IMG/VR virus record: IMGVR_UViG_2671180724_000008
Direction: 5' to 3' (one strand)
Length of the DNA: 64,000 bases
Source: a virus
Lineage: Duplodnaviria > Heunggongvirae > Uroviricota > Caudoviricetes
The position numbers and the translations under genes were made by a program. The notes below the pieces were generated by a model. That model ran no database searches. It saw nothing but the letters and a program-made list of their open reading frames with translations, and was not told the DNA's origin. This document shows, one piece after another, positions 1-64,000 of the stretch. Numbering within the stretch: the first letter of the stretch is position 1; each line of letters begins with the position of its first letter.

Positions 1-1
1 T

Positions 2-265
2 GGCGCAAAAATCTGGGCCGGTCCATTAATGCGAACAGGTGATGTAAGAATTTACAACGCAAAAACTGAGACGTTCGAGGATGTGTTAGGCGAATATGGG
101 ATGGGAAAAGAAACCGGCTTTTTGCCGTGGAACAGAGGATTGTTACTTGATCCAGAATTAAGCTCTTGGTTTCCAAATAAGGTGCAAGTTAACGTTGAGA
201 AATTTATCGTACTTATCATCTCCCGCAAAACAAGAACCCCAGTTGGTTTATATCTAAAAGATTAA
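2..265 (+). CDS. Hypothetical protein, C-terminal part of a gene starting upstream of the window
   Basis: Frame open from position 2 with no upstream stop; followed by hairpin plus T-run at 267-294. Confidence 0.35.
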   Translation, partial: GAKIWAGPLMRTGDVRIYNAKTETFEDVLGEYGMGKETGFLPWNRGLLLDPELSSWFPNKVQVNVEKFIVLIISRKTRTPVGLYLKD

Positions 266-266
266 C

Positions 267-294
267 AATTAGGCGACTTCTGTCGCCTTTTTTG
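267..294 (+). terminator. Rho-independent terminator (GGCGAC-ttct-GTCGCC then TTTTTT)
   Basis: GC hairpin followed by T-run directly after stop codon. Confidence 0.7.
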
Positions 295-390
295 TTAACA
301 GCCATTGATTCTCGCCTAAAAATTCTAAGGCAGCACCTACCATTTAACCTTTACACAGCAGCCGTAGGCATTTAGGCTATATCACATATA

Positions 391-409
391 AGAAAACAAG
401 TTGTTTCAG
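391..409. promoter_or_regulatory. Copy of recurring palindromic motif AGAAAACAAgTTGTTT upstream of parA
   Basis: Same motif recurs upstream of at least eight other genes in the window. Confidence 0.4.
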
Positions 410-441
410 ACAATAATAATAGACGCAAAGGGAACTCTCCA

Positions 442-1110
442 ATGACCAAGATCTTTGTGGTTGGCGGCACAAAGGGCGGGCCTGGCAAATCCACTGTTGC
501 CCAGCAAATTGCCGTTTGCCTGAAAGTCAAAAAGAAGAAGAAGGTTTATATCACTGATATAGATATTCAGCGCACGACAACAAGCTGGTGTGAAGACCGT
601 CGACAGAACGAAGACCTTGAGCTGATTCCTTTTGCCTACGTTCAGGATGACATCATTAAGCACCTAAAATCGCTTCAGGGTAGAGCTGAGTTTGTAGTGG
701 TAGATGCTGGTGGCTTTGACTCCGAAATTCAGCGACAAGCGATGCTGATGGCCGACGTTATCATTATCCCGCTGCGTCCTAAGCGTCGTGATTTGAAATC
801 TCTGCGTGACATCGATCCTATTATCGACAATGTTCGTAATGTAAACGATAAAGTGAAGGTCCGCGCGGTCATGAACCAGTGCCCGGCTTTGCCATCACAA
901 GTGTCTCGCATTCTGGCGGCTAAAGAGATTGTCGAGACGTTTGGCATCGAGTCTGCGCCAGTCAATCTATATAACCGCAACGTCTACGATGATGCGGAAG
1001 AGTCTGGTCGTTCTATCTTCGAAATGACCGGTAGCGAGCGCGACAAAAAGGCTGAAGCCGAGTTTGAAGAATTTGTAGATTATCTGTTGAGTCTGGAGGA
1101 AGAAGAATAA
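442..1110 (+). CDS. parA: ParA/MinD-family partition ATPase
   Basis: Deviant Walker A GGTKGGPGKST near N-terminus; about 220 aa; followed by overlapping small gene. Confidence 0.8.
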   Translation: MTKIFVVGGTKGGPGKSTVAQQIAVCLKVKKKKKVYITDIDIQRTTTSWCEDRRQNEDLELIPFAYVQDDIIKHLKSLQGRAEFVVVDAGGFDSEIQRQAMLMADVIIIPLRPKRRDLKSLRDIDPIIDNVRNVNDKVKVRAVMNQCPALPSQVSRILAAKEIVETFGIESAPVNLYNRNVYDDAEESGRSIFEMTGSERDKKAEAEFEEFVDYLLSLEEEE

Positions 1111-1469
1111 TGTCCATGAAAATGGGTGACCTAGCAAAGCGCAAAGAGCCTGATGCACCGGCTAAGAACACAACTCCTTTGCGCCAACCAGTCAGACCAC
1201 AGGGACGCCCGACTCGTGGCAAAGAGAAAATTAAGAGCCGCACGATGTCACTGGAGGACGAATACTTCGAACTGCTGGAGATGATGAAGTTCATCCCTCG
1301 TTTCGAGAAATTCACCCGTTCAGACGTGATTCGCGCAGCCATTTTCCATCTGGCAGAGAAGTCACCGCAGGAAATCGAGGACATCGTGAAACTTAACGAG
1401 GCGATCACAGCTGCCGATGTCACGATGCGTACCGATGAAATCAAACGAGAGTTGATGAAAAAAGGTTAA
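1110..1469 (+). CDS. Small basic protein, putative partition partner (ParB/ParG-like centromere-binding protein)
   Basis: Start overlaps parA stop (ATGA-type coupling); basic N-terminus; no motif recognised. Confidence 0.4.
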   Translation: MSMKMGDLAKRKEPDAPAKNTTPLRQPVRPQGRPTRGKEKIKSRTMSLEDEYFELLEMMKFIPRFEKFTRSDVIRAAIFHLAEKSPQEIEDIVKLNEAITAADVTMRTDEIKRELMKKG

Positions 1470-1475
1470 AAATCA

Positions 1476-1508
1476 TGCATTGGCGCAATGTACGCGCCAA
1501 TGCATGAC
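1476..1508. terminator. Strong 13-bp hairpin (CATGCATTGGCGC-aatgtac-GCGCCAATGCATG) between convergent genes; possible bidirectional terminator
   Basis: Perfect inverted repeat between the parA-operon stop and the stop of the minus-strand GIY-YIG gene. Confidence 0.55.
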
Positions 1509-1521
1509 TACAGTGTCAGCT

Positions 1522-2289
1522 TTATGCCGCGCTAACACTATGTTCAGTCCTAACCACCCCAACCTTCACAAAAGGGCTACCGTAGCTTGGTGGCTTCTTG
1601 ATTAATTTGCCTACATACAGTTTTCTAATATGCTCATCGGCTATTCTGCCAACAAATTCATAACGTTTTGTGTCGGGGCCAAGAGCTATATCCCTTGTAA
1701 AGTACTGCTGAGAACCGGCTTTGACCCAGCATTCAATCCGATAAACTTCCATTATCAGCCCACCATATGTAGCGTAGGCATATTTGAGATTCTCGTCTCT
1801 TGGAACCTTTGCCCATACGCCACGCGTAGCTTCATATAATGCCAGAGCGGACATTCCTGACTTGTAGGTGCTGTTTAGCAGGAAGGCAAGACCGGCGTGC
1901 TCAGGAGCAATTTCAGTTTCCTCTTGCAGCACTAAGTGATGGTAGGCGTCCAGTGATATTCTGCCCATCATGGAACCACTTCCTCGTACCTTATTCGTAA
2001 GCTCTCCGACCCCCATAAGGTCGATGCATGTCGCCTCAACAAGTTTGGCTGTGGTTTCATCCATACCATGACGAAGTATATCTATGCCTAATTTTTTATT
2101 AGCCAAAAGTTCTTTGATCCGCATGGATTTGGGAGAGTCATCGGGATACTTGATGTGATCGAGACAACGAGTCGATTTGCCTTTTCCTATGTAAAACGGT
2201 CTTTTCATCTTGTCTTCTGTATCATAGAGACAGTAAACATAGTATTTAGCCTTATCCAATGATCTCGCGTATACCGATAAATCGTCCAT
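1522..2289 (-). CDS. GIY-YIG nuclease-domain protein, possible free-standing homing endonuclease
   Basis: N-terminal YVYCLYD...PFYIGKGK...R...H matches the GIY-YIG signature; encoded opposite to the surrounding genes. Confidence 0.55.
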   Translation of the reverse strand: MDDLSVYARSLDKAKYYVYCLYDTEDKMKRPFYIGKGKSTRCLDHIKYPDDSPKSMRIKELLANKKLGIDILRHGMDETTAKLVEATCIDLMGVGELTNKVRGSGSMMGRISLDAYHHLVLQEETEIAPEHAGLAFLLNSTYKSGMSALALYEATRGVWAKVPRDENLKYAYATYGGLIMEVYRIECWVKAGSQQYFTRDIALGPDTKRYEFVGRIADEHIRKLYVGKLIKKPPSYGSPFVKVGVVRTEHSVSAA

Positions 2290-2400
2290 TATTGCATCTC
2301 TTAGCTACTGACTAATGCGTTCTATTTTACACATAAGTTTTTAATCAATTTAACAGGCTCAAAGTGTAGAGCTTCTGGGCGTCTAAGACGACAAGTTATG

Positions 2401-2458
2401 CCTGCTTCCGTATATATAAATAATAAGTAACTTATTAAATATATACAGAAGCAGGTCT
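2401..2458. repeat. Long hairpin element (CCTGCTTCCGTA, AT-rich loop about 35 nt, TACAGAAGCAGG) with T-run; similar copy at 49095-49153
   Basis: 12-bp stems in two related copies; loop of this copy contains the ATAAGTA..CTTAT palindrome. Confidence 0.5.
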
Positions 2459-2562
2459 TTTAAAAGACACCACCAGAACAACTCCCTTCCGTTTCCACTT
2501 CCAAAAACTGCCACCAGTCGCTATCATCCGCCCATTGTGATAAGTAAGTAACTACCTACCAG

Positions 2563-3312
2563 GTGAGCCACATGAGCCAAATCTTTTTCGACACCATCGA
2601 CAACGACCAGTACGACTTCATGACAGAGTGGAATACCGCTGTTATGGATAAGTGGGTTGCTGAAAACATTGGTTTGTCGCGTTGCAAAGACGAGGCTGAA
2701 CTCTTCGATACGAAGTGGTTTGATTACCGCGACATGCATCCTCTTATGGCCACCTGTCTGTTTACAGAGGCATACAAACGTCAGTACTCAAATATCATGC
2801 TGACGCACGGTCGAGAACACTTTGAAACAGCTCCGTTCACCACCGGGTTAAAACGCCTGCCTTATCAGGAGTTGTCGACTGCCAATAAAACGTCGCTATG
2901 GAAAGCACGCCAGTTTGCTGACCGCTATTGCTGCTCATACGACTACTTTATTTCCACCGTTCTTTCCGCAGCTGCACGACGACTGTGGGACAAGCTGCCG
3001 CGTCCGCAGCATTTGTGGCAGCCAGAACTGATTGAGATATTCGAAGATAAATTAGCCAGACGCGCAACAACCCGTCTGGATGACTCTCTGGTTAGCTTTA
3101 AGCATATGGGAGACATGCAGTTCAACCCGATTCAGGAAAGCTATTTTGAGTGGATTCTGGAGCGTTTACGCGCCATCCCCCGCAGCAAGCGCATACGCGC
3201 AATTTTCTCCGCTATCTGGCTAATGGAAATCGTTCCAGAGCGCCTTATTTCCGCCCACTTTCCAGAAGAACTGGAAGAAGCACGGCGGTTTATTGATCCC
3301 CTATCTAATTAA
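2563..3312 (+). CDS. Hypothetical protein (directly upstream of the helicase)
   Basis: 249-aa ORF; no motif recognised. Confidence 0.5.
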   Translation: MSHMSQIFFDTIDNDQYDFMTEWNTAVMDKWVAENIGLSRCKDEAELFDTKWFDYRDMHPLMATCLFTEAYKRQYSNIMLTHGREHFETAPFTTGLKRLPYQELSTANKTSLWKARQFADRYCCSYDYFISTVLSAAARRLWDKLPRPQHLWQPELIEIFEDKLARRATTRLDDSLVSFKHMGDMQFNPIQESYFEWILERLRAIPRSKRIRAIFSAIWLMEIVPERLISAHFPEELEEARRFIDPLSN

Positions 3313-3355
3313 CTAATACTAGAAAACAATTTGTTTAAAAAACAAAGGAAAGCAC

Positions 3356-4696
3356 ATGACCGAACTTTGCCATACAGGACGCGGGCTGTCCGAAGAGTTT
3401 GATGAAGATTTCCAGAACAGACTGACGGCATATTTTTGTCGTGATCACGAGTTTCTTACTCGTGCGGGAGATCTGGTTGTGCCTAGCCAATTTGCCAATG
3501 CGGCCAATGCCATATTGGTTAATATGGTTTCGGGCTATTACCGTATGTACAAGAGCGCGCCCTCTTCATCTGCAATTCTGGATATGCTTAAGCGTGCGAA
3601 ACGCGATAAGACTATCCGTGAGGAACTATTCGCCGATGTTGTTGCTGCGTTTAAGCGCATCCTTGCAGAAAAATTGTCCGATACCTCGTACATGGTTGAC
3701 CAGGTATCAACCTTCGCAAAAAGCGTAGCGTTTGATGATGCTCTGATTAAGGCTGCTGAACTGAAAGAGAAGGGCGACTTTCAGGGGGCGATGGCAATCA
3801 TGGCCAAGGTTCAGCAGATTGGATCGAATGAAGCGACCGGAATCTATGACTACTACACCTCCGCAAGTGAGCGATTGAAAGCGCGTGAATATGAGGCTTC
3901 AGAGGAGTATGTACCAAACAGTATTACAACTGGACTCCCTCTTCTCGATAGGTTGCTGTACCAAAAAGGCTGGGCAAAGCGCGAAATGGTGCTCTTCATG
4001 GGGTTCGCTAAATCCGGTAAATCGACCGCAATGGGTGAGTTTTCCATAAACGCAACGCTTGCCGGCTACAATGTTCTGTATCTCTCGCTGGAGGTTCACA
4101 CCAACATTTTGTCCGACCGCTTTGATGCAAGATTGTCGGAGACGGAAATGTCCAAGCTGGTGGAACGGCGCGATGAAGTTCATCGTAAGTTGGCAGAGTT
4201 GGGAGCCACGAAGGGGATTGGTAGTTTGTGGGTTGTTGAGCGTCCGTCAGGAAGTATGTCACCGGCCGATCTGGACCGTATGCTTAACAGTATGAAAGCC
4301 AATGGCATGGTGCCTGACATGGTTGTTGTCGACTACGCAGATTTGATGCGTGCCAGTTATGACCTTCGTGATGATCGCGCCAATATTCGTAGTATCTACA
4401 CCGATTTACGTGCTCTTTATGACAAACATAACGTTGCTGGGATCACGGCATCGCAGACAAACCGTGAAGGTGGCGCGTCAGAAGTTGCCACAATGATGCA
4501 CGCTGCCGACAACATCGAAAAAGTACGTATTGCTGACCTGGTAATAACGATCAACAAAACCGAAGAAGAAGAAGCGAAAGGAGAGGCTCGTCTCTACTTT
4601 GCTGGTTCGCGTAACCAGCAGGGAGGGATCAGCATTCGCGTTAAACAAAACCTCGAACAAATGCGCTTCATTGAGCGAATCTTAGACGTTACCTAA
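3356..4696 (+). CDS. DnaB-family replicative DNA helicase
   Basis: RecA-fold Walker A GFAKSGKST and Walker B-like MVVVDYADLM; conserved AAAGGAAAgCACATG initiation context. Confidence 0.8.
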   Translation: MTELCHTGRGLSEEFDEDFQNRLTAYFCRDHEFLTRAGDLVVPSQFANAANAILVNMVSGYYRMYKSAPSSSAILDMLKRAKRDKTIREELFADVVAAFKRILAEKLSDTSYMVDQVSTFAKSVAFDDALIKAAELKEKGDFQGAMAIMAKVQQIGSNEATGIYDYYTSASERLKAREYEASEEYVPNSITTGLPLLDRLLYQKGWAKREMVLFMGFAKSGKSTAMGEFSINATLAGYNVLYLSLEVHTNILSDRFDARLSETEMSKLVERRDEVHRKLAELGATKGIGSLWVVERPSGSMSPADLDRMLNSMKANGMVPDMVVVDYADLMRASYDLRDDRANIRSIYTDLRALYDKHNVAGITASQTNREGGASEVATMMHAADNIEKVRIADLVITINKTEEEEAKGEARLYFAGSRNQQGGISIRVKQNLEQMRFIERILDVT

Positions 4697-4701
4697 AAAA
4701 T

Positions 4702-4726
4702 AAGCGTGGAGAACACCTCCACGCTT
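4702..4726. other. Hairpin AAGCGTGGAG-aacac-CTCCACGCTT in the helicase-primase intergenic region
   Basis: Perfect 10-bp stem; T-run lies on the minus-strand side, so not a plus-strand terminator. Confidence 0.4.
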
Positions 4727-4777
4727 GATTCATTGGTGAAACAACTTTTCTTTTGCCAAACCACAAAAGAAAAACAC

Positions 4778-5959
4778 ATGAGCCTTTATGTTATATCAAC
4801 ATTTAGGTTGGTCACAATATTGCCTGTTAAAAGTGGAATTATCGTGAGCGAGCTGAAAGAGCTAATTACCGAATTAGATTTTGAACAATGGTTGGACACT
4901 GAAGGTATCGTTTATCGACGTGGAGGTGTGAGTGCTCGCGGTCGTGAAGTGAATATCAAGGAGTGTCCGGTATGCGGCAGCTCCAACTGGAAGGTATATT
5001 TCAATCTGACCAGTGGCGTCGGCAAATGCTTCGCTGGTGATCATCCCGAAGAGATTCAGTTCAATAAGCTGGTCTTCCTCAAGCACTACAGCGGTAAATC
5101 ACGACGACAGTTCGAGGAATATGTGCAGAACGCTCTTCTTTCCCAGGGGTGGGCACCAAAGAAAGAAGAGATAGTGCTTGCAAGCACAGTCGAGTTAGAG
5201 GGACCACTTGCACTCCCTCGTCATTACGAGCTTCCTATAGATGGCCGTCTTCCAGACTATCTGGTTGAACGAAACATATCACCTGAAATGGCAAAGTATT
5301 TTGACCTACGATACTGCGTCGAAGGCAAGCACGCTTATGTAGATCCGTATACAGATCAGGTAAAAGGACAGATATTCGATATGCGAGTACTGATACCGGT
5401 TTACGATCTGGATGGGGTAATGAAGACATTTCAGGGACGAGACATTACCGGTACAGCAGACCGCCGCTACCTCTTTCCTATGCAGCTTCCAGCTTCAGGT
5501 AAGTTTCTCTACAACGGCCATAATGCGGTCGGCAAACAGACTGTAGTTGTCTGTGAGGGGGCGTTCGATGTTATGGGGGTTAAACGAGCTATTTTTGATG
5601 AAGAAACATTACGTGATTACGTGGAACCGATAGGAACGTTCGGGATGCATCTATCTGGTAACACCACTCAGGATGCAGAAGATCAGTTAGGCGCGTTCCT
5701 GACGCTCAAGGCGCGTGGGTTACGTAATGTGATCATGATGTGGGATAGTGAAAAGCAAGCTATACGCAACACTATGGCCGCAGCCAGGCGACTGACCAGT
5801 ATCGGTCTTAATGTCAAAGTTGCGTGTTTGGGTGAGGAAGGACTCGACCCAGGCGGTGCAACGCCAGAACAAATTATCAAAGCCTATTATCGGGCAAAAC
5901 CGTATACCAAACAGTTGGAGTTGCAAAGCAAGGTTTTGGGCATTAAGGCTCTATCGTAA
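4778..5959 (+). CDS. DNA primase (zinc-ribbon plus TOPRIM, DnaG-like)
   Basis: CPVCGSS...GKC zinc motif and VVVCEGAFDVMG TOPRIM-like motif; start set at 4778 by the conserved AAAACACATG context. Confidence 0.75.
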   Translation: MSLYVISTFRLVTILPVKSGIIVSELKELITELDFEQWLDTEGIVYRRGGVSARGREVNIKECPVCGSSNWKVYFNLTSGVGKCFAGDHPEEIQFNKLVFLKHYSGKSRRQFEEYVQNALLSQGWAPKKEEIVLASTVELEGPLALPRHYELPIDGRLPDYLVERNISPEMAKYFDLRYCVEGKHAYVDPYTDQVKGQIFDMRVLIPVYDLDGVMKTFQGRDITGTADRRYLFPMQLPASGKFLYNGHNAVGKQTVVVCEGAFDVMGVKRAIFDEETLRDYVEPIGTFGMHLSGNTTQDAEDQLGAFLTLKARGLRNVIMMWDSEKQAIRNTMAAARRLTSIGLNVKVACLGEEGLDPGGATPEQIIKAYYRAKPYTKQLELQSKVLGIKALS

Positions 5960-5973
5960 CAAACGCCGTTAAA

Positions 5974-5994
5974 ATAAGTAGATGATTACTTATC
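5974..5994. promoter_or_regulatory. Copy of intergenic palindrome family ATAAGTA-N-TACTTATC
   Basis: One of about 15 dispersed copies, all intergenic. Confidence 0.4.
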
Positions 5995-6034
5995 TTTCTG
6001 TAAGAATACTTTCATCTGTTAGCTAGGAGTTGGT

Positions 6035-6817
6035 ATGAAAGACGAAATTCAGAAATTAGCCTGCGACATCATTGATAAAACTGGTTTAGAAATCAGCGAG
6101 AGCAATCGACTAGACATCATTGAAAAAGCGGTAAAAACAGCAATGGATCATATCGCCACTCGTTTGGTTGAGATCCCGCTACCAGGGCTACCTTATCTGA
6201 AGGTTGAGTTACACGTATGGGGTGAACCTTCTTGTGCACGGCGTTCTGCATTAGTTGTTTTTATTAGCAAAGAAAACCCGCTCAGTCTTAAAGTGCAGGT
6301 TGGTGCATGGATGGATGGAAAAGTGATCTACACAAATACCGTTTTTTGTGCGCCAAACGACAGTATTATTGAAGAGGCTATTCAGGAATCACTTCTAACT
6401 ATGCATAGCTTAGTTTTGCTGGAAGACAAGCAAAACTACGAAGAGTACTTACGGTCGATAAAAGGTGAGAGAACATTGTCACTTAAAGCCGATTTTGTTA
6501 CCCCGACAAACCTGTTGGAAGTCTTGCTTAATAAAGGGGCTAATGATGCCGTAAATGTAATCAGAGAGAGTGAGTATGCGTCTCTTTGCGACATGTGCAA
6601 AAGCCAGTTGGATCTGGTGCATATCGTTATTGATGCTGGGAAGGCATGTGATGGCGTAATGGCGGAATTTGCTGGGAAGATGGTCAGGATTGCTAACGAA
6701 TTACCGATGATAGAGCAAGAGGCTAAATCATACGCCACCAATCATGTCACAGAGCTTCTTGTCCCCTATCGCTTAGAAAGCAATCAGCGCAAGATGGTTA
6801 GCTGGGGAAGTTGGTAA
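6035..6817 (+). CDS. Hypothetical protein
   Basis: 260-aa ORF with GGAG RBS. Confidence 0.5.
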   Translation: MKDEIQKLACDIIDKTGLEISESNRLDIIEKAVKTAMDHIATRLVEIPLPGLPYLKVELHVWGEPSCARRSALVVFISKENPLSLKVQVGAWMDGKVIYTNTVFCAPNDSIIEEAIQESLLTMHSLVLLEDKQNYEEYLRSIKGERTLSLKADFVTPTNLLEVLLNKGANDAVNVIRESEYASLCDMCKSQLDLVHIVIDAGKACDGVMAEFAGKMVRIANELPMIEQEAKSYATNHVTELLVPYRLESNQRKMVSWGSW

Positions 6818-6872
6818 TCTCTCCGCGCGTCGTTTTTTACGCAAATAACGATAGGTAAGTACAAGATTATTT

Positions 6873-7355
6873 ATGGCGGTAGTTGTGAAAGCTGATTTGT
6901 CAAAAATCCCCTCTATTTCAGGAAATAATGGTTATTCACTTCGTTGTGAGGAAGTAAAGATAAACGGTGAGTCGGCATATTGCAGCTACTCCGTTTGCCA
7001 GCACACCATTCTTGCCTTCAAAGAAAACCGTCTTCCTCGAACTTCATTCCAGTCGTGCGCAACCACTATCAAAGCAGGCAAATGCAAGGCGTTAAAAATG
7101 ATGGTTGAAGAGATTCGTAAAGGAGAATCTCTGTATTTCGAAGATATGACCGCGCTCATTAAGGAGGTTGAAGAACGGAATAAACAAGCCAGAACTATAA
7201 AACGAAAACGTGACAGTGTAACGATTAATAGCATGGTTAAGAAGAGCACCACATCACAAACAGCGATCACTGACGTGTATGCGGCGTTGCTTGAAGAAAC
7301 AACAAAAGAAACACATGAGCAAATCGATCAACATATGGAGGCAAAACAACAATGA
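6873..7355 (+). CDS. Hypothetical protein
   Basis: 160-aa ORF; stop overlaps the ligase start. Confidence 0.45.
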   Translation: MAVVVKADLSKIPSISGNNGYSLRCEEVKINGESAYCSYSVCQHTILAFKENRLPRTSFQSCATTIKAGKCKALKMMVEEIRKGESLYFEDMTALIKEVEERNKQARTIKRKRDSVTINSMVKKSTTSQTAITDVYAALLEETTKETHEQIDQHMEAKQQ

Positions 7356-8674
7356 AAAAGTTGATCGCACTTAAGCATAAGCTGGACGAAATGAAAGCTA
7401 TGGGAACCAATGCAAAAAAAGAGGCATTGGCCAACATGGATGACTTCGAGCAAAGCATGGTTTCATTGATGCTCAACCCTTTCATCCGTTTTGGGGTAAA
7501 GAAATACAAAGTGGCAGAGCCGCTTAGTGAGTCCGTCCCAAGTGACGAAAAAGCCATTGATATACTGAATAAGCTGGCCTCTCGCGAGCTGACGGGGAAC
7601 GCAGCAATAGCTGCTGTTGAGTCTATCGTGGCGTCAATGTGCGCCGATGGGCAGGACGTGTTCCGTCGTTTCCTCTTAAAAGATCCGAAAGCTGGCGTTG
7701 GGATTAGCCTATGCAACAAGGTTTTTGAAAATCCCATTCCGAAATTCGAGGTGCAGCTGGCGTCACCGTATAAAGAAAAAGGCGACAAATACCCCTTCAA
7801 GCCAAATCCTAAAGCAAAATGGCCGATGATTGGCAGCCTTAAGCTCGATGGTTTGCGAGTAATTTGCGAGGTTATTGTTGACGAGGAAGAGGTGAACTTC
7901 CTTTCTCGTACTGGTAATCCAATCACGTCTCTCGATCACCTAAAGCCAGCCATGCTCGAATTAGGCAAACTTTCAGGCCACAAACACATCTTCTTCGATG
8001 GTGAAGGAACAGCCGGTTCATTTAACAAGTCCGTATCTGCATTGCGCAAAAAGAACGTGCAGGCAATTGGCGCTATTTATCATGTTTTCGACTTCTTCCT
8101 ACCGGAATGGCGGGCACAGGCTAAATCCAAAGAGTATGCAAAGACAGGTATGAAGCTGAAAGAGCGCCTGGCTATTCTCGTGGCGTTGTTCAAAAACGAT
8201 CGCAGTGAAGACTACGCGCAAGACATTCACCTACATCCGTTCTACATCATCCATAGCCACGAAGACTTCATCGAACGCTTCATGAAACGCCTGGACGATA
8301 ACGAAGAAGGGGAGATGGGCAAAGATCCGAACTCTGTTTACGAGTTTAAACGTACCCGCAGCTGGTGGAAGTTAAAAGACGAAGATTCAGAAGATGGTGA
8401 AATTATCGACTTTGAGCCGGGCGACCCGGACTCTGGTTTTGCCAACACACTTGGAAAAATTGTTATTCGTCTTGAAAACGGCGTCATCGTTCGTGCGAGC
8501 GGCATTAAGCATAAATATCTGGACGAGATCTGGAACAACAAAGAGAAGTACCGTGGTCGTATTGTCGAGGTTCATTGTCACGAGAAAACACCGGACGGCA
8601 GCTTACGCCACCCACGACTGAAATGGCCGCGTTGCTTACGCGATACAGAAGATCGAATCGGAGATAAAGAATGA
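7352..8674 (+). CDS. ATP-dependent DNA ligase
   Basis: Adenylation motif I KLDGLR and WWKLK-type motif V. Confidence 0.8.
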   Translation: MKKLIALKHKLDEMKAMGTNAKKEALANMDDFEQSMVSLMLNPFIRFGVKKYKVAEPLSESVPSDEKAIDILNKLASRELTGNAAIAAVESIVASMCADGQDVFRRFLLKDPKAGVGISLCNKVFENPIPKFEVQLASPYKEKGDKYPFKPNPKAKWPMIGSLKLDGLRVICEVIVDEEEVNFLSRTGNPITSLDHLKPAMLELGKLSGHKHIFFDGEGTAGSFNKSVSALRKKNVQAIGAIYHVFDFFLPEWRAQAKSKEYAKTGMKLKERLAILVALFKNDRSEDYAQDIHLHPFYIIHSHEDFIERFMKRLDDNEEGEMGKDPNSVYEFKRTRSWWKLKDEDSEDGEIIDFEPGDPDSGFANTLGKIVIRLENGVIVRASGIKHKYLDEIWNNKEKYRGRIVEVHCHEKTPDGSLRHPRLKWPRCLRDTEDRIGDKE

Positions 8675-8850
8675 TGCTCGGCTGGATGATTGCATTTTTA
8701 GCGGTTGGTTTTTTAATCGGTATTGTGGTGATGTCCAGTTGCATCAATGACTACATTAAAAGCGGTGTTATAGAACGACGCGGTCGTATTTATCGCATTG
8801 TAGAAATAACCCACACAGTGAAGGAGATTAAGGATGATCGTATTAAGTAA
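8671..8850 (+). CDS. Small membrane protein (59 aa; below track cutoff)
   Basis: ATG overlaps ligase stop; hydrophobic helix MLGWMIAFLAVGFLIGIVV; C-terminal RRGRIYRIVE shared with next small protein. Confidence 0.4.
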   Translation: MMLGWMIAFLAVGFLIGIVVMSSCINDYIKSGVIERRGRIYRIVEITHTVKEIKDDRIK

Positions 8851-9049
8851 GCGGGAGAAGGAAACGCTTCATGAAATCAGTAAGTGGCCGGAGTTCCCTG
8901 AGTACTGGAAGCCTAAAACGCGGGCTAAGTTAGAGCGGTTAGGGTTGGTTGCAAACGTTTCTGAAACGTGGTGTTCGGCCAACTACCAGTTAACTGATAA
9001 AGGGAAAGTATTGCTACAGCAATTAGTAGAATCAGGAGCGTTCAAATGA
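8834..9049 (+). CDS. Small hypothetical protein
   Basis: 71-aa ORF in a chain of overlapping small genes. Confidence 0.4.
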   Translation: MIVLSKREKETLHEISKWPEFPEYWKPKTRAKLERLGLVANVSETWCSANYQLTDKGKVLLQQLVESGAFK

Positions 9050-9198
9050 TTCCATACATCTCATTAGCTTTTATGGGTGGCTTCCTTATTGGCTTCGGCA
9101 TCTGTCGTGATTTAATTAAGCAGGAACTTAAAACCAAAACACTGTGCATCGGAAAGCGTGTGTATCGGGTAGTTCATGAAACAAAGGTGAAAAAATGA
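9046..9198 (+). CDS. Small membrane protein (50 aa; below track cutoff)
   Basis: Hydrophobic helix plus GKRVYRVVHE motif resembling the 8671 ORF. Confidence 0.35.
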   Translation: MIPYISLAFMGGFLIGFGICRDLIKQELKTKTLCIGKRVYRVVHETKVKK

Positions 9199-9485
9199 GC
9201 AATTTAACTTCTTGGGAATGGTGGTTGGCCACCTATTTCTTAGCGGCCGGAGTCGCATTCGCCTTTTACGTAGGTCAGTTAGTCGTAAAACTGTTGCTGA
9301 TTAAATTTGCTAGTCATAAACGTATCGATGATGGTCTGTGGCGTCTTGGCACCCTGGTGGAAACTCGCTACGGGCAACTTAAGGAGAACGAAACCATTAC
9401 TATCCAAGCGAAACGATTCACTGCCACCATCACAAGAACACCTAGTCGTAGAGTGGCATTGATCAAAAAAGTCACAACCGAATAA
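9195..9485 (+). CDS. Small membrane protein
   Basis: N-terminal TM helix WWLATYFLAAGVAFAFYVGQLVV. Confidence 0.45.
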   Translation: MSNLTSWEWWLATYFLAAGVAFAFYVGQLVVKLLLIKFASHKRIDDGLWRLGTLVETRYGQLKENETITIQAKRFTATITRTPSRRVALIKKVTTE

Positions 9486-9494
9486 AAACATATT

Positions 9495-9516
9495 GATAAG
9501 TATTTACTTACTTATC
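9495..9516. promoter_or_regulatory. Copy of palindrome family GATAAGTAtttacttaCTTATC followed by TTTT
   Basis: Perfect 8-bp AT-rich arms. Confidence 0.4.
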
Positions 9517-9875
9517 TTTTGTGTATAAGATGACTTTGTTTTCGTTGAGACGCGACTGTTTGAACTTAAATACAAGTGCAAACGAAGAAGTCTATCTGGC
9601 AGTAGCCTAATAAGCCAAACACCAGCGAGGTCAGTTTCCAGCCTCGTTACCGAAATGGGACACACTGAGCGAGTGTGATTGCAGAACGCAGGAGGGAACA
9701 TTCATGTTCCCTCCGATGAAGTAACAGAATGGGCGGTTGGTATATTTTCAACTCCATATGACTCCCGGATTCTTAGCCACTGACCGCCCATCCTGTTACG
9801 TCATTTTGTTCAATTATGTCGTTTATACTGGGTTAAAAAGCGGCGACGTAGCCCGGCTGGTATGGTTAGCCAGCA

Positions 9876-9997
9876 CACAACGTTGAGGCCATTACATTTT
9901 TATCAATTCTAAGGTTCTATTCACAGAGATACCGGCGAGCGTTGATATGTAACATGTTGGGCAAACATTCAATCGGAGTAGTGGCCTCAACGTTGTG
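9876..9997. repeat. Stem-enclosed element: 16-bp inverted repeat CACAACGTTGAGGCCA / TGGCCTCAACGTTGTG around about 90 nt
   Basis: Perfect long-range inverted repeat; stem related to elements at 10519 and 11268. Confidence 0.55.
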
Positions 9998-10263
9998 AAG
10001 ACGGGATTGTTGTGTAGGTTTAACCACTGTTGCCATTGGTGCCTGTTTTCACAACAAATGATTCCATACATCACATTGTATAAATTACAAAGTAGGTGCT
10101 GTCCTCAGAAACATCATCTACTTAAAGATTTTGCCTTCTACTATTGAGCGAAGTCGAAAGCGTCTGGCACTAACGAAAAGTGCAAGTAGCGGTGCGTTTC
10201 CTGGCAGAAACTAAACCGTCGCGATTGGCACTGTTGAGTAATAAATACTGGCAGTGCTGAATT

Positions 10264-10339
10264 GATGGTGTAGCTCAGCGGTAGAGCAGTTGGCTGTTAA
10301 CCAACTGGTCGGTGGTTCGAATCCACCCACCATCGCCAA
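10264..10339 (+). tRNA. tRNA-Asn (anticodon GUU)
   Basis: Cloverleaf by hand: acceptor GATGGTG/CACCATC, anticodon stem GTTGG/CCAAC with loop CTGTTAA, T-arm GGTGG-TTCGAAT-CCACC, 3' CCA. Confidence 0.8.
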
Positions 10340-10343
10340 TTTA

Positions 10344-10430
10344 GGGGAGTTAGTCCGTAGAGGTAGCGGTGTAGACTGTAAATCTACTGTCATTGCGACT
10401 CGGGTGGTTCGACTCCATCACTCCCCACCA
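10344..10430 (+). tRNA. tRNA-Tyr (anticodon GUA), long variable arm
   Basis: Acceptor GGGGAGT/ACTCCCC, anticodon stem GTAGA/TCTAC with loop CTGTAAA, T-loop TTCGACT, 3' CCA. Confidence 0.7.
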
Positions 10431-10434
10431 AATT

Positions 10435-10510
10435 GCCGGTTTAGCTCAGTTGGTAGAGCGCCTGCCTTGTAAGCAGGATGTCAGCGGTTCGTGTCCGTTA
10501 ACCGGCACCA
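10435..10510 (+). tRNA. tRNA-Thr (anticodon UGU)
   Basis: Acceptor GCCGGTT/AACCGGC, D-arm GCTC-AGTTGGTA-GAGC, anticodon loop CTTGTAA, T-arm AGCGG-TTCGTGT-CCGTT, 3' CCA. Confidence 0.8.
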
Positions 10511-10518
10511 ACATAATA

Positions 10519-10598
10519 TTGAGAACATTGGCGTAACGGGGTCATATCCCAATCTATGAATAAATGTTACGTTGCCGCGTGACAACCAGTGTTCTCAA
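10519..10598. repeat. Stem-enclosed element (TTGAGAACATTGG / CCAGTGTTCTCAA) with nested CGTAAC/GTTACG stem
   Basis: 13-bp inverted repeat; same CACAnnGTTGAG stem family in inverted orientation. Confidence 0.5.
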
Positions 10599-11178
10599 CA
10601 TTGTGGTGAATGCACAGGCTGATGTGCCGCAACTACAGTAGTGCGCGCTTTGCGGGGCTTGCTACAACCCTGTGTCGGAGATCAGCGCCGACCATCACAA
10701 TTTGGCTCTCTTGCAACAGCATAACGCTGAAATATGTCCAACCTGGTGCGGCCTGTTCACCCGCCGTTAGCTCCACGAAACGGAGCGCACAACAGATAAG
10801 AGAACTTCCCATATGGGGCTTGGCTTAAATGCATCGAGTTCTCTTATCGCTGTGTCACAGACAAATTTCCGACAGCCCTGTTTATCATCGGACGCAACCT
10901 AAAAGGTCGAGGCAAAGCCAGGTAATAGCGGAGGGAGTGACACAGCACACAACAGGTAAGAGCATTTGTAGAGTTCGACTCTCTACCGTGGGCTTTTTCC
11001 CGCGATGCGAGCCATAAATGCTCTTTCCGTTGTGGTGGATTCGCAGACTGATGCGATAGCTTTCTTGGATGTTAGGGAAATGCGGCCGCAAATCTTCCCT
11101 TTCGCGAGCGGTGATCGTCCGTAGTCCTAATTGGCTGCACCGTATGCCGGAGATTCAGTACCGGCCACCACAACGGCC

Positions 11179-11265
11179 GGAGAGTAGGGAGCATGGTGCT
11201 CAAGCGGTCTTGAAAACCGTCCCATTGTGCAAACGATGATGGTTCGATTCCATTACTCTCCGCCA
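11179..11265 (+). tRNA. tRNA-Ser (anticodon UGA), long variable arm
   Basis: Acceptor GGAGAGT/ACTCTCC, anticodon stem-loop GGTCTTGAAAACC as in enterobacterial tRNA-Ser(UGA), T-loop TTCGATT, 3' GCCA; D-arm atypical. Confidence 0.65.
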
Positions 11266-11267
11266 GA

Positions 11268-11345
11268 CACAGCGTTGAGCGGTTTGGCCTTTTAATCAAC
11301 TCGATTAAGACTCCGCTAACATAAACCAGACCGCTCAACGCTGTG
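11268..11345. repeat. Stem-enclosed element directly 3' of tRNA-Ser (CACAGCGTTGAGCGGT / ACCGCTCAACGCTGTG)
   Basis: 16-bp perfect inverted repeat around about 45 nt. Confidence 0.55.
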
Positions 11346-11420
11346 ATAGACAATTACGGCAGACGTTCTTAACCATAGCTTGCTAACATCCTAGCAACAC
11401 TTTTTTTCAGCGCAAAATTC

Positions 11421-11443
11421 AAAGGGGCTTCGGCCCCTTTTTT
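11421..11443. terminator. Bidirectional rho-independent terminator (GGGGC-TTCG-GCCCC flanked by A-run and T-run)
   Basis: GC stem with tetraloop; T-run on both strands; just past the stop of the minus-strand gene 11461-12795. Confidence 0.8.
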
Positions 11444-11460
11444 GAAAGCAATGGGCAAGT

Positions 11461-12795
11461 TCATGCCAAATTATCCAGATTTCTTTTCTTTTTTTCAATT
11501 ATATTTCTCGCGCCAGAAAAAATTTTACTCAAAATAATTGATTTGCTTGCTCTATTATTAAGATGTAACAACGCGCTATAAAATACATAGTTATCTATTT
11601 TACTATTTAAAGTATTCCCAAGCTTCCCGTTATATGTGCTATTAATAGTATTAAAATATACATGTTCAGGACCTATATTACAAATACCCCTATCAACTCG
11701 CTTTAAATAATGTTTAACTAAAGAAATAGCATCTTCCTTATCATTAATAACATAAAGTCCTGAGCGTTTACCTAGCTTGCTGTCCGAGAATAATTTATAA
11801 CCAACAAGTTCATTTAACGTATTATCCACTTTTGTCAACTCTTTGTTGGCAATCTCCAAATAATACTCAATCTCTTTCTCCATATTACTTATTAAAGAGT
11901 TAAATTCTGCTCGTAACAAATCACCACCAGGTGATTTATAACTCCATAAAATTGAATTGGTAATACGTACTACGTCAGATACTTCTGGTTTCTCTGAATA
12001 GTTTTTGTATCTAGTGCAAATAATGCTGTGCTTTATATATTCTCTAACTAATGATCGATAATCCCTTTCGAAAAGGTTTTTGACATCTAGTCTTCCATTG
12101 CTTGTTGTTATTAAGGTGGTGTTTAAAACTGGGTCGCCTTCAAAAAAATTATATTTATTTAGTAATCGTTTTAGCTTGTGTGAATTATGTGATGTTTCGC
12201 CATAATAATTTATCCCAAAAATAGCAATTATTAGCATAACATCAGGAGTGATGAAATGTCGTAATTGCTCGGCATAAACTTTTTTATCTTCGATTTTCGA
12301 AGATGGAGAGTAAAAACCTTTGTCTATATATTCTAATATTGAAACAATATTACTAACATAACGTATAAAAACTTGATTCATTACAACGGAATCATAAACC
12401 TGATGCAAATAATCTACTCTCAAGTTGTTTTTTATTTTTTCCCCTGTACTAGATGATAACTCTTCTTTTACCTGCCCAAGTAGCTTTTCGTGGTGCTCCA
12501 GCAATGTTTTAAACCATTGTTCAAATGATGATTTTCTTGCCTCAGTTAATGAATCTGATGTTATCTGGACAGCTTTCATAGCTGCTTTCGCACTTTTCTT
12601 TGCTTCATAAGCGTTCCATGCTGAAGCACAAAAAGCTGCCGCCGTGATGCAACTGGTAAAAATAGAAATCCTATCTGCAACATTCAAGCTCCAGAACCAA
12701 TCAGACGATGAAATCAAAACCACAGATATTACGGGAACAATGAAAATCAAAACAGGCATGTATGTACTCGCTCTAATAGTTATTAGTCGAGGCAA
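11461..12795 (-). CDS. AT-rich membrane-anchored protein of unknown function; candidate superinfection-exclusion, abortive-infection or defence gene
   Basis: Gene visibly much more AT-rich than neighbours; two N-terminal TM helices then about 380-aa soluble region; own AT-rich promoter region and terminator; opposite strand. Confidence 0.6.
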   Translation of the reverse strand: MPRLITIRASTYMPVLIFIVPVISVVLISSSDWFWSLNVADRISIFTSCITAAAFCASAWNAYEAKKSAKAAMKAVQITSDSLTEARKSSFEQWFKTLLEHHEKLLGQVKEELSSSTGEKIKNNLRVDYLHQVYDSVVMNQVFIRYVSNIVSILEYIDKGFYSPSSKIEDKKVYAEQLRHFITPDVMLIIAIFGINYYGETSHNSHKLKRLLNKYNFFEGDPVLNTTLITTSNGRLDVKNLFERDYRSLVREYIKHSIICTRYKNYSEKPEVSDVVRITNSILWSYKSPGGDLLRAEFNSLISNMEKEIEYYLEIANKELTKVDNTLNELVGYKLFSDSKLGKRSGLYVINDKEDAISLVKHYLKRVDRGICNIGPEHVYFNTINSTYNGKLGNTLNSKIDNYVFYSALLHLNNRASKSIILSKIFSGARNIIEKKKRNLDNLA

Positions 12796-12854
12796 ATATT
12801 ATATAAATCTCGTTATGATTTACAGACATGTATACGTATTGCTAATTATCACCA

Positions 12855-12888
12855 ACAAATGATAGGTGTGTACATATCTATCATTTGT
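12855..12888. promoter_or_regulatory. Palindrome ACAAATGATAG-N12-CTATCATTTGT in promoter region of the minus-strand gene
   Basis: Perfect 11-bp inverted repeat; half-site related to the GATAAGTA family. Confidence 0.45.
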
Positions 12889-12937
12889 TGTAAAATTAAT
12901 GTATACGCTATGAATACACTAATAATATGAGGTAATC

Positions 12938-13183
12938 ATGACTATCGTTATCTACGGACGAGATAACTGTTCATACTGCAAACGTGCGGTCGAGCTGGCG
13001 AAGCAACTAAAGGGACATGGCTACGGTGATTATGAGTACATCGACATCACTACTACCGGTATCGATAAGGAAAAACTTAGCGAAATTGTTGGTAAACCGG
13101 TAGAGACTATACCCCAGGTACTGATCGATGGCCAGCCGATTGGCGGATACACAGAACTGGCTGCATACGTCAGCACCCTCTGA
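12938..13183 (+). CDS. Glutaredoxin (NrdH/Grx-like redoxin)
   Basis: CSYC active-site motif near N-terminus, 81 aa. Confidence 0.75.
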   Translation: MTIVIYGRDNCSYCKRAVELAKQLKGHGYGDYEYIDITTTGIDKEKLSEIVGKPVETIPQVLIDGQPIGGYTELAAYVSTL

Positions 13184-13187
13184 TTTT

Positions 13188-13211
13188 AACGGCTCACAGG
13201 AGCCGTTTTTA
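13188..13211 (+). terminator. Rho-independent terminator (CGGCTC-acag-GAGCCG then TTTTT)
   Basis: Hairpin plus T-run after glutaredoxin stop. Confidence 0.7.
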
Positions 13212-13349
13212 TTCCCACCAAACTCACTCCCGTTTCCCTTAAAATTCAAAAAACAACGTCAAAATGATTCCATACCTACTATGTATGGAATCATTCGTGA
13301 AAATGAGTTACTTTTACTCTTGATCCTATAAGAATCTATGCCTAATATA

Positions 13350-13365
13350 CTGTTTACTTATACAG
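13350..13365. promoter_or_regulatory. LexA (SOS) box CTGTTTACTTATACAG, about 29 bp upstream of the recombinase start
   Basis: Matches CTGT-N8-ACAG with AT-rich spacer. Confidence 0.6.
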
Positions 13366-13393
13366 TGAATCGGCGTAACTCGGTGATTGTCAT

Positions 13394-14497
13394 ATGAAAA
13401 ATAGCTTTGACAGAGCACGCGCTGCGGAGAACACCTCAAAAGAGGCGATTGAGTATCTCGAAAGAGCATCTCAAATGCAGGCCGTTATGATCTCGCAGGT
13501 TAGCAATGACATGAGATTCTCGGACGCATTCATGTTATTCACTCGCTTATCTCTGCTTATAACCAGACGTCGGCCAGAGATCGCTGTTCATTGTATTTTG
13601 ATACATGTTTTGCCGCACATTGCTGATGTAAAAGTAAGTGACATTAATAGGTTCATGGTGAACCAACTGGTAAACCCACTAATACTGGATGGCAAAATTG
13701 TTATGGGCCGCCGCGTTTTCTCTCTGATGAAGCAGTTCCTTAGCTGGTGCGCCTTCCAGGGGATGATAGACGTGTCACCGTTAAACGATATGTCACTAAA
13801 CAAAGTTGCCGGTGGCGCAAAGCCCACACCTCGCGAGCGGAAGCTGACCGACGCAGAGGTATGGGTGTTCTGGAATATATGGGACTACTTCAATGTGTGC
13901 GCTGGTACAAAATGGGCGGCCAGGCTGTGTCTTGTATCAGCAAGACGACCTGACGAAGTACTGCGGGCTAAAAAAAGTGAGTTCAATCTTAAGCGTGGGG
14001 TTTGGAATCAAGGCAAGAGAAACAAGTCAGCACGTGAGCATTCGCTGCCTTTAAGCACATTAATGCGCACATGCATTGAAGAGTTGTTCGAATACGGTAA
14101 AGACAGCCAGTGGCTCGTGCCTTCGAATAAAAAAATCGGGAAAGACCTTCCTATGTCTAAAGTGGCAATAGCCCAGGCATTACGTCGTATTCTGGAACGA
14201 CCAGAACTGATGGAGCTTGAGCCATTTACACCCCGAGATTTGCGCCGTACTGCGCGTAGTTACTTCCCAGCATTAGGCATAAGCCAGGAGGTATCACGCA
14301 AAATCATGAACCACAGTCTTGAGGGGATAGATCGGGTCTACGACCGGCACGATTATATGGACGAGATGCGAGACGCCTTAGAAAGTTTCTCGACGTACAT
14401 CGCATCAATCGTAGAGCAACCGGATTTAGACGAAATTGACCACAAATTCAAGGGAGATCGTCTATCAACAGAGCTTATTCGTGTAAATTTTTCATAG
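13394..14497 (+). CDS. Tyrosine recombinase (phage integrase family); integration versus dimer-resolution role unresolved
   Basis: C-terminal motifs RDLRRTARSY and HSLEG...RVYDRHDY resembling P4-type integrase R/H-x-x-R/Y signature, recalled from memory; no obvious N-terminal arm-binding domain. Confidence 0.65.
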   Translation: MKNSFDRARAAENTSKEAIEYLERASQMQAVMISQVSNDMRFSDAFMLFTRLSLLITRRRPEIAVHCILIHVLPHIADVKVSDINRFMVNQLVNPLILDGKIVMGRRVFSLMKQFLSWCAFQGMIDVSPLNDMSLNKVAGGAKPTPRERKLTDAEVWVFWNIWDYFNVCAGTKWAARLCLVSARRPDEVLRAKKSEFNLKRGVWNQGKRNKSAREHSLPLSTLMRTCIEELFEYGKDSQWLVPSNKKIGKDLPMSKVAIAQALRRILERPELMELEPFTPRDLRRTARSYFPALGISQEVSRKIMNHSLEGIDRVYDRHDYMDEMRDALESFSTYIASIVEQPDLDEIDHKFKGDRLSTELIRVNFS

Positions 14498-14878
14498 AGA
14501 CTTTATGGCCTCAACAACCTTTTGTGATGCGCCTTTCTCTTTACCGAATCGCTCGTTATATGCAGCAAGAACCTGTTTTTCGTCCTCGTTAAGAGGAGCG
14601 GTGCCTTCTTTGTATAAAAATGCTGCGAGTTCAGGTTGGCGTTCTTCCAGCACCATCATCATAAGACGACTTGGCTCAATACCCAGCGCCAGCGCCAGCG
14701 GACGAACCTTATCGATAGGCAAAGGAATTTTGCCACTTTTAATTAAAGAAAGGTTGTTGGCATTTTTATAACCAATAAGTCTGGCTATTTGGGCCTGACT
14801 CATAGGTGAGGATTCAATCAGCCCTGCGATAAAAGCAGCATAGCGACTTTCTATAAATTCAATCTTGTTGTCAGACAT
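14492..14878 (-). CDS. XRE-family helix-turn-helix transcriptional regulator
   Basis: HTH region SQAQIARLIGYKNANNLSLIKSG; divergent from downstream plus-strand genes. Confidence 0.7.
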   Translation of the reverse strand: MSDNKIEFIESRYAAFIAGLIESSPMSQAQIARLIGYKNANNLSLIKSGKIPLPIDKVRPLALALGIEPSRLMMMVLEERQPELAAFLYKEGTAPLNEDEKQVLAAYNERFGKEKGASQKVVEAIKSL

Positions 14879-15129
14879 TGTTACAACCTTTGCGCGTTTA
14901 ATTCTCTCTGGTAAGTGCTTACCGATATTACATCAAAGGTTAGGGTTGTAAAGCTATTATCATTTTTTTCGGCAGGCACTTGTAAGACCGAGCAAAGGTC
15001 CATGCATGGAGAAAAACTAGCCCAAAATAGGTAAGAAAATTAACTTGCATCTGATATAGATGTATTCAGTATTGATACAAATTTTAGTAGTATTCCTTAC
15101 CATAGTATAAGTTAGAATGGATTGATTGA

Positions 15130-15342
15130 ATGAAAACCACTATTTCCAGCCTAATCGCTCTTGAGATCGGACACGTACAGAAATTAGCTGATGAGTGTGT
15201 AGCTGACATCCTCACCGATCTACCGAATGAGCAGATTCAGGTTGGTGTGAATGACACAACTGGCTTTATATTCGAACTTAACAACAAACGCTTCACGCTT
15301 CTCAATACCGGCTCCGGGTCTTTAGCCGTCAGAATCTGTTAA
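15130..15342 (+). CDS. Small hypothetical protein
   Basis: 70-aa ORF divergent from the XRE regulator. Confidence 0.4.
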   Translation: MKTTISSLIALEIGHVQKLADECVADILTDLPNEQIQVGVNDTTGFIFELNNKRFTLLNTGSGSLAVRIC

Positions 15343-15440
15343 CCCCTCTTCTCCCTGCGCGAATGGCTTAGTTCCCTGTTCGCGCAGTGCTACATTAAAC
15401 ACACTAGTAAATAATTTGTTTTCATAACAAAGGATTAGCC

Positions 15441-17549
15441 ATGTCTAAAAAACGTTCCATCAAAGAGGTTCAGGACTTCCGTGACAGTGTAAAACGAGTA
15501 GTCGCTCTCCTTTCAGGTAAAAACATCCCTGTTGCAGAACGAGGGGACGACGCTTATGTACGCTATAACGATGATGGAGAGCCAATTCTCGTAAACATCC
15601 CATCAATCCCGGATAACGCAACACCGGCATTGATGAATGCTGTGCGCGGATTTCTCGATCATGAGGTTGCTCACATTTTGTTTACCGATATTCGTGTGTC
15701 CAACAAAATGAGAGAAAAAGGACGCGTTCCTTCCTGGTCGCTATGGAATGCCTTAGAAGACGTGTTCATCGAGCGAAAAATGGGGCAGGTCTTTAACGGA
15801 ACAAGACGTAATCTGATGGCAACTCAGCGCCTTATAATCGAAAAAGTCTTTAAACCAAAGGCTTCAGAGGCTATTGCTTATTGTGGCAAAGATCAGCGCG
15901 CGCTTTTTCTAAACTTCTTTCTCTGTCCGGTTGTAAGAGCCTGGGATGGCCAAGCACCGTTCGTAGATTTCATGGATGAATACTGGCCTGTCATTGAGAA
16001 ACCAATTTCATTATTAAAAGAACATGGTATCGATGTGGCCGTGCGTAACATGTCTTGCACCGAGGATTGTGTAAAGGTGGCTGCGACCATAGCTAAGATC
16101 CTCAAAGACACTGAAAGTGAAAGCAAAGGTAAGGAGTCAGCTCCGGGAAAAACTTCCGATCCTTCAGACGCTGACCAGACGGATGCCTCTGGAGAAAACA
16201 ATGAAGACAACGAAGATCATGAGACACCCTCAGCGTTAGATAATCACAAATCTATCGAATCAGAATCACACAGTAAGCACAAACATGATAATAACGACAG
16301 TGATGATTCAGATAATTCTGAATCATCAGAAACAATATTCGATGATACAGAAAATGATAAAGAGGTATCAGATTCTGATGCTTCTGATAACGCGGCGTCA
16401 GAATCATTAACCGCTGGCCACGAAAAAAGAAAAACGACAGAAGACGGCTCTTCAGATATTCCAACTCCGTCAAAAATGAGTCTGGAAGAGGCTTTAGAGG
16501 AGCTGGATAGCATAGAAGATGAAGTCGGAGGCATGACAGAAGATGCTCTATCCGAAACGATTAAAAGCGAGTTAACAGAAAGCTCGAAAAGCGAATACAG
16601 GCCATACAATCGCTCATACGACTTCATCGGCTCGATTGATCAGGCAGAAGCCCATATCAAACGGCTTATTAAAACATTCTCCGATATTGATTTAGGAGGA
16701 TATCCAATCAGCCGCTATCGCATCGTTCCTGAAGGCAACCAGCTCTTCGACAAATATATTGAAAAGCATCTTTCGTCAGGTGTTTCGTCGACGCTGGCAA
16801 AAGACCTGGAGCGAGCAATAGCAAGCAGAAACAGAGTTCAGTTTATACCGGGCCAGCGTCGGGGGCGCATTCATGGTTCTAGTATCTACAGATTAGCAAT
16901 GAATGATGATCGCGTGTTTCGTAAAAAAGAAGAATCTAAAGCCGTTAACGCCTGTGTTCAACAAGTGATTGATTTATCAGGTTCAATGAGTGGCGAAACG
17001 ATAAAACTAGCTCTTGCAAGTGCATATACCATCGCCGATGCTCTTGATCGAATAAATGTTCCCAACATTATCACCGGCTTCACTACATTTGGCAGTCATC
17101 TGGCAGCGATAGAACTTAAGGCTATCAAGTATGAGTTCTCTCGCTTTGAATCTTTAATGCTACCTATCATCAAAAATTGGAATGAAAAAGCAAATTCTCG
17201 CGAAGTTCGCTCACGTATGGGGTGCGTAGGCTACACATTCCCACTTCTTAATAACGTGGATGGTGAAAGCATAGCCAGCCTTGCATCGTTATTTTCCGGT
17301 CGCATGGAGGACAGGAAGATCATGCTTGTTCTGAGCGATGGCGAGCCGCTGGCTGTTGGGAGAGGTTTTGACGCTCATTTGCGTTCGGTTGCGAAGCAAA
17401 TTGAAACGCAGACTGACATTGATTTGATGGCAATTGGCATCATGACTGACGCACCGGAGAGATTTTACGCAAATCATGCCCTGGTAACGAGCGTTGATAG
17501 TCTTGGTTCATCTGTAGTTACTGAACTATCTCGTATCATTTTGAAGTGA
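15441..17549 (+). CDS. CobT-like protein with C-terminal vWA domain and acidic Ser/Asp-rich linker
   Basis: MIDAS-like DLSGSMSG motif in C-terminal third; long low-complexity acidic insert; adjacent to AAA ATPase. Confidence 0.6.
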   Translation: MSKKRSIKEVQDFRDSVKRVVALLSGKNIPVAERGDDAYVRYNDDGEPILVNIPSIPDNATPALMNAVRGFLDHEVAHILFTDIRVSNKMREKGRVPSWSLWNALEDVFIERKMGQVFNGTRRNLMATQRLIIEKVFKPKASEAIAYCGKDQRALFLNFFLCPVVRAWDGQAPFVDFMDEYWPVIEKPISLLKEHGIDVAVRNMSCTEDCVKVAATIAKILKDTESESKGKESAPGKTSDPSDADQTDASGENNEDNEDHETPSALDNHKSIESESHSKHKHDNNDSDDSDNSESSETIFDDTENDKEVSDSDASDNAASESLTAGHEKRKTTEDGSSDIPTPSKMSLEEALEELDSIEDEVGGMTEDALSETIKSELTESSKSEYRPYNRSYDFIGSIDQAEAHIKRLIKTFSDIDLGGYPISRYRIVPEGNQLFDKYIEKHLSSGVSSTLAKDLERAIASRNRVQFIPGQRRGRIHGSSIYRLAMNDDRVFRKKEESKAVNACVQQVIDLSGSMSGETIKLALASAYTIADALDRINVPNIITGFTTFGSHLAAIELKAIKYEFSRFESLMLPIIKNWNEKANSREVRSRMGCVGYTFPLLNNVDGESIASLASLFSGRMEDRKIMLVLSDGEPLAVGRGFDAHLRSVAKQIETQTDIDLMAIGIMTDAPERFYANHALVTSVDSLGSSVVTELSRIILK

Positions 17550-17565
17550 TTAAAACAGCCTTAAC

Positions 17566-17587
17566 GATAAGTAACTACTTATGATAG
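17566..17587. promoter_or_regulatory. Copy of palindrome family GATAAGTAACTACTTAT
   Basis: Intergenic. Confidence 0.4.
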
Positions 17588-17644
17588 TTAATGATATATT
17601 TATATAAGAAGTTGAACGCTCATTAGAGAACAAAGGAAAAACGC

Positions 17645-18880
17645 ATGACTACTACTGCACTGCAAAATGAAAAAAATCCTTCTGATTACCTTGTTTGCAA
17701 GTGGTGCGGAAAATCATTTCACTATTTTAAGTCCCATGTAGCCTATGGTAATTGCGAGGGCATTCCTGAGTCGGTAAAAGATGCCGATCCTGACACCGTA
17801 CTGAAAATGTACACAACGCAGTTTCCAGATGAACCAACGCTATCGAAAAAGGCACTTGATGCAATTCAAGCTAAACGTGCCGAGCAAAAAAGCGAAATGG
17901 CCAAATCTTCTGGTGTGACCAGTAGCCCAGGCTACATAGGCACAGTTGAGTACAAGACAGATCTGGTCGCAGCTCACGAACTGCTAGACGTAACGGTGGA
18001 AGAACTCGGAACAAAACGTGGGACGCCGCTCATGGTTAGCGTCAACGTCAATACGCCGTTTCCAGAGTTCGTTCCTGAAGTGAAGAAGGGCTACGTATAT
18101 GGCGACTTCGAACTGATCAAAGACATTTTCATGATGCTTGAACTTGGCATACCAGGCTATTTGTGGGGACATGCAGGAACAGGCAAATCGTCATTGCCTA
18201 CACAGCTATGTGCTTTGCTCAATCGTCCGTTGATCCGTGCCCAACATACAGCATCAATGGAAGAAGCTCATGTTACGGGTCAAATTCTGGCGCGTGATGG
18301 CTCTACGTATTTCGAGCCAGGCTTGCTTGCGCTCGCAATGAAGCATGGCTGGGTTTACCTCGCGGATGAATACGACTTTGCGTTTCCACAAATTCTTGGC
18401 GTGTATCAGCCAGTGCTGGAAGGTGAAGCGTTGGTCATCAAAGAGGCGACACCAGAATGGCGTCGCATTACTCCGCATAAACGGTTTGCTTTTATTGGCA
18501 CTGGCAACACGAACGGATCTGGTGATGAAACCGGCTTGTACCAGGGTACAAACATCCAGAACGCCGCGAACTTTTCGCGTTTTGGCATCGTTTCGAATGT
18601 GAAATACATGAGCAAAGAGGCAGAGATCAACATGTTGATAAATGCCGGCATTGTGGATGAGTACGCTGAAAAGATGGTTAAGTTTGCCGGTATCGTTCGC
18701 GATGGTTACGAAGAACACAATATCAGCCAACCGATTGGGCCTCGTGAGCTTTTGTTGTCGGCCAAGATTGGAATGATGCGAGGCGACTTTGTGACAGGTA
18801 TTGAGCGTTCTTTCATTAACAAACTCCCTTCAGCTTCTGCACAAGCGGCTCGTGAAGTTGTTCAAAAAATATTTGGTTGA
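17645..18880 (+). CDS. CobS/MoxR-like AAA+ ATPase with N-terminal zinc-ribbon
   Basis: Walker A GHAGTGKSS; N-terminal CxxC...C motif; paired with vWA protein. Confidence 0.65.
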   Translation: MTTTALQNEKNPSDYLVCKWCGKSFHYFKSHVAYGNCEGIPESVKDADPDTVLKMYTTQFPDEPTLSKKALDAIQAKRAEQKSEMAKSSGVTSSPGYIGTVEYKTDLVAAHELLDVTVEELGTKRGTPLMVSVNVNTPFPEFVPEVKKGYVYGDFELIKDIFMMLELGIPGYLWGHAGTGKSSLPTQLCALLNRPLIRAQHTASMEEAHVTGQILARDGSTYFEPGLLALAMKHGWVYLADEYDFAFPQILGVYQPVLEGEALVIKEATPEWRRITPHKRFAFIGTGNTNGSGDETGLYQGTNIQNAANFSRFGIVSNVKYMSKEAEINMLINAGIVDEYAEKMVKFAGIVRDGYEEHNISQPIGPRELLLSAKIGMMRGDFVTGIERSFINKLPSASAQAAREVVQKIFG

Positions 18881-19060
18881 TCGTGCGTAAAGGATGTTTC
18901 GGCTCTCTTATCGCTGCTTCTGAAACTGGTAAGGCTTGTCTGGTGTGTCCAGACAAGCCCGATTGTCACCAATCAGCAAAAGAAGTTGCGATTTCGATGC
19001 ACGGGAAGTTCGTAGGCTTCCCAAATGACAAAATCAAAAAAACCAGAAAGGTAAAAACAC

Positions 19061-22000
19061 ATGAAGGCACTGATGGTTCGAACTGACTTCTCACTTGGGG
19101 AGTCGGCTTTAAAAGCGGAAAACGCGGTGAAGATTGCCAGAGAAGCTGGCTACACCGCTGTAATTTCAGCAGATAGCATGAATATTGCGAGTGTTATTCC
19201 ACTACAACGTGCCGCTGGTGACGACATGGCGGTTATTTGTGGTGTGAAACTAAATATCGTTGATGATCCCACATACGAGTACCGGGCTAAACTTGCTAAA
19301 GAGTCTAAGGGATGTATGGAATCATTAGAGCGAGGACGTAACTACTCGTTTACCGCTCTAATTAAAAATGAGCAAGGATATCGCGACATCTGCGAACTAA
19401 TGACGGTGGCCAACACACGAGAACAGTTCTACTTTGTACCGCGTCTCTCGCTCGAACAGTTGGTTTCTACATATGCCAAAGGCAACATCATCCTGCTCAC
19501 TTCCGACATCGGTAGCGTGTTCCAACGCAACGATTTTGCAAAAATCATAAGCACACTGATTACAGCGGGTGGAAAAGACAACTTCTATAGTGTGGTTTAT
19601 CCGCACCCTACCCCATTCTACGACCAGATTAACGTCCGGGCGATGAAAGTCGCCAGCGCATTGAAAATAGAGCCAGTGGCGTTCTATCCCGCTTATTACG
19701 AATCGATCGACGATGCAGACATTAAAGACATTGCGCACATGGTTACGAACAACATCAAAATCGACCAGCCGCATCGTCTGCGTATCCCCCACCAGCGAGA
19801 TAACGCCGTCAATGGTCGCCGCCATCTCCTTGAGGCTCTTAAAGCCTTCTCCGTTCGCATGGATGTGCCGGTAACAGCTGCAATGGCCTCAACAACGCAG
19901 GATACCATTATCGATGCCTGCACATGGCGCTGGCATGAATTGCCGCCAGCACTGCCAAAGATGGCAGACGACGAGCCTGCAACGCTTATGAAACTGGCTG
20001 TTGCAGGGCTGCGTAAACGTCTTACCACAAAAGAGTTTGGCTACACACCACCTGCTTCTGAGAACAGGGTTTATGTTGAGCGGCTAAAGTACGAAATGGA
20101 CACGCTGACTCGCCTGGGATTTTGTGGTTACTTCCTGATGGTACGCGATCTGATGAATCACAGCCGTGAAACTGGCATTCCTGTCGGGCCTGGTCGTGGT
20201 TCCTCCGCTGGATCTCTGGTGGCATGGTGCATAGGCATAACCAACGTCGACCCAATCCGTCACGGTCTTCTGTTTGAACGTTTCATCAACCCTGAGCGTC
20301 TCGACTTGCCGGATGCGGATTTGGACTTCAGCCAGGCACGTCGCCATGAAGTGATCGAGTATTTGAATGAACGCTACGGCGAAGATTACGTTGCGGGTAT
20401 TCCGAACTTCACATATCTGGGCGCAGCCTCTGCACTACGTGACACCGCTCGTATTTATGGTGTGGAGTCCGCAGATATGGCGGTATCAAAAGAACTGAAG
20501 AACGTCGAGGATGATAGCCTTCCATTGGAAGAACTGCGCGAACAACTGGCAAGTCTCGACAAATACGCAACAAAATATCCTGATGCATTCAATGCAGCCT
20601 GCAAGTTACAAAGCCTTATGCGTGGCTTTGGTAGACATGCGGCAGGGATGATCGTAGCAGGTGTTCCTCTGACAGAACGTACACCGGTTGAGCGCCGTGG
20701 TGACGCGCGTTGTATCGCATTTGACAAGCGTTACTGCGAGGCTATGGGCCTAATTAAGCTGGACGTGCTTGGCCTGGCAACTCTCGATTTGCTCGATAGT
20801 GCAAAACGCTACATAAAAGAGAACACAGGTGAAGATATCAATCTTGATGCCATTTCTCTTGAGGATCGCAAGGTGCTGGATGGTTTTGCTGCTGGGTACA
20901 CTCAAGGTGTTTTCCAGCTTGAATCAGGCCCAATGCGCAAGCTGCTTAAAGATTTAGGTGGTGGAATTGAGCCAATGAGCTTTAAAACGGTTGTTGCTAC
21001 GACTGCGCTCTTCCGGCCGGGGCCAATTCAGTCAGGCATGTTGGATGATTATGTTTCTGTCGCCAAAGGCTTTATGACGCCGGAATCATTACACCCCGTT
21101 CTTGATGAACTTACCGCAGAAACAAATGGCGTGATTCTCTATCAGGAACAGACGATGAACGCGACTCGATTGCTTGCTGGCTTCACAATGGCTGAAGCTG
21201 ACGGTGTTCGTAAAGCGATCGGCAAAAAAGACATGGAAAAAATGAAGAGCATGGGCGAGAAGTTCATCGTTCAGGCTCAAGCTGGCTGGATAGACGTTGA
21301 GCTGGAAGATGGCACTACACAGCGCATTCACCGTGCGGAACATTTTAAATGCGAAGACGGAACTCTGAAAACTGTCGAAGAGGCACTTGAGTACGGCGCA
21401 AAACTACCTATAAACGCAGTACGCGTTACAGCGTCACATCCAGGGCTATCAGAGATGAAAGCGAAGGAGATCTGGACCGCATTCGAAAAGAATGGTGCCT
21501 ACCAGTTCAACAAATCACACTCTGTTGCTTACTCCTTAATCAGTTATCAATCTATGTGGTTGAAAACTCATTATCCCGCAGAGTTTTTCGCTGCTGCTCT
21601 CACTATTCTTGGCGAAGATAAACACCAGGGGCTGGTTAAAGATGCGCTGACCTATGGTATTCGCGTATTGCCACCAGACGTTAACGTGTCATCTAACCGA
21701 ATCGAGATCCGCACGCTTGAAGATGGCAGCCAGGTGCTGTATGCGCCCTTCTCTGCTGTGAAAGGTTGTTCTGAGAATGGCTGCCAGGCCATCATGAGAG
21801 CGCGAGAAAAAGTTGGCGGCAAATTCGAGTCACTGGCGCAATTCGAAGAAGCTGTCGAGAAACGTGCCTGTAATAGTCGAGTGCGCGAATCACTGCAAAA
21901 AGTAGGGGCGTTTGCATCCATCGAGCCAGGTAGTCTGCCAGCAACTGATCCAGAGCGTCTCCGCGACCAAGCTGAATTGATGGGAAACCTTGTCATAGAC

Positions 22001-22579
22001 GCAGTTAAAGCCTCACGTCCGTTTGAGATGAACCCCAAACGTTCGGCTGAGATTAACGTGCTCATGACACGGATGGCGGCTGAAATGGGATTAGGTGATG
22101 AACTAATCCGCCCTAGCATTGGCATTAAGCCGAAAATCATGATCATTCTGGACAATGCAAACGGCAATGATGCTCGAACCGGTTACTTTATGGAGAACGG
22201 ATACGACGATTTTAAGGCCAAGCTGTTGACGGCTGGGGATTTGCGCATGGGCGATCTCTATGTCACAGGCGTTTGCAAAAAGGTGAAAGACAAAGAAAAG
22301 GACTACACCAAAGACGAGATCGGCCAGTTCACCGACTTTATGCGTGAAGAGATCAATCTGGTGCGCCCGACCTATGTGCTGACGTGTGGCAGCCGGGCAA
22401 CGGCATTGTTTAACAACAAAAACAAGCCATCCGATTTGGTCGGCAGGAAGGAGTACCTTCCAGACCTTGACGTTACTGTCTTTTACGGGTTTAACCCCAA
22501 CATTCTTTACTTCAGACCTGAAGAGGGAGAACGACTAGAAGCGATATTAGCCGACGTAGCAGAAACCATTAAGACGTGA
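19061..22579 (+). CDS. dnaE: DNA polymerase III alpha subunit (DnaE-like replicative polymerase)
   Basis: 1172 aa; core motifs GPGRGSSAGSLVAWCIGIT and NPERLDLPDADLDF typical of DnaE. Confidence 0.9.
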   Translation: MKALMVRTDFSLGESALKAENAVKIAREAGYTAVISADSMNIASVIPLQRAAGDDMAVICGVKLNIVDDPTYEYRAKLAKESKGCMESLERGRNYSFTALIKNEQGYRDICELMTVANTREQFYFVPRLSLEQLVSTYAKGNIILLTSDIGSVFQRNDFAKIISTLITAGGKDNFYSVVYPHPTPFYDQINVRAMKVASALKIEPVAFYPAYYESIDDADIKDIAHMVTNNIKIDQPHRLRIPHQRDNAVNGRRHLLEALKAFSVRMDVPVTAAMASTTQDTIIDACTWRWHELPPALPKMADDEPATLMKLAVAGLRKRLTTKEFGYTPPASENRVYVERLKYEMDTLTRLGFCGYFLMVRDLMNHSRETGIPVGPGRGSSAGSLVAWCIGITNVDPIRHGLLFERFINPERLDLPDADLDFSQARRHEVIEYLNERYGEDYVAGIPNFTYLGAASALRDTARIYGVESADMAVSKELKNVEDDSLPLEELREQLASLDKYATKYPDAFNAACKLQSLMRGFGRHAAGMIVAGVPLTERTPVERRGDARCIAFDKRYCEAMGLIKLDVLGLATLDLLDSAKRYIKENTGEDINLDAISLEDRKVLDGFAAGYTQGVFQLESGPMRKLLKDLGGGIEPMSFKTVVATTALFRPGPIQSGMLDDYVSVAKGFMTPESLHPVLDELTAETNGVILYQEQTMNATRLLAGFTMAEADGVRKAIGKKDMEKMKSMGEKFIVQAQAGWIDVELEDGTTQRIHRAEHFKCEDGTLKTVEEALEYGAKLPINAVRVTASHPGLSEMKAKEIWTAFEKNGAYQFNKSHSVAYSLISYQSMWLKTHYPAEFFAAALTILGEDKHQGLVKDALTYGIRVLPPDVNVSSNRIEIRTLEDGSQVLYAPFSAVKGCSENGCQAIMRAREKVGGKFESLAQFEEAVEKRACNSRVRESLQKVGAFASIEPGSLPATDPERLRDQAELMGNLVIDAVKASRPFEMNPKRSAEINVLMTRMAAEMGLGDELIRPSIGIKPKIMIILDNANGNDARTGYFMENGYDDFKAKLLTAGDLRMGDLYVTGVCKKVKDKEKDYTKDEIGQFTDFMREEINLVRPTYVLTCGSRATALFNNKNKPSDLVGRKEYLPDLDVTVFYGFNPNILYFRPEEGERLEAILADVAETIKT

Positions 22580-22586
22580 TCCCATA

Positions 22587-22612
22587 AACATGGCCTCTAT
22601 GGCCATGTTTTC
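22587..22612 (+). terminator. Rho-independent terminator (AACATGGCC-tcta-TGGCCATGTT then T-rich)
   Basis: Hairpin after dnaE stop. Confidence 0.6.
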
Positions 22613-22704
22613 CCTTATCCCCTCATATCCCCTATCCTCGAACTCCTTGCCTTATCATCACAATGATATAATCAATATAAAATGATAAGTAAAAAGGAAA
22701 GCAC

Positions 22705-23136
22705 ATGATCACCGATATTTACGAGAAAATAATGTCTGATCTCGAGTTTGACCGAGACAATCTGGAGGAAGTCTGGCGTAGACAACCCCGCCTTTTAATG
22801 GAGTATGGCTCAAAACTCGCTCATGCAGAAAGAAGTGTCGCAGAGGCAAAACTTAACCTTGAAGCTGTTGAAGCAAAGCTATACGACACAGAGCGTAAGA
22901 ACTTGAGTATGAACGGCATTAAGTTCAACGAGTCTGTACTGGACGCTAAGGTTAAAACAAACCCACAGTATCTGTCTAAACGGCAGAAGTTGGATGAAGC
23001 ACGGCACATCGCAGACATATACAAACATGCTGTCGCCGCCTTTTCGCATCGCCGAGACATGATCGTTCAGGCGTCGAAGATGGCCATCGTTGAGTTAGAT
23101 CGATTAGGCTCTGAACGCTTTATTACTCCCCGTTGA
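22705..23136 (+). CDS. Hypothetical coiled-coil protein
   Basis: 143-aa ORF with conserved AAAGGAAAGCACATG context. Confidence 0.5.
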   Translation: MITDIYEKIMSDLEFDRDNLEEVWRRQPRLLMEYGSKLAHAERSVAEAKLNLEAVEAKLYDTERKNLSMNGIKFNESVLDAKVKTNPQYLSKRQKLDEARHIADIYKHAVAAFSHRRDMIVQASKMAIVELDRLGSERFITPR

Positions 23137-23253
23137 TTTTTGATAGATAATAAGTAAGTACTGATCTATCATTTAACAGCTCGAAAGAGCCACGAATGAA
23201 CGAAAGCCCAACGCGCATAGCGCCATCGGCCAAATCACAACAAGGAGAAACAC

Positions 23254-24276
23254 ATGTCTAAGACATTACTTGATTTGCTTAACAAAACTCGTGAAGACAT
23301 TGCCGCCAAACGTGGCAAAAACACTGATTTGACCCGCTTAAAAGACGGCATCAACTATATCCGCATCTTCCCTAATAAAGACGACCCGAATGGTAAGTTC
23401 TTCCAGACTTTTGGTATGCACTACATTAAGTATCAGAACGAGGAAGGTAAAGAAGCAACCAATGCTTATATTTGTGAGCAACATACTCACGGTCGCGCTT
23501 GTCAGCTATGCGAAATGGTGATGGAAGGTCGCGCTCGTCACAAGGGTAACAAAGCAATGGAAGAGCGCATCGGTCAAATGCGTGCAACCCCTCGCTACCT
23601 GGTAAACGGCATTCTTTCAACTCGTGAGGATTTCTCCGATGCAGAGAAATGTCAGTTAATCGAACTGCCTTCCACTGTGTTCGATGATATCTGCAAAGCA
23701 ATCACCGAAGACATCGCTGACGATATCGGCAATCCATTAAGCAAAGAGGAAGGTTACGCATTTCAAATTAAGCGCACAGGCTCTGGTCGCGATACAGAAT
23801 ATGACGTTTCACCAAAACGTAAAGTCTTCAAAGGTGATATCGAAGATAAATTCTGGAACAACCAACATGACCTGATTGCTTATGTGAATCAGGCCGATGA
23901 AACTCGCCTTCTTGCGACAGTTCGCACTATGGGTCGTCTGATTGGCATCGCTGCACCAACTGCCACTGCATCGGCACCAGCAATTTCCTCAACAGCGAAA
24001 ACATCGGCCTCTGCACTGCCTGGATTTGGCTCGATCACTGGTCATACGGAAGGAGCGACGGCTGTAGCAACCGCCCACACTCCAGCTTCTGAACCAACCA
24101 GTCTGGTTGATGAAGAAGTCCTGCGAGCAATGGAATCTGAATTTAAATCAGAAACAAGTTCTGCTGCCACATCAGCCAAAGAGTCTGAAGCAGACGCAAC
24201 GACATCTGTAGCAGCCGCATCTGCGGCGGAAGATGAAGGTATTGATGACCTGCTGAAAGAACTGGAGTCTCTGTAA
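23254..24276 (+). CDS. Putative single-stranded DNA-binding protein (gp32-like)
   Basis: Cys/His cluster CEQHTHGRACQLCE and acidic Ala/Ser-rich C-terminal tail; position between polymerase and recombination genes. Confidence 0.4.
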   Translation: MSKTLLDLLNKTREDIAAKRGKNTDLTRLKDGINYIRIFPNKDDPNGKFFQTFGMHYIKYQNEEGKEATNAYICEQHTHGRACQLCEMVMEGRARHKGNKAMEERIGQMRATPRYLVNGILSTREDFSDAEKCQLIELPSTVFDDICKAITEDIADDIGNPLSKEEGYAFQIKRTGSGRDTEYDVSPKRKVFKGDIEDKFWNNQHDLIAYVNQADETRLLATVRTMGRLIGIAAPTATASAPAISSTAKTSASALPGFGSITGHTEGATAVATAHTPASEPTSLVDEEVLRAMESEFKSETSSAATSAKESEADATTSVAAASAAEDEGIDDLLKELESL

Positions 24277-24292
24277 TCCCATTACGTGACCA

Positions 24293-24321
24293 GTAAGGCG
24301 TCTACGGACGCCTTACTTTTT
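24293..24321 (+). terminator. Rho-independent terminator (AAGGCGTC-tacg-GACGCCTT then TTTTT); member of AGGCGTCC hairpin family
   Basis: Hairpin plus T-run; lies inside the 5' end of track ORF 24286. Confidence 0.7.
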
Positions 24322-24336
24322 GGAAGGAATGTACCG

Positions 24337-25281
24337 GTGAATTATCTCTTCGTAGATGGCAATAGCCTGGGTTATTACCACCAACAATCTGACAAATTGC
24401 ACAACGGCGAAATGGAAGTACAGGCTGCTTTCGGCTTTGTTAAGAACGTCCGTCGTTATGCCTCCATCCTCCATGCCCGACCTATGATTCTTTGGGATGG
24501 ATTTAGTGACAAGCGTCGCGACTTTTACCCGGACTACAAAGCAAATCGCGACGACGATCCTGATATGAAAAAGATGAAGGAAGGCTTTGCTGTCCAGAAG
24601 CCATACATCCTCAAAATGATGACCGCGCTTGGTGTTAACCAAATCATTGCAAAAGATGCAGAAGCGGATGATCTGGCCGGGCTGCTGGTATCCCGCATGG
24701 CACCGCAGCCAACCGTTGAACACATCTATCTGTTAACAGGCGATAGCGACTGGCTTCAGTTAGTTCGCGAAAACGTAAGCTGGGTAAGCCTGCGTGAAGA
24801 CGCCAAAAACAAGCAGGTTAATTTTGAGCAATTTGCGGAGCTGACAGGATTCGCCACGCCTCGCGCATTTTTGGAAGCAAAAGCATTACAAGGCGATAAC
24901 TCGGACAACATTAGCGGTGTTGGTGGCATTGGTGCTGGCGGCGCGAAAGAGCTGCTGCATGAATGGGGAAGTGTCGCAACGATGGTACGCGGCATCAACG
25001 ACGGCTCAATCGTGGTTAATAAAGGGCGTCATAAGACCGCCTTCAACAAACTAGCGAAGAATGCCTTCAACGAGAAAACAGGCTGTCGAATGCTCGAAGC
25101 GTTCAAGAGAAACATCACGCTAATGAACCTGATTGAGACGAAGTTTCCGCCTACCGAAATCGAAACAATCAAAGGCAATCGTGACGTGAAAGCATTCGAG
25201 CAACTGTGCTACGAGCTGAATTTCCGTTCGTTCCTTGAAGACCTTGAAGTGTTTGTTCTTCCATTCGAAAGGTATTGCTAA
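24337..25281 (+). CDS. 5'-3' exonuclease / flap endonuclease (FEN family)
   Basis: H3TH-type motif GDNSDNISGVGGIG; start reassigned to in-frame GTG at 24337 after the terminator with GGAAGG RBS. Confidence 0.8.
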   Translation: MNYLFVDGNSLGYYHQQSDKLHNGEMEVQAAFGFVKNVRRYASILHARPMILWDGFSDKRRDFYPDYKANRDDDPDMKKMKEGFAVQKPYILKMMTALGVNQIIAKDAEADDLAGLLVSRMAPQPTVEHIYLLTGDSDWLQLVRENVSWVSLREDAKNKQVNFEQFAELTGFATPRAFLEAKALQGDNSDNISGVGGIGAGGAKELLHEWGSVATMVRGINDGSIVVNKGRHKTAFNKLAKNAFNEKTGCRMLEAFKRNITLMNLIETKFPPTEIETIKGNRDVKAFEQLCYELNFRSFLEDLEVFVLPFERYC

Positions 25282-25547
25282 TGCTTAAATCGATTATTAA
25301 TGGCGCTACCACCACCCCTACCCAACTGGCAAAAGAGATTGTCTTTTATCACGGTGAGTACGCTGTCATCGCACTGCCGTCAATTCTAGGCGCTGCCGGA
25401 ATGAAAGCGACAGATCGCGAGTTTGGATTAGTCAGCGAGCAGGTCGTAAAAATCCTCGCTCGTGTATCCAAACACCTTAACCACGATGCGATTGTATTCG
25501 ACGAATCCGCCGCTTTAAAACGAATCAACAAAACAAAAGGAGCCTGA
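25275..25547 (+). CDS. Hypothetical protein
   Basis: 90-aa ORF coupled to flanking genes. Confidence 0.4.
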   Translation: MLMLKSIINGATTTPTQLAKEIVFYHGEYAVIALPSILGAAGMKATDREFGLVSEQVVKILARVSKHLNHDAIVFDESAALKRINKTKGA

Positions 25548-25549
25548 TC

Positions 25550-26623
25550 ATGGCAAAAGGAAAATCCGCACTGGCACTTGCTCTGAAAAAGAAAATCGGT
25601 AGCAACGACGAAATTCAGAAAGTAACCCATTGGATTGACACAGGCTTTCCTCCGTTAAACAAAGCTATTTCAGGTCGTTACGATGGCGGTTTCCCATGTG
25701 GTCGTATCGTAGAAGTATTCGGGCCGCCAAGCGCGGGGAAAACCTTTTTGGCAACAGCAGCAATGATCTCCGCTCAGAAACAAGATGGTCTGGCGGTATT
25801 CCTCGATCATGAGAACAGTTTTGACGTTGGCCTGGCGGTAGCCAATGGCCTGAATGCAGATGAGGATGACGGCCAGTGGGTATACAAGCAGCCTGATACC
25901 TTCGAAGACTCTGTAGAGTTGATCGGCACAATACTTAAATTGGTACGTGATGAAGAGCTTATCCCTGAATCAGCACCTATCTGTATCGTGGCTGACTCAC
26001 TTGCGTCTATGGTTCCGAACTCCAAAGCCGAGAAGTTCGAAAAGATGGCTGAAGGCACTGCCAAAGACAAAGATCAGCTAAACATGAACGACAATACGGC
26101 GCTTGCTCGTGCGACGAGCGCGAACTTCCCCACTCTGGCTTTGTGGGCACGCAAATATAACGCCTGCATCATCTTCTTGAATCAGGTTCGCACAAAAATC
26201 GGTGTAATGTTTGGCGACCCTACGACGTCACCAGGCGGCGATTCACCGAAGTTTTACGCTTCTGTGCGCATCCGTCTCGGTGCATCGGTGATGAAGGATG
26301 GTAAAGAGAAGATCGGTCAGGACGTAGGCGCAGAGTGCATCAAAAACAAAGTTGCACCACCGTATGGCAAATGCACCTGGAAATTCTACTTCGATCCTAC
26401 TCGTGGCCTCGACGTTATCGAGTCGCTCGTCGAGTACATGCTGGAAGAAGGATACCTGCCAAAGAACGCCAGCGGGCGCGTAGAAATTGGTGACAAGAAA
26501 TACACCAAATCACAGATCGTCGAGATGTATCGGGAGAAGCCACTAGCTGAAATCATTGCGGCTTTACAGGCAATCGACGACCGGAGATCAAAAGACAATC
26601 CCACCGAGTCAGTAGAAGAGTAA
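25550..26623 (+). CDS. RecA/UvsX-family recombinase
   Basis: GRIVEVFGPPSAGKTFLA closely resembles the RecA Walker A region. Confidence 0.85.
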   Translation: MAKGKSALALALKKKIGSNDEIQKVTHWIDTGFPPLNKAISGRYDGGFPCGRIVEVFGPPSAGKTFLATAAMISAQKQDGLAVFLDHENSFDVGLAVANGLNADEDDGQWVYKQPDTFEDSVELIGTILKLVRDEELIPESAPICIVADSLASMVPNSKAEKFEKMAEGTAKDKDQLNMNDNTALARATSANFPTLALWARKYNACIIFLNQVRTKIGVMFGDPTTSPGGDSPKFYASVRIRLGASVMKDGKEKIGQDVGAECIKNKVAPPYGKCTWKFYFDPTRGLDVIESLVEYMLEEGYLPKNASGRVEIGDKKYTKSQIVEMYREKPLAEIIAALQAIDDRRSKDNPTESVEE

Positions 26624-26628
26624 ACACA

Positions 26629-26652
26629 AGGCGTCCACAGGACGCCTTTTTT
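26629..26652 (+). terminator. Rho-independent terminator (AGGCGTCC-acag-GACGCC then TTTTTT)
   Basis: Hairpin plus T-run. Confidence 0.75.
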
Positions 26653-26665
26653 ATCTCTTGAAAAT

Positions 26666-26686
26666 ATATAAGTACTTACTTATCAT
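26666..26686. promoter_or_regulatory. Copy of palindrome family ATAAGTACTTACTTATC
   Basis: Between terminator and next start. Confidence 0.4.
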
Positions 26687-26715
26687 TTTCACATAACAAC
26701 CACATAGGAAAACAC

Positions 26716-26916
26716 ATGATCAAAATCTATCTATTGGCAGTAGCCACAGGCCTTTCAGTGGCTCTCATCTACGGATTACTGGTTCCGTCGCTGATTTCTG
26801 CAAAGAGTGATTTGGCCGTCATGCTTGGAGTTCTCGTTGGTTTTGGTACTCCTGTAATCGGTCTTATTGCTGGTCGTAAGTTTATTAACTCATTAATCAA
26901 AGCAAAGGGGAAATAA
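26716..26916 (+). CDS. Small two-TM membrane protein (possible NfeD-like partner of the SPFH protein)
   Basis: 66 aa, two hydrophobic helices; stop 4 bp before SPFH gene. Confidence 0.5.
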   Translation: MIKIYLLAVATGLSVALIYGLLVPSLISAKSDLAVMLGVLVGFGTPVIGLIAGRKFINSLIKAKGK

Positions 26917-26919
26917 GTA

Positions 26920-27750
26920 ATGAAGAAACGTTTACCTGTAATTGCTCTGGCGGCTATTTGCACAATGGGTATTATTGGCTATGACCGCGTAGAACCTGGA
27001 TTTGTTGGCATCAAAGTAAACAAAGTAGGTGAAGATAAAGGGATTGGTGAAGTTGTTGGTGTTGGCCACCAATGGGTAGGCATTAACACTGAACTTTATG
27101 TATTCCCGACCTTCAAACAAATGAAGATCTACGACGAGCCGTTCACATTCCAGATGAGTGACGGTACTGCTATCGGTCACAAAATTGGCGTTACGTATCT
27201 GGTTAATCGTGACAAGGTAACGACAGTGTTCCAGACCTATCGCAAAGGCGTAGACGATATCACCGAATCAGATCTGCGTCAGAAAATTGCCGACTCTCTA
27301 AACCGTTTGGCCAGCCGTATGACCACTGACTCATTTATCGACGGTGGTAAGGCACAATTGCTGGACAACGCACTGAAAGATATTCAGAAAGAGATGTCTC
27401 CGGTTGGTATTGAGGTACTGAGCCTGTCATGGGTTGGAAAACCTGATTACCCAAAAACCGTCATTGAATCCATCAACGCCAAAGTAACGGCTAACCAGCG
27501 TACTCTGCAACGTCAGCAGGAAGTCGAACAACGTAAAGCTGAGGCGAATATGCTGCGTGAACAGGCTAATGGTGAAGCTGATGCTATCCGTGCTCGTGCG
27601 CAAGCAGAAGCAGACGCCATTCGTCTGCGCGGTGAAGCTCTGCGTCAAAACCCGAACGTTATGGAACTGGAAGCCATCAATAAATGGAATGGCCAGTTAC
27701 CGCAGTACATGACTCAAGGGGCTAACACTCCTTTCATTACCGTGAAATAA
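26920..27750 (+). CDS. SPFH/band-7 (prohibitin-like) membrane protein
   Basis: N-terminal TM helix, SPFH core and C-terminal Ala/Glu-rich coiled coil. Confidence 0.75.
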   Translation: MKKRLPVIALAAICTMGIIGYDRVEPGFVGIKVNKVGEDKGIGEVVGVGHQWVGINTELYVFPTFKQMKIYDEPFTFQMSDGTAIGHKIGVTYLVNRDKVTTVFQTYRKGVDDITESDLRQKIADSLNRLASRMTTDSFIDGGKAQLLDNALKDIQKEMSPVGIEVLSLSWVGKPDYPKTVIESINAKVTANQRTLQRQQEVEQRKAEANMLREQANGEADAIRARAQAEADAIRLRGEALRQNPNVMELEAINKWNGQLPQYMTQGANTPFITVK

Positions 27751-27767
27751 CTCTCTTTGAGAAGTTC

Positions 27768-27791
27768 AGGCGTCCAGTTGGACGCCGTTTT
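27768..27791 (+). terminator. Rho-independent terminator (AGGCGTCC-agtt-GGACGCC then GTTTT)
   Basis: Hairpin plus T-run. Confidence 0.7.
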
Positions 27792-27845
27792 ATTCTCGTT
27801 ATTATCACATACAAGAAAACAATTTGTTAAAAGGTTAAGTTAATT

Positions 27846-28670
27846 ATGCCCAACCACATTACAAACGAAATCCGAGTCATAGGTGGCACAAATAAACAAC
27901 GCTTAGATTTCATACGTGCCATAACTAACAAAAAAGGTCTAATTGACTTTAATACCATTTGCAGACGTCCGAAAAGTATAGAAATGGAAGAAAACAATCA
28001 TATCAGGCGCATGGCCTCTGCAATGGCGGGCGAAACAGTTTACGACTACATGTTCGGTGAATTAAAGACTCCAGAACAGCTCGAATTAGCTATGCGTGAA
28101 TCAGGAATGACACGCAAGGAAATTCGCAAAATCAAAGAGCAGGCTCTTATGCGGCTTGAGAATTATCGTCGCTATGGCTATTACTCATGGTTTGACTGGT
28201 CGCGAGCTAATTGGGGAACAAAATGGAATGCCTACAACATCGAAATGCCCGTAAAACGTATCCCTACACGTATTAAGTACGGCCATAATTTCCGCCATAC
28301 ACACGTTCGAGCATATGCAAAACGAATCTATAAAAAACGTCTTGCAAGACATGCCGCAACTGGTGGTGAGTTGGTGATTCGCTTTGAAACAGCCTGGTCT
28401 ATGCCAAAACCAATTTATCAAGCGATGGCTAGAAAGTTCCCGCACCTTGAGTTTGTAATACGTTATGCAGACGAAGACTTCGGCAATAACTGCGGATTCA
28501 TTTTACTTCGCAACGGCAAATGGGAATATGACTACATTGCACCGGCGAATAACGAACAATCGTCAGAAGAAAAAATCAAATGGCGCAAGTTCGCCTTTGA
28601 GTTATGTTGTCCTGGTATCACTCCACAAGAATACGGTCTAAATGAAGAATACGAATACGCCGGATATTAA
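27846..28670 (+). CDS. Hypothetical protein
   Basis: 274-aa ORF preceded by the AGAAAACAATTTGTT motif. Confidence 0.5.
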   Translation: MPNHITNEIRVIGGTNKQRLDFIRAITNKKGLIDFNTICRRPKSIEMEENNHIRRMASAMAGETVYDYMFGELKTPEQLELAMRESGMTRKEIRKIKEQALMRLENYRRYGYYSWFDWSRANWGTKWNAYNIEMPVKRIPTRIKYGHNFRHTHVRAYAKRIYKKRLARHAATGGELVIRFETAWSMPKPIYQAMARKFPHLEFVIRYADEDFGNNCGFILLRNGKWEYDYIAPANNEQSSEEKIKWRKFAFELCCPGITPQEYGLNEEYEYAGY

Positions 28671-28716
28671 AAAAATTGTCATTTAGCTTTACGCATGAAG
28701 CATAGAGGTTAATAAG

Positions 28717-29457
28717 ATGAAAAGAAAAATTGAAGAACCAAAAACGACCCTTAATAAACATGGGGAAAAAATTCAAACACATCCAGCGTTCGGTCTTGTG
28801 AAAACAAGCCGTGTTAGCACAACTGGCATTCGCCTATTTGATTCAGAACTGGAACATAGAGACTATATTGAAATAGGCGTTTACGAGGCGGAACTGTCCT
28901 TAGACAATGAACGAACCCGGCCACAAAGAAGTAGCAATAGACGGCCTTTAGTTGAAATCAGACTTAGTCAGGCACAATGGGCTGCTATGGTTAGCAGTTT
29001 TGGTGTGGGCGAAGGTGTGCCATGCACTATTTCATATAAAACCATTGGCGACTCAATTAGAGTTCATGATATTGCCGAGCAAAAAAGTATTCGGCAAAAA
29101 TTCAACGATCAAATAAAGGCAGCTACGAATAGTGAGATTGATCGACTTAATCAGCAAGTTTCAGAGCTAGGTGAGCTTGTGAAAAAAGGAAGAGCTGGAA
29201 AACGTGACCTTGAAGAACTATATAGAAAACTTGCATCTGCTGTAGCTAACCTTCCTGAAAATCTGTGCTTTGCTACCGAATTAATGCAGGAGCAAATGGA
29301 TGAAATTGTCTCATCTGGAAAGGCGGAGATTGAGGCGTATGTTGCGGGCACGGTTATGCGTAAAGGGTTAGCAGCATTAGGCACAGAATCATGCATTAAC
29401 GATGATCCTACTGTCTCTATCACCAAAATGGAAAGCGGTAAAGAATTACTGCCATAA
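28717..29457 (+). CDS. Hypothetical protein
   Basis: 246-aa ORF. Confidence 0.5.
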   Translation: MKRKIEEPKTTLNKHGEKIQTHPAFGLVKTSRVSTTGIRLFDSELEHRDYIEIGVYEAELSLDNERTRPQRSSNRRPLVEIRLSQAQWAAMVSSFGVGEGVPCTISYKTIGDSIRVHDIAEQKSIRQKFNDQIKAATNSEIDRLNQQVSELGELVKKGRAGKRDLEELYRKLASAVANLPENLCFATELMQEQMDEIVSSGKAEIEAYVAGTVMRKGLAALGTESCINDDPTVSITKMESGKELLP

Positions 29458-29477
29458 ATGCATCTGAGGTACTGACA

Positions 29478-29867
29478 ATGCTTTTAATTCAACCTGGGTT
29501 CGGTTTAAAGATAAAAAAAGGGCATATGTTTGGTGAGCGAGATTCCAAACGAAAAATTCTGTCTATTCGATTACCATTTATCACCATTCATTGGTTAAAC
29601 AGAGAGTCAACCGATTATTGGTATAAATGCGCAAGAGCAGCATTTAACGACCCTGACTGGTTTGTAGAAAATCACCACGCGGTTCGTCAGGCAAAAAGAA
29701 AGGCTAATACGACATATATGAAGGCATATCAGGATGCCTGGGAAGAACATCGTGGCCGATACCAAAAAAACATTGAAAAACTTGAATCAGAAAATATGGA
29801 CCTAAGAAGAAAACTTGGTGAAGCACGTCGAGACATCGAAGCATATAAACGTCTTGTATCGGAGTGA
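29478..29867 (+). CDS. Hypothetical protein (basic, coiled-coil C-terminus)
   Basis: 129-aa ORF; start uncertain. Confidence 0.4.
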   Translation: MLLIQPGFGLKIKKGHMFGERDSKRKILSIRLPFITIHWLNRESTDYWYKCARAAFNDPDWFVENHHAVRQAKRKANTTYMKAYQDAWEEHRGRYQKNIEKLESENMDLRRKLGEARRDIEAYKRLVSE

Positions 29868-29929
29868 ATATATCTTTGCTTTATTTTTTCAAAGGTGATT
29901 ATTTTCCTATTTATAAGGAGAAGTAAAAC

Positions 29930-30355
29930 ATGGCAGCAATTAAGAAACTCTACGATGCCGCAAACGCGGCTCTGGATGTTATTGATGATGAAGTATCAAA
30001 AGGCTTTCCTGAACCTGATTGGGCGCATCAGCTACGAAACGCTATCGCCGAAATGAATCCACCAGATCCGACCACCGACGAGACAGACTGGCAGCGATTT
30101 ATCCGTATGTACGCTCAGGAAATAGGTCCAACGCCAACGGCAGAGCAAGCAATGCTGCTGAAATACTTCAAAGAGGCGGGAGAGGATTTACCAATTGATG
30201 ACTCAGCATATTGGTTCCACTGCGCATGGCGTAAGTATGACGTGATATTCACACAAGGCATGGGGAGCAAAGATATGGTTGTGTGGCATCTACTCCATAT
30301 AGACACAGCCGTTGACAGAGTTATTGAACAGTTTTTCCCTAAACAAGAAGATTGA
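29930..30355 (+). CDS. Hypothetical protein
   Basis: 141-aa ORF. Confidence 0.5.
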   Translation: MAAIKKLYDAANAALDVIDDEVSKGFPEPDWAHQLRNAIAEMNPPDPTTDETDWQRFIRMYAQEIGPTPTAEQAMLLKYFKEAGEDLPIDDSAYWFHCAWRKYDVIFTQGMGSKDMVVWHLLHIDTAVDRVIEQFFPKQED

Positions 30356-30410
30356 TCGCCTATTCATAACTAACAAAATAAGTAAACACTAACCACAAAA
30401 GGAAAAACAC

Positions 30411-30686
30411 ATGAGAGTTTTAGTTCGAATCGTTACCAGCACTGTCTATGACGTGTTTCCGCTTTTTATGGTCAAAGCCGATGGTCTTAACGACGAAGAA
30501 ACTGACGCGCTGATCCAGCGTATTCTCGTTGAATATACAGGTCATGACGCTGATTCAGTGATGGTTGATGATGATGGTGTTTGTTGGCATAACGGCAACT
30601 GTTGGTACGTAGAAGAGACTCAACAAATCAGTGATGAAGATGCCGCACATCTTGAGCGTATTTTAAGCATCAGCACTTTTGAGTGA
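30411..30686 (+). CDS. Hypothetical acidic protein
   Basis: 91-aa ORF with conserved initiation context. Confidence 0.5.
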   Translation: MRVLVRIVTSTVYDVFPLFMVKADGLNDEETDALIQRILVEYTGHDADSVMVDDDGVCWHNGNCWYVEETQQISDEDAAHLERILSISTFE

Positions 30687-30725
30687 GTTTACAGTAAAAT
30701 TTATATAAGTTAGTATCTACCTATC

Positions 30726-30905
30726 ATGAAGATTTTTATTGAATACTTGTTACTCATCGTGTCAATAGCTTTTGTCATCGACTGCATTTTCACTGGTGTC
30801 ATTCGTAAAGTCTTTTCCCCGGTGAACGACGTAGTAATAAACGCTTTGGCTATCGTGCTCGTATTTAATTCAGCATTTGATGTAATCAAAGAGGTGGCAG
30901 CATGA
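30726..30905 (+). CDS. Small membrane protein (59 aa; below track cutoff)
   Basis: Two hydrophobic segments; stop overlaps next ATG. Confidence 0.35.
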   Translation: MKIFIEYLLLIVSIAFVIDCIFTGVIRKVFSPVNDVVINALAIVLVFNSAFDVIKEVAA

Positions 30906-31237
30906 AGGCCATCCCATTCGCGCTGTTGTTCCTTTCTTCGATCGTTGTGGCCGACACCACTGTTTATCAGTGTGAAATGTCTGTAGCCGACGTTAAGAAT
31001 GGCGCTCTTACCGACGTCATAAAAGCACCATATGGAGCGATGGTCGTAGACAGCGGCGACCAGTTCTATGTTGTGCGTGACGATCGAGTATTGTCATCCC
31101 CATATCTCACAAACCGTAATGGCAAATTAACCGGCGTTGGAGAAGACCACTTCGTATACAACAAATACAAGGGCTTCTATGGCGTTCACGCTTCTCAGCA
31201 AAGCTACCTTTTCGATGACTGCAAGGAGGTTGGATAA
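30902..31237 (+). CDS. Secreted/periplasmic protein with N-terminal signal peptide
   Basis: N-terminus MKAIPFALLFLSSIVVADTT resembles a Sec signal peptide. Confidence 0.5.
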   Translation: MKAIPFALLFLSSIVVADTTVYQCEMSVADVKNGALTDVIKAPYGAMVVDSGDQFYVVRDDRVLSSPYLTNRNGKLTGVGEDHFVYNKYKGFYGVHASQQSYLFDDCKEVG

Positions 31238-31449
31238 TGGCATTAACACTGGCAGGTCTGGAAATCGAGAAAACAAGCGGCTACTGGCGTGCTAAGGGTT
31301 TCAAGCAGCCAGGCATTCTTGAGCGTCTGGAACGTGAAGATGGGTATATCGTCCACCAGCGGCGTGAATGGCGTATGTACGATCCAGAAACAGGAAAACT
31401 GACTACAAAAGCCGGAACACTCTGGGGTCTGTTGAAGAAAATACACTAA
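31237..31449 (+). CDS. Small hypothetical protein
   Basis: 70-aa ORF coupled to upstream gene. Confidence 0.45.
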   Translation: MALTLAGLEIEKTSGYWRAKGFKQPGILERLEREDGYIVHQRREWRMYDPETGKLTTKAGTLWGLLKKIH

Positions 31450-31496
31450 ATGCAAACTGACTGCGGCTCGTTCCGCAGTCATATTTCATAGTCGTC

Positions 31497-32029
31497 ACCG
31501 CTGACAGCATACACAATCAACTACCGCTGATAGCATATCGAGAGTCTATCTTACCGCTCACAGCATACTTTACTCGATTTTTTACCGCTGACAGCATACT
31601 TAAGACATTGCATGAATAATGTGTACCGGTATGGGTATAACCAGAACAAAATTACCGCTGGCAGCATACGAAGGTCTGACATATACCATTAATTACCGCT
31701 GATAGCATATCCAAACAAAAATTCCTCAATAAAACACCGCTGACAGCATACGTTCTATCAGGGAGCAGCAGGCAATAAATGCCTTTCACTACAAGCAATC
31801 AGCGCAATAGCAATAGAATGTTAGTGAGCGCAAACCTATATGGAATGCACTCTTCGAGGTTAGTAACCACTGGGGAGGTATGACAGAGCATTGAGTGGTG
31901 ATAGATGATTTACCGCTCACAGCATACGTTCATCTCACTATACCGCTGGTAGCATATCTTTAACCGTTCACAGCATACTTTTCAGAAAAATAGCCGCTGA
32001 TAGCATACATTTCACCGCTGACAGCATAT
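31497..32029. repeat. Iteron array downstream of repA (incA-like): about 12 copies of 17-bp TACCGCTGACAGCATAC in two clusters
   Basis: Direct imperfect repeats at roughly 31497, 31522, 31553, 31583, 31653, 31694, 31735, 31911, 31941, 31962, 31991, 32013; irregular spacing. Confidence 0.85.
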
Positions 32030-33123
32030 CAAAGCAGTTTGAGACTATTGGAAAGGATCTCAATCATCTTGATATTTTCAGGCGTCAAATTCTGCGAAAG
32101 TTCGGTTATCTTGTTGATAATGTTCTGTTTAGCATCAATTTCCCCGGCTTTCTCATCTGGTTTTTTGGGTTCGATGTCTTCAGGTTTTGGCGGTGCGACT
32201 TTAAGTTTTGGATTACGGCTGTGAATCTGGATATAGATCGACCGCCCTCGCTTAATCTCGCTGTATTCGAGATAGCCCAAATCTTGGAGAGCTTTTAAGC
32301 CGTTACGTATAGTCTGATTCTGCGAGCTGACATTCCTGCTACTCAAATTGAGTCGCGCACGCAATCGAGCAAGCGATACCGGCGCAGGCTTGGTTGGAAG
32401 ACTTTCGATGAAGGTGTACAGAGCCTGTGCTGTTTCTTTGCGTGGTAGCTTATTGATAACCTTTAACTGCAAAAGAACCTTATGGTCAAAGCGATATAGT
32501 TCGGCCAGCTTCGGTTCTGCATAGAACACCACCGTATCTTTCTGCTCGTTGTAGTCCACGCTATTGATGAGGTGCACCATCAGAAGCGAGATCTTGTTAG
32601 AGCCGTCGACGTTCTTTTCTTCATACGTTCTCTGGAAAGACAGAGTTGTACGCATGATCTTCAAAAGACTGTTTGTAAGCCGGTCGCGGAGTGTTTTGCG
32701 GATCTGTGACGATGGATAGCCACAAAACTTCGCAAATTTCGTGATGCTTAACTCGACACGACCGTTAGGTTCGCCGTATTCTGCCAGCGAACGCACAACG
32801 CCCACCCACGTTTTGAAATCATGATCCATGTCGAGACGAGGACCGGTTATCTTGATGTCGGAATAGCCTTCAGAACGGGCTACTTCGAGCTGAACAAGCT
32901 CCTTTGAAGCATCGATTTCATTTGGCTTGTTACGCTTGCTGTATTTTGTCCCCTTGAGCGTGGGCACGAACAACCCCAGCCGCATCAACGCAATTGGTTG
33001 GACTGTATTGTTGCTATTAGGGACAAGTTCCCCTGTGTACAATTCAAGGGAACCTTCTTCAAAGTTGTCGAGATTATCTTCTACTTCTTTGTTATTTTTA
33101 CCTTTTTTATTTTTTGTGGACAT
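32029..33123 (-). CDS. repA: Plasmid replication initiator RepA (P1/RepFIB-type)
   Basis: Iteron arrays on both sides; motifs NSNNTVQPIALMRLG, ITGPRLDMD, ALYTFIESLP, HSRNPKLK resemble P1 RepA as recalled; start placed at 33123 so the gene does not overlap upstream iterons. Confidence 0.85.
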   Translation of the reverse strand: MSTKNKKGKNNKEVEDNLDNFEEGSLELYTGELVPNSNNTVQPIALMRLGLFVPTLKGTKYSKRNKPNEIDASKELVQLEVARSEGYSDIKITGPRLDMDHDFKTWVGVVRSLAEYGEPNGRVELSITKFAKFCGYPSSQIRKTLRDRLTNSLLKIMRTTLSFQRTYEEKNVDGSNKISLLMVHLINSVDYNEQKDTVVFYAEPKLAELYRFDHKVLLQLKVINKLPRKETAQALYTFIESLPTKPAPVSLARLRARLNLSSRNVSSQNQTIRNGLKALQDLGYLEYSEIKRGRSIYIQIHSRNPKLKVAPPKPEDIEPKKPDEKAGEIDAKQNIINKITELSQNLTPENIKMIEILSNSLKLL

Positions 33124-33141
33124 GTGGACACCTTTGTCATT

Positions 33142-33245
33142 CAACCGCTGACAGCATACTTGATTTGCCGCTGGCAGCATACAAAAAACAGTTGGCAGCA
33201 TACGGCGAACCGTTGACAGACTATCAATTACCGCTGACAGCATAC
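33142..33245. repeat. Iteron array upstream of repA (origin/incC-like): about 5 copies
   Basis: Copies at about 33142, 33166, 33190, 33209, 33229, between repA start and GATC cluster. Confidence 0.8.
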
Positions 33246-33279
33246 ATGAACATGGCTTCAGACCAGTCGTGGCGCGGCT

Positions 33280-33361
33280 TACAGCGATCGGGGATCTTAT
33301 TTGATCTATACAAGGATCTATCTATGGATCTCTTTATTAGGATCTATCCTGTGGATATGTG
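33280..33361. promoter_or_regulatory. Putative plasmid origin core: six GATC sites in GGATCTA-like repeats plus DnaA-box-like TGTGGATAT
   Basis: GATC at 33286, 33293, 33303, 33315, 33327, 33341; DnaA-box-like 9-mer at 33351-33359; layout matches P1 oriR as recalled. Confidence 0.6.
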
Positions 33362-33444
33362 AATAATTAAAACAGGCATTTACTACCTTCGGCGCACCTG
33401 GTGGGTTATCGTTGCCTCGGCTAACAATCACAGAAAAATGACAT

Positions 33445-34089
33445 ATGGATCTAAAACGCACGCGCTGGGTTCGTCGTCTTGAAGACGGCTCATACACTAT
33501 CGAATCAAATTCCAACCTGAATAAGCAGAAGTTGCTTTGTGACATCTGCGGTATAGCGGCGAAGTGCCCGATCTACGAAACCAGAATAAAACTTGATAAG
33601 GCTGGTGTGAATTTTCATTTAAACAGTTGCATCAGGTACGTTCCATTGCTCGCATTTCGTAAACCGATCATCGGATTGGATGCCCCCTACTTCAACACAC
33701 TCCGTTCAGGTGTGACGTGGCGAGATCGTTTATCACCAGACAAGCTGATTTGCCTTGTATCCGCAGACACAGGGAAAATCATCCGTTTTGGGAAAGTAGA
33801 CAAGGTTTACTCAGGTCCAGTAGACGAAATGTTGCGGAAACACAGCCGGTTTAATCATCTCTGTATGGGTGGTGAGAAAATCGAAAAGGTGGAAGAAGTG
33901 ATCCGTAAATCCTACGGACACTTTCTGACCAAAGATAGCCTGCTCACCGCAATCTACATCAGACATGTAAAACGTGAGTTCGACCTCGAATACCACAGCG
34001 AAGAAGAGCTTAACCTTGTTGACCCACGTCCAAAAGCTGGCGTCATAAGCATAAACGCAGCGCGTAAAAAGCCCACTGACGCGCTGTAA
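33445..34089 (+). CDS. Hypothetical protein
   Basis: 214-aa ORF. Confidence 0.5.
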   Translation: MDLKRTRWVRRLEDGSYTIESNSNLNKQKLLCDICGIAAKCPIYETRIKLDKAGVNFHLNSCIRYVPLLAFRKPIIGLDAPYFNTLRSGVTWRDRLSPDKLICLVSADTGKIIRFGKVDKVYSGPVDEMLRKHSRFNHLCMGGEKIEKVEEVIRKSYGHFLTKDSLLTAIYIRHVKREFDLEYHSEEELNLVDPRPKAGVISINAARKKPTDAL

Positions 34090-34343
34090 CCCTCCAGATC
34101 GTATATTGGCGTAGATAGAATCTACGCCCCCTCAAAATAGCTCTCATAGCGTTCTACAGTGATCCTGTCTTATTTTTAGTCATACAGGCAAGCAAAGTTG
34201 CGCCACAACAAATAGGTATATACTTACTTATAAATTTTGTATATTAAGACGCTCGTTTCATTCCTAACATACCGTTATGCATAGTTGTTTACCTTCTCAT
34301 TGCTCTTAAAATTTGTATCAAAATAACCACAAAGGAAAAACAC

Positions 34344-35429
34344 ATGACTTTGCCATACGGCGTCATTTCTGACTGCCACTACCACAAATGGGATGCGTTC
34401 TCCACGACGAACGCTGAGGGGCTTAACTCCAGACTTGAAATACAGTTGGAAGCAACGAAAGAAGCAGCCATCGCCATGAAGAAGGCCGGTTGTAAGTACA
34501 TGTTGGTTGCCGGTGATACATTTCACGTCCGAGGAACTGTGTCCCCTTCTGTTTTGCATTACGTAACTGAAACGTACAAGTGGATTATCAACGAGCTTGA
34601 TCTGACAGTAGTAATGCTGGCCGGTAATCACGATCTTGAAACCAACGATTCAGTATATAGCGCCAACGCAGCAGCATCGCTGAGTTCTATCGGCGTGGTA
34701 ATCGTATGTGGCAAGCGCCCACACTCAATAAAAATTGGTGATGTGACTGTCCACCTGATTAGCTGGCGTAACAATCATGCGGAGCTTATCAGCGATCTGA
34801 AAGCATTACGTAAGAGCGTAGAAGGTGATAATCATGACGTTGTTATCCATACATCCATTAACAAAGCCATTCCAACAATGCCTGACGTCGGTATCGATGC
34901 GCAGGAGTTAAAGGATATCGGCTTTCGTCTCGTGCTTAGTGGGCATTACCACAACCACAAAGAGGTCATTCCTGGTGTTATCAGTGTCGGTGCGCTGACC
35001 CATCAAAATTGGGGAGATGTTGGATCTCTGGCTGGTTACATGATCGTAAACCCGGACGGCAGTTTCAGTCACTACGAAACCAGTGCGCCTAAATTCATTA
35101 ACCTGGAAGATTATGTTGCCGATGACCAAATTCGCGGCAACTACGTGCGTTTCCGCGCCGTAATTGAGAACGATGAAGAAGGCATTAAGTACCAGAATAT
35201 CCTCAAAACAATGGGCGCAAAAGGTGTCGTGTGCAACTTCATCCGTAAGTCATCAATGATGGAAGGGACAGCAAGCACAACGGAAACCAGCAAAATCGAT
35301 AGCTTGGGAGAGTCGGTATCTGCTTATTGCAAGATTGTCCACGATACTGACGGCGGATTTGATCTGAGCAAGTTGGATATTTTGTGTCAGGAAATCCTCA
35401 CCGAAGCGGAGAGTTCGGAGGCTGTGTGA
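34344..35429 (+). CDS. SbcD/Mre11-family nuclease (calcineurin-like phosphoesterase)
   Basis: Metallophosphatase motifs SDCHYH, VAGDTFH, LAGNHD, SGHYH. Confidence 0.8.
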   Translation: MTLPYGVISDCHYHKWDAFSTTNAEGLNSRLEIQLEATKEAAIAMKKAGCKYMLVAGDTFHVRGTVSPSVLHYVTETYKWIINELDLTVVMLAGNHDLETNDSVYSANAAASLSSIGVVIVCGKRPHSIKIGDVTVHLISWRNNHAELISDLKALRKSVEGDNHDVVIHTSINKAIPTMPDVGIDAQELKDIGFRLVLSGHYHNHKEVIPGVISVGALTHQNWGDVGSLAGYMIVNPDGSFSHYETSAPKFINLEDYVADDQIRGNYVRFRAVIENDEEGIKYQNILKTMGAKGVVCNFIRKSSMMEGTASTTETSKIDSLGESVSAYCKIVHDTDGGFDLSKLDILCQEILTEAESSEAV

Positions 35430-35658
35430 GGCAAAGTCGTTATGGGAGCTTTCGAGACTTTGCCATCACGATGAAAAGACTTGAACGAGGCCAGACGGTG
35501 ATGTTTCACAAGCCCTACCCGCCACAAGGAAATCCCGTAGCGTTTTATCTTGGAAGGTTAACAAGAAAAGGCGTATTGAGACGCAGATCCTTCCCGGCGC
35601 ATACGGAGTTCAGATTGAAAGAAGGTCAAAAGCTAACACACGGTATCAAAGGTGTTAT

Positions 35659-37575
35659 ATGAAGTTTTTAAAGCTCCAGGTTGAGAATTTTATGGCTATC
35701 GCCAGCGCGGAGGTCGAGTTAGATCAGCGTGGTTTAGTGCTAATTCAGGGCGTTAATAGTGATGATAGTTCCGCATCAAGTAATGGCTCTGGAAAGTCAA
35801 CTCTAATGAATAGCCTGATGTGGTGTCTTTATGGCGAAACAGCTCATGGTGTGAAGGGTGACGATGTGTTGTCTACCGACCATGAAAAGAACTGTCGTGT
35901 TGCAGTAACCATCGAGGATGAAGGCAAGAGATATGCGATCATTCGTCACCGTAAACACAAAGAGTTCAAAAATCGTCTTATCGTTCGTGGTGAAGATGGC
36001 GATATGACGAAAGGCAAAGATGCGCTGACGCAGGAGTTCGTCGAGCGTCTGATCGGTGCATCTAAAGAGGTTTTCATGGCTTCCATCTATGCGAGCCAAG
36101 AAGCTATGCCAGATTTACCTGGAATGTCCGACAAAAACCTCAAAACCATCGTAGAAGAAGCCGCTGGCGTTGACAGACTGACACGCGCCTACGCTATTGC
36201 TCGTGAGCGAGCTAATGCAGCTGCCGCACGTATGGATGTGGTTAAAACCAAATTGGAGTCGACAATCTCGACCATTGAGGCAACACAGTCAGAAATTGAG
36301 TCCGCGAAAGCCTCCTCTGAATCATGGGAACAAGAGCGTTCTAAACGTTATGACGATGCCTTGGCTGGGCTGGCAAGTGCCGAAGTTGAGTTAACGGAAG
36401 TTGAACTTGAGATCCGCACTCTTCCCGAACAGATCCGTGATACCGAGAAGGCAATCGAAAGTGAGCGCAAAAAGTTAGCCTCAAAAGAAGAACATGACGC
36501 CAAGTTGCTCAAAGTGCGTGGTGCGATAACTGATATTCGGGCAAGCATCAAAGCTACAGAAAATAGTCAGGCTGATGCAATGAGCCGCGCGCGCAATTTT
36601 AAGACTAAAGCAGAAGAGGTTGGTACTAAAGTGGGATCGCCATGCCCTACTTGTGGCAAAGCCTACTGCGAAGAAGATCTATCAACGGTGAAGGAGAATT
36701 TCATTGAACAAGCACGTCAGGAAATTGGTCAGGCGAAGACACTTGCAGAGGCAATGGCTAAACACAAAACGAATCTTGAGAAAGCGTTAAGCATTGAGTC
36801 TGCCCTTGTTAAAACGACACCTGATGTAACGGCTATCATTGCACGGATTGAAGAGCTTACTAAACAACTCTCATCTTTGCGTCATCGTGAGAAGGAGGTT
36901 GTTGCTATTGAGTCTCTTGTTACTCGTGCTCGTGCAGAGGTAGATCGTATCTCAAAAGAGGTTAATCCGTTTATTGCACTTATCGCCAGACACGAAGATA
37001 ACCTGGCATCCAGTAAGTCTACCTTCAAGTCCTTAAAAGATGAGTTGAAGGCTATTCAGGAACAAACGTTGCTATTGGAAAAAGCTCGTCAGGTCTACTC
37101 TCCTGCCGGGGTGCGTTCTCATATTTTGACGTCTGTTACGCCTTTCCTGAATACACGTACAGCTGAGTATCTCAATACGTTGTCTGACGGGAATATTACT
37201 GCTGAGTGGTCGACGATGGATGTCACTAAAAAAGGTGAGTATCGCGACAAATTCAACATTAGTGTGCAGAAGAAAGGTTCAAGTAAGTCGTTCCAGACCC
37301 TCTCTGGTGGTGAGAAGCGGAAGGTTCGCATTGCGTGTTCTTTGGCATTGCAGGATCTGGTTAGTAACCGGGCGAGTAAAAACATCGATTTGTTTATCGG
37401 CGACGAAATTGACGATGCACTCGATACAGCCGGTCTTGAACGCCTCATGGGTATTCTGGAGTCCAAAGCTCGCGAGCGAGGTACTGTGCTGATTATCTCC
37501 CATAAAGAGATGAAGTCATGGTTCCGGGAAACTATTACGCTGGAAGTTAAAGAGGGGCGCAGCTATGTCGTTTAA
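35659..37575 (+). CDS. SbcC/Rad50-family ATPase
   Basis: N-terminal Walker A GSGKST, long coiled-coil middle with CxxC hook-like motif, C-terminal signature LSGGEKRK and Walker B. Confidence 0.8.
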   Translation: MKFLKLQVENFMAIASAEVELDQRGLVLIQGVNSDDSSASSNGSGKSTLMNSLMWCLYGETAHGVKGDDVLSTDHEKNCRVAVTIEDEGKRYAIIRHRKHKEFKNRLIVRGEDGDMTKGKDALTQEFVERLIGASKEVFMASIYASQEAMPDLPGMSDKNLKTIVEEAAGVDRLTRAYAIARERANAAAARMDVVKTKLESTISTIEATQSEIESAKASSESWEQERSKRYDDALAGLASAEVELTEVELEIRTLPEQIRDTEKAIESERKKLASKEEHDAKLLKVRGAITDIRASIKATENSQADAMSRARNFKTKAEEVGTKVGSPCPTCGKAYCEEDLSTVKENFIEQARQEIGQAKTLAEAMAKHKTNLEKALSIESALVKTTPDVTAIIARIEELTKQLSSLRHREKEVVAIESLVTRARAEVDRISKEVNPFIALIARHEDNLASSKSTFKSLKDELKAIQEQTLLLEKARQVYSPAGVRSHILTSVTPFLNTRTAEYLNTLSDGNITAEWSTMDVTKKGEYRDKFNISVQKKGSSKSFQTLSGGEKRKVRIACSLALQDLVSNRASKNIDLFIGDEIDDALDTAGLERLMGILESKARERGTVLIISHKEMKSWFRETITLEVKEGRSYVV

Positions 37576-38308
37576 ATTAAGCCGCTCGCAGTTTTTGCAG
37601 GTATTTGCAGTGATGCAGTCGATAAAACTGATCAATGGGCATACTTCCAATAGTGCGGCTCCACGTATTCTGTGGGGCAGCAATAATATTGACAAAGCAC
37701 AATTCGCCCCGTTGCTTGGTCTAATATCCGAGACACCATTGATGCAAAGTTTGGAATCACTACCGTCTGGATGTATTGCGCCGATCTTGATTAATCCTTT
37801 TGTTGAGGGGGGATATCTTCCCAACGTCGGACCTGGGTTTATCGCAACCCATGAAACTGAAGATCTTAACATTAATAGCGAAGGGTTCTTTGGGGCAATG
37901 GATGCGCATCTCTGTATGGCTTTCACGAACCTTATTCGACTTGCCAATAAGCGGGCGGATAGTTTGGCATCGCCAGGTGATGCTTTTACTGGTTTCCTTA
38001 TCCAAAGGAGGGATAAAAAGTACAGTGCGGACAAACTACAGTTTGTTGGTAAGTATGGAGAAATGGTAGAAATCGAACTTCAGCTCCCTCATGTTTTAGC
38101 AAACGATAGTGCAGACAGTCGGAGGCTGTTGGGCATCATGCGTCATTTCATAGCAAGTGGCGTTAAACATGCCGTAGATAAACGTGTCACGCAGGAAAAT
38201 GAGTATTCAGACTTTGCAAGCTATCCCCAACCAACGTTGCAAACGGCAATAGTAGCCAATTCGTTGGAGGCGAGATTATTGGAAAACCCTATATGGGGAA
38301 CATGGTAA
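37565..38308 (+). CDS. Hypothetical protein
   Basis: 247-aa ORF overlapping SbcC-like stop. Confidence 0.5.
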   Translation: MSFKLSRSQFLQVFAVMQSIKLINGHTSNSAAPRILWGSNNIDKAQFAPLLGLISETPLMQSLESLPSGCIAPILINPFVEGGYLPNVGPGFIATHETEDLNINSEGFFGAMDAHLCMAFTNLIRLANKRADSLASPGDAFTGFLIQRRDKKYSADKLQFVGKYGEMVEIELQLPHVLANDSADSRRLLGIMRHFIASGVKHAVDKRVTQENEYSDFASYPQPTLQTAIVANSLEARLLENPIWGTW

Positions 38309-38317
38309 GGAGACTAT

Positions 38318-38887
38318 ATGAGTAAAAAAATCAGCGTAGTTGGTGTTGATCCCTCAATGAGCAACTTTGGGCTTGCTGTGGGCACTTTAGACCTTGAAAC
38401 GGACGAACTTGAGATTCACGGCCTTACTCTTGTTGAGACTAAAGCGGGGAGTAACAAAAAGACAGTTCGTGTGAACAGTGACGATCTGCGCCGTGCCAGT
38501 GAAATATGGCGTGTTGCGAAGCCAATCATTGATAAGGCAAATATGGTTTTTTGTGAGCTACCGGTTGGGAGCCAAAACTCTCGTTCGCAGACGTCTTACG
38601 GTATTTGTATCGGTGTACTTGCGTGTGTGGATAAGCCATTGATCCAGGTCACTCCAAACGAAATTAAGCATTTTGTCGGCAATAAACTTACTACATCGAA
38701 AGAAGAGATTATCCAGTGGGCTACGAAAAAACACCCTAAAGCACCGTGGCTGCGTCGTAAGCAATCTGGACAGGATGTTCTCGTGAACAAAAACGAACAT
38801 TTGGCTGATGCGGTGGCTGCCATCCATACCGGTATGCAAACGGATCAGTTCCGCCAGGTGCGCGATGTTCTTAAGTCTCTCATTTGA
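38318..38887 (+). CDS. RuvC-family Holliday-junction resolvase
   Basis: N-terminal VVGVDPS and C-terminal EHLADAVAAIHTG resemble RuvC catalytic regions. Confidence 0.6.
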   Translation: MSKKISVVGVDPSMSNFGLAVGTLDLETDELEIHGLTLVETKAGSNKKTVRVNSDDLRRASEIWRVAKPIIDKANMVFCELPVGSQNSRSQTSYGICIGVLACVDKPLIQVTPNEIKHFVGNKLTTSKEEIIQWATKKHPKAPWLRRKQSGQDVLVNKNEHLADAVAAIHTGMQTDQFRQVRDVLKSLI

Positions 38888-38893
38888 TTTCAT

Positions 38894-38917
38894 TGATAGG
38901 TAAGTGCTTATCTATTA
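38894..38917. promoter_or_regulatory. Copy of palindrome family TGATAGGTAAGTGCTTATCTA
   Basis: Intergenic upstream of nrdA. Confidence 0.4.
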
Positions 38918-38960
38918 ACATGGGCCACTATATTTAGTGGCCCTCTTTATTTGGTGATAC

Positions 38961-41276
38961 ATGATAAGCATCGTAAAACGTAACGGCCAAACAGAGCCGT
39001 TATCCGAAGAAAAATACAACCGCGTCGTAATGTATGGCGTAGAAGGCATTCGTGGTGTAAGCGCATCCGCTGTAGCAATGGGAGCTGCGGCCAGCATTTT
39101 TGATGGGATTACCACCAGCCAGTTGCATGAGGCTTTGGTTAAATCTGCCGCTGATTTGATCTCACCAGATGCACCAAATTACTCGCAGGTGGCTGCCCGC
39201 CTGAACATTTTTAAAATCCGCAAAGATGCCTTCGGTCGTTACGACTATCCGAACTTCTACCAACACATTGTCAAGAACGTTAACAAGGGCGTCTATGACA
39301 AGGATTTGCTGACACATTATTCATTTGAAGAGATCGAAGAACTCGGCAATTACATTAAGCCTAAACGTGACGATCTTTTTGGCTATGCAGCTACGGTGCA
39401 ATTGCAAAGCAAATATCTCGTTCAAAACCGTGTTACTGGTGAGATTCATGAGGGGCCGCAACATATCTATATGCTGGTAGGCATGTGTCTGTTCCAGAAT
39501 TGGGAAGACGACTGCGCTGGCAAAACACGTATGGAGATGGTCAAAGGTTTCTATGACGTTACAAGTACGTTCAAACTGTCTCTGCCCACACCAATCATGG
39601 CCGGCGTCCGTACTCCAACCCGTCAGTTCTCCAGTTGTGTGCTGATTGAGTCTGGCGATAGTCTGAAAGGTATTAGTGCAGCTTCAGCCGCAATTATCGA
39701 CTACGTTTCACGTCGTGCTGGAATTGGTATTGGTTTTGGCCGTATCCGTGCGCTGGGCAGCGAGATCCGCAATGGTGAAGCCACCCATACCGGAGTTATT
39801 CCATTCCTGAAGCATTTCCAGACGGCTGTTAAATCTTGTTCGCAAGGTGGTGTTCGTGGTGGCGCAGCAACAGCGTTTTACCCGATCTGGCATCTTGAAG
39901 TTGAAAGTCTGCTGGTGGTGAAAAATAACCGTGGTATTGATGAAAACCGCGTTCGCCATCTTGATTACGGCGTCATGAGTAACCGTCTAATGTACCGTCG
40001 ACTCGTCAGAAGCGAGAACATCACTCTGTTCAGCCCGCATGATGTGCCTGATATGTACGAAGCCTTCTTCACAGACCAGGATCTGTTTGAAAAGCTGTAC
40101 CATAAATACGAAGCCGATGATTCAATTCGCAAGAAGTCAGTACCTGCCATTGAGCTGTTCTCATCTCTGATGCAGGAACGAGCGTCCACGGGCCGAATTT
40201 ATATTGCGAACGTCGATCATATTAATGAGCATGGCGCTTTCATTCCTGCTCTTGCACCTGTCCGCCAGTCAAACCTGTGCATGGAGATCACTCTACCCAC
40301 TCGTCCACTGGCATTTACCGACGACCCGAACGGTGAGATCGCGCTATGCACTTTATCCGCTTTTAACCTCGGAGCCATCCGTTCACTGGAGTCTCTTAAA
40401 GAGGTGGCGTTCTATGCCGTTGCTGCACTGGATTCGTTACTGGATTATCAAGACTATCCGATGGAGGCAGCCGAAGTGCCTGCCAAAGCTCGTCGTAGCC
40501 TGGGAATCGGTGTAACCAACTTTGCTTATTACCTGGCAAAGAATGGCGTTCGTTATTCTGATACCGCTGGCAATAAACTGGTGCATGAAACGTTCGAAGC
40601 TATCCAGTATTACCTTCTTGATGCCAGCTGCCGACTTGCTGAAGCAAAAGGTGAGTGTGACTGGTTTGAGCAGACCAAGTACGCAATTGGTCAGTTGCCG
40701 ATCGACCATTACCGTTCTTCATTAGACGAAAGTGACGAAACCAACTTTGAGTTAAAGATGCCGTGGGAAGAACTGCGTGAACGTATTGCGAAATACGGCC
40801 TTCGCAACTCCACACTGACGGCACAAATGCCATGTGAGACTTCCAGCCAGATCACTAATTCCACCAACGGCATCGAACCGCCTCGTGGCCCGGTGTCGGT
40901 GAAATCTTCTAAGGACGGCATCGTTAAGATGGTCGTGCCTGAGTTTGAAAAACTGAAGGAACAGTATGAATACCTGTGGGATATGCCGGACAACCGCGGC
41001 TATCTGACAAAGGTGGCGATCATCCAGAAGTTCTTCGACCAGGCTATTTCAGCCAATACCAACTATGACCCTTCTCGCTTTGAAGGCGATAAAGTCCCAA
41101 TGATGACGCTACTGTCAGATTTGCTTCTCGCCTACAAGATGGGAGTTAAAACGCTTTACTACCACAACACCAGAGATGGGGCAGGAAAGCGTGATGACGA
41201 CGAACCGCAGAATCCACTGACGCAAGCTGTAGCCGTCGAGCCAGAAGATGAGTGCGACGGAGCCTGCAAAATCTGA
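38961..41276 (+). CDS. nrdA: Ribonucleotide reductase large subunit (class Ia, NrdA)
   Basis: 771 aa with N-terminal ATP-cone-like segment; followed by NrdB. Confidence 0.9.
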   Translation: MISIVKRNGQTEPLSEEKYNRVVMYGVEGIRGVSASAVAMGAAASIFDGITTSQLHEALVKSAADLISPDAPNYSQVAARLNIFKIRKDAFGRYDYPNFYQHIVKNVNKGVYDKDLLTHYSFEEIEELGNYIKPKRDDLFGYAATVQLQSKYLVQNRVTGEIHEGPQHIYMLVGMCLFQNWEDDCAGKTRMEMVKGFYDVTSTFKLSLPTPIMAGVRTPTRQFSSCVLIESGDSLKGISAASAAIIDYVSRRAGIGIGFGRIRALGSEIRNGEATHTGVIPFLKHFQTAVKSCSQGGVRGGAATAFYPIWHLEVESLLVVKNNRGIDENRVRHLDYGVMSNRLMYRRLVRSENITLFSPHDVPDMYEAFFTDQDLFEKLYHKYEADDSIRKKSVPAIELFSSLMQERASTGRIYIANVDHINEHGAFIPALAPVRQSNLCMEITLPTRPLAFTDDPNGEIALCTLSAFNLGAIRSLESLKEVAFYAVAALDSLLDYQDYPMEAAEVPAKARRSLGIGVTNFAYYLAKNGVRYSDTAGNKLVHETFEAIQYYLLDASCRLAEAKGECDWFEQTKYAIGQLPIDHYRSSLDESDETNFELKMPWEELRERIAKYGLRNSTLTAQMPCETSSQITNSTNGIEPPRGPVSVKSSKDGIVKMVVPEFEKLKEQYEYLWDMPDNRGYLTKVAIIQKFFDQAISANTNYDPSRFEGDKVPMMTLLSDLLLAYKMGVKTLYYHNTRDGAGKRDDDEPQNPLTQAVAVEPEDECDGACKI

Positions 41277-41281
41277 CATAT

Positions 41282-41308
41282 GGTGGGGGGTATCCCCACC
41301 TTCTCTTT
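41282..41308 (+). terminator. Rho-independent terminator (GGTGGGG-ggtat-CCCCACC then T-rich)
   Basis: Hairpin after nrdA stop. Confidence 0.65.
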
Positions 41309-41381
41309 GATTTGTAAGCCTTGTTTAAACAAATAAGATAACAACTTGTTTAAACACATCAAAAAGCAAAAGGAAAAACAC

Positions 41382-42524
41382 ATGTCATATTCAACGTTCC
41401 GTTTGGGTGCTAATGATGCAACCAAAGAGCCTATGTTCCTCGGACAATCTGTCAACGTGGCACGTTACGATCAGCAAAAATACCGTGATTTTGAAAAGTT
41501 GATTGAACGTCAATTGTCTTTCTTCTGGCGGCCGGAAGAAGTTGATATTTCGAGCGATCGCATCGACTTCAATACGAAGCTGCGGGACCACGAACGCCAC
41601 ATTTTCCTGAGTAATCTCCGTTATCAAACGTTGCTCGATTCAGTTCAGGGACGTAGCCCAAATGCAACGCTGCTGCCGCTTATCTCTATTCCTGAACTGG
41701 AAACGTGGGTTGAAACGTGGTCTTTCTCTGAGACTATCCATAGCCGTAGCTACACCCACATTATTCGTGGCATGGTGGACGATCCGAGCATTGTTTTTGA
41801 CGGTATTGTTACGGATGAAGAAATCATCAACCGAGCGATCAGTATCTCTGCTGAATATGACAGGCTTTATGGGATGACATGCGAGCGCCAGTCGTTAGGT
41901 GAGAAGGAGTTTGAACGTCTGTACGTAAATGAATATGGCTGGGAGCCATACCCTTTGCACCGTCAGCTTTTCCGCACGTTGGTGTCCATTAATGCGCTTG
42001 AGGCGATCCGTTTCTATGTAAGTTTTGCATGTACGTTTGCCTTTGGCGAACGGAAGTTGCTTGAGGGTAACACCAAAATTATGCGCTTTATTGCCCGTGA
42101 TGAAGCTCTGCATTGCGAAGGAACTGAACGCATGATCCGCTTCATGCGTACCGGTCGAGAAGGTTTATTGTGGAAAGAGATTGCTGCTGATGAAGAAAAC
42201 GTCATTTACGACACCATGAAATCAGTCGCCGAACAAGAAATGAACTGGGCAGACTATCTCTTCAAAGACGGTTCGATGATTGGTTTAAACGCGGATATTC
42301 TCAAAACCTATGTAAAATACCGCACCAATCTGGCTATGAATCGTCTTGGCCTGAAGGCTTTATTTCCAGAAGTTACCACTGATCCGCTGGTCTGGATGAA
42401 CAAGTGGTTGTTAACCGACACACTGCAAATTGCACCACAAGAGGCAGAGCAAAGCACATATCTGGTAGGTCAGATCGATTCTACCGTGGATAAGGCTTCT
42501 CTAAGCCAGTTTGCAGACCTGTAA
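41382..42524 (+). CDS. nrdB: Ribonucleotide reductase small subunit (NrdB)
   Basis: Ferritin-like di-iron protein directly after nrdA; start set at 41382 by AAAAGGAAAAACACATG context. Confidence 0.85.
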
Positions 42525-42601
42525 ACCGATACAAAGCATTATGTGGCCTGGCAACGCTGGGCCACAATGGATCACAAGAATTAAGAAGGAACAAAACTAG
42601 C

Positions 42602-43471
42602 ATGAACTTTACCAAACTGACTGACCACCTGAAACTTGCCACCGATCGACTCATTGGATTTAAGCCAGAACCATATGAGTTGCATGAAGGTCATGGTGTA
42701 GCTACTGAAAGTATTTACAAGATGGTCGATCAGTTTCATGAACTCTTCCAGCATCCGAGACGCGTTATGCCGACACCAGAGCTGCTTCGTCTCCGTGCAA
42801 GCCTGATTCATGAAGAAGCTGTAGTGGAAGGTATTCCAGCCGCAATGAATGGGGATATTGAGCAACTGCTGGATGCAATGGCCGACTTTTTATACGTTGG
42901 TGTTGGTACGATGGTCGCCATCAAAGGTGGTATTTCTACCGGCATGACCTATTACACGCAGGAACAGAGCATTGATCGCTTTATGCAGACAATTTTTGTG
43001 CCTGGTAACACTGTTTTCGATGATATGGCAATGCCATTTCAGGAAGCTCGTGAGGCGTCATGTATGCTCGAAGAGCTGGCAGATAAACTTGAGAACAAGA
43101 CTGTTAAGGATTCTGAGCTGATTCAGGAACTGCGCCGTGTAATGAACAAAATCTATGTGGCGTGCATGATGACCTATCGACTGGCTGATTTCCTCGGTAT
43201 CAATGTCGTCGAGCTGGTTGGCGAAATTCATCGGTCCAACATGACAAAATTATGGCCTGCAGATGCCGAAGAGCGTCGCCATGCTGTGGCCAACTGCAAA
43301 TACGACTCTTCTGACCTGGGATTTCGCCATGCTGATGGCACCGATAAGATGATCGGTTTTCGAATTTCCGATGGAAAGATTCTGAAGTCTCCAACCTATA
43401 GTGATGTCGATTTATCCTCCTTTGTTGAGCAAGCTAAAGCCTCAGCAATGTACGGAATGATCAAAAAATAA
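42602..43471 (+). CDS. Hypothetical protein, possibly MazG-like nucleotide pyrophosphohydrolase
   Basis: Weak match to MazG EExxE...D pattern (LIHEEAVVEG ... DAMADFLYVGVG). Confidence 0.3.
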   Translation: MNFTKLTDHLKLATDRLIGFKPEPYELHEGHGVATESIYKMVDQFHELFQHPRRVMPTPELLRLRASLIHEEAVVEGIPAAMNGDIEQLLDAMADFLYVGVGTMVAIKGGISTGMTYYTQEQSIDRFMQTIFVPGNTVFDDMAMPFQEAREASCMLEELADKLENKTVKDSELIQELRRVMNKIYVACMMTYRLADFLGINVVELVGEIHRSNMTKLWPADAEERRHAVANCKYDSSDLGFRHADGTDKMIGFRISDGKILKSPTYSDVDLSSFVEQAKASAMYGMIKK

Positions 43472-43540
43472 TTGTAGGTAGTTATCTATCTGTGTATATT
43501 GCATTGGCGCGTTAAATTTCTGAAACAACTATTCGTTTTT

Positions 43541-43566
43541 GGTGGCCTATGGCCACCATTTTTTTA
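43541..43566 (+). terminator. Rho-independent terminator (GGTGGCC-tat-GGCCACC then TTTTTTT)
   Basis: Hairpin plus T-run. Confidence 0.75.
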
Positions 43567-43642
43567 TCTATCTGGTCTTGTTCGCTCAATAAATGTAAAC
43601 TCACATAATGAATAAGTAGTTACTTATCTTTGTGAGGTTTTT

Positions 43643-44746
43643 GTGTCACTCCTTTTGAATCGTGAGCATACGAACGGTCAGGTAACAAACGCATCGTATG
43701 CAAAAGTTATTGAGACGGTGCTTAAAAGCGGCGTGCAGGCTGATGATCGCACAGGCACTGGTACTTTAAGCACCTGCTACGTTCCCTCTTACTACATGCT
43801 TACTGGTGGGACTGTGCCGCTTATTTCTGGAAAGGCGGTAAATCTTAAGCCACTACTTGTCGAACTTGAGTGGTATCTGAAAGGCACGGGCAACATCCAA
43901 TTTCTCAAGGATAACGGCGTTAAGATTTGGGATGCATGGGCCGATGAGAATGGCGATTTGGGGCCGGTTTACGGTAAGCAGTGGCGTCGCTGGGAAGATA
44001 CCCGCATCGTGAGCCATAGTGAGTATCTGAGCAAGATCGATACGTTCCGTGAACGCGGGTACAAAGTCGAGGGATACCTGGGTATCAGTGAAGATCGCGT
44101 AGTGCTGTCCCGTGAAATCGATCAGCTACAGCGTATTGTCGATACACTGCGCACGAACCCTACCGATCGTCGCATCATGCTTAACGCATGGAACGTAGGC
44201 GAGCTTGAGGATATGAAACTGCCACCTTGCCACTTTGTCTTCTCTTTGTGGAGTCGTGAGCTTGATTTTGAAACCCGTTTAACGATGGCAACTGACATTG
44301 GTCTTCAACACAGTCGCCTCGGTTACGAGTCTATCTACACCAAGATGCTATACGATCTGGAGATGGTCGGCAGTGTTACTGAAACTGAACTGGATGAACT
44401 TGGAATCCCCAAACGCATCCTCAACTCCTGCCTCGTACAGCGTAGCGTAGACACTTTTGTTGGTATGCCATTCAATATTGCTGGTTATGGCATTCTCACT
44501 CATTTTCTCGCGAAGATTACGGGTCACATGGCCGGTGCCTTTGTGCATTTTGGCTTTGACGTGCATTTGTACAATAACCACATGGAAAGTGTGTGTGAGC
44601 TAATGAAACGACAGGCTCCAGAGCATTCAGATCCGGTCGTTATTTTCCCTCATGAATGGTCTGAGCTGGATGATTTCAAATGGGACGATATTCTGATTCT
44701 TGGCTATGACCCTCTACCGTGGATCAAGGTTCCAGTGGCGGTGTGA
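43643..44746 (+). CDS. thyA: Thymidylate synthase (ThyA) with two insertions
   Basis: Motifs DRTGTGTLS, LPPCHF, QRSVDTFVGMPFNIAGYGILT; about 100 aa longer than E. coli ThyA. Confidence 0.9.
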   Translation: MSLLLNREHTNGQVTNASYAKVIETVLKSGVQADDRTGTGTLSTCYVPSYYMLTGGTVPLISGKAVNLKPLLVELEWYLKGTGNIQFLKDNGVKIWDAWADENGDLGPVYGKQWRRWEDTRIVSHSEYLSKIDTFRERGYKVEGYLGISEDRVVLSREIDQLQRIVDTLRTNPTDRRIMLNAWNVGELEDMKLPPCHFVFSLWSRELDFETRLTMATDIGLQHSRLGYESIYTKMLYDLEMVGSVTETELDELGIPKRILNSCLVQRSVDTFVGMPFNIAGYGILTHFLAKITGHMAGAFVHFGFDVHLYNNHMESVCELMKRQAPEHSDPVVIFPHEWSELDDFKWDDILILGYDPLPWIKVPVAV

Positions 44747-44747
44747 T

Positions 44748-45161
44748 ATGGCAAGAGGTATGTATGTCTTATGCGAAATTGAAGGTGTGCTGGCAAATAC
44801 CAGCCATCGTAAATCTGTATCTGACGCGGATGCAGGCCAGCTCATTGCCGGTGATGAACTCATTTTCCCTACCAGCCGTATGTTGCGTGGTTTTGCTCGC
44901 TCAGGGGCTGAAGTGGTGCTTATCAGTAGCCGCTCTGAAACCCTTGAAGCGCCCACTAAACGATGGCTGAAAGATTTTGGTGTTGATTACGACTGGCTTC
45001 ATCTCGTACCGAATGGCATCAGTTATGAGAAGCATATTAAGCGCACATTAGCGGAGCATAAAGGCGATCTGCTTATCGCTGCGCTGGTGCACGATCCTCG
45101 ACTCCGTGCCGCTTTAGCTGACTCTCATCATAGACCGGTCATCTATGAGGTGGGCAAATGA
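44748..45161 (+). CDS. Hypothetical protein
   Basis: In-frame ATG at 44748 just after thyA stop; stop overlaps DHFR start. Confidence 0.45.
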   Translation: MARGMYVLCEIEGVLANTSHRKSVSDADAGQLIAGDELIFPTSRMLRGFARSGAEVVLISSRSETLEAPTKRWLKDFGVDYDWLHLVPNGISYEKHIKRTLAEHKGDLLIAALVHDPRLRAALADSHHRPVIYEVGK

Positions 45162-45634
45162 AGATGATAGCTGCTGTTGGCCGTAATTATGAGATCGGTA
45201 GAGCGAACGAACTGCCCTGGCGTTGCTCTACCGATCTGAAGCTATTTAAGAGACTCACCAAAAACGCCACTGTCGTTATGGGACGTAAAACGATGGAAAG
45301 TCTCAAACGCCCTCTTCCAGAGCGTCATAATCTCGTTTTGACGCGCTCTCATGGCTTTGTACCAAATGGATTCTACCCTGCTGGTGTGGATGATGTGTTG
45401 CGATTACCAGAGCCTGTGTGGGTGATTGGCGGGGAACAAATTTACTCGCTATTCATGCCGCATGTTGAAGAGATTTGGCTCTCCCACATCGGCGTTGATG
45501 TACCAAACGCTGATGCATTCTTCCCGGCAAGCATGATGCGTAACTTAGGCTTTGTGCCTGTTGAAACAGCTTATACCCAACGAGCCAGCGAGGAAGAGCC
45601 TGGCTTTTCGCAGATCGTATACAGAAGGTCGTAA
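45158..45634 (+). CDS. folA: Dihydrofolate reductase
   Basis: N-terminus MIAAVGRNYEIG...LPW and VVMGRKTMESL resemble FolA. Confidence 0.85.
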   Translation: MKMIAAVGRNYEIGRANELPWRCSTDLKLFKRLTKNATVVMGRKTMESLKRPLPERHNLVLTRSHGFVPNGFYPAGVDDVLRLPEPVWVIGGEQIYSLFMPHVEEIWLSHIGVDVPNADAFFPASMMRNLGFVPVETAYTQRASEEEPGFSQIVYRRS

Positions 45635-46278
45635 TGGATTACCGGATTGGGATCACTGGTGCTCAGGGCAGTGGGAAAACAACCCTGGCTAAATATATCG
45701 ACAAACATTACGGAATCCCTTACGTGGATGCTGGTGTCGGAAGTTTGATGAGCCGCCTCGGTGTTCGAGTAGGTGAGTCTATGCCTCTATATGAGCGGCT
45801 TCAGATTCAAATGGAAATAGCAAAGCATATAGAGCTACTTACGCGTGGTGTTGAAGGCTTTGTTATCGATCGTACACCTGCTGATGTTATGGCCTACACG
45901 TTGGATTTGGTCGGCCATACAAATGAAGAGCGGTGTATTGAGTTAGCCCTCGATATCGAAAAGTTTTGCCACAAAACTGCCATTTCAAACTTTAACGCCA
46001 TTGCTGGCTTACGCCCGGGAGTCGCTCTCTCAGAGCGAGATTACTTGCGATCACAACGAGCATCATTAGACCGTCTGTATGTTGCTCGTATTGATGCGTT
46101 GATGTGCGGGGAACTGACAAAAATTCACCTGCATCCGCAAAGGGGAGATCTGCAAACCTTCGTCGTTTCCAACCGATATCGCACGGTTGAAGCAAGAGCC
46201 AGATCAGTGATGAGAATGCTAGATAACGCTGTAGAAAAGATAGAAAACCGGTTCTGTGGCCGAGTGACCGTTCATTAG
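45634..46278 (+). CDS. P-loop NTPase, putative (deoxy)nucleoside monophosphate kinase
   Basis: Walker A GITGAQGSGKTT at N-terminus; context among nucleotide-metabolism genes. Confidence 0.5.
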   Translation: MDYRIGITGAQGSGKTTLAKYIDKHYGIPYVDAGVGSLMSRLGVRVGESMPLYERLQIQMEIAKHIELLTRGVEGFVIDRTPADVMAYTLDLVGHTNEERCIELALDIEKFCHKTAISNFNAIAGLRPGVALSERDYLRSQRASLDRLYVARIDALMCGELTKIHLHPQRGDLQTFVVSNRYRTVEARARSVMRMLDNAVEKIENRFCGRVTVH

Positions 46279-46339
46279 AAATTGTTCGCCTCTTCTACAT
46301 TGCGACAATAAAACTCTCAAAATGGGTTAAGGATAAAAA

Positions 46340-46759
46340 ATGTTTAGTGAAATGTTGCTTGAAGATGAACTGGATCGGAAAACAACAGAGGCTTTGATTC
46401 GTGTGGCGGACGAACATTCTCGGTCGTTTATGAGCGATCGAGAGGCTCGTCTGGCTATTCGTGCCATATTCGAAACTGCGCAAGGGCTTGTTGGCGCACA
46501 AGTAGGTGAAGCCATTAACATCGCCATGTCTCAGTTCAGTGAAGGCAGTAAAAAGCCTCTGTTTCCTATGCATTTGATGCTGGCTGGTGGCACGGTGCTT
46601 TATATCTCTGTTTGTCTGGATAGCAACCAAATCAATATTCTCAACACTGCGTCAGGTAAGTGGAAAGATCCGATTGTCTGTGAAACCAGTGAAGAAACTT
46701 TGAAAAAAGCGGCTCAATTTGTACGTAGCGCACTACTTAAGGGCGCTAAGAAGTTGTAA
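46340..46759 (+). CDS. Hypothetical protein
   Basis: 139-aa ORF. Confidence 0.45.
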   Translation: MFSEMLLEDELDRKTTEALIRVADEHSRSFMSDREARLAIRAIFETAQGLVGAQVGEAINIAMSQFSEGSKKPLFPMHLMLAGGTVLYISVCLDSNQINILNTASGKWKDPIVCETSEETLKKAAQFVRSALLKGAKKL

Positions 46760-46768
46760 GGAGTTCTG

Positions 46769-47326
46769 ATGACAACGATTGTTGCAGGCATCGATATCGA
46801 GTCTACGGGACTGGATTTCCTTGCTGGTCATAAAATTATTGAAATCGCAATTACCCGCTATGAACTGGAGACACAGAGACATATTGATAGTCTGGAGATG
46901 CGTTTTAACCCTCGCAGAAACATAGATCCGAAAGCTCAAGCCGTTCATGGCATTTCATTGGAACAGCTCGCAGCTGAACCTTTGTTGTCAAATCATGCCA
47001 GCGAAATTGGCGCTTATATGGGGGCATGTAGTGCGTGGATTGCTCATAACGGCGAAGCGTTTGATATACCATTTATTCGGCACGAGTTTTCAGGGTATGG
47101 AGTAAGACTGCCAGACGTTCCTGTTATAGATACTATGTTATCGGGATTGTGGGCCACAGAAGACGGTAAACGCCCCCGCCTTGAAGAGTTGGCCTTCTCT
47201 CTTGGCTTTATATACGATCATGCCAAAGCACATAGTGCCTTATATGACACAAACTTAATGATGCAATGCTTCTTTAAGGCACGTAATAAGTACGGATTTT
47301 TTAAATTACCCTCTGAAATTGTGTAA
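46769..47326 (+). CDS. DnaQ-like 3'-5' exonuclease (DEDD), candidate proofreading subunit
   Basis: Exo motifs DIESTGLD, HNGEAFDIPF, HSALYD. Confidence 0.8.
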   Translation: MTTIVAGIDIESTGLDFLAGHKIIEIAITRYELETQRHIDSLEMRFNPRRNIDPKAQAVHGISLEQLAAEPLLSNHASEIGAYMGACSAWIAHNGEAFDIPFIRHEFSGYGVRLPDVPVIDTMLSGLWATEDGKRPRLEELAFSLGFIYDHAKAHSALYDTNLMMQCFFKARNKYGFFKLPSEIV

Positions 47327-47330
47327 AACA

Positions 47331-47368
47331 AAAGCCTACTTTAAAAAGTTTAAAGTAGGCTTTCTTTT
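47331..47368. terminator. Bidirectional terminator (AGCCTACTTT ... AAAGTAGGCT flanked by A-run and T-run)
   Basis: 10-bp stem with T-runs on both strands. Confidence 0.7.
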
Positions 47369-47484
47369 AAAGAACAGTCGCCTTTCAATCATTTCCTGCC
47401 TGTATTTAATACTTTTCCGCCTGATAGGTTTAGTCAAAATGTAGCCATCGAAACGCAAATGTAACCAAACAGAAGGAGACTTAC

Positions 47485-48294
47485 ATGAGTTCGGTTGAAA
47501 ATGTAATGACAAATGATGATCTGGACGAGCTGACAGCCATGTTGCAATCACTTGATGAACCAGTAAAAAAAGCTGCACAGGTTGAAAATACTGATGATAT
47601 TGACGATCTGCTGCTCGGCCTCGATGCTGGCGTAGCCATGAGTTCTGATGATGTTGCCGAAGAACTGTTCAATGAAGAAAAAGCAGGTGATTTCAGCTCT
47701 GCTTTAAATGAGTTGGAGTTAGCGCATGAGCCTATAAACGTAATTAACGCTGAAAGTGGTGAAGCTGCCGAAAATGAGCCAGAACAGTTGGGGATCATTG
47801 AGGTTGAAGAGTGTGTTGAGGTTAATGATGAATTAAAAGTTCAACAGTCAAATGATAGCAATACAAATAAAAAAACTCGTGCTGCAAGAGGTCCTCGTTT
47901 TACTTTAAGTGATAAAGATGATTCGTTTTTCAATAAAGCAGGCTTAGAAAAAGATATTTTCTTAGACGCTTACGAAAACGCGCCTGTCAAAGCGAAGGAT
48001 AAGATATTAAACCTTCTTAATTGGTTTAGCGGAGGTCCAGATATTAGTGTTTACACGGTAATTTCCATGAGACACCTTCTTACAGAAAAGAAGGCTACAA
48101 GTAATAGTATTAAGATTGCTTTAATGAGCAATCCAGAAAAACCGTATCCGCTTAACACTGCGTCAACTCAGGCTGGGCAAATGATGGCTGTATTTCCAGC
48201 TACAGGAATTGCCGTTAGAGACGGTGGAAATCTAACATTGAACGAAGAATCACCGATCGTTAAGAAGTTTGTCGCGGAGTACACTATTGGATGA
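47485..48294 (+). CDS. Highly acidic protein of unknown function
   Basis: N-terminal about 110 aa very rich in D/E; C-terminal half AT-rich; sits upstream of the Dam-type methyltransferase. Confidence 0.5.
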   Translation: MSSVENVMTNDDLDELTAMLQSLDEPVKKAAQVENTDDIDDLLLGLDAGVAMSSDDVAEELFNEEKAGDFSSALNELELAHEPINVINAESGEAAENEPEQLGIIEVEECVEVNDELKVQQSNDSNTNKKTRAARGPRFTLSDKDDSFFNKAGLEKDIFLDAYENAPVKAKDKILNLLNWFSGGPDISVYTVISMRHLLTEKKATSNSIKIALMSNPEKPYPLNTASTQAGQMMAVFPATGIAVRDGGNLTLNEESPIVKKFVAEYTIG

Positions 48295-48370
48295 CGTTCC
48301 CCTACTGAAAATAAAGCCCATAGAGAGCTTTATAGTGCTGGGTAAGCTAATCACATACCCAGCACCATAA

Positions 48371-48418
48371 AAACGCGCCAGAGAGCTTCTTGTTCGCATT
48401 TCTGGCGCGTTTTATTTG
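48371..48418. terminator. Bidirectional rho-independent terminator (ACGCGCCAGA ... TCTGGCGCGT then TTTTATTT)
   Basis: 10-bp GC-rich stem plus T-run. Confidence 0.75.
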
Positions 48419-48477
48419 ATTGCCATACATAAAATCAAATGCAAAAATAGGTAATCACTTACCTATCGAGAAAGAAG

Positions 48478-49071
48478 ATGATTGCAGCCGAAAAAATCAA
48501 ACAGCGAAAGCGCGACAACTCTCTTCGTGACCTCTGGAGAACACCTGATTGGCTGTTTTCTGCCATTCAACGTTATCTTGGAGTGACATTTGATGTTGAC
48601 GTTGCCTGCAACAAGGACAATGCAAAGCTGCCTAATTTCATAGGCATTGAGCGTGATGCTTTGAAATCTGAATGGGGACAGCCAGGTACAATTGCCTTCC
48701 TCAATCCACCCTACTCCAAAATCTCCCCCTGGATTGATGCGGCTATACGTGAGCAGGCTCGCGGAGTTACAACAGTGATGCTAATTCCTCAATCCCTCGA
48801 TACAAAGTGGTATGAGCGTGCAACAGAGTATGCGAATGAGACGATTATTCTGTCTGGTGGCCGCGTAGCGTTTGTCGAGCCTGACGTCAATTTGGGTCAG
48901 GTAGAAGTAAACATCAACCCCGGTGGCAGTATGCTCGTTGTTTTTCGAGGATTCTGTCAGGACGCTGGGCACTCTATAAGCAAGATCCCTTTGGACGTCA
49001 TGAAAAGTCTGGGAGGGTATGATCCTGCGAATGTGGTCAGGAAAAAAAGACCATCAAAGAAGGCTGCTTAG
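48478..49071 (+). CDS. Phage-type DNA N6-adenine methyltransferase (Dam family)
   Basis: WRTPDWLF, FDVDVA and NPPYS motifs. Confidence 0.8.
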   Translation: MIAAEKIKQRKRDNSLRDLWRTPDWLFSAIQRYLGVTFDVDVACNKDNAKLPNFIGIERDALKSEWGQPGTIAFLNPPYSKISPWIDAAIREQARGVTTVMLIPQSLDTKWYERATEYANETIILSGGRVAFVEPDVNLGQVEVNINPGGSMLVVFRGFCQDAGHSISKIPLDVMKSLGGYDPANVVRKKRPSKKAA

Positions 49072-49094
49072 TTTGTTCTGGCGAGTGTAATTAA

Positions 49095-49153
49095 CCTGCT
49101 TCTGTAAATAAATAACTACATATTAATTATTAATATACGGAAGCAGGCTGTTT
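49095..49153. repeat. Long hairpin element (CCTGCTTCTGTA, AT-rich loop, TACGGAAGCAGG); second copy of the 2401-2458 element
   Basis: Near-identical 12-bp stems. Confidence 0.5.
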
Positions 49154-49256
49154 TGTATCAGAGACTCCCAGACCTGAACACCACTACAGAATCCACTAGA
49201 ACCCCTTCTCAGACGCTTTAAAATCGATTTTATGAACCACTTTAAGGAAAACTAAC

Positions 49257-49487
49257 ATGTCATACCCGACCAATGTTGTTGCGCTCGTAGAGAGCGATTT
49301 TCTGGCTAAGGCTCGTGAAATGATGAAAGATCGCGAGCAGGCTTTCAACTTGTACGAATGGGCAATTAAGTGCTTGCATCTTGGGGAGCATCGCGAACTT
49401 GTTGAACAGCTTTTAGGTGAGTTGATCAACGAGGTGTTTGCCTTGAATGTTCAACTACATGGTCGAGAAAATAATCAATCGAAATGA
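49257..49487 (+). CDS. Small hypothetical protein
   Basis: 76-aa ORF. Confidence 0.4.
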   Translation: MSYPTNVVALVESDFLAKAREMMKDREQAFNLYEWAIKCLHLGEHRELVEQLLGELINEVFALNVQLHGRENNQSK

Positions 49488-50069
49488 TAGATAAGTACAA
49501 ACTATTCATAAGATGAATTGTAAGTGCTAAGATCTGATAGTTTCCAGTCATAGACTGGAGACTCGACCTGATGGGTGGGGGTAAGCGTCACTGGCGTCAG
49601 GTTTAAAAAAGCTCACTACCAGCGTAGAACCGGTGCCGTTTAGGTGTCGGGGAAGGGGGAACCAAAGTGAGCAGAGACAAGGGTCACTTTATGATTGTCG
49701 AGTCTGGGGTGTTTCGAGAGGTTGAATCCAGTACTCCCCTTCATAAAGTGTGGGAAGATCTCGGTTCTGGGGTGCTGTCATCCATAACTTCCCAAGTCTA
49801 AGCTGGCAGTAGACTTAGACCATAGCTTTTCAGGTTATGAAACGACCAGGTTGGTGAGGAATTTTATACTCACCTCCCTGGGAGAGTATTACCTGAAAAG
49901 ACAACCTCTCACTTCGTTCGAGGTGAACTTCACTCACTTCGTTCGTTCAGTTCAGGTTTATAAAAACCTGTACTGGGAAGTAATTTGTTTATTTTAATAA
50001 TTATTACACGCACGCGTGTGCGCACGCGCGAGGAAAAAAATAGGCGCGGCGCTTGATTCAGGAGTTTAT
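49488..50069. other. ORF-free structured region (about 0.57 kb) upstream of rnhA with hairpins, short direct repeats and a 25-nt alternating purine-pyrimidine tract
   Basis: No plus-strand ORF of 60 aa or more; hairpin CCAGTC-ata-GACTGG; repeats CACTTCGTTCG x2 and TCTGGGGTG x2; tract ACACGCACGCGTGTGCGCACGCGCG at about 50008-50032. Confidence 0.5.
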
Positions 50070-50660
50070 ATGACGTCGAAGACACCAGCCCGGTCGCAAG
50101 CAAAAACTCGCAAAAAAGACAAAAACAAAAATTCTCCCCGCACCAATCCCACAACGCCTGTCGTAGAGTTCAATCCCCAGCTTAAAACCGTGAAAATCTT
50201 CAGTGATGGCTCTTGCCTTAAAAATCCGGGTGGCCCGGGCGGTTACGGTATAGTTCTCCAGTATCGTGGTGAGGAACGCGAGTTCTCAGATGGTTTTCAT
50301 AGCACCACCAATAACCGCATGGAGATGATGGGGGCACTTATCGGGCTGGAGCGTTTGAAATATCCATGCAACGTTATTTTGCACTCTGATAGCCAGTATC
50401 TGAAAAACGGCATGACACAGTGGATGAAATGGTGGAAACGCAATGGATGGATGACTTCTGACAAAAAACCGGTAAAGAATGTTGATCTGTGGAAGCGTCT
50501 GGATGAGGCCGCAAGTCGACATAATGTTCGCTGGAAGTGGGTTAAAGGTCACGCCGGGCATCGTGAAAATGAAATATGTGATCGACTCGCGAAGATCGCA
50601 GCTTTTTCAGCAGCAGATATGCCTCACAAGAAAGATATTGGTTTTGTTTATAACAATTAG
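50070..50660 (+). CDS. rnhA: Ribonuclease HI with basic N-terminal extension
   Basis: Near-colinear match to E. coli RnhA motifs [35 protein letters not shown]; start set at 50070 (AGGAG RBS). Confidence 0.9.
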
Positions 50661-50808
50661 TAAGTAAGTATTTACCTATTATTTTAAATCATGTATCTTA
50701 TCGGCGTCAGGATGACAATGTGTCGGTAAGACACAGTTCCAGGATGGAACGAGAAAGGCGGCTGGCAATCGCCAGCCGCAACTCTTTCTGACACTGGATG
50801 GAGTCCAC

Positions 50809-51303
50809 ATGGCACGTCAAACCTATTTCACTTCTGCAACTAAACGTCCTCGTTCTTTACGTCAAATTTTGGCCGAATTATTTAGCGGTCGTGTTATGTC
50901 ACGTCTTGATGAACTAGAGACTACCGTTCGGTTGCTGAATGAACGTTTAGATAATCAAGCGTCAGTTGTTGCGAACGTGGGGGCGATTGTTGCCTCTGGT
51001 TCTTCACGCGAAGCGAAAAATGCACGGCCTTTAGTGAAGGAGAAAAACAACAAGGACAGTTCGAATGGAAAATTTTCAAAGAAAGAGGCTGAAACCAATG
51101 GCCTACGTTCTCATTATAGTTTCACTGGCGACGGTAGCAGTTCCAGCCGGTCAGAGCCTTTTGATGCCGGATTCATCCATCACCACACCTTCGTCGACGA
51201 CAATTACCACCACTCCAGTGGAGCGTCCTGTCACTCTGGATGGGATGGCGGTGGATGCGATACCTCAAGTTCATCCAGTTACTCAGGATCATGCTGTGAC
51301 TAA
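50809..51303 (+). CDS. Hypothetical protein; C-terminal half overlaps an alternative-frame TM ORF, so gene model uncertain
   Basis: Coiled-coil N-terminus then Ser/Gly/His/Cys-rich tail; alternative frame 51098-51316 encodes TM helix plus Thr/Pro-rich tail. Confidence 0.3.
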   Translation: MARQTYFTSATKRPRSLRQILAELFSGRVMSRLDELETTVRLLNERLDNQASVVANVGAIVASGSSREAKNARPLVKEKNNKDSSNGKFSKKEAETNGLRSHYSFTGDGSSSSRSEPFDAGFIHHHTFVDDNYHHSSGASCHSGWDGGGCDTSSSSSYSGSCCD

Positions 51304-51312
51304 GGCGGTTGT

Positions 51313-51501
51313 ATGAACTGGTTTTCAAATCACTTTGGAAAAATTTGGCTGGCAATTCTGGCCCTCATGGCCGCCGGTTGGGTATCGAACATTATAAAAC
51401 TTGTTTGCTCTGGCGATCTCCAGTTTCAGGCTGGCATGACCTTGGCTCGTGTAGTTGGGATTTTTATTTTTCCAGTCGGTTCGGTACTTGGTTACTTCTG
51501 A
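51313..51501 (+). CDS. Small membrane protein
   Basis: 62 aa with two hydrophobic helices. Confidence 0.4.
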   Translation: MNWFSNHFGKIWLAILALMAAGWVSNIIKLVCSGDLQFQAGMTLARVVGIFIFPVGSVLGYF

Positions 51502-51594
51502 CGGTTGTTAGTGCATATGCATTGACCGTCTTTGCGTAAGCAATTTATTTAACTAGAAAACAACTTGTTTTGACAAATAACAAAAGGAAAACAC

Positions 51595-52020
51595 ATGTTA
51601 GGTTTCTTCAAAAAGAAAACTCGTAAAGCAGTTATCGAAGTCAAAAAAATGGAGAACCGTGATGCGGTTGAGGCCACCGTGTGGGGCGCGTACATGATCT
51701 CCTATGCCGACGGCACATGTGACGCAAAAGAAATTGCCATTCTTGAGAAGACAATTGCAGCTCTGCCTGCGTTTTCTCCGTTTGCTGGTGAGATTGCCCA
51801 AATGAGCGCCAATATCCGTGCTCGTTACGAAGCGTCCCCTCGTTCCGCTAATGCACAGGCTATGCGTGAGCTGGCTGATATTGCGGGCACTCCAGAGGCG
51901 GTCGATGTTCTGTGTCTGTGCCTTGATATTGCCGACCAGGACGGCATTGGTGAACAAGAAGAGCAGGCACTGAAAAAGATCGCCCAGGCGCTTCAGTTGT
52001 CACTGGATGCTTATCTCTAA
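51595..52020 (+). CDS. TerB-like domain protein (tentative)
   Basis: Pattern YADGTCDAKEIAILEK ... ALQLSLDAYL reminiscent of TerB/DjlA-N family; conserved promoter and RBS motifs upstream. Confidence 0.4.
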   Translation: MLGFFKKKTRKAVIEVKKMENRDAVEATVWGAYMISYADGTCDAKEIAILEKTIAALPAFSPFAGEIAQMSANIRARYEASPRSANAQAMRELADIAGTPEAVDVLCLCLDIADQDGIGEQEEQALKKIAQALQLSLDAYL

Positions 52021-52178
52021 TGCTTGAGAGATTCCGGCTTGTGACCGTCATTGCTCTTCTGGTGATGGCGGTGTTGGTGGATTTTACGGGAAAGATGATG
52101 TCTGTCATTTCTGATGGCGTCCTCATTGGTCTGGCGATCTACTTCGCTTACCCGCTAGTCCGTAAAGCAACGTGTTAA
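52020..52178 (+). CDS. Small membrane protein (52 aa; below track cutoff)
   Basis: ATG overlaps TerB-like stop (TAATG); two hydrophobic segments; terminator follows. Confidence 0.35.
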   Translation: MLERFRLVTVIALLVMAVLVDFTGKMMSVISDGVLIGLAIYFAYPLVRKATC

Positions 52179-52181
52179 TGA

Positions 52182-52208
52182 CAAGGGCCAAATGGCCCTT
52201 GTGTTTCG
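52182..52208 (+). terminator. Rho-independent terminator (CAAGGGCC-aaat-GGCCCTTG then T-rich)
   Basis: Hairpin plus T-rich tail. Confidence 0.65.
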
Positions 52209-52317
52209 TTGACCGAAATAGAGAGTTTGCACCTTTACGTTTAGCTTGCTCCCCTTTTATGCCACATCACAATAAAGCCAATAAGAAAACAACTTGTTTA
52301 AGCATTAAGGAAAACAC

Positions 52318-52884
52318 ATGTGCGAGAAATGCAAAGCAATAGCTGATGAACAAAACGCCCTATTCGAAGAAATGGATGCTAATGAACTTGTCAAAATGTT
52401 AGGCATTGTTCGGGGAACAGAAGACGTTTCCATATTTGAGAGACTGTTTACAGTACTTAATTTTAATTCCACCTTTGAAGAACCAACTCAGGTTGTAGCT
52501 TTAGCACATCATTTCGGCGTTCATTACCTTGCTGAAAAAGAGAGAGCTGATAAGTTGCAAGCGACTTTGGATATGGTGAGCGAGACTCAAGGAACTCATG
52601 ACGGTAACAAAAGTGAGACGATTATTGCCAGCAAAGATCGTGAAATTGCCGGACTTAAGTCTTCTCTAACGATGTTGATGTCTGCATTCAATCTGATGTC
52701 TTCTAAGGCGGGTTATAAAATGCCGTCACTAAACAGTGACGATCCAATGGCCGTTCGTCAGCTTTTGGGAGCAATGGCCGACCAGCTCGACGACACAAAG
52801 AGTCGCCTTGAAGACATGATGCGGGAGCTCACGCATCGCCATGACTTGAATAAGCAGCCGCACAAAACGCAATACGCACTCTAA
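52318..52884 (+). CDS. Hypothetical protein
   Basis: 188-aa ORF with conserved promoter and RBS motifs. Confidence 0.5.
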   Translation: MCEKCKAIADEQNALFEEMDANELVKMLGIVRGTEDVSIFERLFTVLNFNSTFEEPTQVVALAHHFGVHYLAEKERADKLQATLDMVSETQGTHDGNKSETIIASKDREIAGLKSSLTMLMSAFNLMSSKAGYKMPSLNSDDPMAVRQLLGAMADQLDDTKSRLEDMMRELTHRHDLNKQPHKTQYAL

Positions 52885-52902
52885 TACTGCACCAGTCGAC
52901 AG

Positions 52903-52926
52903 GGGGCGAAAGCCCCCATTTTTACG
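52903..52926 (+). terminator. Rho-independent terminator (GGGGGC-gaaa-GCCCCC then ATTTTT)
   Basis: GC stem with GNRA-like loop plus T-run. Confidence 0.75.
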
Positions 52927-53025
52927 CCTTAAATCTGCTGTAACGCCTATGAATGCAGCTTTTATGCCTTTTCAAGTTTGCGATAATTACACCAATAAGA
53001 AAACAAATTATTTAATGGTGTAATT

Positions 53026-54711
53026 ATGAATACAGCCCTTTCCATCATCGACGATGCCAGCTCAAACACGGCTATCGACTATCGTCAGGAAATGAATGTC
53101 ATCCACGAAATCGTGGCCGAGTGCGAGAAAGAGATCGCCTTCATGTATCAGGTACACGACTTCGTTTATGGCGACGAACGCCACAACATGATTAATCGCC
53201 TGCTGCGACTAAACCATCGACCAGATGAAGATCGCTCGCGTTTAAATCGAGGTTGGTTGGATAAAGTCGATCTGGAATGGGTGAAACAGAATATTTGGGC
53301 CGAGTACTGGAGGAAGGTCACGGACATGACTAACGTTTTGCTGATCATGCCAGCTTCCCGTCGAGATGAGTGGCGCGAGCAGTTTATAGAGGGCAAACAG
53401 GAAGTCATCAAAACTGACAGAACCGGCTACCAGATGAAAGTTAAAGAGTTCGTTGGTGTACCGGAGTTCAAAGCAGAAACGGTCATACCCACGATGCTTA
53501 ATTTGCTGAATGACAGGCACAAATATCTCTCTGAGCGCGTGTATGGCTTGTTTAAGGCGCTGAGTCCTGCGCACAAGACAAATAAGACAAACGGTTTCAG
53601 CGAGCGGCTGATAATCGCTGACTGCATTTCTGATTTCTGGCGGGACAGCGTTAGCGTGAACTATCGCAAAGAGGACTACATCGACGATCTGCGTGTCTTG
53701 CTTCATTTCTTCGCGCACAAAGAATTTATTACCATCAACCGCACTGCTGAGGTGCTATCAGCTGCGTATAGGGCAAACGACTGCCAGACCGGTGACTGGA
53801 TGAACGTCGATGGAAATCTGATGCGCGTGAAGATGTTCAAGAACGGCAACGTTCACTTTGAAATACATCCTGACGTGGCCTGGAAGTTGAATGAGGTGCT
53901 GGCTTACAGTATGCCTGCTGCAATCCCCGCGCCATGCCGCACTGCGCCAAAAACACGGGCACCAAAGCAGTTCGGGTTAATCCAGAAGACGATCTCCGTG
54001 CCGGTTCGCACTGCGCTTCGTGACGGGCGATTGAGCAAAGACAAAGGCGTATGGTACTTCTCTGATTCAGCTCTCCAGAAGTCGCAGGTGGAAGAGCTTG
54101 AGCGCACACTGAGCTTCATTGGCGGCGTGCAGGAGAAAAAGCACTGGCAGTTCCCGTATGACATCGGCCATACGCTAAATACGATTGTGGCTACCGGTTT
54201 AATACCGGATACAAAATCACACCAGTTCTACCCTACCCCACGCTTGATTGCTGAGTACGTTGCCAGAGCCACTGAATTGAAGCCTGGTGAGAAGCTGCTG
54301 GAGCCTCAAGCCGGACGTGGGGATCTTCTGGCCTATATTAACGCCGATCTGGAAGATGTTACCTGCATAGAAATCGCACCTCTCTTCGCTGATATCCTGC
54401 GTGGAAAAGGGTATACGAACACGATTTGCTGCGACTTCATAAAGTGGTCTGAGGACAACGCAGGTTATCAGTTCGACAAAATCGTTATGAACCCGCCGTA
54501 CTCGCTTGGTCGTCATAGAGAGCACACGATGGCTGCGCTGGGGCATCTGAAAGTCGGCGGGCGTCTTGTAGCAGTATTGCCGGGCACTGCGCCAATACTG
54601 GACTGGATGACGATGGATAATTACGTTTATGCCAGAGGGAAGTCGTTTACCAACGAGTTTGAAGACACAGGGATCACAGTCAGCGTATACGTTTTCAAAC
54701 GCGTTAAATGA
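53026..54711 (+). CDS. Two-domain protein: about 400-aa N-terminal region of unknown function fused to C-terminal N6-adenine/N4-cytosine-type DNA methyltransferase domain
   Basis: C-terminal motifs FYPTP, EPQAGRGDL (AdoMet binding) and NPPYS (catalytic). Confidence 0.7.
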   Translation: MNTALSIIDDASSNTAIDYRQEMNVIHEIVAECEKEIAFMYQVHDFVYGDERHNMINRLLRLNHRPDEDRSRLNRGWLDKVDLEWVKQNIWAEYWRKVTDMTNVLLIMPASRRDEWREQFIEGKQEVIKTDRTGYQMKVKEFVGVPEFKAETVIPTMLNLLNDRHKYLSERVYGLFKALSPAHKTNKTNGFSERLIIADCISDFWRDSVSVNYRKEDYIDDLRVLLHFFAHKEFITINRTAEVLSAAYRANDCQTGDWMNVDGNLMRVKMFKNGNVHFEIHPDVAWKLNEVLAYSMPAAIPAPCRTAPKTRAPKQFGLIQKTISVPVRTALRDGRLSKDKGVWYFSDSALQKSQVEELERTLSFIGGVQEKKHWQFPYDIGHTLNTIVATGLIPDTKSHQFYPTPRLIAEYVARATELKPGEKLLEPQAGRGDLLAYINADLEDVTCIEIAPLFADILRGKGYTNTICCDFIKWSEDNAGYQFDKIVMNPPYSLGRHREHTMAALGHLKVGGRLVAVLPGTAPILDWMTMDNYVYARGKSFTNEFEDTGITVSVYVFKRVK

Positions 54712-54772
54712 TAGGTAAATACTTACTTAATTTGTGTAAGAATGTAGTAACTAAACGATAAGAGAAAAACAC

Positions 54773-55477
54773 ATGAACAACCTCCAGTTAGAGCATTTTA
54801 ACGTCACAGGCCATTCTGATTTTCCTTTCAAGTTTACATTGAAAGGTTATGCAGAGGATGCGGTAGGCCAGATCATTATTGATAAAGGCATCGTTAAGTT
54901 TGAGGGGAATTTTGATGAATCCGCGAAAACATTCATAGACTTCGTTGCCAAACGTTGGAGCGAGCAATGGAAAGACCTGGAAAAGCGCGCCAATGAGTTT
55001 GATCGGTTCATGGATGCAATGGATACAGCAAAAGAGGCTCTGGCTGCCGGGACTCCGTTAGATCTGGAGTCACTTTTCAACGGCGAAGTGGCCTCTGCAA
55101 TGTTCGCCACCATGTTCGCGGGTGAGTTCGTCCGCAGCGGTGCCAAAAACTACCTTGAGCTGGATTACAACGTCCCTGCAATTGGCGATTTCGTCGTTAC
55201 CATCCAACGCAAAGAAGGTAAGACGCCAGGTGAACGCGTCGCAGAGCTTGAGGCCGTTGTGGATCAGCGTAACGGAGAGTGTGACCGTTTGATCAACGAG
55301 CTTCATGCACTTCGGGAAGAAAGAATATGCGCGGGTAGCAATACACGTAATGCAGCGGATATCTACTTCCAGTTAGTTGAGGAATGCCAGATTCCACCAG
55401 GTGGCTCTCTTGTCGATTACGTAAGACATTTAATGGCGGAAGTTAGCTCCAGCCATAAAGATGGTGAGGTGCGCTGA
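54773..55477 (+). CDS. Hypothetical protein
   Basis: 234-aa ORF. Confidence 0.5.
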   Translation: MNNLQLEHFNVTGHSDFPFKFTLKGYAEDAVGQIIIDKGIVKFEGNFDESAKTFIDFVAKRWSEQWKDLEKRANEFDRFMDAMDTAKEALAAGTPLDLESLFNGEVASAMFATMFAGEFVRSGAKNYLELDYNVPAIGDFVVTIQRKEGKTPGERVAELEAVVDQRNGECDRLINELHALREERICAGSNTRNAADIYFQLVEECQIPPGGSLVDYVRHLMAEVSSSHKDGEVR

Positions 55478-55857
55478 TGTTTGGCATTGACGCACAGCGT
55501 ATAGCCGCTTTTGCAAAAAGCCCTCTTGATAATCCCTTGTCTCGTAGTGAGCAAATGGAGCTGGCAAGGCTTTTTCTTCATATTCAAAAACAGTCAGACG
55601 TTTTCAATAACATGCCTGATCAACCTATTCTGGATGGTCACATCCAGATGGTCATTAACAGTCATGAGAAAGGCTGGGCTGCAATCGTCCCCAGCACAAT
55701 TACATACAAGTTGGCGAAAGAGGTTCAAGAGTTTCGAAAAGCCAGTGTCGAATCGGAGTCTACCAAAGCCGCAATAAACACTCTTATTCGCATGGGATTC
55801 ACATGGAACGGTGGAGCCTACTGGCAAGCACCTCACCCCATTTTATCCGGCAATTAG
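55477..55857 (+). CDS. Hypothetical protein
   Basis: 126-aa ORF coupled to upstream gene. Confidence 0.45.
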   Translation: MFGIDAQRIAAFAKSPLDNPLSRSEQMELARLFLHIQKQSDVFNNMPDQPILDGHIQMVINSHEKGWAAIVPSTITYKLAKEVQEFRKASVESESTKAAINTLIRMGFTWNGGAYWQAPHPILSGN

Positions 55858-55976
55858 ACGCTACAAATCCTTCTGCGTGAATAAATAAAGGCCATAAGTT
55901 GTGGCCTTAAATAAATTGTTTTCTGCCTTTTCTTATTTGTGAAAATAACCACAACTAGAAAACAACGGAGTTAAGA

Positions 55977-56618
55977 ATGTCTAGTATTTCCGAAGCTCAT
56001 ATGTTCGCCGCTGGCGCTCATGGTGGCGTTGGTCAGAAAAGAAAATATACCGGCGAAGACTACATCAACCACCCGGTTGCTGTCCGAGAGATTGTTGCAT
56101 TGCATGACGGAACCGTGGAGATGCAAATCGCGGCGCTTCTGCATGATGTGGTCGAAGACACCCATGTAACCATAGAGATGGTTCGTGATCACTTCGGTGA
56201 GCGCGTAGCTGAAATGGTTCAGGCTCTGACCAACATTGCAAGGCCAGAAGACGGCAATCGAATACAGCGTTTCATCATCAATGTCCGGGAGCTGGAGCAA
56301 AATCTCGACATGCAGACGCGCATGATCAAGCTGGCTGACCTGCTCGACAATACCTCTTCTATCGTGAGTCGCGATCCCGAGTTTTCAGCTGTCTACCTCG
56401 CAGAGAAAGAACTGATGCTGGACGTACTCTTTCACGGCAAAGAGATTGGTGCCAACGCTGATGTTGTCGAGTACATGGAGAGGAAAGGTATAGAACACCC
56501 GTTGCTATTAAGTGCAATGGCGAAAGTCACTGAAGGTATTGCGCTTCTGAAACCGGTACACATCAAACGTTATGAAAAACACAAATCGCTGATCTGGAGC
56601 GCGTGGGAGGCTGCATGA
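55977..56618 (+). CDS. HD-domain protein resembling the (p)ppGpp hydrolase domain of SpoT/RelA (small alarmone hydrolase-like)
   Basis: AHGGVGQKRKYTGEDYINHPVAV and AALLHDVVEDT match the SpoT/Mesh1 HD motifs as recalled. Confidence 0.6.
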   Translation: MSSISEAHMFAAGAHGGVGQKRKYTGEDYINHPVAVREIVALHDGTVEMQIAALLHDVVEDTHVTIEMVRDHFGERVAEMVQALTNIARPEDGNRIQRFIINVRELEQNLDMQTRMIKLADLLDNTSSIVSRDPEFSAVYLAEKELMLDVLFHGKEIGANADVVEYMERKGIEHPLLLSAMAKVTEGIALLKPVHIKRYEKHKSLIWSAWEAA

Positions 56619-57157
56619 AGGTCGAAAAAATAGATGTTCTTTCCTTTGTGCTGACGGATCTGGAACGCCTCGATCCGGTTCGAGTGATGATTGAAAACTA
56701 CGAACCTGGTAAGGGAAGAATCACCATCACCTGCTACGGAAAAGCCTGGACAGCGGCTTGGTTTGCTATGGGCGGTGATGATGTGCAGACGTTCATTAAG
56801 CGAGTTAGCAACGACTATCTAATCGACAATTTCGACCCTCAACTGCTAAGCACGGTCGACGATGACAACGATGCAAATCTGCTTTTCGTGAAGTCAGAAA
56901 TCATAAAGTTACGAAGAGAGAGAGAAATCGACGCCGTACAGGCTCGCGAAATGTGGGACGAGGCGGAAAACGCTGATGACGTAAAAGAAAGCTGCTGTTG
57001 TTTCGGCGTCGGTAACAAACTGCTGAATCTCTTTGGTGATGATCCGTGGTATGCCGACTGGCCAACTGTACCAAACCCGAAATACCAGTATCTGGAACGC
57101 ATTGTGAACGCGGTACGTGAAGGGCTGAAAGAGTTAGACAAGTTAGAGGCATTGTAA
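56603..57157 (+). CDS. Hypothetical protein
   Basis: 184-aa ORF. Confidence 0.45.
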   Translation: MGGCMKVEKIDVLSFVLTDLERLDPVRVMIENYEPGKGRITITCYGKAWTAAWFAMGGDDVQTFIKRVSNDYLIDNFDPQLLSTVDDDNDANLLFVKSEIIKLRREREIDAVQAREMWDEAENADDVKESCCCFGVGNKLLNLFGDDPWYADWPTVPNPKYQYLERIVNAVREGLKELDKLEAL

Positions 57158-57612
57158 TGAGAGAGAAAATCAAGAACCCGGTCGTCGTATTGTATAAACG
57201 GGAAACCAGCGATTCTTATGCGGTATCCATCACTGATGGAAGCCAGAACATGCACGATGGCCTGCTAATGGCTTCAGTGTCTCCCGATGAGGCAGACAAC
57301 TCTTTTGCCGTTTTCGCTATGGTTGGTTACTACATGGCTGCCGAAATTGAGAAGTTGCGGGCGCAGAGAGATGCATTAGCGGCGGAGAATGCAGCCCTGA
57401 AAGAATCTGAGCGAGCATTCGATGAGATGTGTGCCGAGGAACACGGAGATAATTGGGTTAGCGAATTAACGGAGACTCCAGCCACCGATGCTTTTCTGGC
57501 TGAAGTACGTGCGCAGGGCGTGGAGATGTTTGCTGAGTGCGCATACACATTTGAACATCATGATCACGCAGTAGCTTTTGCCGCTGAGCTTCGTAAAGGA
57601 AATAAACAGTGA
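57157..57612 (+). CDS. Hypothetical protein
   Basis: 151-aa ORF. Confidence 0.45.
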   Translation: MREKIKNPVVVLYKRETSDSYAVSITDGSQNMHDGLLMASVSPDEADNSFAVFAMVGYYMAAEIEKLRAQRDALAAENAALKESERAFDEMCAEEHGDNWVSELTETPATDAFLAEVRAQGVEMFAECAYTFEHHDHAVAFAAELRKGNKQ

Positions 57613-58145
57613 ATGAGATTTACTACCTGACGTTACGTGAACGTTATTTACCAAAACCAGCGCCTAAATGCTCTGTTTGTGGCGAGGAAATGTCAATACA
57701 GCGCATATCTGGTGCACATGTTGTTTATGCCTGTTCCGGTGAGGGTGATGACGGATATTTTAAGATAGGGCGTACTTTTGCAGACGAACATTATGAAAAA
57801 TCACGCGTAACAGTAGTTGATGATTGTGATCCCGATGTGATTGCACTGCTGGACGAACTGGATAAAAGACAGCAACACATCCGACGTCTTGAGCAGGAGA
57901 ACGTAGAGATGGCCCTAACGCTTGAGAAACTGCGTGTTGAGCTGGAGACCGTTAAACAGCGGGAAAAGGATCTGTTTATGGAAAATGTTCGACTTAAGTC
58001 AGGTATAGCAGGTCTGATACACCTCGGTATTCGATATGCGGATGTCGAAGTCATGAAAATAGCTGGAGATGCCCAGCTTTCTACTCCATGCACTGACAGC
58101 ATCATAAACAGCATTGCAGCAGGCATTCGCATTACAGCAGAGTGA
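57609..58145 (+). CDS. Hypothetical protein with N-terminal zinc-ribbon and coiled coil
   Basis: CSVCGEE...YACSGEG motif. Confidence 0.45.
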   Translation: MNEIYYLTLRERYLPKPAPKCSVCGEEMSIQRISGAHVVYACSGEGDDGYFKIGRTFADEHYEKSRVTVVDDCDPDVIALLDELDKRQQHIRRLEQENVEMALTLEKLRVELETVKQREKDLFMENVRLKSGIAGLIHLGIRYADVEVMKIAGDAQLSTPCTDSIINSIAAGIRITAE

Positions 58146-58348
58146 GTGATATGGATAAAAATACCCCTGCTTACTGGAGTTTATCACTTGATACCGAATG
58201 CCCAAAATGCGGTCACAATTTCGATCTGCTTTGTGATGCTGATTTTTGGGAGTTTTCGGGAGCAAAACAGGCGTGTGAAGAAATAGAAGGTTACGAAACA
58301 TGCTGTCCAGAATGCAACCATGAATTTAAAACTGATTTTGTGTATTGA
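58142..58348 (+). CDS. Small zinc-ribbon protein
   Basis: CPKCGH ... CCPECNH four-Cys pattern. Confidence 0.4.
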   Translation: MSDMDKNTPAYWSLSLDTECPKCGHNFDLLCDADFWEFSGAKQACEEIEGYETCCPECNHEFKTDFVY

Positions 58349-58358
58349 AGCATAGCAC

Positions 58359-58880
58359 ATGACCGCCTTTACCAAAGAACAACTAATTGATCATATTAAT
58401 GATCGCAAAGATGTCCGTCAGAGAATGTTGGATACCGCGACGGTTTCTTCTGGATTCCGAGAATATCTTGAAAGAGAACTTGCCACCGATCAGATTGCTC
58501 TGGCGTCGCTGGAAGCTGAACCTGTCCTGTATCAGTCCTGCACTCGCCCCACCTGGAATAGCGGTGTTCCGTGGACGGAATGGAAAGAACGTAGTCGTGA
58601 GGGCTACGAAGACGATTTGCGCTTTACAGACACGCCTGATCATGCCGGTTGGATAAACAAATGTCGAAAACTATATACCACTCCGCCAGCGCCACTGCTA
58701 CCTGATGGACTGGTTAAAGCAGTGCGCTTCTATGAACAGGTTAAGCGTGAAAATCCGCCAGTCGAAACCGGAGCATGGAAAGACGCGGTTGACTGGGTGC
58801 TTAAAGAGGCTTTCCAGGCTGTATCAGTGTTGGAAAGCAGCAGAGAACACGAAGTTATTAGCCAGCAGGAGAAGGCATGA
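58359..58880 (+). CDS. Hypothetical protein, paralog family member A
   Basis: N-terminus MTAFTKEQLIDH shared with the 59075 ORF. Confidence 0.45.
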   Translation: MTAFTKEQLIDHINDRKDVRQRMLDTATVSSGFREYLERELATDQIALASLEAEPVLYQSCTRPTWNSGVPWTEWKERSREGYEDDLRFTDTPDHAGWINKCRKLYTTPPAPLLPDGLVKAVRFYEQVKRENPPVETGAWKDAVDWVLKEAFQAVSVLESSREHEVISQQEKA

Positions 58881-59065
58881 GACAACTTTACACCATTGTT
58901 ATCGCATTTGTTTTTGGTTTTGGCGGCATTTGCGTCGGTGAGAGTGCTGGCTATAACCGTGGATTAAGTGAAGGAGTTGCTATCAGCAAGGGGGATAAGT
59001 GGGATTGTGCTTACTCATACGTGACTGGATTCCTTATGTGTGATCGAACCCCAAAATATAAGTAG
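58877..59065 (+). CDS. Small membrane protein
   Basis: 62 aa with N-terminal hydrophobic helix. Confidence 0.3.
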   Translation: MRQLYTIVIAFVFGFGGICVGESAGYNRGLSEGVAISKGDKWDCAYSYVTGFLMCDRTPKYK

Positions 59066-59074
59066 AGGCTATCA

Positions 59075-59656
59075 ATGACCACCTTTACCAAAGAACAGTT
59101 AATCTCCCATGCACGCGAAAGCGTTAGTTATCTGGAAAACTTGAAAGGACGTGTTAGCAAAGAAGGTGCGGACTGCAAAGTTGTTCTTGAGATGGTTGAA
59201 CAAGATCTAAAACTGGCACGAATTGCACTGTCCTCGCTTGAGGCAAAACCAATAGGTGCATTCCACATTGCAGAACAGCAAGTTGACGGTACAAGTGACT
59301 ACCTCAAGGATGGAGAATGGCCTATTGATAATGGAATTATTGAGGTCTACGCCGCTCCACCCGTTCCAGTAGTACCGGAAGAAAAACTAATGCCGAACCC
59401 TCTTAGCAGATATGCGGTTGATGCGGTTGCAGCTATTGCAGAGGTGAGAGGCTGGAACGCCTGTCGTGCTGCTATGCTTCAGAAGAATGCTAATAACACA
59501 CCAGAATGCGACAACCTAGTTACAGAGTTAGCAATGTGGGTTAAACGGTTAGTCAGCCAATTGAAGAAAGCGAAGCCGGACTGTGACTTACCAGATAAGG
59601 CAATGAACTACCTAGAGCAGCACAGATTGGTGGGCGTGGAGGATGCCCTACGATGA
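59075..59656 (+). CDS. Hypothetical protein, paralog family member B
   Basis: MTTFTKEQLISH and LSSLEAKP motifs parallel member A. Confidence 0.45.
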   Translation: MTTFTKEQLISHARESVSYLENLKGRVSKEGADCKVVLEMVEQDLKLARIALSSLEAKPIGAFHIAEQQVDGTSDYLKDGEWPIDNGIIEVYAAPPVPVVPEEKLMPNPLSRYAVDAVAAIAEVRGWNACRAAMLQKNANNTPECDNLVTELAMWVKRLVSQLKKAKPDCDLPDKAMNYLEQHRLVGVEDALR

Positions 59657-60240
59657 TTGAAATAACAAAAGAAGAACTAACACAGGCAACAAAGGAGTAC
59701 GGGAAAAAGCACATCGCGCATCGTATGGCGAATGTGTTACTGGCCTTGTCTGAACAAAAGCCATCTGCGTTTGTAATGAAAGATGATTTGGCCGATCCGG
59801 CAATTGTTTCGACTCCGGCATATTTAGATATTGAGGATGCGGAACAAAAAACGATTGGGGATATTGTCGCGCTTTATGCCGATCCCTTTCCTGTCATCGG
59901 TGACACTACTGCTCTTGTGGACGATATTTTAAACATTCTCGCGCTTCTTGAGGCTGGCGATTGGTCAGAACATTGCACTAAAACGGAGTTAGGCGGTCGG
60001 CTTGAAAGAGAGATTACACAACTTATTGGTGATGCCCAAAATGATTTGTCACCTGAGCATCTCCCCTGCGATGTAGTCCTTGTGCCAGGGATGAGGATAC
60101 ACGAAGGCGTCAGAACGAAAACATTATTAACCGCATTACAGAGAAGAGCCGAACTAAGCTCGCGGATAAAGTTGATGCCATCCAAAATATTTGATGTCGT
60201 CAAATTTACGCCATCACAACATACTGAGAGAGATAAATGA
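59653..60240 (+). CDS. Hypothetical protein, possibly a distant third paralog
   Basis: N-terminal IEITKEELTQA weakly resembles members A and B. Confidence 0.45.
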   Translation: MIEITKEELTQATKEYGKKHIAHRMANVLLALSEQKPSAFVMKDDLADPAIVSTPAYLDIEDAEQKTIGDIVALYADPFPVIGDTTALVDDILNILALLEAGDWSEHCTKTELGGRLEREITQLIGDAQNDLSPEHLPCDVVLVPGMRIHEGVRTKTLLTALQRRAELSSRIKLMPSKIFDVVKFTPSQHTERDK

Positions 60241-60863
60241 GCACGGTAGCGAAAGATCTCACAGAAGATATTCTCAATGAAATTATTGCTGGTGCGAATA
60301 CCTCGCTTGAGCAACTTCTTGCGTTAGCACTGAGAGCCGAACGTCGAGACAGAAATCGTTTTTATGAGCGATTACCAGGGAAACGACCAGATAGATCAGA
60401 TGAAGATGGTTGCGATATAGACTACATGGAGCCTTCAGAGATTTATCAACTTGGTAAAGATGACGGCTGGAACGCTTATCACGATGCTGTGATGAAGTTG
60501 GATGAAAAAGTTAAACCTCTTTCTCGACCGGTAGATCACGGTTTCCGCGATAACTGCGAATGCTCTAGTTGCCAGACCACGGCCCGTATTTGTTCCGAAT
60601 TGACAGATAAATCCAGCCTAATCTACGAAGTTAATGTAGGCGGTAATACATGGGTCGAATGCACAAGAGCTGCATACGTAAGAGCAAAAGACAAGGGTGA
60701 ATTAACCAGAGTTGTTGCCCATCACCCAAATAATGAGCTTAAAGATCACCAAATTCGAGAACTGGTGAACGAGTTGAGGGATATTGCGGTTCAGTACCAC
60801 GGAACGCAGCAATTGCGGGAGAAGATTGCCAGAGCAGTGAACAACTCAGTCCGTAAAAAATAA
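60237..60863 (+). CDS. Hypothetical protein
   Basis: 208-aa ORF; last phage-like gene before the non-coding junction region. Confidence 0.45.
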   Translation: MSTVAKDLTEDILNEIIAGANTSLEQLLALALRAERRDRNRFYERLPGKRPDRSDEDGCDIDYMEPSEIYQLGKDDGWNAYHDAVMKLDEKVKPLSRPVDHGFRDNCECSSCQTTARICSELTDKSSLIYEVNVGGNTWVECTRAAYVRAKDKGELTRVVAHHPNNELKDHQIRELVNELRDIAVQYHGTQQLREKIARAVNNSVRKK

Positions 60864-61076
60864 GCAATAGTACGATAAAGAGGCCCCATGCTCTTGATGG
60901 GGCCTGTAGCAACTAGCGTTATGGACGCTGGTTTACGTACTCAATGATCGCTTTGATAATCGCGAACATCGGCGGCACGATTTTGAACAGTAAGTTAACC
61001 ATAACAGGCCTCACTTAGTTTTATCGCGCCTAGCTGCAAATACCTTTGGGCTTGCCTTTGCAGTTGCAATATCTGT

Positions 61077-61096
61077 AGTCGCCAGATACTTACGGC
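61077..61096. repeat. 20-bp direct repeat AGTCGCCAGATACTTACGGC (copy 1)
   Basis: 19/20 identical copy at 61250-61269; each copy next to a short hairpin. Confidence 0.6.
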
Positions 61097-61249
61097 ACGA
61101 TTTCGAGTTAAGGTAAGGTTTTAGAGTCACCAAAAACCTGGACTTAAATCTTCTTTGAGAACAACGATGTTTAGTAAATGGTCATTATTACCTGGTATGA
61201 CCACTCAACGTTTCTTGATGAATCCAGTACATTCGGTTAATCTTAATTC

Positions 61250-61269
61250 AGTCGCCAGATACTTATGGC
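61250..61269. repeat. 20-bp direct repeat AGTCGCCAGATACTTATGGC (copy 2)
   Basis: See copy 1. Confidence 0.6.
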
Positions 61270-61302
61270 TCAGGAACAGAGCCGCAAACTCTGTTTCCTT
61301 TT

Positions 61303-61333
61303 AAAAAGCCCAGCCTAGTCAACTGGGCTTTTT
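61303..61333. terminator. Bidirectional rho-independent terminator (AAAAAGCCCAG ... CTGGGCTTTTT)
   Basis: 8-bp GC stem flanked by A-run and T-run. Confidence 0.75.
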
Positions 61334-61631
61334 AATGTCTATTTTTAACCCAATGAACCTTCAATACCGCAACATCAGTGTCTTGCGAATTAAGATAGTG
61401 TGTATAGGTTATACATGCAAGTGCATAACTCTGTGGATAACTCAGGAAGGAAAAAGTAGCTTCCGCGCAATTTAGGCCAGACAAGGCTTTCGCAAAAATC
61501 AACGGAGAGAAAAAAATTTGTTAAAAATAACGTTTGTTGGAATTGTATATATTTATGCCTTTCAATAGTTAGCATCTTATTAACATCTTTTTTAAGAGAT
61601 AGAGTTCAAAAATATATAGCTTCAACATATA

Positions 61632-61647
61632 CTGTATGCATATACAG
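61632..61647. promoter_or_regulatory. LexA (SOS) box CTGTATGCATATACAG upstream of the UmuD'-like gene
   Basis: Perfect CTGT-N8-ACAG within TACTGTATGCATATACAGTA, about 20 bp upstream of ATG 61666. Confidence 0.8.
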
Positions 61648-61665
61648 TATTAAGAGGCGAGTATT

Positions 61666-62055
61666 ATGGGCTTCCCTTCTCCTGCGGCGGATTATGCTGA
61701 GAGCCGTATTTCTCTTGATCAGCAGATAATTAGACATCCTTCAGCGACCTACTTCTTGAGGGCAGCTGATAGCCATCATCGTGAGGGAATATTGCAGGGT
61801 GCATTGCTGGTGGTCGATTCCTCACTCACTCCTGTTGATGGATCTCTTCTTGTATGTGCTCTGGATGGGGAATATCGCGTAAAAAGATACCGGAAGTATC
61901 CACGTCAGCATCTGGAGGATTTAAGAACTGGTAAGAAGGAAGCATTGCCAAAGGATGATGATGGATGCACGGGCAGCAATGCCGTGTTTGGTGTGATCAC
62001 TCACATTATCAACGACGCAAGAAGTGGCGAGTTTGATGATTGTCCTGTGATGTAG
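61666..62055 (+). CDS. UmuD'-like protein: UmuD homolog encoded without the N-terminal pro-peptide, starting at the residues that follow the UmuD self-cleavage site
   Basis: Begins MGFPSPAADY, colinear with UmuD after Cys24-Gly25; retains DS and VKR catalytic-region residues; comparable to P1 HumD as recalled. Confidence 0.8.
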   Translation: MGFPSPAADYAESRISLDQQIIRHPSATYFLRAADSHHREGILQGALLVVDSSLTPVDGSLLVCALDGEYRVKRYRKYPRQHLEDLRTGKKEALPKDDDGCTGSNAVFGVITHIINDARSGEFDDCPVM

Positions 62056-62092
62056 GAGAACTGTTTAGGTGGTGCATTGCACCACCTTTTTA

Positions 62093-63193
62093 TCACACTG
62101 CGCGGAATGCGATTTCGCCAGGTATTACTTCACCTTGCCAATACATTTGGGCAGCAACGCGATCTGCGAGGTCACGATAAATAGCCGTAAATTCGCTATC
62201 TGGACGACTAATAACGGTTGGTGTTCCGTTATCCAGATCCTCACGAAGAGAGATATGAAGTGGCATTTGGCCTAACAACTGCGTGTTGTATTTCTCGGCC
62301 AGTTTCTGTGCGCCACCGGTGCCAAAAATTGGCTCGTGATGACCGCAGTTACTGCAAATATGCACACTCATGTTTTCGACGATACCTAGTACCGGCACTT
62401 CGACTTTTTCGAACATCACAATGCCTTTCTTCGCATCGATCAGCGCGATGTCTTGCGGCGTAGTTACCACAACCGCACCAGTTACAGGAATGTTCTGCGC
62501 CAGCGTCAATTGAATATCACCAGTGCCCGGCGGCATATCGAGAACGAGATAGTCCAGATCAGGCCACAGTGTTTCCTGCAACATCTGCATCAGCGCCTTG
62601 CTGGCCATCGGTCCACGCCACACCATTGCATTGTCGTCGGTGACCAGATAACCAATAGAGTTGGTTGCCAGGCCATGAGACATGATAGGTGCCATGTGAG
62701 TACCGTCCGGTGAGGTTGGACGTTGGTTTTCCGCACCCAGCATGGTTGGAATTGATGGACCGTAGATATCGGCATCCAAAATACCAACTTTCGCACCTTC
62801 AGCAGCCAACGCCAGTGCCAAGTTTACTGCTGTGGACGATTTGCCTACACCGCCCTTGCCTGAGCTGACGGCGATGATGTTCTTAACGCCATTAATGCCT
62901 GGTTGGTTTTTGACGCGCTTAAGCGTGGCAATGTTGTACGACAGCTTCCAGTCGATAGCCTTTGCGCCAGTGATACGGAGCAGATCACCACTACATTGCT
63001 CTTTCAGGTCTTCAAAAGGCTTATTCCACACGAAAGGCATGATTAGTTCGACATGCAGTGTGTCATCCATCAACGCAACATGGTGTAACGCTTTAAGCGT
63101 AGTCAGGTTGTGCTTCAGGGTTGGGTGCTGAAAATTAGCCAGCGTACCGGCTACCATTGCTCTCAGGGCATCCGGCGATTTGGACTCGCTCAT
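62093..63193 (-). CDS. apbC: Fe-S cluster carrier ATPase Mrp/ApbC (host chromosomal)
   Basis: Near-identical over most of its length to enterobacterial Mrp as recalled (SGKGGVGKSSTAVNLA, CxxC motif); divergent from metG as in E. coli. Confidence 0.95.
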   Translation of the reverse strand: MSESKSPDALRAMVAGTLANFQHPTLKHNLTTLKALHHVALMDDTLHVELIMPFVWNKPFEDLKEQCSGDLLRITGAKAIDWKLSYNIATLKRVKNQPGINGVKNIIAVSSGKGGVGKSSTAVNLALALAAEGAKVGILDADIYGPSIPTMLGAENQRPTSPDGTHMAPIMSHGLATNSIGYLVTDDNAMVWRGPMASKALMQMLQETLWPDLDYLVLDMPPGTGDIQLTLAQNIPVTGAVVVTTPQDIALIDAKKGIVMFEKVEVPVLGIVENMSVHICSNCGHHEPIFGTGGAQKLAEKYNTQLLGQMPLHISLREDLDNGTPTVISRPDSEFTAIYRDLADRVAAQMYWQGEVIPGEIAFRAV

Positions 63194-63350
63194 CCCGTCT
63201 CCTTTATTTTAATTTGCGCAATTGTCGCCTTGTAGTGTACTCCAGCTACGACATTTAATCATTTATGAGAAATGCTGTTATCACATGGCAGACATAAGGC
63301 CATTTTGTTACTATCAAGCCCCTTTTCACTACAAAGAAGTAATGCCTACT

Positions 63351-64000
63351 ATGACCCAAGTCGCGAAGAAAATTCTGGTGACGTGCGCGCTGCCGTACGC
63401 TAACGGCTCAATCCACCTCGGCCATATGCTGGAGCACATCCAGGCTGATGTCTGGGTTCGTTACCAGCGAATGCGCGGCCACGAGGTTAATTTCATCTGT
63501 GCCGACGATGCCCACGGTACGCCGATCATGCTGAAAGCACAGCAGCTTGGTATCACACCGGAACAGATGATTGGCGAAATGAGCCAGGAACACCAGACTG
63601 ATTTCGCAGGCTTTAACATCAGCTATGACAACTATCACTCGACGCACAGCGAAGAGAACCGCCAGCTGTCTGAGCTTATCTATACTCGCCTGAAAGAGAA
63701 CGGTTTTATTAAAAACCGCACTATCTCTCAGTTGTACGACCCGGAAAAAGGCATGTTCCTGCCGGATCGTTTTGTGAAAGGCACCTGTCCGAAATGTAAA
63801 GCGCCAGATCAATACGGCGATAACTGTGAAGTTTGCGGCGCGACCTACAGCCCGACTGAACTGATTGAGCCGAAATCGGTAGTTTCTGGCGCTACGCCGG
63901 TAATGCGTGATTCTGAACACTTCTTCTTTGATCTGCCCTCTTTCAGCGAAATGTTGCAGGCATGGACCCGCAGCGGTGCGTTGCAGGAGCAGGTGGCAAA
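63351..64000 (+). CDS. metG: Methionyl-tRNA synthetase, 5' partial (runs off window end)
   Basis: N-terminus [35 protein letters not shown] with HIGH-type motif and zinc knuckle CPKC...CEVC, matching E. coli MetG. Confidence 0.95.

Follow-up and report, generated by a model that had tools for sequence, protein, structure and literature searches.

Dispersed intergenic palindromes as putative operators in an SSU5-like phage-plasmid

Several described systems place many copies of a short site under one or two regulators. In phage P1, a single repressor, C1, acts at many scattered operators over the promoters of separate lytic operons, and the repressor gene is itself controlled. P1 operators are 17 bp long and asymmetric, and C1 is not an XRE protein. 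The stretch of DNA analysed here (the window, 64,000 nucleotides) is part of an SSU5-like E. coli phage-plasmid; like P1, this is an enterobacterial phage-plasmid of ~100 kb. Its dispersed sites are unrelated in sequence to the P1 operators, are palindromes and are more numerous (27–32); they also occur in structural-gene gaps and beside terminators, and the role of a repressor here is putative. The stoperators of cluster A mycobacteriophages (L5 gp71) resemble them in number (~25–35 copies in both) and in lying in short intergenic gaps of early and late operons; one stoperator is the true operator, the others being thought to stop prophage read-through. Stoperators are 13–14 bp long, asymmetric and oriented with transcription, so that the symmetric palindromes lack their defining feature.

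The RK2 backbone is likewise coordinated by one or two regulators, KorA and KorB, through a dozen or more palindromic operators at or near many promoters. KorB is a ParB-family CTPase acting at a distance, whereas in the present element the candidate regulator is a small XRE protein, and the ParB-like genes are not expressed above background while the element is a plasmid. TetR operators from many phyla are identical in sequence to the core of the present palindromes, including a TTGACA-n-palindrome-AAT layout; no TetR gene was found in the element. The standard E. coli binding site (SBS) of the TetR-family protein SlmA is AAGTAAGTGAGCGCTCACTTACGT (PMC7468209), with either purine accepted at one position (PMC3020112). 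It is solely at this position that the family core GTAAGTAAGYRCTTACTTAC differs from it, and the 20-bp core from the extended SBS (PMC3020112, PMC7468209). Chromosomal SBS lie mostly in coding sequence, whereas the sites described here are intergenic.

Sequence and distribution of the palindromes

A preliminary description had listed 16 positions of a dispersed palindrome family, and the element is present at all of them; sites at 2535, 6846 and 49103 and a core-only site at 14910–14923 were added. The palindrome is AT-rich and 22–30 bp long, with the half-site aaaTGATARGTAAGT (outer edge to centre) and the core GTAAGT/ACTTAC; the N2 and N6 spacings of the 8-mers noted earlier are two registers of this single palindrome. 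In enteric sites the two TA steps are the most conserved bases. T-runs do follow the right arms as reported, but they are mirrored by A-runs 5' of the left arms and are thus the outer part of the palindrome rather than U-tracts.

The window contains 19–20 copies where ~0.1–0.15 would be expected. GATAAGTA occurs 10 times in the window against an expectation of 1.55 (none of 100 shuffles reached 10), and ATAAGTAA, the top intergenic 8-mer by enrichment, has 11 copies in 5.9 kb of gaps versus 2 in 57 kb of coding sequence. A palindromic weight matrix found 19 window sites versus 0.15 in dinucleotide shuffles, a frequency above background, although this count is partly circular because the matrix was trained on the window and SSU5 sites and so on sites that it counts. 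The reported restriction to gaps also largely holds: 18 of the 19 matrix sites lie mostly inside intergenic DNA (6.3 kb, ~10% of the window). The sites are listed below, with no strand assigned.

2411–2440: A-type palindrome, atypical; score 17.9; tip of the GC-clamped inverted repeat 2401–2455
2535–2564: A-type palindrome; score 22.6; immediately 5' of the RBS and start codon of gene 2563–3312
5969–5998: A-type palindrome; score 25.4; extended -10 TGTAAGAAT 3–4 nt downstream
6846–6875: A-type palindrome; score 17.9; overlaps the start of gene 6873–7355
9491–9520: A-type palindrome with perfect 8-mer arms; score 34.1; followed by TGTGTATAAG (extended -10-like)
12857–12886: related palindrome AAATGATAGGTGTGTACATATCTATCATTT; score 28.9; in the gap shared by two divergent genes (Pfam assignments: putative abortive-infection protein, glutaredoxin); overlaps plus-strand TGTACA-16-TAAAAT and promoter-like minus-strand sites
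17566–17608: A-type palindrome GATAAGTAACTACTTATG and an overlapping weak second site (second register, score 14.6); followed by TGATATATT (extended -10-like), upstream of a cobS-like gene
23145–23174: A-type palindrome; score 31.9; upstream of the SSB gene; overlaps TAGATA-17-TATCAT (promoter scan)
26659–26688: A-type palindrome; fills the spacer and -10 of TTGAAA-17-TATCAT (promoter scan)
30700–30729: A-type palindrome; overlaps TTTATA-16-TATCAT and the ATG of a 59-aa gene
34207–34236: A-type palindrome; score 29.8; followed by TTTTGTATATT (extended -10-like); upstream of an SbcD-like gene
38891–38920: A-type palindrome; overlaps TTGATA-17-TAACAT; upstream of nrdA
43465–43494: weaker A-type palindrome; score 16.3; at the stop codon of gene 42602–43471; followed by TGTGTATATT, with a strong terminator 45 nt on
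43603–43632: A-type palindrome; score 25.5; immediately 5' of the thymidylate synthase RBS
48442–48471: A-type palindrome; score 27.9; begins within the -10 of TTGCCA-17-AAAAAT (with TG) and ends 6 nt 5' of the RBS of a methyltransferase gene
49103–49132: A-like palindrome, atypical; score 23.2; tip of a second GC-clamped inverted repeat, 49093–49147
49482–49511: A-type site with a good left and a degenerate right arm; score 23.8; in a 586-bp gap
50655–50684: A-type palindrome; score 33.5; at the stop codon of the RNase H gene
54706–54735: A-type palindrome; score 32.0; at the stop codon of gene 53026–54711; followed by TGTGTAAGAAT (extended -10-like)

What sets sites 2411 and 49103 apart is that they form the AT-rich tips of two long GC-clamped inverted repeats, 2401–2455 and its twin 49093–49147, each folding at -23.9 kcal/mol (z = -7 for 2401–2455).

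A set of 5,426 complete E. coli genomes gave 640 consensus matches; every one is on a plasmid of ~100–113 kb, and none on the chromosomes of this set. Across 80 related viral loci there are ~2 sites per 10 kb, and conservation extends from SSU5 to Rhizobium at 27–32 sites per genome: 28 in SSU5 (Salmonella), 27 each in PhiR41_1 and Cyrano, and 32, against 0.2 expected, in the Rhizobium plasmid pRlX6 (58.5% GC). Plasmids of the family from Sinorhizobium, Methylobacterium and Cupriavidus also keep the motif, which belongs to the element and not to the host. Individual sites are conserved as well. In SSU5, 38173 and 67770 share the layouts of sites 5969 and 38891, and orthologs of sites 9491, 34207, 50655 and 54706 are found at 41768, 63075 (followed by TGTCATAAT), 79899 (the best-scoring site found, 40.8) and 84173 (near-identical, including the -10). 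Site 17566 has an orthologous counterpart at about 8500 in many related loci, and the block CTTGAAAATATATAAGTACTTACTTATCATT at site 26659 is kept in 26 distinct orthologous gaps.

Placement at promoters and a candidate repressor

About a third of the sites overlap recognisable promoters, and about half are without a convincing promoter nearby. In the promoter scan, six window sites overlap plus-strand -35/-10 pairs (26658, 23144, 30700, 38893, 12869 and 48420); the pair at 26658, directly after a strong terminator, is the best plus-strand sigma70-like promoter match in the window. Extended -10 elements lie 3' of sites 5969, 9491, 17566, 34207 and 54706, and site 5969 (forward-strand promoter score 9) would span about -42 to -20 of its promoter. 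Promoter scores of at least 9 were obtained at 15 of 47 sites on the sense strand versus 6 of 47 on the antisense strand. In pRlX6, ~9 sites lie 1–9 nt 3' of a conserved -10 (gCTATAA) and 4–7 fill the spacer of TTGCAA-[site]-TACAAT. Repressors act at such positions: within sigma70 spacers, around the -35 of promoters with an extended -10, or just past the -10. The earlier suggestion of a promoter element is right in that many sites overlap sigma70-like promoters and that the outer arm of some supplies the -10 (TATCAT), but the best-conserved stretch of the palindrome falls between the two hexamers or past the -10, at positions whose sequence RNA polymerase does not read. Several sites are immediately 5' of a terminator, where a repressor seems redundant; the predicted start site of the 38891 promoter is inside the 5' arm of the next terminator (38922–38943, -17.8 kcal/mol).

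The features relevant to a regulator are the following.

14492–14878, minus strand: encodes an XRE-type HTH repressor of 128 aa (homolog of CYRAN_45), the proposed palindrome binder
14910–14923, no strand assigned: core palindrome GGTAAGTGCTTACC, one base 3' of the -10 of the repressor promoter
15130–15342, plus strand: 70-aa divergent gene in a cro-like position next to the repressor gene; presumed immunity region

The product of 14492–14878 has a weak HTH_19 match and a predicted structure with an XRE/Cro/C-protein fold. CYRAN_45 is annotated as a putative repressor and is expressed in lysogens (96 versus a background of 9.8 in published RNA-seq). The gene accompanies the motif in 42 of 43 family loci; in Enterobacterales its homologs are found only on contigs of ~100–116 kb, and pRlX6 encodes another (E = 1e-10). 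The 70-aa gene adjoins it in 39 of 43 loci, and the homolog of this neighbour, CYRAN_46, is ~90-fold induced in macrophage samples. On the minus strand the repressor promoter reads TTTACA-16-TAATAT-c-GGTAAGCACTTACC, with the core palindrome directly past the -10. Of 57 distinct upstream regions, taken from homologs at 57–100% identity, 53 carry this site, GGTAAG(C/T)ACTTACC, unchanged between variable flanks, and 14910–14923 is proposed as a putative autoregulatory operator. The canonical site is absent from the Rhizobium homolog's own promoter. SSU5 and one further locus (L064) are missing the repressor gene and retain full site sets, which implies either recent loss or a site role independent of the repressor. 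In a clade whose repressor is 50–53% identical, the recognition helix differs (NANNLSNIKTGR versus NANNLSLIKSGK), and so do the half-sites: TARGTAGG/TARGTAGT has 23 copies versus 4 of TARGTAAG, compared with 12 TARGTAAG and no TARGTAGG in the main clade. Such lineage covariation is not specific to the XRE repressor, as any element-encoded binder would give it.

We favour, with moderate confidence, the reading that the palindromes are putative operators of a dimeric element-encoded regulator, most likely the 128-aa XRE-type repressor; we infer that this protein binds them and that binding represses. Of the functions suggested earlier, a regulon-wide operator is thus preferred, on the absence of arm covariation, the promoter-core positions and the invariant core in the promoter of a conserved repressor. 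The repressor would sit on the sites while the element is a plasmid (lysogeny), blocking initiation wherever a site lies in a spacer or -10, around the -35 of a promoter with an extended -10, or just past the -10. Sites between genes with no obvious promoter might serve as roadblocks or insulators together with adjacent terminators, and by binding the core site in the promoter of its gene the repressor would limit its own synthesis. If this is true, one regulator controls many promoters at once, through ~20 gaps in the window and ~27–32 sites per genome.

Alternative readings of the palindromes

The least probable of the alternatives is that the sites act in RNA, as weak mRNA-end hairpins for processing, stabilisation or leaky termination. 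In favour, they are sense-strand features of the gaps between genes, frequently directly 3' of a stop codon; folding is for some of them stronger than in shuffled sequences (z about -3 to -4); and site-bearing gaps coincide with expression steps. However, no compensatory changes between arms were found among enteric and Rhizobium sites; A–C mismatches are frequent, and arm-to-arm pairing equals the prediction from independent half-site conservation (z = -0.05 enteric, +0.11 Rhizobium), that is, chance given column composition. Both arms conserve the same bases, with an A-run as the mirror image of the T-run, and 13 of the 32 Rhizobium sites have central bases that are not complementary. An Rfam search gave no match at the palindromes, and ordinary sites fold as RNA at just -3.6 to -8.3 kcal/mol versus -17.8 for a neighbouring true terminator, which agrees with the earlier view that they are too weak for terminators. 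Absent covariation and weak folding point to a protein-binding DNA site rather than a hairpin or terminator; the covariation result already disfavours an RNA reading, including the RNA processing signal considered earlier. Among protein readings, the sites could be positive-control elements akin to T4 MotA boxes or P1 Lpa sites, marking middle or late rather than repressed promoters, at which a lytic-cycle regulator recruits or remodels host RNA polymerase in the absence of a -35. Sites 5969, 9491, 34207 and 54706 do occupy the place of a missing -35 upstream of extended -10 elements, every module including the structural genes carries sites, SSU5 retains all of them without the XRE repressor, and partial induction raises genes downstream of some. 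Yet we judge such a role unlikely: activators need a fixed position, whereas here the site may be in the spacer, at the -35, past the -10 or at the RBS; sites past the -10 and over the start site, in pRlX6 and at the repressor promoter, are incompatible with activation; the induction-raised sites 26659 and 30700 already have good -35/-10 hexamers; and a search for an activator candidate found none.

An intriguing minority reading, which we consider improbable, has the sites bound by a host TetR-family protein (in E. coli, SlmA), as a host repressor or as a coupling of copy number to cell division. Besides the resemblance of the cores, the same palindrome occupies the promoter spacer beside a ~216-aa TetR gene at 62 of 112 loci spread across highly diverse bacteria, and the window sites include one exact and five one-mismatch SlmA 12-mers; the whole window has seven one-mismatch 12-mers and a sole exact one, at 14910–14923, against expectations of 1.7 and 0.2. 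A 9-bp half-site could, however, match an operator family by chance, and most enteric sites, taken singly, depart from the 12-mer; what they conserve best is the pair of TA steps rather than the G's needed by SlmA; GTAGG in one clade breaks a critical SlmA position. Exact 12-mers are fewer in enteric members (1–3) than in the Rhizobium member (7), and the motif persists in Rhizobium, Sinorhizobium, Methylobacterium and Cupriavidus plasmids although, to our knowledge, alphaproteobacterial hosts have no SlmA; the location of chromosomal SlmA sites, mostly within genes, also differs from that of the intergenic palindromes. We give still less credence to a loading role like that of KorB or Noc sites, in which the palindromes would recruit a ParB-like protein of the element, or another of its DNA-organising proteins, in partition, condensation or packaging. 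Dispersed palindromes are targets of ParB-family proteins. From Rhizobium to E. coli, the element family has genes for two ParB-like proteins by the terminase genes, and one site is in the promoter of these ParB-like genes. They are, however, at background in lysogens (5 and 9.5), the sites are tied to promoter cores rather than randomly spread, the ParA locus of the window has a different upstream motif, and we know of no parS, NBS or OB site that the palindrome resembles. The partition-related role once suggested is further opposed by the location of these genes, silent in lysogens, outside the window while the sites are genome-wide.

Expression steps at site-bearing gaps in Cyrano

Published RNA-seq of the close relative Cyrano was used to compute steps (delta log2) across gene junctions. 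The mean absolute step is 1.94 at gaps with sites versus 0.93 at other junctions (p = 0.005), but p = 0.07 when the controls are only motif-less gaps of at least 40 bp. Expression rises where the site has a good promoter and drops where a terminator follows it. It falls by 6 and 2.5 log2 units at the gaps matching sites 2535 and 6846, and is higher in the gene downstream of site 5969 (+2.4 log2) and in the genes downstream of sites 26659 (+3.6 log2, partial induction) and 30700 (+3.65 log2). CYRAN_34, downstream of a site, is moderately expressed in lysogens (44), a point against repression by the palindromes. CYRAN_81, a small gene downstream of site 49482, shows a rise of 5.2 log2.

Form, number and distribution of the palindromes

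Over a 7-kb stretch, the window shares 96-97% identity with the E. coli phage-plasmids CMS-2020a, PhiR41_1 and Cyrano, and 81% with the Salmonella phage SSU5. By collinearity with PhiR41_1, the window is the plasmid-maintenance, replication, recombination and nucleotide-metabolism region. Nearly all of its genes are on the plus strand; they include those for ParA, a helicase, a primase, a ligase, an integrase, DNA polymerase III alpha, SSB and a RecA-like protein, as well as RepA, SbcCD, RNR, thymidylate synthase and DHFR, and many share the start context AAGGAAAACACATG. Phage-plasmids of the SSU5 type are common in E. coli, Salmonella, Klebsiella and Yersinia (pHCM2, pMT1-related) and carry resistance genes. 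Three tRNAs are the only Rfam matches in the window. The tRNA and replication features are as follows.

10264-10507: three consecutive tRNA genes (Asn, Thr and Ser according to the annotation of Cyrano)
32029-33243, minus strand: repA gene
31491-32028 and 33138-33245: iteron ACCGCTGACAGCATA, present in at least 14 copies on both sides of repA (eleven downstream of the gene, three or more at the 5' end) in an incA/incC layout like that of P1
33243-33445: gap upstream of repA with GATC-rich repeats and the DnaA-box-like TGTGGATAT

The preliminary description had reported at least 15 AT-rich palindromes in intergenic gaps. The element is present at every position listed there and exceeds background, GATAAGTA occurring in 10 copies where 1.55 are expected. 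The most enriched intergenic 8-mer, ATAAGTAA, is found 11 times in 5.9 kb of gaps versus twice in 57 kb of coding sequence, and the N2 and N6 spacings of the 8-mer arms are registers of one longer palindrome with an internal 4-bp period. Because of this periodicity, an unconstrained EM motif search on the SSU5 gaps mixed the registers; it was replaced by a symmetric half-site model. The half-site obtained, aaaTGATARGTAAGT towards the centre, has its information peaks at two TA steps, and the model finds 19 sites in the window versus 0.15 in shuffles. Since the matrix was trained on the sites that it counts, the k-mer tests serve as independent evidence. Eighteen of the 19 model sites lie mostly within the 6.3 kb (9.8%) of intergenic DNA, as had been claimed. 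Four sites are additional to the earlier list (2535, 6846, 49103 and the core-only site 14910-14923). The T-runs described after the arms do exist, but they are mirrored by an A-rich flank and are therefore part of the palindrome, not a separate feature. Beyond the 30-bp palindrome the information is near zero and the flanks are not shared, which led us to reject a mobile repeat (REP/MITE) or a promoter-stem-loop cassette.

The motif is conserved in related genomes at 27-32 copies per genome (28 in SSU5, 27 each in PhiR41_1 and Cyrano), and in SSU5 and PhiR41_1 the sites extend into the structural-gene module, outside the window. In 80 related viral loci (polymerase identity 79-100%) there are about two sites per 10 kb. 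When the 30-mer consensus was compared with 5,426 complete E. coli genomes, 640 of 640 matches were on plasmids of ~100-113 kb and none was on a chromosome (BLAST; matches shorter than ~17 nt escape it). A host regulon (CRP, Fur, LexA or NarL-like half-sites) was rejected on this lack of chromosomal copies, with the same ~17-nt limit. Scanning viral contigs for the exact pattern brought up further loci, with 57-65% GC, that carry several GTAAGTAAGYRCTTACTTAC cores in gene gaps and have no nucleotide similarity to SSU5; these are phage-plasmids of Rhizobium, Sinorhizobium, Methylobacterium, Shinella and Cupriavidus. Plasmid pRlX6 of Rhizobium beringeri, which is complete (119 kb, 58.5% GC), has 32 sites versus 0.2 expected, and 53 protein families are common to it and the enteric members. 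The palindromes are thus present in enteric, Rhizobium and other genomes of the family and are therefore an old, conserved feature of it as a whole; conservation from Rhizobium to E. coli means that the control logic of this phage-plasmid family is ancient.

Long GC-clamped inverted repeats (CCTGCTTCCGTATATATAAATA...TATTTATATACGGAAGCAGG; -23.9 kcal/mol, z = -7) with an A-like palindrome at the tip were also observed, at 2401-2455 and 49093-49147 of the window. They recur in SSU5 (33460, 78300), PhiR41_1 (13443, 45590, 75125) and pRlX6 (73350-73425), and both position and design are conserved between the E. coli and Rhizobium elements; they may serve as an origin, a packaging signal or a bidirectional terminator.

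Position relative to promoters, terminators and transcripts

Sigma70-like -35/-10 pairs are rarer than in shuffles (20 vs 35.1, 23 vs 29.6 and 15 vs 28.3 per 20 kb). Six of the plus-strand matches in the consensus scan overlap palindromes, though palindromes make up ~1% of the sequence, and the best plus-strand match (26658, TTGAAA-17-TATCAT) is among these six. Overlap with predicted promoters is clear at ~11-12 of 20 window sites, at the promoter of the repressor gene and at 13-16 of 32 sites in pRlX6; approximately half of the sites are without a convincing promoter. The position of the palindrome within the promoter region varies.

26659: palindrome in the promoter spacer, its outer arm being the -10; the gap contains a strong terminator and then the block CTTGAAAATATATAAGTACTTACTTATCATT, conserved in 26 distinct orthologous sequences
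5969, 9491, 17566, 34207 and 54706: extended -10 (TGTAAGAAT, TGTATAAG, TGATATATT) a few bases past the palindrome, which therefore stands at the place of the -35
48442 and the promoter of the repressor gene (discussed below): site beginning in or directly after the -10
38891: predicted promoter TTGATA-17-TAACAT, whose start would fall in the 5' arm of the next terminator

The layout with the palindrome followed by an extended -10 is kept in the SSU5 orthologs. At 38891, the coordinates suggest that upstream transcripts would end at the terminator, while those from the site's own promoter would be unable to form the hairpin. In pRlX6, about nine sites are located 1-9 nt after a conserved -10 (gCTATAA) and just upstream of the RBS, and 4-7 sites in the structural region occupy the spacer of TTGCAA-[site]-TACAAT promoters. 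A promoter score of at least 9 is reached on the sense strand of 15 of 47 sites versus the antisense strand of 6 of 47, although the gap between the mean scores (7.7 vs 7.1) is modest. The palindrome covers or adjoins the core promoter at no fixed place, and in some cases it covers the start site; this variability is compatible with a repressor but not with an activator.

Adjacent plus-strand genes were compared in Cyrano, a 95% identical relative, using gene-level data from macrophage 6-h samples, in which the element is partly induced. The mean |delta log2| is 1.94 at junctions with a site (n = 21) versus 0.93 at junctions with neither this motif nor a second one described below (n = 52, P = 0.005); for motif-less gaps of at least 40 bp (n = 15) it is 1.09 (P = 0.07 vs site junctions). 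Expression rises at the equivalents of 26659 (+3.6), 30700 (+3.65), 5969 (+2.4) and 49482 (+5.2) and at a tail-gene site (+2.5). It falls after the capsid gene (-3.0) and after tail gene M (-1.9), where the site is followed by a terminator, and also where an expressed maintenance gene is followed by a silent lytic gene (-6.0, -2.5 and -2.4). At the resolution of gene-level data from a 95% identical relative, the sites are related to transcript boundaries, and the refuting condition set in the preliminary description, the lack of such a relationship, does not hold.

Two further arrangements were noted. At 43465-43565, a palindrome with an extended -10 (TGTGTATATT) is followed ~45 nt on by a strong terminator (43540-43558 plus T7), downstream of which are a second palindrome and then the thymidylate synthase gene; the arrangement might represent a small RNA, an attenuator or a short leader. 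A second motif, AAGA-AAACAAnTTGTTT-AA, is likewise dispersed. It directly follows a -10-like hexamer (e.g. GATAAT), usually downstream of a terminator, and lies 10-25 nt upstream of the RBS of parA, nrdB, the helicase gene, the cobT-like gene and many small accessory genes. The motif has the look of another promoter-plus-operator family, one that would have a binder of its own.

394, 3324, 15409, 27817, 41339, 51558, 52287, 53001 and 55909: 13-mers of the second motif in the window (also present at 80-95 kb of SSU5)

Nature of the binding partner

An operator, a promoter element, an RNA processing signal and a partition signal had all been proposed for the palindromes. RNA and DNA readings were compared by scoring arm complementarity against shuffles that preserve column composition, in 47 enteric and 32 Rhizobium sites. 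Complementary arm positions are no more frequent than expected, either in the enteric set (322 vs 322.2, z = -0.05) or in the Rhizobium set (237 vs 236.6, z = +0.11). A-C mismatches occur at chance frequency at the variable R/Y position, and the central pair is non-complementary in 13 of the 32 pRlX6 sites. The folding energies of the sites as RNA are -3.6 to -8.3 kcal/mol, in line with the earlier remark that they are too weak for classical terminators; a real terminator, two bases after site 38891, has -17.8 kcal/mol. Since pairing is at chance level and folding is weak, each arm is conserved for its own sequence. As judged from the sequences, such conservation is typical of a DNA site bound by a symmetric protein dimer. 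An RNA hairpin acting in processing or stability was rejected, compensatory changes being absent and no Rfam match falling at the sites, and so was an intrinsic terminator, given the weak folding, the A-rich mirror of the T-rich flank and the fact that the terminator scan missed the palindromes.

Most likely, the family consists of operators of a regulator encoded by the phage-plasmid, with an XRE-type repressor encoded in the window as the binder.

14492-14878, minus strand: gene for the putative 128-aa repressor; the integrase gene is adjacent and a 70-aa gene divergent

The protein has a weak HTH_19 match, and in its structural model (mean pLDDT 75.5) the N-terminal domain can be superposed on C-proteins, 434 Cro, lambda repressor and SaPI Stl. 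In Cyrano the homolog, CYRAN_45, carries the annotation putative repressor; in the LF82 lysogen, CYRAN_45 is expressed at 96 units versus a background of 9.8, and the lytic genes, including two ParB-like genes, are at background (PMC9928086 S1 Table). Because these genes are silent in lysogens, a ParB-like binder (parS/KorB-type), whose genes lie outside the window, is disfavoured. Homologs of the repressor are confined to Enterobacterales contigs of ~100-116 kb and pRlX6 (E = 1e-10), and the gene is present in 42 of the 43 family loci having enough flank. Its own promoter reads TTTACA-16-TAATAT-c-GGTAAGCACTTACC, and the palindrome there is invariant in those 53 upstream regions, out of 57 distinct ones, that belong to homologs with 57-100% identity, while neighbouring bases vary. 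The clade that has diverged most (50-53% identity) has NANNLSNIKTGR in place of NANNLSLIKSGK as predicted recognition helix and, as preferred half-site, TARGTAGG/TARGTAGT in place of TARGTAAG. However, this lineage covariation would be expected for any element-encoded binder, SSU5 and locus L064 keep the sites and do not have the gene, and the promoter of the Rhizobium homolog is without a canonical site. The other annotated 'transcriptional regulator' (PhiR41_1 37192-37710, SSU5_121) has no match in pRlX6.

We do not think that SlmA or a TetR protein is the main binder, in spite of a striking likeness. SlmA is the nucleoid-occlusion protein of E. coli and belongs to the TetR family; the alphaproteobacterial hosts are not known to have it, yet plasmids of Rhizobium, Sinorhizobium and Methylobacterium retain the motif. 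In the 12-bp SlmA palindrome GTRAGYRCTYAC, G1, T2, A4 and G5 are critical, and the 12-bp site GTGAGTACTCAC may have A or G at position 3 and C or T at position 6 (PMC3020112); the standard extended site is AAGTAAGTGAGCGCTCACTTACGT (PMC7468209). The family consensus agrees with the 12-bp palindrome. The sole difference between the family core and AAGTAAGTGAGCGCTCACTTACGT is at a tolerant position, and SlmA-like sites (six in the window with at most one mismatch to the 12-mer) have ~8x chromosomal density. Among the ~20 window sites, though, the 12-mer is exact in one, has one mismatch in five and at least two in the remainder; exact 12-mers number 1-3 per enteric genome versus 7 in pRlX6, and the best-conserved enteric bases differ from those that SlmA needs most. 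A scan for RTAAGTAAGYRCTTACTTAY in one genome per bacterial species gave >120 perfect matches in very diverse phyla, beside a gene for a TetR-family repressor of ~216 aa in 62 of 112 loci. The palindrome in these loci is located between TTGACA and the AAT completing TACAAT; RTAAGTAAGYRCTTACTTAY, being placed beside a TetR gene and within this promoter layout, is therefore a TetR operator in those bacteria. A profile built from the 62 TetR neighbours has no match in the window and nothing significant in the ORFs of PhiR41_1, SSU5 and pRlX6 (best E = 0.27, a run with filters off included), genomes in which no TetR protein is annotated either. Furthermore, the half-site is 9 bp long and operator families are very numerous, so a coincidental match to one of them is not remote. 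It is very improbable that the palindromes are functional SlmA sites, alongside or in place of phage operators. If they were, lytic promoters would be silenced at low copy number by the host's nucleoid-occlusion protein, and the surge of sites on replication would titrate SlmA off the promoters or activate it cell-wide, blocking division. A host protein would thereby couple copy number to cytokinesis and to the lysis-lysogeny switch; in non-enteric hosts its part would fall to a related TetR protein. The likeness was unexpected, and a functional match would make this the first mobile element exploiting nucleoid occlusion.

RTAAGTAAGYRCTTACTTAY is, in its own right, a very widespread TetR operator with sequence in common with the SlmA site. 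The TetR loci (L207-L326) are from Acidobacteriota (many of them Pyrinomonadaceae), Bifidobacterium, Deinococcus, Clostridia, Planctomycetota and others, often with HlyD- or TolC-type efflux genes on the opposite side.

Proposed operator function and the repressor region

As operators of an element-encoded repressor, the palindromes would act at positions on or next to the promoter of most lytic transcription units, and also at some unit boundaries. In kind they resemble the dispersed operators of P1 C1, and there is a looser likeness to mycobacteriophage stoperators and the RK2 Kor regulon; the family described here differs from all three in its long palindrome, its own sequence and its likeness to SlmA and TetR operators. 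Cluster A stoperators, in addition, are asymmetric and in one orientation, whereas the present sites are two-fold symmetric, both arms fitting one half-site matrix. An integron attC idea was dropped, nothing relevant being found in the paper that mentions SSU5. Our literature search found no account of lysis-lysogeny control in SSU5-type phage-plasmids and no description of the palindrome family, one possibly relevant 2026 preprint aside. One 22-30 bp site at most transcription-unit boundaries together with a named candidate repressor amounts to a testable regulon map, which indicates promoter locations, targets for mutation and a protein to purify.

Comparison of SSU5 41776-42525 with window 13394-15342 shows that SSU5 is without the integrase, repressor and cro-like module present in 42 of 43 relatives, which fits its isolation as a plaque-forming phage; its 28 palindromes are kept. 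Two LexA-box-like sequences, TACTGT-N8-ACAGT, were also observed.

13348-13367: upstream of the integrase gene, whose 3' end overlaps that of the convergent repressor gene
61630-61649: upstream of the gene for an S24-peptidase (UmuD/LexA-like)

SOS-driven transcription of the integrase gene into the repressor gene could be part of induction. The Cyrano homologs of the integrase and S24-peptidase genes are up 25- to 30-fold in the macrophage samples.

Follow-up and report, generated by a model that had tools for sequence, protein, structure and literature searches.

A three-copy hairpin element at module borders of SSU5-like phage-plasmids

The window analyzed here, a stretch of 64,000 nucleotides, comes from pAVS0747-B, a plasmid of E. 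coli that belongs to the SSU5-like phage-plasmids, and contains two copies of an unusual AT-rich hairpin. Judged from sequence comparison, this hairpin is a clade-specific cis element of these phage-plasmids, which normally have three copies per genome; the third (copy A) lies outside the window. Our preferred explanation, which we give about an even chance of being correct, is that the elements are intrinsic terminators or insulators of unusual build, situated at module borders and kept alike by gene conversion.

Anatomy and surroundings of the window copies

The first-pass annotation placed two long-loop hairpins near 2401–2458 and 49095–49153, and both are borne out, well beyond chance expectation. 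Element 1 is a 55-nt hairpin with a semi-palindromic, AT-rich interior (2401–2455, + strand; CCTGCTTCCGTA-N31-TACAGAAGCAGG), directly followed by the T-run TCTTTT (2456–2461, + strand). Element 2 is a 53-nt hairpin (49095–49147, + strand; CCTGCTTCTGTA-N29-TACGGAAGCAGG) with the T-run CTGTTTT directly 3′ of it (49148–49154, + strand). The two have 12-nt arms in common. Their interiors, annotated as loops of about 35 nt, are indeed AT-rich and measure 29–31 nt, but are largely self-complementary in this genome; only in diverged relatives does the interior form an open loop, of 25–29 nt. Predicted folding energies, compared with shuffled sequences, are −24.3 kcal/mol (z = −8.9) for element 1 and −19.1 kcal/mol (z = −5.1) for element 2, and the predicted fold of element 1 comprises 8 + 8 + 7 base pairs with an apical loop of 3 nt. 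Within the window the exact arm pattern is confined to these four arm positions. When the entire window was folded in sliding segments, no further hairpin with this AT-rich build appeared; the remaining strong hairpins have GC stems, in agreement with the distinction originally drawn.

Elements 1 and 2 constitute the longest inverted-repeat pair of the window (I1). They match as an inverted pair only because each is palindromic and because element 1 has the asymmetry at arm position 9 reversed (C/A for T/G); element 1 carries a C·A mismatch on the + strand. The flanks, with a T-run, an upstream TTCTGG box, and a downstream CCAGA box, mark the copies as direct repeats. The upstream box of element 1, TTCTGGG (2373–2379, + strand), is complementary to the CCAGAA of its partner CCAGAAC (2473–2479, + strand), located beyond the T-run; the corresponding boxes of element 2 are TTCTGG (49076–49081, + strand) and CCCAGAC (49167–49173, + strand).

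Element 2 lies 23 nt past the stop codon of a Dam methylase gene (49069–49071) and 109 nt ahead of the next ATG. Element 1 has no co-directional upstream gene in the window, since its neighbor (1522–2289) is on the minus strand. Downstream of element 1, a candidate sigma-70-like promoter of the c31/helicase operon can be read from the sequence (TTCCAA-N17-TATCAT, 2499–2527, + strand), and its pattern, TTC(C/A)AA-N17/18-TAT(C/G)AT, is kept in SSU5, in L219, and in a distant Klebsiella group. Between this candidate and the c31 ribosome-binding site lies a D3-type palindrome, GATAAGTAAGTAACTACCTACCA (2539–2561, + strand; inverted repeat I22, family D3), which is probably an operator.

Distribution and conservation of the element

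The element is carried by more than 120 viral contigs and by 260 of 5426 complete E. coli genomes; 1379 of its 1383 places in the latter are on plasmids and four on chromosomes. Its location is constant in all carriers examined, at three syntenic slots: slot A, immediately 5′ of terS, which encodes the small terminase; slot B, ahead of the helicase/primase operon (element 1); and slot C, behind the Dam methylase gene (element 2). The search for further copies that the first-pass annotation had proposed thus raised its count from two to three and revealed a family-wide occurrence; with a third copy and family-wide conservation, these are not simple terminators lacking other copies. Copy A is found 28 nt past a small gene and approximately 117 nt ahead of terS, and is separate from a GC-stem terminator 20 nt ahead of terS. 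Slot-B orthologues lie 114–121 nt upstream of the c31/helicase operon (>50 loci), and a variable cargo slot has its right edge at copy B. No new insertion sites were seen, the same three slots being filled across several genera. The element does not occur in some relatives whose large terminase (TerL) is 81–90% identical, and the hairpin is absent where the upstream gene is divergent (slot A in L193–195, slot B in L220).

In a match search that permitted total lengths of 44–74 nt, all 127 matches measured 52–58 nt, with an arm spacing of 28–34 bp. The interiors differ completely among matches and the arm sequence persists. Conservation of the hairpin is far above that of neighboring intergenic and synonymous positions, and the arm sequence itself is kept, beyond pairing, where the flanking protein is only approximately 63–65% identical; mismatches at arm position 6 (A·A, G·A, U·C) persist without compensation. 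Beyond the conserved arms, pairs of the stem extension covary (GC/AU/UA; AU/GU; GU/GC/AU). Both the interior and the arm asymmetry are found flipped relative to the flanks, and therefore no oriented signal is encoded within the hairpin.

All 26 distinct slot-B sequences have T-rich tails behind the hairpin, as do most slot-C sequences. Of the three copies, A is conserved best and its palindromic flanks extend furthest, yet in the core lineages of E. coli, Salmonella, and Klebsiella it has no U-tract (CTTAGTAAG, TTCTGAAT, and CTCTCAAAC); in basal lineages it has a long one. The right half of copy A is invariant in 38 distinct sequences and its left half is variable. L219 retains 23 of 24 arm bases and has no U-tract. 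In the distant Klebsiella group, GC-stem terminators are positioned 10–40 nt downstream at slots B and C, where the left arm of the AT hairpin is gone, and a changed right arm, GAGCCAGG, is common to all three slots even where the left one is missing. Homologous exchange (gene conversion) clearly happens among the copies: copies A and B are identical at 55/55 bases in one genome, and in two others A and C have lineage-specific interiors in common.

In the core clade, hairpin and U-tract are enclosed by the complementary box pair, with (G)TCTGGG(AG) as the upstream consensus and (CT)CCCAGA(C) as that of the box past the U-tract. The distant group has boxes in the opposite order (CCCAGA...TCTGGG) enclosing a GC terminator; survival of complementarity under this reversal agrees better with pairing than with a protein site of fixed orientation. 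The upstream box persists beside unrelated cargo genes, and the box pair displays no covariation past the common consensus. Complementarity of the outer flanks is strongest at copy A (mean z = −3.2). The outer helix is short (6–11 bp), with large internal loops between it and the inner helix.

Termination and alternative functions

Each copy would close one transcription unit and precede the control region of the following one, with packaging/structural genes, helicase-primase replication genes, and the genes past the Dam methylase as the three units. In + strand RNA, a clamp of 12–17 bp, CCUGCUUCYGUA(UA)/(UA)UACRGAAGCAGG, is predicted to shut right ahead of the U-tract, and it is on this closure that we base the proposal of intrinsic termination. 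The distance to the co-directional upstream stop codon is 23–31 nt at slots A and C; in SSU5 and Cyrano the same holds for slot B. Transcript evidence comes from a relative, LF82/Cyrano, and concerns copy B: gene-level RNA-seq values in the lysogen are 49.8 for ParA, 89.1 for CYRAN_29, and 54.6 for CYRAN_30, followed by 6.2 for CYRAN_31, against a background of 9.8 (PMC9928086 S1 table). On a log2 scale, expression is 5.7–10.4 upstream versus 2.3–4.2 downstream of copy B, the fall in one condition being from 10.4 to 2.6 (PMC9928086 S1 table). Together with the U-tracts of both window copies and the position of element 2 just past a stop codon, this drop lends support to the regulatory role suggested in the first-pass annotation, in the form of termination or insulation; termination at single-nucleotide level and the insulating role are inferred.

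Absence of the hairpin at divergent upstream genes and its decay near GC-stem terminators count for termination, as do the stem-extension covariation, the long U-tract of basal copies A, the flipped interiors, the inter-copy conversion, and the box pair with its reversible order. Against it count the position of copy A as the most conserved despite its missing U-tract in core lineages; the fixed length of 52–58 nt with open loops of 25–29 nt, where a terminator should favor a short loop; the retention of arm sequence beyond pairing, and of arms without a U-tract in L219; the changed right arm shared in the distant group despite loss of the left; and, for element 1, its lack of a co-directional upstream gene in the window and its C·A mismatch. 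Termination alone does not account for the strictness of sequence conservation, and the element may have a second role, at the DNA level or in read-through RNA.

That the 12–14 bp inverted arms, at fixed distance over an AT-rich spacer, are primarily a phage-plasmid protein site or cruciform is unlikely. Such a site might be a lytic origin, an unwinding element, a point at which recombination-dependent replication enters, or a dispersed centromere or silencing site used by the ParB/Srx-like proteins whose genes lie upstream of copy A. Steady length with interchangeable interiors, arms conserved deeper than the U-tract, strand-independent arm asymmetry and interior orientation, one arm variant shared by the three slots in a distant lineage, and the invariant right half at slot A would all fit, as would the ParB/Srx-type, UvsX/Y/W-like, SbcCD-like, and RuvC-like proteins for which the genome codes. 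However, no binding protein or initiator is linked to the sites, and a gap of 28–34 bp between half-sites is not known from ParB, recombinase, or repressor sites. The covariation of stem-extension pairs, the dispensable left arm of the distant group, and the absence both from relatives with 81–90% identical TerL and from lineages whose upstream gene is divergent also argue against a DNA-level site, and the iteron-bearing plasmid origin is elsewhere, at 31.5–33.2 kb, away from the hairpins. Rather improbable, too, is RNA processing or stability as the main function, in which an AU-rich duplex of 23–25 bp plus the outer box helix would be a putative RNase III substrate (or the AU-rich loop an RNase E site), so that polycistronic transcripts are cut at module borders and the stability of flanking mRNA is set, in the manner of lambda sib or the early RNase III sites of T7. 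The duplex of the E. coli and Salmonella forms is indeed long enough for RNase III, copy A is conserved without a U-tract, and the outer complementarity spans the U-tract, peaks at copy A, and survives reversal of box order; but diverged lineages with an open loop have a stem of only 12–14 bp, too short for RNase III, the outer boxes do not covary past consensus, and termination is the simpler account of the sharp transcript drop at copy B.

Very little probability attaches to copy A as a pac/cos signal at which terminase cutting starts, with B and C as paralogous secondary sites or co-opted terminators. Copy A does lie close upstream of terS, and the virion-derived SSU5 GenBank record starts inside hairpin A, approximately 8 nt from the dyad, a place that an arbitrary start would be unlikely to hit; TerL belongs to the T4-like Terminase_6N/Terminase_3 type, often tied to headful packaging, in which extra start sites would be harmless. 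Yet an assembly break at a hard-to-sequence palindrome accounts equally for that record start, none of the other contigs and records examined ends at the hairpin, hairpin A is absent in relatives with 81–90% identical TerL, and B and C are distant from terS and behave like terminators. A selfish or neutral palindromic repeat, a small functionless MITE/REP-like element spread to three intergenic sites, is just as improbable: nested inverted repeats, three dispersed copies, inter-copy conversion, and the variable cargo slot adjoining copy B are weighed against identical slots in every genome of several genera, conservation far above the surroundings, and near-absence from chromosomes. That the copies are recombinase targets for inversion or excision, a form of the recombination sites suggested in the first-pass annotation, hardly merits credence. 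The inverted arms are conserved and may distantly recall lox-type CTTCGTATA half-sites, and the genome has a tyrosine integrase gene; but the arm gap of 28–34 bp contrasts with the 6–8 bp of tyrosine recombinase cores, the copies are direct repeats by their flanks, no deletion or inversion variants were seen at more than 120 loci and in 260 genomes, all in the same slots, and SSU5 has no annotated integrase within the regions examined.

Relation to known elements and role in the phage-plasmid

As in intrinsic (Rho-independent) terminators, a G+C-containing stem lies directly 5′ of a U-tract, just past a stop codon, with a sharp transcript drop at the orthologous copy B. The element differs from them in its AT-rich interior of 25–31 nt, versus a loop of 3–10 nt, in one stem sequence at three loci conserved across genera with total length conserved, in a copy A devoid of a U-tract, and in the additional complementary box pair outside the U-tract. 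The lambda tI terminator is nested in the sib RNase III site, which mediates retroregulation of int, and here too a terminator hairpin is found within a longer dyad whose outer half lies past the termination point, so that a long duplex would exist only in read-through RNA. In contrast to tI/sib, the copies number three, not one, a short outer helix is set off by large internal loops, and RNase III cleavage and an antiterminator are conjectural. REP/BIME and ERIC are enterobacterial intergenic imperfect palindromes, likewise repeated, that are chromosomal, number in the hundreds, and can terminate transcription or stabilize mRNA; the present element has another sequence and is restricted to one phage-plasmid clade. 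In having a few scattered copies of a single palindrome in each replicon, and ParB/Srx-like genes in the genome, the element resembles RK2 KorB operators and N15 centromere sites; in its inverted conserved arms around an AT-rich core of fixed length, it resembles the AT-spaced inverted initiator sites of viral origins such as HSV oriS. Known ParB sites, however, are contiguous palindromes of 13–16 bp, and unlike ParB or initiator sites the present element can lose an arm, is missing from close relatives, and has no initiator or binding protein linked to it. The PeSL of T4-like phages are composite terminator-promoter cassettes (PMC2839356, PMC4122927), and are similar in being repeated conserved intergenic stem-loops just 5′ of promoters and points of homologous exchange; copy B borders the variable cargo slot. 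They differ in numbering dozens, clustered in hyperplastic regions, with the promoter inside the repeat (PMC2839356, PMC4122927); the present element has exactly three copies, fixed between core modules, with non-homologous downstream control regions.

We propose that the three copies are near-identical because of homologous gene conversion combined with selection against single stem mutations. The box pair would be able to pair only in read-through RNA, which suggests a second mode akin to lambda tI/sib; the lack of covariation past consensus in the boxes counts against such pairing. When lytic growth overrides termination, read-through RNA would form the longer duplex and may be processed, for instance, by RNase III. 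In the prophage-plasmid state, the elements would shield the lytic modules from read-through of constitutively expressed maintenance and cargo genes.

Anatomy, slots and distribution of the hairpins

The window shares 98% identity with the Escherichia phages PhiR41_1 and Cyrano and about 80% with Salmonella phage SSU5, and its element region is 100% identical to the E. coli plasmid pAVS0747-B (NZ_CP124469.1, 105,196 bp); together, these matches identify it as 64 kb of an SSU5-like phage-plasmid. Synteny with annotated Cyrano shows its genes running from partition through replication, recombination and nucleotide metabolism to later genes. A 21-nt iteron (TTACCGCTGACAGCATAC) is repeated at least ten times in two clusters (31495–32011 and 33142–33248) around a repA-like gene, placed by synteny with CYRAN_63; the clusters mark the plasmid origin region.

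Both hairpins reported in the first-pass annotation were located exactly where it had placed them. Element 1 (2401–2455, plus strand) consists of CCTGCTTCCGTA-N31-TACAGAAGCAGG, with the U-tract TCTTTT (2456–2461) directly 3′ of the stem; element 2 (49095–49147, plus strand) consists of CCTGCTTCTGTA-N29-TACGGAAGCAGG, followed directly by CTGTTTT (49148–49154). They form the longest inverted-repeat pair of the window, a window-wide pattern search confined the exact arm to them, and their flanks show them to be direct repeats. Their predicted folds (−24.3 kcal/mol, z = −8.9 for element 1; −19.1 kcal/mol, z = −5.1 for element 2, against shuffled sequence) share a 12–17 bp clamp with a G+C-rich base. 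As had been claimed, they are unlike the GC-stem hairpins: in a sliding fold of the whole window, the remaining strong hairpins are all GC-rich, whereas element 1 has only 27% G+C. The long loop needs qualification, since 29–31 nt do separate the arms, but the interior is here an imperfect palindrome and partly paired, giving element 1 a predicted 23 base pairs and a 3-nt apex. In diverged relatives, an open loop of 25–29 nt sits on a 12–14 bp stem.

A simple terminator scan of the window recovered neither element, owing to its loop limit of 8 nt. At gathering score, Rfam returned three tRNAs only for the window (10264–10507; Asn, Thr, and Ser by annotation of the syntenic Cyrano cluster), and a permissive scan around element 1 gave just sub-threshold, miRNA-hairpin-like noise. 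Full-text literature on the arm sequences, SSU5/pHCM2 palindromes, termini, and PhiR41 held no description of the element, which is thus undescribed in Rfam and in the literature searched.

The two copies originally noted are both real, but each genome has three: the source plasmid carries the third outside the window, and a relaxed scan allowing three mismatches per arm found exactly three in each of three whole genomes. We refer to this third hairpin as copy A, to element 1 as copy B and to element 2 as copy C. A pattern scan of IMG/VR found at least 120 stretches carrying the element; among the matches listed, all copies fall in three slots, except for a pair of loci lacking markers, one on a contig edge and one probable chance match. 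In slot A, a small gene ends 28 nt upstream of the hairpin and terS begins about 117 nt downstream. Slot B precedes the c31/DnaB-helicase/primase operon, which begins 114–121 nt downstream. In slot C, the Dam methylase coding match ends about 27 nt away and a 76-codon gene lies 106–119 nt downstream; in the window, the Dam gene ends at 49071 and element 2 follows 23 nt after its stop codon. In two distant relatives, an hfq gene lies between the c31 homolog and the DnaB-like helicase gene (stretch L222 of an Aeromonas plasmid, 2430–2753; stretch L223 of an Acinetobacter plasmid, 1911–2450).

The element is present in 260 of 5426 complete E. coli genomes, where 1379 of its 1383 places are on plasmids of roughly 105–120 kb; the median of six places per carrier genome reflects three loci on both strands. 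Homologs of c31 occur on 937 PLSDB plasmids from Klebsiella, Escherichia, Enterobacter, Salmonella, Citrobacter and others, and the canonical hairpin is also found in Kluyvera and Buttiauxella. The pattern scan of genome contigs yielded five loci only.

The copies are not independent of one another. In one genome, A and B are identical (55/55 bases), and two other genomes have lineage-specific interiors common to A and C. Among E. coli plasmids, the B allele is of one of two types, "A-like" or "Salmonella-like", and the interior of Cyrano copy B is the Salmonella-type interior, flipped. Such shared and flipped interiors argue that the copies undergo gene conversion and internal flips, which account for their likeness within a genome and for the odd C/A state of element 1. 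Copy B alone adjoins a variable slot: homology with Cyrano and SSU5 extends no farther left than the edge of element 1, and slot B has highly diverse upstream flanks, making copy B the fixed right edge of a cargo slot. In the window, this slot is filled by a LEM-3-like GIY-YIG nuclease gene (1522–2289, minus strand) immediately left of element 1; in SSU5 it holds a DUF2971 gene, and in Cyrano a different hypothetical gene. Between the convergent parB-like and GIY-YIG genes lies a 35-nt GC-rich perfect palindrome (TCATGCATTGGCGC...GCGCCAATGCATGA, 1473–1507), probably a bidirectional terminator.

Two further repeat families precede start codons in the window. The small palindrome AAGAAAACAAnTTGTTTAA occurs 15–40 nt before plus-strand start codons (378–408, 3308–3338, 27801–27831, 41323–41353, 51542–51572, 52271–52301, 52985–53015, 55944–55974), with two more copies before terS, outside the window; relatives whose TerL is only 81% identical still have similar boxes, and the palindrome probably serves as a promoter/operator or translational operator motif. 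Palindromes of the form (G/A)ATA(A/G)GTA-N1-6-TAC(T/C)TAT(C/T) lie 10–35 nt before start codons (2539–2561, 5972–6000, 9494–9522, 12860–12888, 23148–23176, 26662–26690, 34210–34238, 38895–38916, 43606–43634, 48446–48467, 50648–50684, 54709–54737) and probably make up an operator set. The AATAAGTAACTTATT apex shared by hairpins A and B is similar to one site of this family.

Probable termination and what it leaves unexplained

Several observations point to transcription termination. T-rich tails follow B and C in nearly all lineages. RNA-seq of the LF82/Cyrano lysogen gives normalized gene-level values of 49.8, 89.1, and 54.6 upstream of copy B and 6.2 downstream, against a background median of 9.8; in log2 expression, these regions stand at 5.7–10.4 and 2.3–4.2, respectively (PMC9928086). 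These data bear on copy B only, because the genes upstream of A and C are silent. A co-directional upstream unit is present for element 2 (Dam) and, in SSU5 and Cyrano, for element 1; in the window, the left neighbor of element 1 is the minus-strand LEM-3-like GIY-YIG nuclease gene, which is not co-directional, a point that termination does not explain. Loci with a divergent upstream gene have no hairpin (slot A in the related stretches L193–195, slot B in L220). In the distant Klebsiella plasmid NZ_CP057316, the AT element at slots B and C is without its left arm, and GC-stem terminators stand 10–40 nt downstream. At copy A, basal lineages have a long U-tract and the core clade none; in the core clade, a small GC hairpin 20 nt before terS has a U-rich tail instead. 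This hairpin (GAGCGC-N6-GCGCTC plus TGTGTGTTTT; stretch L214, about 28170–28200, minus strand of the record, outside the window) lies 20 nt before the terS start codon, carries a compensatory change (GAGCAC/GTGCTC) in one lineage, and resembles a late-operon leader attenuator or terminator.

Termination alone does not account for the conservation of copy A, the arm sequence, or the fixed length. Core-clade copy A, though without a U-tract, is the best conserved part of its intergenic region: 38 distinct sequences show no variation in its right half, whereas synonymous sites of the neighboring gene do vary. Stretch L219, with 65% identity in c31, has no U-tract but retains 23 of the 24 arm bases. 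Total length is 52–58 nt in 127/127 matches listed, although the pattern allowed 44–74 nt, and is also kept by lineages with unrelated interiors. Mismatches at arm position 6 persist without compensation, and the distant group has one altered right arm, GAGCCAGG, common to all three slots. A strand-specific G.U signal (arm position 9, T/G) was dropped as evidence for a coding-strand RNA, since the flipped state occurs in SSU5 and Klebsiella copy C as well as in element 1, and the pattern could be inherited or converted.

The surroundings of each copy are also patterned. A box (G)TCTGGG(AG) lies upstream, and one to four CCAGA(C/A) boxes lie downstream, past the T-run. The first pair is predicted to form an outer helix whose distal box is beyond the U-tract (plus strand: TTCTGGG 2373–2379 with CCAGAAC 2473–2479 for element 1; TTCTGG 49076–49081 with CCCAGAC 49167–49173 for element 2). 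The flanks of A are strongly complementary (mean z = −3.2), those of C moderately so (−1.5), and those of B weakly (−0.9); a permutation test detected no outer-box covariation beyond the shared consensus (5.43 pairs vs 5.60 expected). In the distant Klebsiella group, the boxes surround GC-stem terminators in reverse order (CCCAGA...TCTGGG), an arrangement more consistent with pairing than with an oriented protein site. At the hairpin base itself, three pairs beyond the conserved arms covary. Downstream of copy B, a sigma-70-like promoter candidate (TTCCAA-N17-TATCAT, 2499–2527, plus strand) is followed by a palindrome, both kept even in distant relatives. Farther along from copy C, a strongly structured stretch with TCTGGG boxes (49541–49885), downstream of the 76-codon gene, corresponds to CYRAN_81, whose expression in lysogens is 12-fold above background; it may encode a small RNA or a small protein and be active in the prophage state.

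Comparison with known systems

With intrinsic terminators the hairpins share a stable stem with a G+C-rich base and, in B and C, a U-tract directly 3′; they differ in that terminator loops measure about 3–10 nt, against 29–31 nt between the arms here, and in that core-clade copy A and L219 are without a U-tract. Complementary sequences on both terminator sides, the distal one beyond the U-tract, are shared with lambda tI/sib, where a terminator is nested in an RNase III site, the long duplex exists only in read-through RNA, and its cleavage alters upstream gene expression; the predicted nested outer complementarity suggests a comparable second mode in read-through RNA. The PeSL cassettes of T4-like phages, which are composite terminator-promoter stem-loops (PMC2839356, PMC4122927), include a sigma-70-like promoter, SD, and start codon in the repeat and occur in many copies clustered in hyperplastic regions flanking indels. 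Here, in contrast, a conserved promoter candidate follows B only, no homology links the sequences that come after A, B, and C, and exactly three copies occupy fixed slots. REP, BIME, and ERIC sequences have high copy number in host chromosomes, whereas 4 of the 1383 places found here are chromosomal.

The earlier proposal of recombination sites is not supported. The arm spacer is 28–34 bp in 127/127 matches listed, whereas the inverted arms of lox, dif, res, and hix core sites surround 6–8 bp or an otherwise short fixed spacer. No rearrangements were seen at the hairpins: synteny around each copy is constant, and no deletion derivatives between copies were found, a 72-kb plasmid and fragment-bearing larger plasmids all having ordinary contexts. 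Three signals seen by eye inside the element, a T4-late-type TATAAATA box, split LexA-box halves (CTGT...ACAG), and a lox-like CTTCGTATA, were rejected: the interior is found in either orientation, the key bases are variable (C/T, G/A), and the spacing is incorrect.

A role at the DNA level, as a protein site, cruciform, origin, or pac, may be considered and would account for the fixed length and arm conservation. The SSU5 record (NC_018843.1; 14263–14300 of stretch L129 plus 1–18 of L127) is linearized inside hairpin A, as is Cyrano OV696614, in which copy A is divided between the ends of the linear record just upstream of terS; both breaks are about 8 nt from the dyad and reflect either a physical terminus of the DNA or an assembly that broke at a palindrome. 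The start of the SSU5 record inside copy A is the sole pac/cos hint. Record ends were set aside as packaging evidence, the record of Klebsiella phage p4727 simply beginning at an ATG, and no hairpin stood at a contig end among the IMG/VR contigs listed. Protelomerase targets of the telRL type are palindromes of ~56 bp on linear replicons with hairpin ends and a protelomerase gene. The three carrier records with topology given (pAVS0747-B, PhiR41_1, NZ_CP057316) are circular, and a telomere-resolvase site was rejected on that ground; complete assemblies are the source of the matching E. coli plasmids, and the carrier records read have no protelomerase annotation.

At roughly even odds, we take the hairpins as most likely unusually built intrinsic terminators or insulators at module boundaries, homogenized by gene conversion. 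It is tempting to speculate, though we think it rather unlikely, that a single dedicated trans-acting factor of the phage-plasmid, binding RNA or DNA, reads the three hairpins as a coordinated control set. Such a factor would recognize the arm sequence, with the fixed-length AT-rich spacer as part of the site, and on induction would open or close all three module borders together, by hairpin-specific antitermination or processing, or by ParB-like silencing or origin firing at the DNA level. It would explain why copy A is kept without a U-tract, why the arms outlast the U-tract, and why an altered arm is common to three slots.

Significance for SSU5-like phage-plasmids

SSU5-like phage-plasmids are common in clinical Enterobacteriaceae and can carry resistance genes, and about 5% of complete E. 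coli genomes carry the element. With three hits per replicon, the hairpin is a simple clade marker, and the hairpins are landmarks for the variable cargo slot adjoining copy B. If no dedicated factor exists, they constitute an unusually built but ordinary terminator family; should such a factor read the arms, phage modules would be coordinated in a new way. This family-wide set of three near-identical boundary hairpins offers a testable handle on how the lytic modules stay silent beside expressed maintenance and cargo genes.

Follow-up and report, generated by a model that had tools for sequence, protein, structure and literature searches.

Four overlapping genes behind the DNA ligase gene of SSU5-like phage-plasmids: conservation, relationships and possible membrane functions

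Imm and Sp of bacteriophage T4 are small membrane proteins that are expressed early in lytic growth and act in superinfection exclusion. Imm has two transmembrane (TM) helices, Sp acts in the periplasm, and both exclusion genes, imm and sp, sit among replication genes. In Bacillus phage phi29, the early membrane proteins p1 and p16.7 have been proposed to organise replication at the membrane, as a tether of replicating DNA or of the terminal protein (PMC4974454). Gp11 of Staphylococcus phage PhiNM1, a 53-aa membrane protein, targets MurG and DivIC (PMC11237401).

The genes analysed here, ORF1 to ORF4, are found in a 64,000-nucleotide stretch of DNA (the window), the whole of which is an SSU5-like phage-plasmid with 98 % identity to Escherichia phage Cyrano. 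They close a helicase-primase-ligase replication operon, and ORF1, ORF3 and ORF4 are predicted to encode single-pass membrane proteins. Like p1 and p16.7, these three proteins are small, of the early-operon type, encoded with replication genes and predicted to be membrane-anchored, their functional part lying on the cytoplasmic side. However, they share no detectable homology with the phi29 proteins, phi29 has a Gram-positive host and protein-primed replication, and a defined DNA-binding domain is present in p16.7, which is also the larger protein. The likeness is one of architecture and context only. ORF1, ORF3 and ORF4 differ from T4 Imm and Sp in having almost no periplasmic part, and searches of PHROGs and Pfam revealed no homology to the T4 proteins. 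PhiNM1 Gp11, a phage early gene product of about 50 aa, is likewise located in the membrane, where it acts by protein-protein contact (PMC11237401), and similar small phage membrane proteins inhibit host envelope synthesis or division. But Gp11 has two predicted TM helices, whereas ORF1, ORF3 and ORF4 each have one, with the basic cytoplasmic tails most constrained, and there is no homology.

The four genes and their coupling

The features of the locus, numbered from the first letter of the window, are as follows.

7352..8674, + strand: ATP-dependent DNA ligase, 440 aa, the gene upstream of the chain (PF01068 in relatives)
8660..8663, + strand: GGAG, Shine-Dalgarno (SD) for ORF1, within the ligase 3′ end (GGAG or AGGAG in 59/62 loci)
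8671..8850, + strand: ORF1, 59 aa, predicted single-pass membrane peptide, paralog of ORF3 and dispensable (PHROG 4381; RefSeq AplA)
8689..8745, + strand: predicted TM helix of ORF1, residues 7-25, with an invariant G13xxxG17
8785..8802, + strand: tail motif of ORF1, RIYRIV, residues 39-44
8821..8826, + strand: AAGGAG, SD for ORF2, within ORF1
8834..9049, + strand: ORF2, 71 aa, soluble (PHROG 4054)
9034..9038, + strand: AGGAG, SD for ORF3, within ORF2
9046..9198, + strand: ORF3, 50 aa, predicted single-pass membrane peptide (PHROG 6302)
9049..9105, + strand: predicted TM helix of ORF3, residues 2-20, with G12xxxG16
9157..9174, + strand: tail motif of ORF3, RVYRVV, residues 38-43
9184..9189, + strand: AAGGTG, weak SD for ORF4 (GGAG in SSU5-type relatives)
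9195..9485, + strand: ORF4, 96 aa, predicted single-pass membrane protein (PHROG 4507)

A sequence-only reading of this DNA had proposed a chain of four overlapping ORFs, two of them below 60 aa, coupled from the ligase stop onward. The ORFs lie at 8671-8850, 8834-9049, 9046-9198 and 9195-9485 (59, 71, 50 and 96 aa), exactly as proposed where coordinates had been given, and ORF1 and ORF3 are the two below 60 aa. In ORF1 the conserved start probably lies at the second Met (8674).

The same genes are already catalogued, as PHROG and RefSeq entries and as the annotated hypotheticals SSU5_045-048 and CYRAN_37-39, and none of the matching entries carries a function. ORF1 matched PHROG 4381 over residues 1-59 of 59 (E=7.9e-39) and is 95 % identical to the RefSeq protein 'AplA, after-plasmid-ligase protein' (WP_085949093.1), a name that fits its position directly after the ligase. 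The remaining three matched end to end, ORF2 to PHROG 4054 (E=4.1e-46), ORF3 to PHROG 6302 (E=1.4e-36) and ORF4 to PHROG 4507 (E=1.8e-58). SSU5-type phage-plasmids are common and are also carriers of resistance genes. The locus was present on plasmids in 234 of 5,426 complete Escherichia coli genomes and in 803 PLSDB plasmids, including Salmonella Typhi pHCM2 and Yersinia pestis pMT1-type replicons, and the order of ORF1-4 is the same in SSU5, pJN2-26, pHCM2 and the Y. pestis pMT1-type plasmids.

Conservation was assessed in 85 distinct related loci (denominators 63, 75, 84 and 85 for ORF1 to ORF4, respectively), in most of which the reading frames were conserved. Intact copies numbered 62/63 for ORF1, 74/75 for ORF2, 79/84 for ORF3 and 83/85 for ORF4. 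Variation in all four frames falls mostly at third codon positions, and the median dN/dS values of 0.17, 0.07, 0.14 and 0.10 (ORF1 to ORF4) point to purifying selection. Conservation is far above chance and indicates that all four genes are genuine.

The genes overlap at all four junctions, and the overlaps are kept across related loci, which agrees with the proposed coupling. The TGA stop of the ligase gene (8672-8674) overlaps the ATG of ORF1 in an ATGA (-4 nt), a geometry kept in 61/62 distinct related loci. ORF1 and ORF2 overlap by 17 nt (kept in 61/63), ORF2 and ORF3 by ATGA (-4/-1 across loci; 73/75), and ORF3 and ORF4 by ATGA (-4; 82/84). The -4 overlap has been re-created after both of the natural deletions found, in 12/12 and 6/6 loci. 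A scan for consensus promoters and terminators found none inside the four-gene chain, and the arrangement indicates that ORF1-4 are co-transcribed and translationally coupled. Since reads for CYRAN_37-39 were mildly above those for the ligase in some conditions in the Cyrano RNA-seq (PMC9928086), a weak internal promoter is possible but unproven.

In LB lysogens of Cyrano, CYRAN_36-39 are at or near the zero-read floor, with log2(FPKM+5) of 2.3-3.0, and the list of genes expressed in lysogeny does not include them (PMC9928086). Neither the four genes nor the ligase is expressed in lysogens (PMC9928086), and the genes, therefore, act during lytic development. The same study, on Cyrano in E. coli LF82, reports a 39-fold induction with ciprofloxacin. 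On the published RNA-seq, a lysogeny-expressed 'moron' or exclusion gene was rejected (PMC9928086).

Three predicted membrane proteins and a soluble protein

The N-terminal hydrophobic segments previously noticed in ORF1, ORF3 and ORF4 were confirmed, with best 19-residue Kyte-Doolittle means of 2.60, 1.84 and 2.00, respectively. In each protein there is no K or R on the N-terminal side of this segment and 9-13 on its C-terminal side, and the net charge of the tail is +3 for ORF1, +7 for ORF3 and +7 for ORF4. The predicted topology is N-out/C-in. With this topology, hardly any of ORF1 and ORF3 is periplasmic, and the GxxxG helix of each leads into some 30 residues of basic tail, in which a strand-like R-[IV]-Y-R-[IV]-V is invariant. 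In ORF4, the predicted TM segment (residues ~10-37) is followed by a predicted juxtamembrane helix (38-62), which is the most conserved part of the protein, and a predicted beta-hairpin (67-80). Its AF2 model, which is of moderate confidence (pLDDT 68), has one long helix (residues 6-61) and the hairpin at 67-80. The ORF3 tail, at 0.79 bits of entropy vs 1.28 bits for the TM helix, and the ORF4 juxtamembrane helix, at 0.96 vs 1.48 bits, place the sequence constraint in the segments predicted to be cytoplasmic, not in the TM helices.

A motif G(R/K)R-x-YR-x-VE had been reported as common to ORF1 and ORF3. The two do share a motif, but the string as written has a literal match in neither. The true core is R[IV]YR[IV]V, and these are its only two sites in the six-frame translation of the 64-kb window. 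BLASTP aligned ORF1 and ORF3 with 33 % identity over 45 aa (E=1e-5), and hhalign did so over the full length with a probability of 82-88 % (E=3e-6 to 1e-5). The profile score exceeded all of 200 column shuffles, also where the shuffling was confined to the TM segment and to the tail, and bridging peptides of remote relatives carry GRRVYKVVE. On this evidence ORF1 and ORF3 are paralogs.

The further claim that all three membrane peptides are related holds for ORF1 and ORF3 but was an overclaim for ORF4, which is detectably related to neither. No BLASTP alignment was obtained between ORF4 and ORF1 or ORF3, and hhalign probabilities were at most 2 % with the first profiles and at most 1 % with profiles broadened with remote members. 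A distant similarity of ORF4 to ORF3 in a hand alignment (KR[IV]…[YW]R[VL]…V-ET) needs two insertions, has no hhalign support and was rejected. ORF4 is thus not detectably related to ORF1 or ORF3 in sequence and has only the architecture in common with them.

Searches against Pfam, NCBIfam, PADLOC and PDB sequence profiles gave nothing significant for ORF1, ORF3 or ORF4, and no sequence or fold similarity to a characterised protein was found when Foldseek was included; every Foldseek match of the ORF4 model in the PDB had E>5. An exhaustive HMM search recovered only 18 cluster representatives of the ORF4 family among 1.84 billion proteins, and these contain no informative domain apart from recombinant fusions. 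Many records name ORF4 'C-type natriuretic protein', a propagated misannotation: ORF4 has no Pfam natriuretic-peptide match at E<=1 and is without cysteine. Lipoproteins were also considered and rejected. ORF1 (…VMSSC24) has no K or R before the hydrophobic segment and Cys24 is replaced by Ser in the orthologs P0025 and L010, and in ORF3 position -1 is Ile and the Cys is not conserved.

ORF2 has no strongly hydrophobic segment and is probably a small winged-helix DNA-binding protein, as suggested by profile matches that are all sub-threshold and always on residues ~32-66. HTH_45 was matched by 8/9 ORF2 orthologs, the best of them at E=0.0036 and short of the 25.5-bit gathering score, and ORF2 also matched MarR 2rdp (E=0.042) and the Csa3 C-terminus (E=0.0015). 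The single-sequence AF2 model of ORF2 (pLDDT 54) was unusable.

Evolution of the module

In remote relatives the chain is reduced to the ligase, a single peptide of the ORF3 type and a homolog of ORF4. In the loci of P0117 and P0118, ORF4 homologs that are 31-33 % identical to ORF4, the ligase gene is followed by a 55-aa ORF3-type peptide and then by the ORF4 homolog, with overlapping junctions. Because this is all that the remote relatives have, ORF3 and ORF4 are the ancestral core, and the comparison identifies one ORF3-type peptide plus ORF4 directly after the ligase as the ancestral and most persistent unit. Klebsiella variants that have lost most of the ligase together with ORF1 and ORF2 still keep ORF3-ORF4, and, as the pair is kept in these ligase-less variants, it is independent of the ligase.

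ORF1 has been precisely deleted in some E. coli lineages. From its distribution it is a lineage-specific, dispensable duplicate, and ORF2, on the same comparison, is a lineage-specific insert. Some plasmids (L011, L012, L074, L086 and L065) have ORF3-ORF4 replaced or disrupted, and ORF4 stands alone in L099. The module is, therefore, accessory and not essential.

Possible functions

The reading that we prefer, tentatively and with considerable doubt, is that ORF1, ORF3 and ORF4 form a lytic-phase membrane anchor that may recruit a cytoplasmic partner, possibly replicating DNA. In the mechanism that we infer, the proteins would insert in the inner membrane and associate by small-xxx-small helix packing, and the conserved basic cytoplasmic segments would then hold the partner there. 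As partner, phage DNA in the course of replication or the replisome would be most plausible, possibly joined by the putative DNA-binding protein encoded by ORF2. Strict stop-start coupling would set the dosage relative to the upstream replication enzymes, and in function the proteins would be a Gram-negative counterpart of phi29 p1 and p16.7. The position of the constraint, given the predicted topology, and the neighbouring helicase, primase and ligase genes are consistent with an anchor. Against it stand the negative similarity searches described above, the dispensability of ORF1, the accessory nature of the module and the independence of ORF3-ORF4 from the ligase, as read from the related loci. 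As T4 imm and sp also lie among replication genes, the operon context cannot discriminate between the hypotheses.

In a more specific form of the anchor, which we consider unlikely, an ORF3-type peptide and ORF4, augmented in the SSU5 group by the duplicate ORF1 and the probable winged-helix ORF2, would be a dedicated inner-membrane attachment device for the lytic, T4-like recombination-dependent replication of enterobacterial phage-plasmids, its stoichiometry set by the obligatory stop-start coupling to the ligase. If this were true, the device would be the first replication organiser of the p1/p16.7 kind in Gram-negative tailed phages.

A rather unlikely alternative is host takeover, in which the membrane proteins would bind and inhibit, or redirect, a host machine in or peripheral to the inner membrane during lytic growth. 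Cell division, peptidoglycan precursor synthesis, a protease or a transporter are candidate targets, on the model of PhiNM1 Gp11, and early small phage membrane proteins that inhibit host growth have precedent (PMC11237401). Small membrane proteins of the early or middle lytic phase that are silent in lysogeny would suit this role, as would conserved small-xxx-small TM motifs able to bind other helices and a module that is accessory and has been lost or replaced in some lineages. However, the strongest constraint is in the basic cytoplasmic tails and not in the TM helices, the retention of ORF3 and ORF4 beside the ligase down to 31-33 % ORF4 identity is unusually stable for genes of host takeover, and no similarity to a known inhibitor was found in PHROG, Pfam or NCBIfam.

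Lytic-phase superinfection exclusion, in which entry of DNA from secondary phages into the infected or induced cell would be blocked as by T4 Imm and Sp, is quite improbable. These would likewise be small inner-membrane proteins, as predicted, expressed with early or replication genes, T4 imm and sp have the same kind of gene neighbourhood, and the module is accessory and variable. But the predicted periplasmic parts are just 0-9 residues, the conserved parts are cytoplasmic, expression is lacking in the lysogen, when a temperate element would profit most, and there was no PADLOC match.

Very doubtful is a role in lysis timing, as holin, antiholin or pinholin-like modulators of membrane permeabilisation, even though small, membrane-embedded proteins such as these are what the idea of depolarisation presupposes, and ORF4 has a weak PHROG holin match (phrog_2359) confined to the TM segment. 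That match is not significant (E=0.027), no muralytic gene adjoins the chain, and each protein is predicted to have a single TM helix, C-in, and a long basic cytoplasmic domain. The closest relative has a complete lysis cassette of holin, endolysin, Rz and Rz1 genes (CYRAN_22-25) about 10 kb upstream of the chain, and holin and spanin were, therefore, rejected as identities. Toxic or depolarising peptides are not favoured, because the constraint lies in the cytoplasmic segments and not in the TM helices. The genes do not fit the type I toxin-like peptides (Hok, Ldr, TisB): there was no Pfam or NCBIfam toxin match and no Rfam antisense RNA, the genes sit inside a lytic operon, to which they are translationally coupled, and they are silent in lysogens along with the ligase (PMC9928086).

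That the ORFs are chance frames or decaying remnants without function is hardly credible: they are very short, ORF1 and ORF3 often go unannotated and some loci have frameshifts or deletions, but the reading is refuted by the dN/dS of 0.07-0.17 in all four frames, by frames, starts, SD motifs and overlaps kept in ~85 distinct loci and in remote relatives, and by the occurrence of the locus in 803 plasmid records.

The module does not amount to a new kind of system, and it will be of modest practical use unless the proteins do tether replication. The gain is one of annotation, in that small genes that are routinely missed or mis-named are real, under selection and code for membrane proteins of the lytic phase, with a defined ancestral pair. 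The three tiny genes and their natural deletion variants also offer a compact, testable entry to the membrane organisation of lytic growth. We found no description in the literature of the ORF1-ORF3 paralogy, the ancestral ORF3 and ORF4 pair or the invariance of the coupling, and searches for 'C-type natriuretic protein' with phage, AplA/after-plasmid-ligase, and tmRNA with SSU5 returned nothing relevant. At 9520-9900, a conserved structured RNA, whose tmRNA-like tag reads AN(E/D)xxYLAVA, was noticed a short way 3′ of the four-gene chain.

Four small genes downstream of the ligase

Positions 7300-10300 of the window are 98 % identical to Escherichia phage Cyrano, which is the SSU5-like phage-plasmid pLF82 of E. 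coli LF82, and 74-79 % identical to Salmonella phage SSU5 and Klebsiella phage pJN2-26. The gene order in Cyrano is helicase, primase, two hypothetical genes, ligase, small genes and tRNAs. ORF calling returned exactly the coordinates that had been proposed for the four small ORFs in the sequence-only reading:

7352-8674, ATP-dependent DNA ligase, 440 aa, directly upstream of ORF1-ORF4
8671-8850, ORF1, 59 aa
8834-9049, ORF2, 71 aa
9046-9198, ORF3, 50 aa
9195-9485, ORF4, 96 aa

ORF4 is followed by approximately 780 nt without ORFs and then by a tRNA cluster.

The four ORFs are real genes. Each matches its own PHROG over the full length (4381, 4054, 6302 and 4507 for ORF1 to ORF4, respectively; E=1e-36 to 1e-58), function being listed as unknown for all four PHROGs. 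All four are annotated in SSU5 and pJN2-26. ORF1 is unannotated in Cyrano, and many plasmid records in PLSDB lack ORF1 or ORF3 in their gene tables. The homolog search in related phages that had been suggested as a check found the reading frames conserved in 85 distinct loci from phage, plasmid and IMG/VR collections, with intact-length copies in 62/63 (ORF1), 74/75 (ORF2), 79/84 (ORF3) and 83/85 (ORF4) cases; a few contigs carry single frameshifts. In comparisons between clades with 20-35 % protein divergence, the median pairwise Nei-Gojobori dN/dS was 0.17, 0.07, 0.14 and 0.10 for ORF1 to ORF4, and variable sites are mostly third codon positions. The locus is present in 803 PLSDB plasmids, including the Y. 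pestis pMT1-type and S. Typhi pHCM2 replicons, and among 5,426 complete E. coli genomes it was plasmid-borne in 234 and chromosomal in none.

Genes of this locus are already annotated as SSU5_045-048 and CYRAN_37-39, and no reported function was found for any of the four. ORF1 (95 % identity) has recently been named 'AplA, after-plasmid-ligase protein' in RefSeq; this name is purely positional, and the phrase 'after-plasmid-ligase protein' was not found in a literature search. ORF4 is labelled 'C-type natriuretic protein' in SSU5_048 and in many RefSeq proteins. As ORF4 has no natriuretic-peptide Pfam match and no cysteine, this is a spurious annotation that has been propagated. Small membrane proteins from coupled operons are a familiar kind of phage product, and these belong among them. 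The analysis adds minor points only: ORF1 and ORF3 are paralogs, an ORF3-type peptide and ORF4 represent an ancestral pair, the coupling is close to invariant, natural deletions form a series, and the genes can be assigned to the lytic phase.

Translational coupling and natural variants

The ligase TGA and the ORF1 ATG overlap as ATGA. SSU5-type relatives read CTGATG at this junction, and hence the conserved initiation codon of ORF1 is that of the second Met (8674). The ORF2 start lies 17 nt within ORF1, and ATGA overlaps are found at ORF2/ORF3 and ORF3/ORF4. GGAG, AAGGAG, AGGAG and AAGGTG lie 6-13 nt 5' of the ORF1, ORF2, ORF3 and ORF4 starts, respectively. The spacing is -4 for ligase>ORF1 (61/62 loci), -17 for ORF1>ORF2 (61/63), -4 or -1 for ORF2>ORF3 (73/75) and -4 for ORF3>ORF4 (82/84). 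Loss of ORF1 brings the ligase stop into overlap with the ORF2 start and restores the -4 spacing (12/12 loci); where most of the ligase, ORF1 and ORF2 are missing, the remnant overlaps the ORF3 start, again at -4 (6/6). A sequence scan found no consensus promoter or intrinsic terminator within the ORF1-ORF4 chain. Together, the near-invariant overlaps, the Shine-Dalgarno motifs, the re-created -4 junctions and this negative scan give good support, at the sequence level, to the earlier claim of coupling from the ligase stop onward, and the coupling appears to be obligatory.

ORF1 and ORF3 are paralogous. They align over the full length in BLASTP (33 % identity over 45 aa, E=1e-5), and hhalign matches the two family profiles along their whole length (probability 82.5 %, E=1e-5), rising to 88 % (E=3e-6) with bridging peptides of remote relatives added. 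The profile score exceeded 200 of 200 column shuffles, both when all columns were permuted and when each column stayed inside its own segment (TM part or tail). One within-segment shuffle reached 28.5 against the observed 29.3, so the support, though genuine, is modest. The motif said to be shared, G(R/K)R-x-YR-x-VE, fits neither peptide as a regular expression, but a core, R[IV]YR[IV]V, is common to both (ORF1 residue 39, ORF3 residue 38), with no further copy among the 127,996 residues obtained by translating the window in six frames. No BLASTP alignment of ORF4 with ORF1 or ORF3 was found, and the hhalign probability was at most 2 % (at most 1 % once remote members had been added to the profiles). 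The proposed relationship of three membrane peptides is therefore reduced to ORF1 and ORF3.

An exhaustive HMM search of 1.84 billion proteins recovered 18 cluster representatives of the ORF4 family, which is thus a narrow one. The most distant full-length members, P0117 and P0118, are 31-33 % identical to ORF4, and their loci consist of a ligase (440 aa), one 55-aa ORF (MHNMIPYILLGLIGGVLGSAYFIVDMLKQELKTGTVAMGRRVYKVVEVKEFKRNG) and the ORF4 homolog, with overlapping junctions; ORF1 and ORF2 are absent. The 55-aa product shares 48 % identity with ORF3 (E=5e-15) and shows weak similarity to ORF1, and it carries a motif that stands between those of ORF1 and ORF3. The ancestral unit is therefore made up of the ligase, an ORF3-type peptide and ORF4, with ORF1 an SSU5-group-specific duplicate and ORF2 a clade-specific insert.

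Natural variants are consistent with such a unit. ORF1 is precisely deleted in approximately 13 E. coli-clade loci, between near-identical 16-nt sequences at the ligase/ORF1 (GGAGATAAAGAATGAT, window 8655-8675) and ORF1/ORF2 (GGAGATTAAGGATGAT, 8818-8838) junctions. In approximately six Klebsiella loci (phage-plasmids L013, L014, L090, L092, L093 and L096), ligase residues 1-72 are fused in frame to the last ~12 residues of ORF2, and the 82-aa product is ATGA-coupled to ORF3, with ORF3-ORF4 intact and coupled. As the DNA ligase has been lost there, it is dispensable for these plasmids. L099-type plasmids retain ORF4 alone, adjoining a remnant of the ORF3 3' end. In the K. pneumoniae plasmids L012 (1339-1755) and L011 (1396-1638), the ORF3 C-terminus and ORF4 have given way to a foreign gene of 139 aa, truncated in L011, that encodes a hydrophobic segment at its C-terminus, and the ORF1 of L012 has lost its TM helix by internal deletion. 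The deletions and replacements thus indicate that the module is accessory, not essential; its most persistent parts are ORF4 and then ORF3.

A metagenomic protein of 106 aa, P0098, carries the N-terminal 62 residues of ORF4 fused to another C-terminus with a match to Pfam PF13876 (Phage_gp49_66), and locus L097 has a PF13876 gene as well, a few kb downstream, which suggests recombination within the region.

Membrane peptides and their possible role

As had been noted from the sequence, ORF1, ORF3 and ORF4 each have one N-terminal hydrophobic helix, a single strongly hydrophobic segment at residues 7-25, 2-20 and ~10-37, respectively. No Lys or Arg precedes it in any of the three and 9, 10 and 13 follow it, so the positive-inside rule predicts single-pass proteins oriented N-out/C-in, with a periplasmic part of 0-9 residues. 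The net charge of the tails is +3, +7 and +7. GxxxG is conserved in the helices of ORF1 (G13/G17) and ORF3 (G12/G16), and in ORF4 G19 and G27 are invariant, with A23 between them. The strongest constraint lies outside the membrane, in the predicted cytoplasmic parts: mean column entropy in ORF3 is 0.79 bits for the tail versus 1.28 bits for the TM helix, and in ORF4 the juxtamembrane segment 38-62 (FAS-KRIDD-LWRLG-L-E--YG) has 0.96 versus 1.48 bits. An AF2 model of ORF4 from the family alignment has a long helix (6-61), a hairpin (67-80) and a disordered end (mean pLDDT 68; 86-90 in the TM segment).

ORF2 has no hydrophobic segment. Its residues ~32-66 gave only sub-threshold matches, all to winged-helix domains (HTH_45 in 8/9 orthologs, MarR 2rdp, HxlR-like PA1607 and the Csa3 C-terminus), and it is annotated in Cyrano as a putative transcriptional regulator.

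Published LF82 transcriptomes (PMC9928086, S1 Table) are given as log2(FPKM+5), so that 2.32 represents zero reads. In overnight LB, the values were 2.45/2.66 for CYRAN_36 (ligase), 2.97/2.32 for CYRAN_37 (ORF2), 2.32/2.32 for CYRAN_38 (ORF3) and 2.83/3.00 for CYRAN_39 (ORF4), compared with 7.15/7.32 for CYRAN_40. CYRAN_36-39 are not on the published list of lysogeny-expressed 'morons' and reach only ~4-6 in other conditions (PMC9928086), to which spontaneous induction may contribute. The near-floor values in lysogens place the ligase and the small genes in the lytic programme.

Our preferred reading, which we hold tentatively, is that the membrane proteins would pack through small-xxx-small helices to form an inner-membrane anchor, and that their conserved basic cytoplasmic segments would recruit a cytoplasmic partner. 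Because the genes lie in a replication operon and a winged-helix-like protein is encoded alongside them, the replisome or replicating phage DNA would be the most plausible partner. The anchor is preferred because constraint is centred on the cytoplasm and the pair is deeply conserved beside the ligase. A similar mode of working has been proposed for the small membrane proteins p1/p16.7 of phi29, with which there is no homology (PMC4974454). Takeover of the host envelope or host physiology, as exemplified by PhiNM1 Gp11 (PMC11237401), is rather less probable. Lytic timing argues against prophage-expressed exclusion or conversion functions. Superinfection exclusion during the lytic phase, of the type represented by T4 Imm and Sp, is unlikely. 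Cyrano has a complete holin, endolysin, Rz and Rz1 cassette ~10 kb upstream of the small genes, and a role as lysis-timing factors is very improbable. That the four genes have no function is hardly credible.

The region downstream of ORF4

The stretch 3' of ORF4 contains no annotated genes and is strongly conserved, more widely than the small ORFs. Positions 9520-9900 fold as a structured RNA for which 108 pairs are predicted; compensatory changes occur at 10 of these. Within it, GCAAACGAAGAAGTCTATCTGGCAGTAGCCTAATAA reads ANEEVYLAVA-stop-stop, resembling the E. coli tmRNA tag ANDENYALAA; this tmRNA-like resume and tag frame (GCAAACGAA...GCCTAATAA) lies at ~9578-9613. Synonymous variants occur in the frame, which 93 related loci preserve as AN(D/E)xxYLAVA-stop. 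Rfam gave only sub-threshold tmRNA matches (14-23 bits), exactly over the tag region, ARAGORN found no tmRNA or tRNA-like domain, and no literature linking tmRNA with SSU5, pHCM2 or phage-plasmids was found. One possibility for this RNA is a tmRNA-derived element, either degenerate or novel; another is an unrelated ncRNA with a tag region that is paired and only looks like a coding frame. An inverted repeat of long range (ACAACGTTGAGGCC...GGCCTCAACGTTGT, 9878-9893 and 9982-9998) is conserved in SSU5, pJN2-26 and L099, and a perfect hairpin (GGAGGGAACAT/ATGTTCCCTCC, 9690-9713) has compensatory replacements in relatives. Both probably belong to this same RNA.

The tRNA cluster of the window (10264-11265) is unlike that of Cyrano: there is an additional tRNA-Tyr (10344-10430), and a gap of ~670 nt separates tRNA-Thr from tRNA-Ser, whereas Asn, Thr and Ser are contiguous in Cyrano. 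Beyond it, a 444-aa ORF with a hydrophobic N-terminus (11461-12795, minus strand), a candidate for accessory or defence-type cargo, occupies a position where Cyrano has different small genes (CYRAN_41-43).
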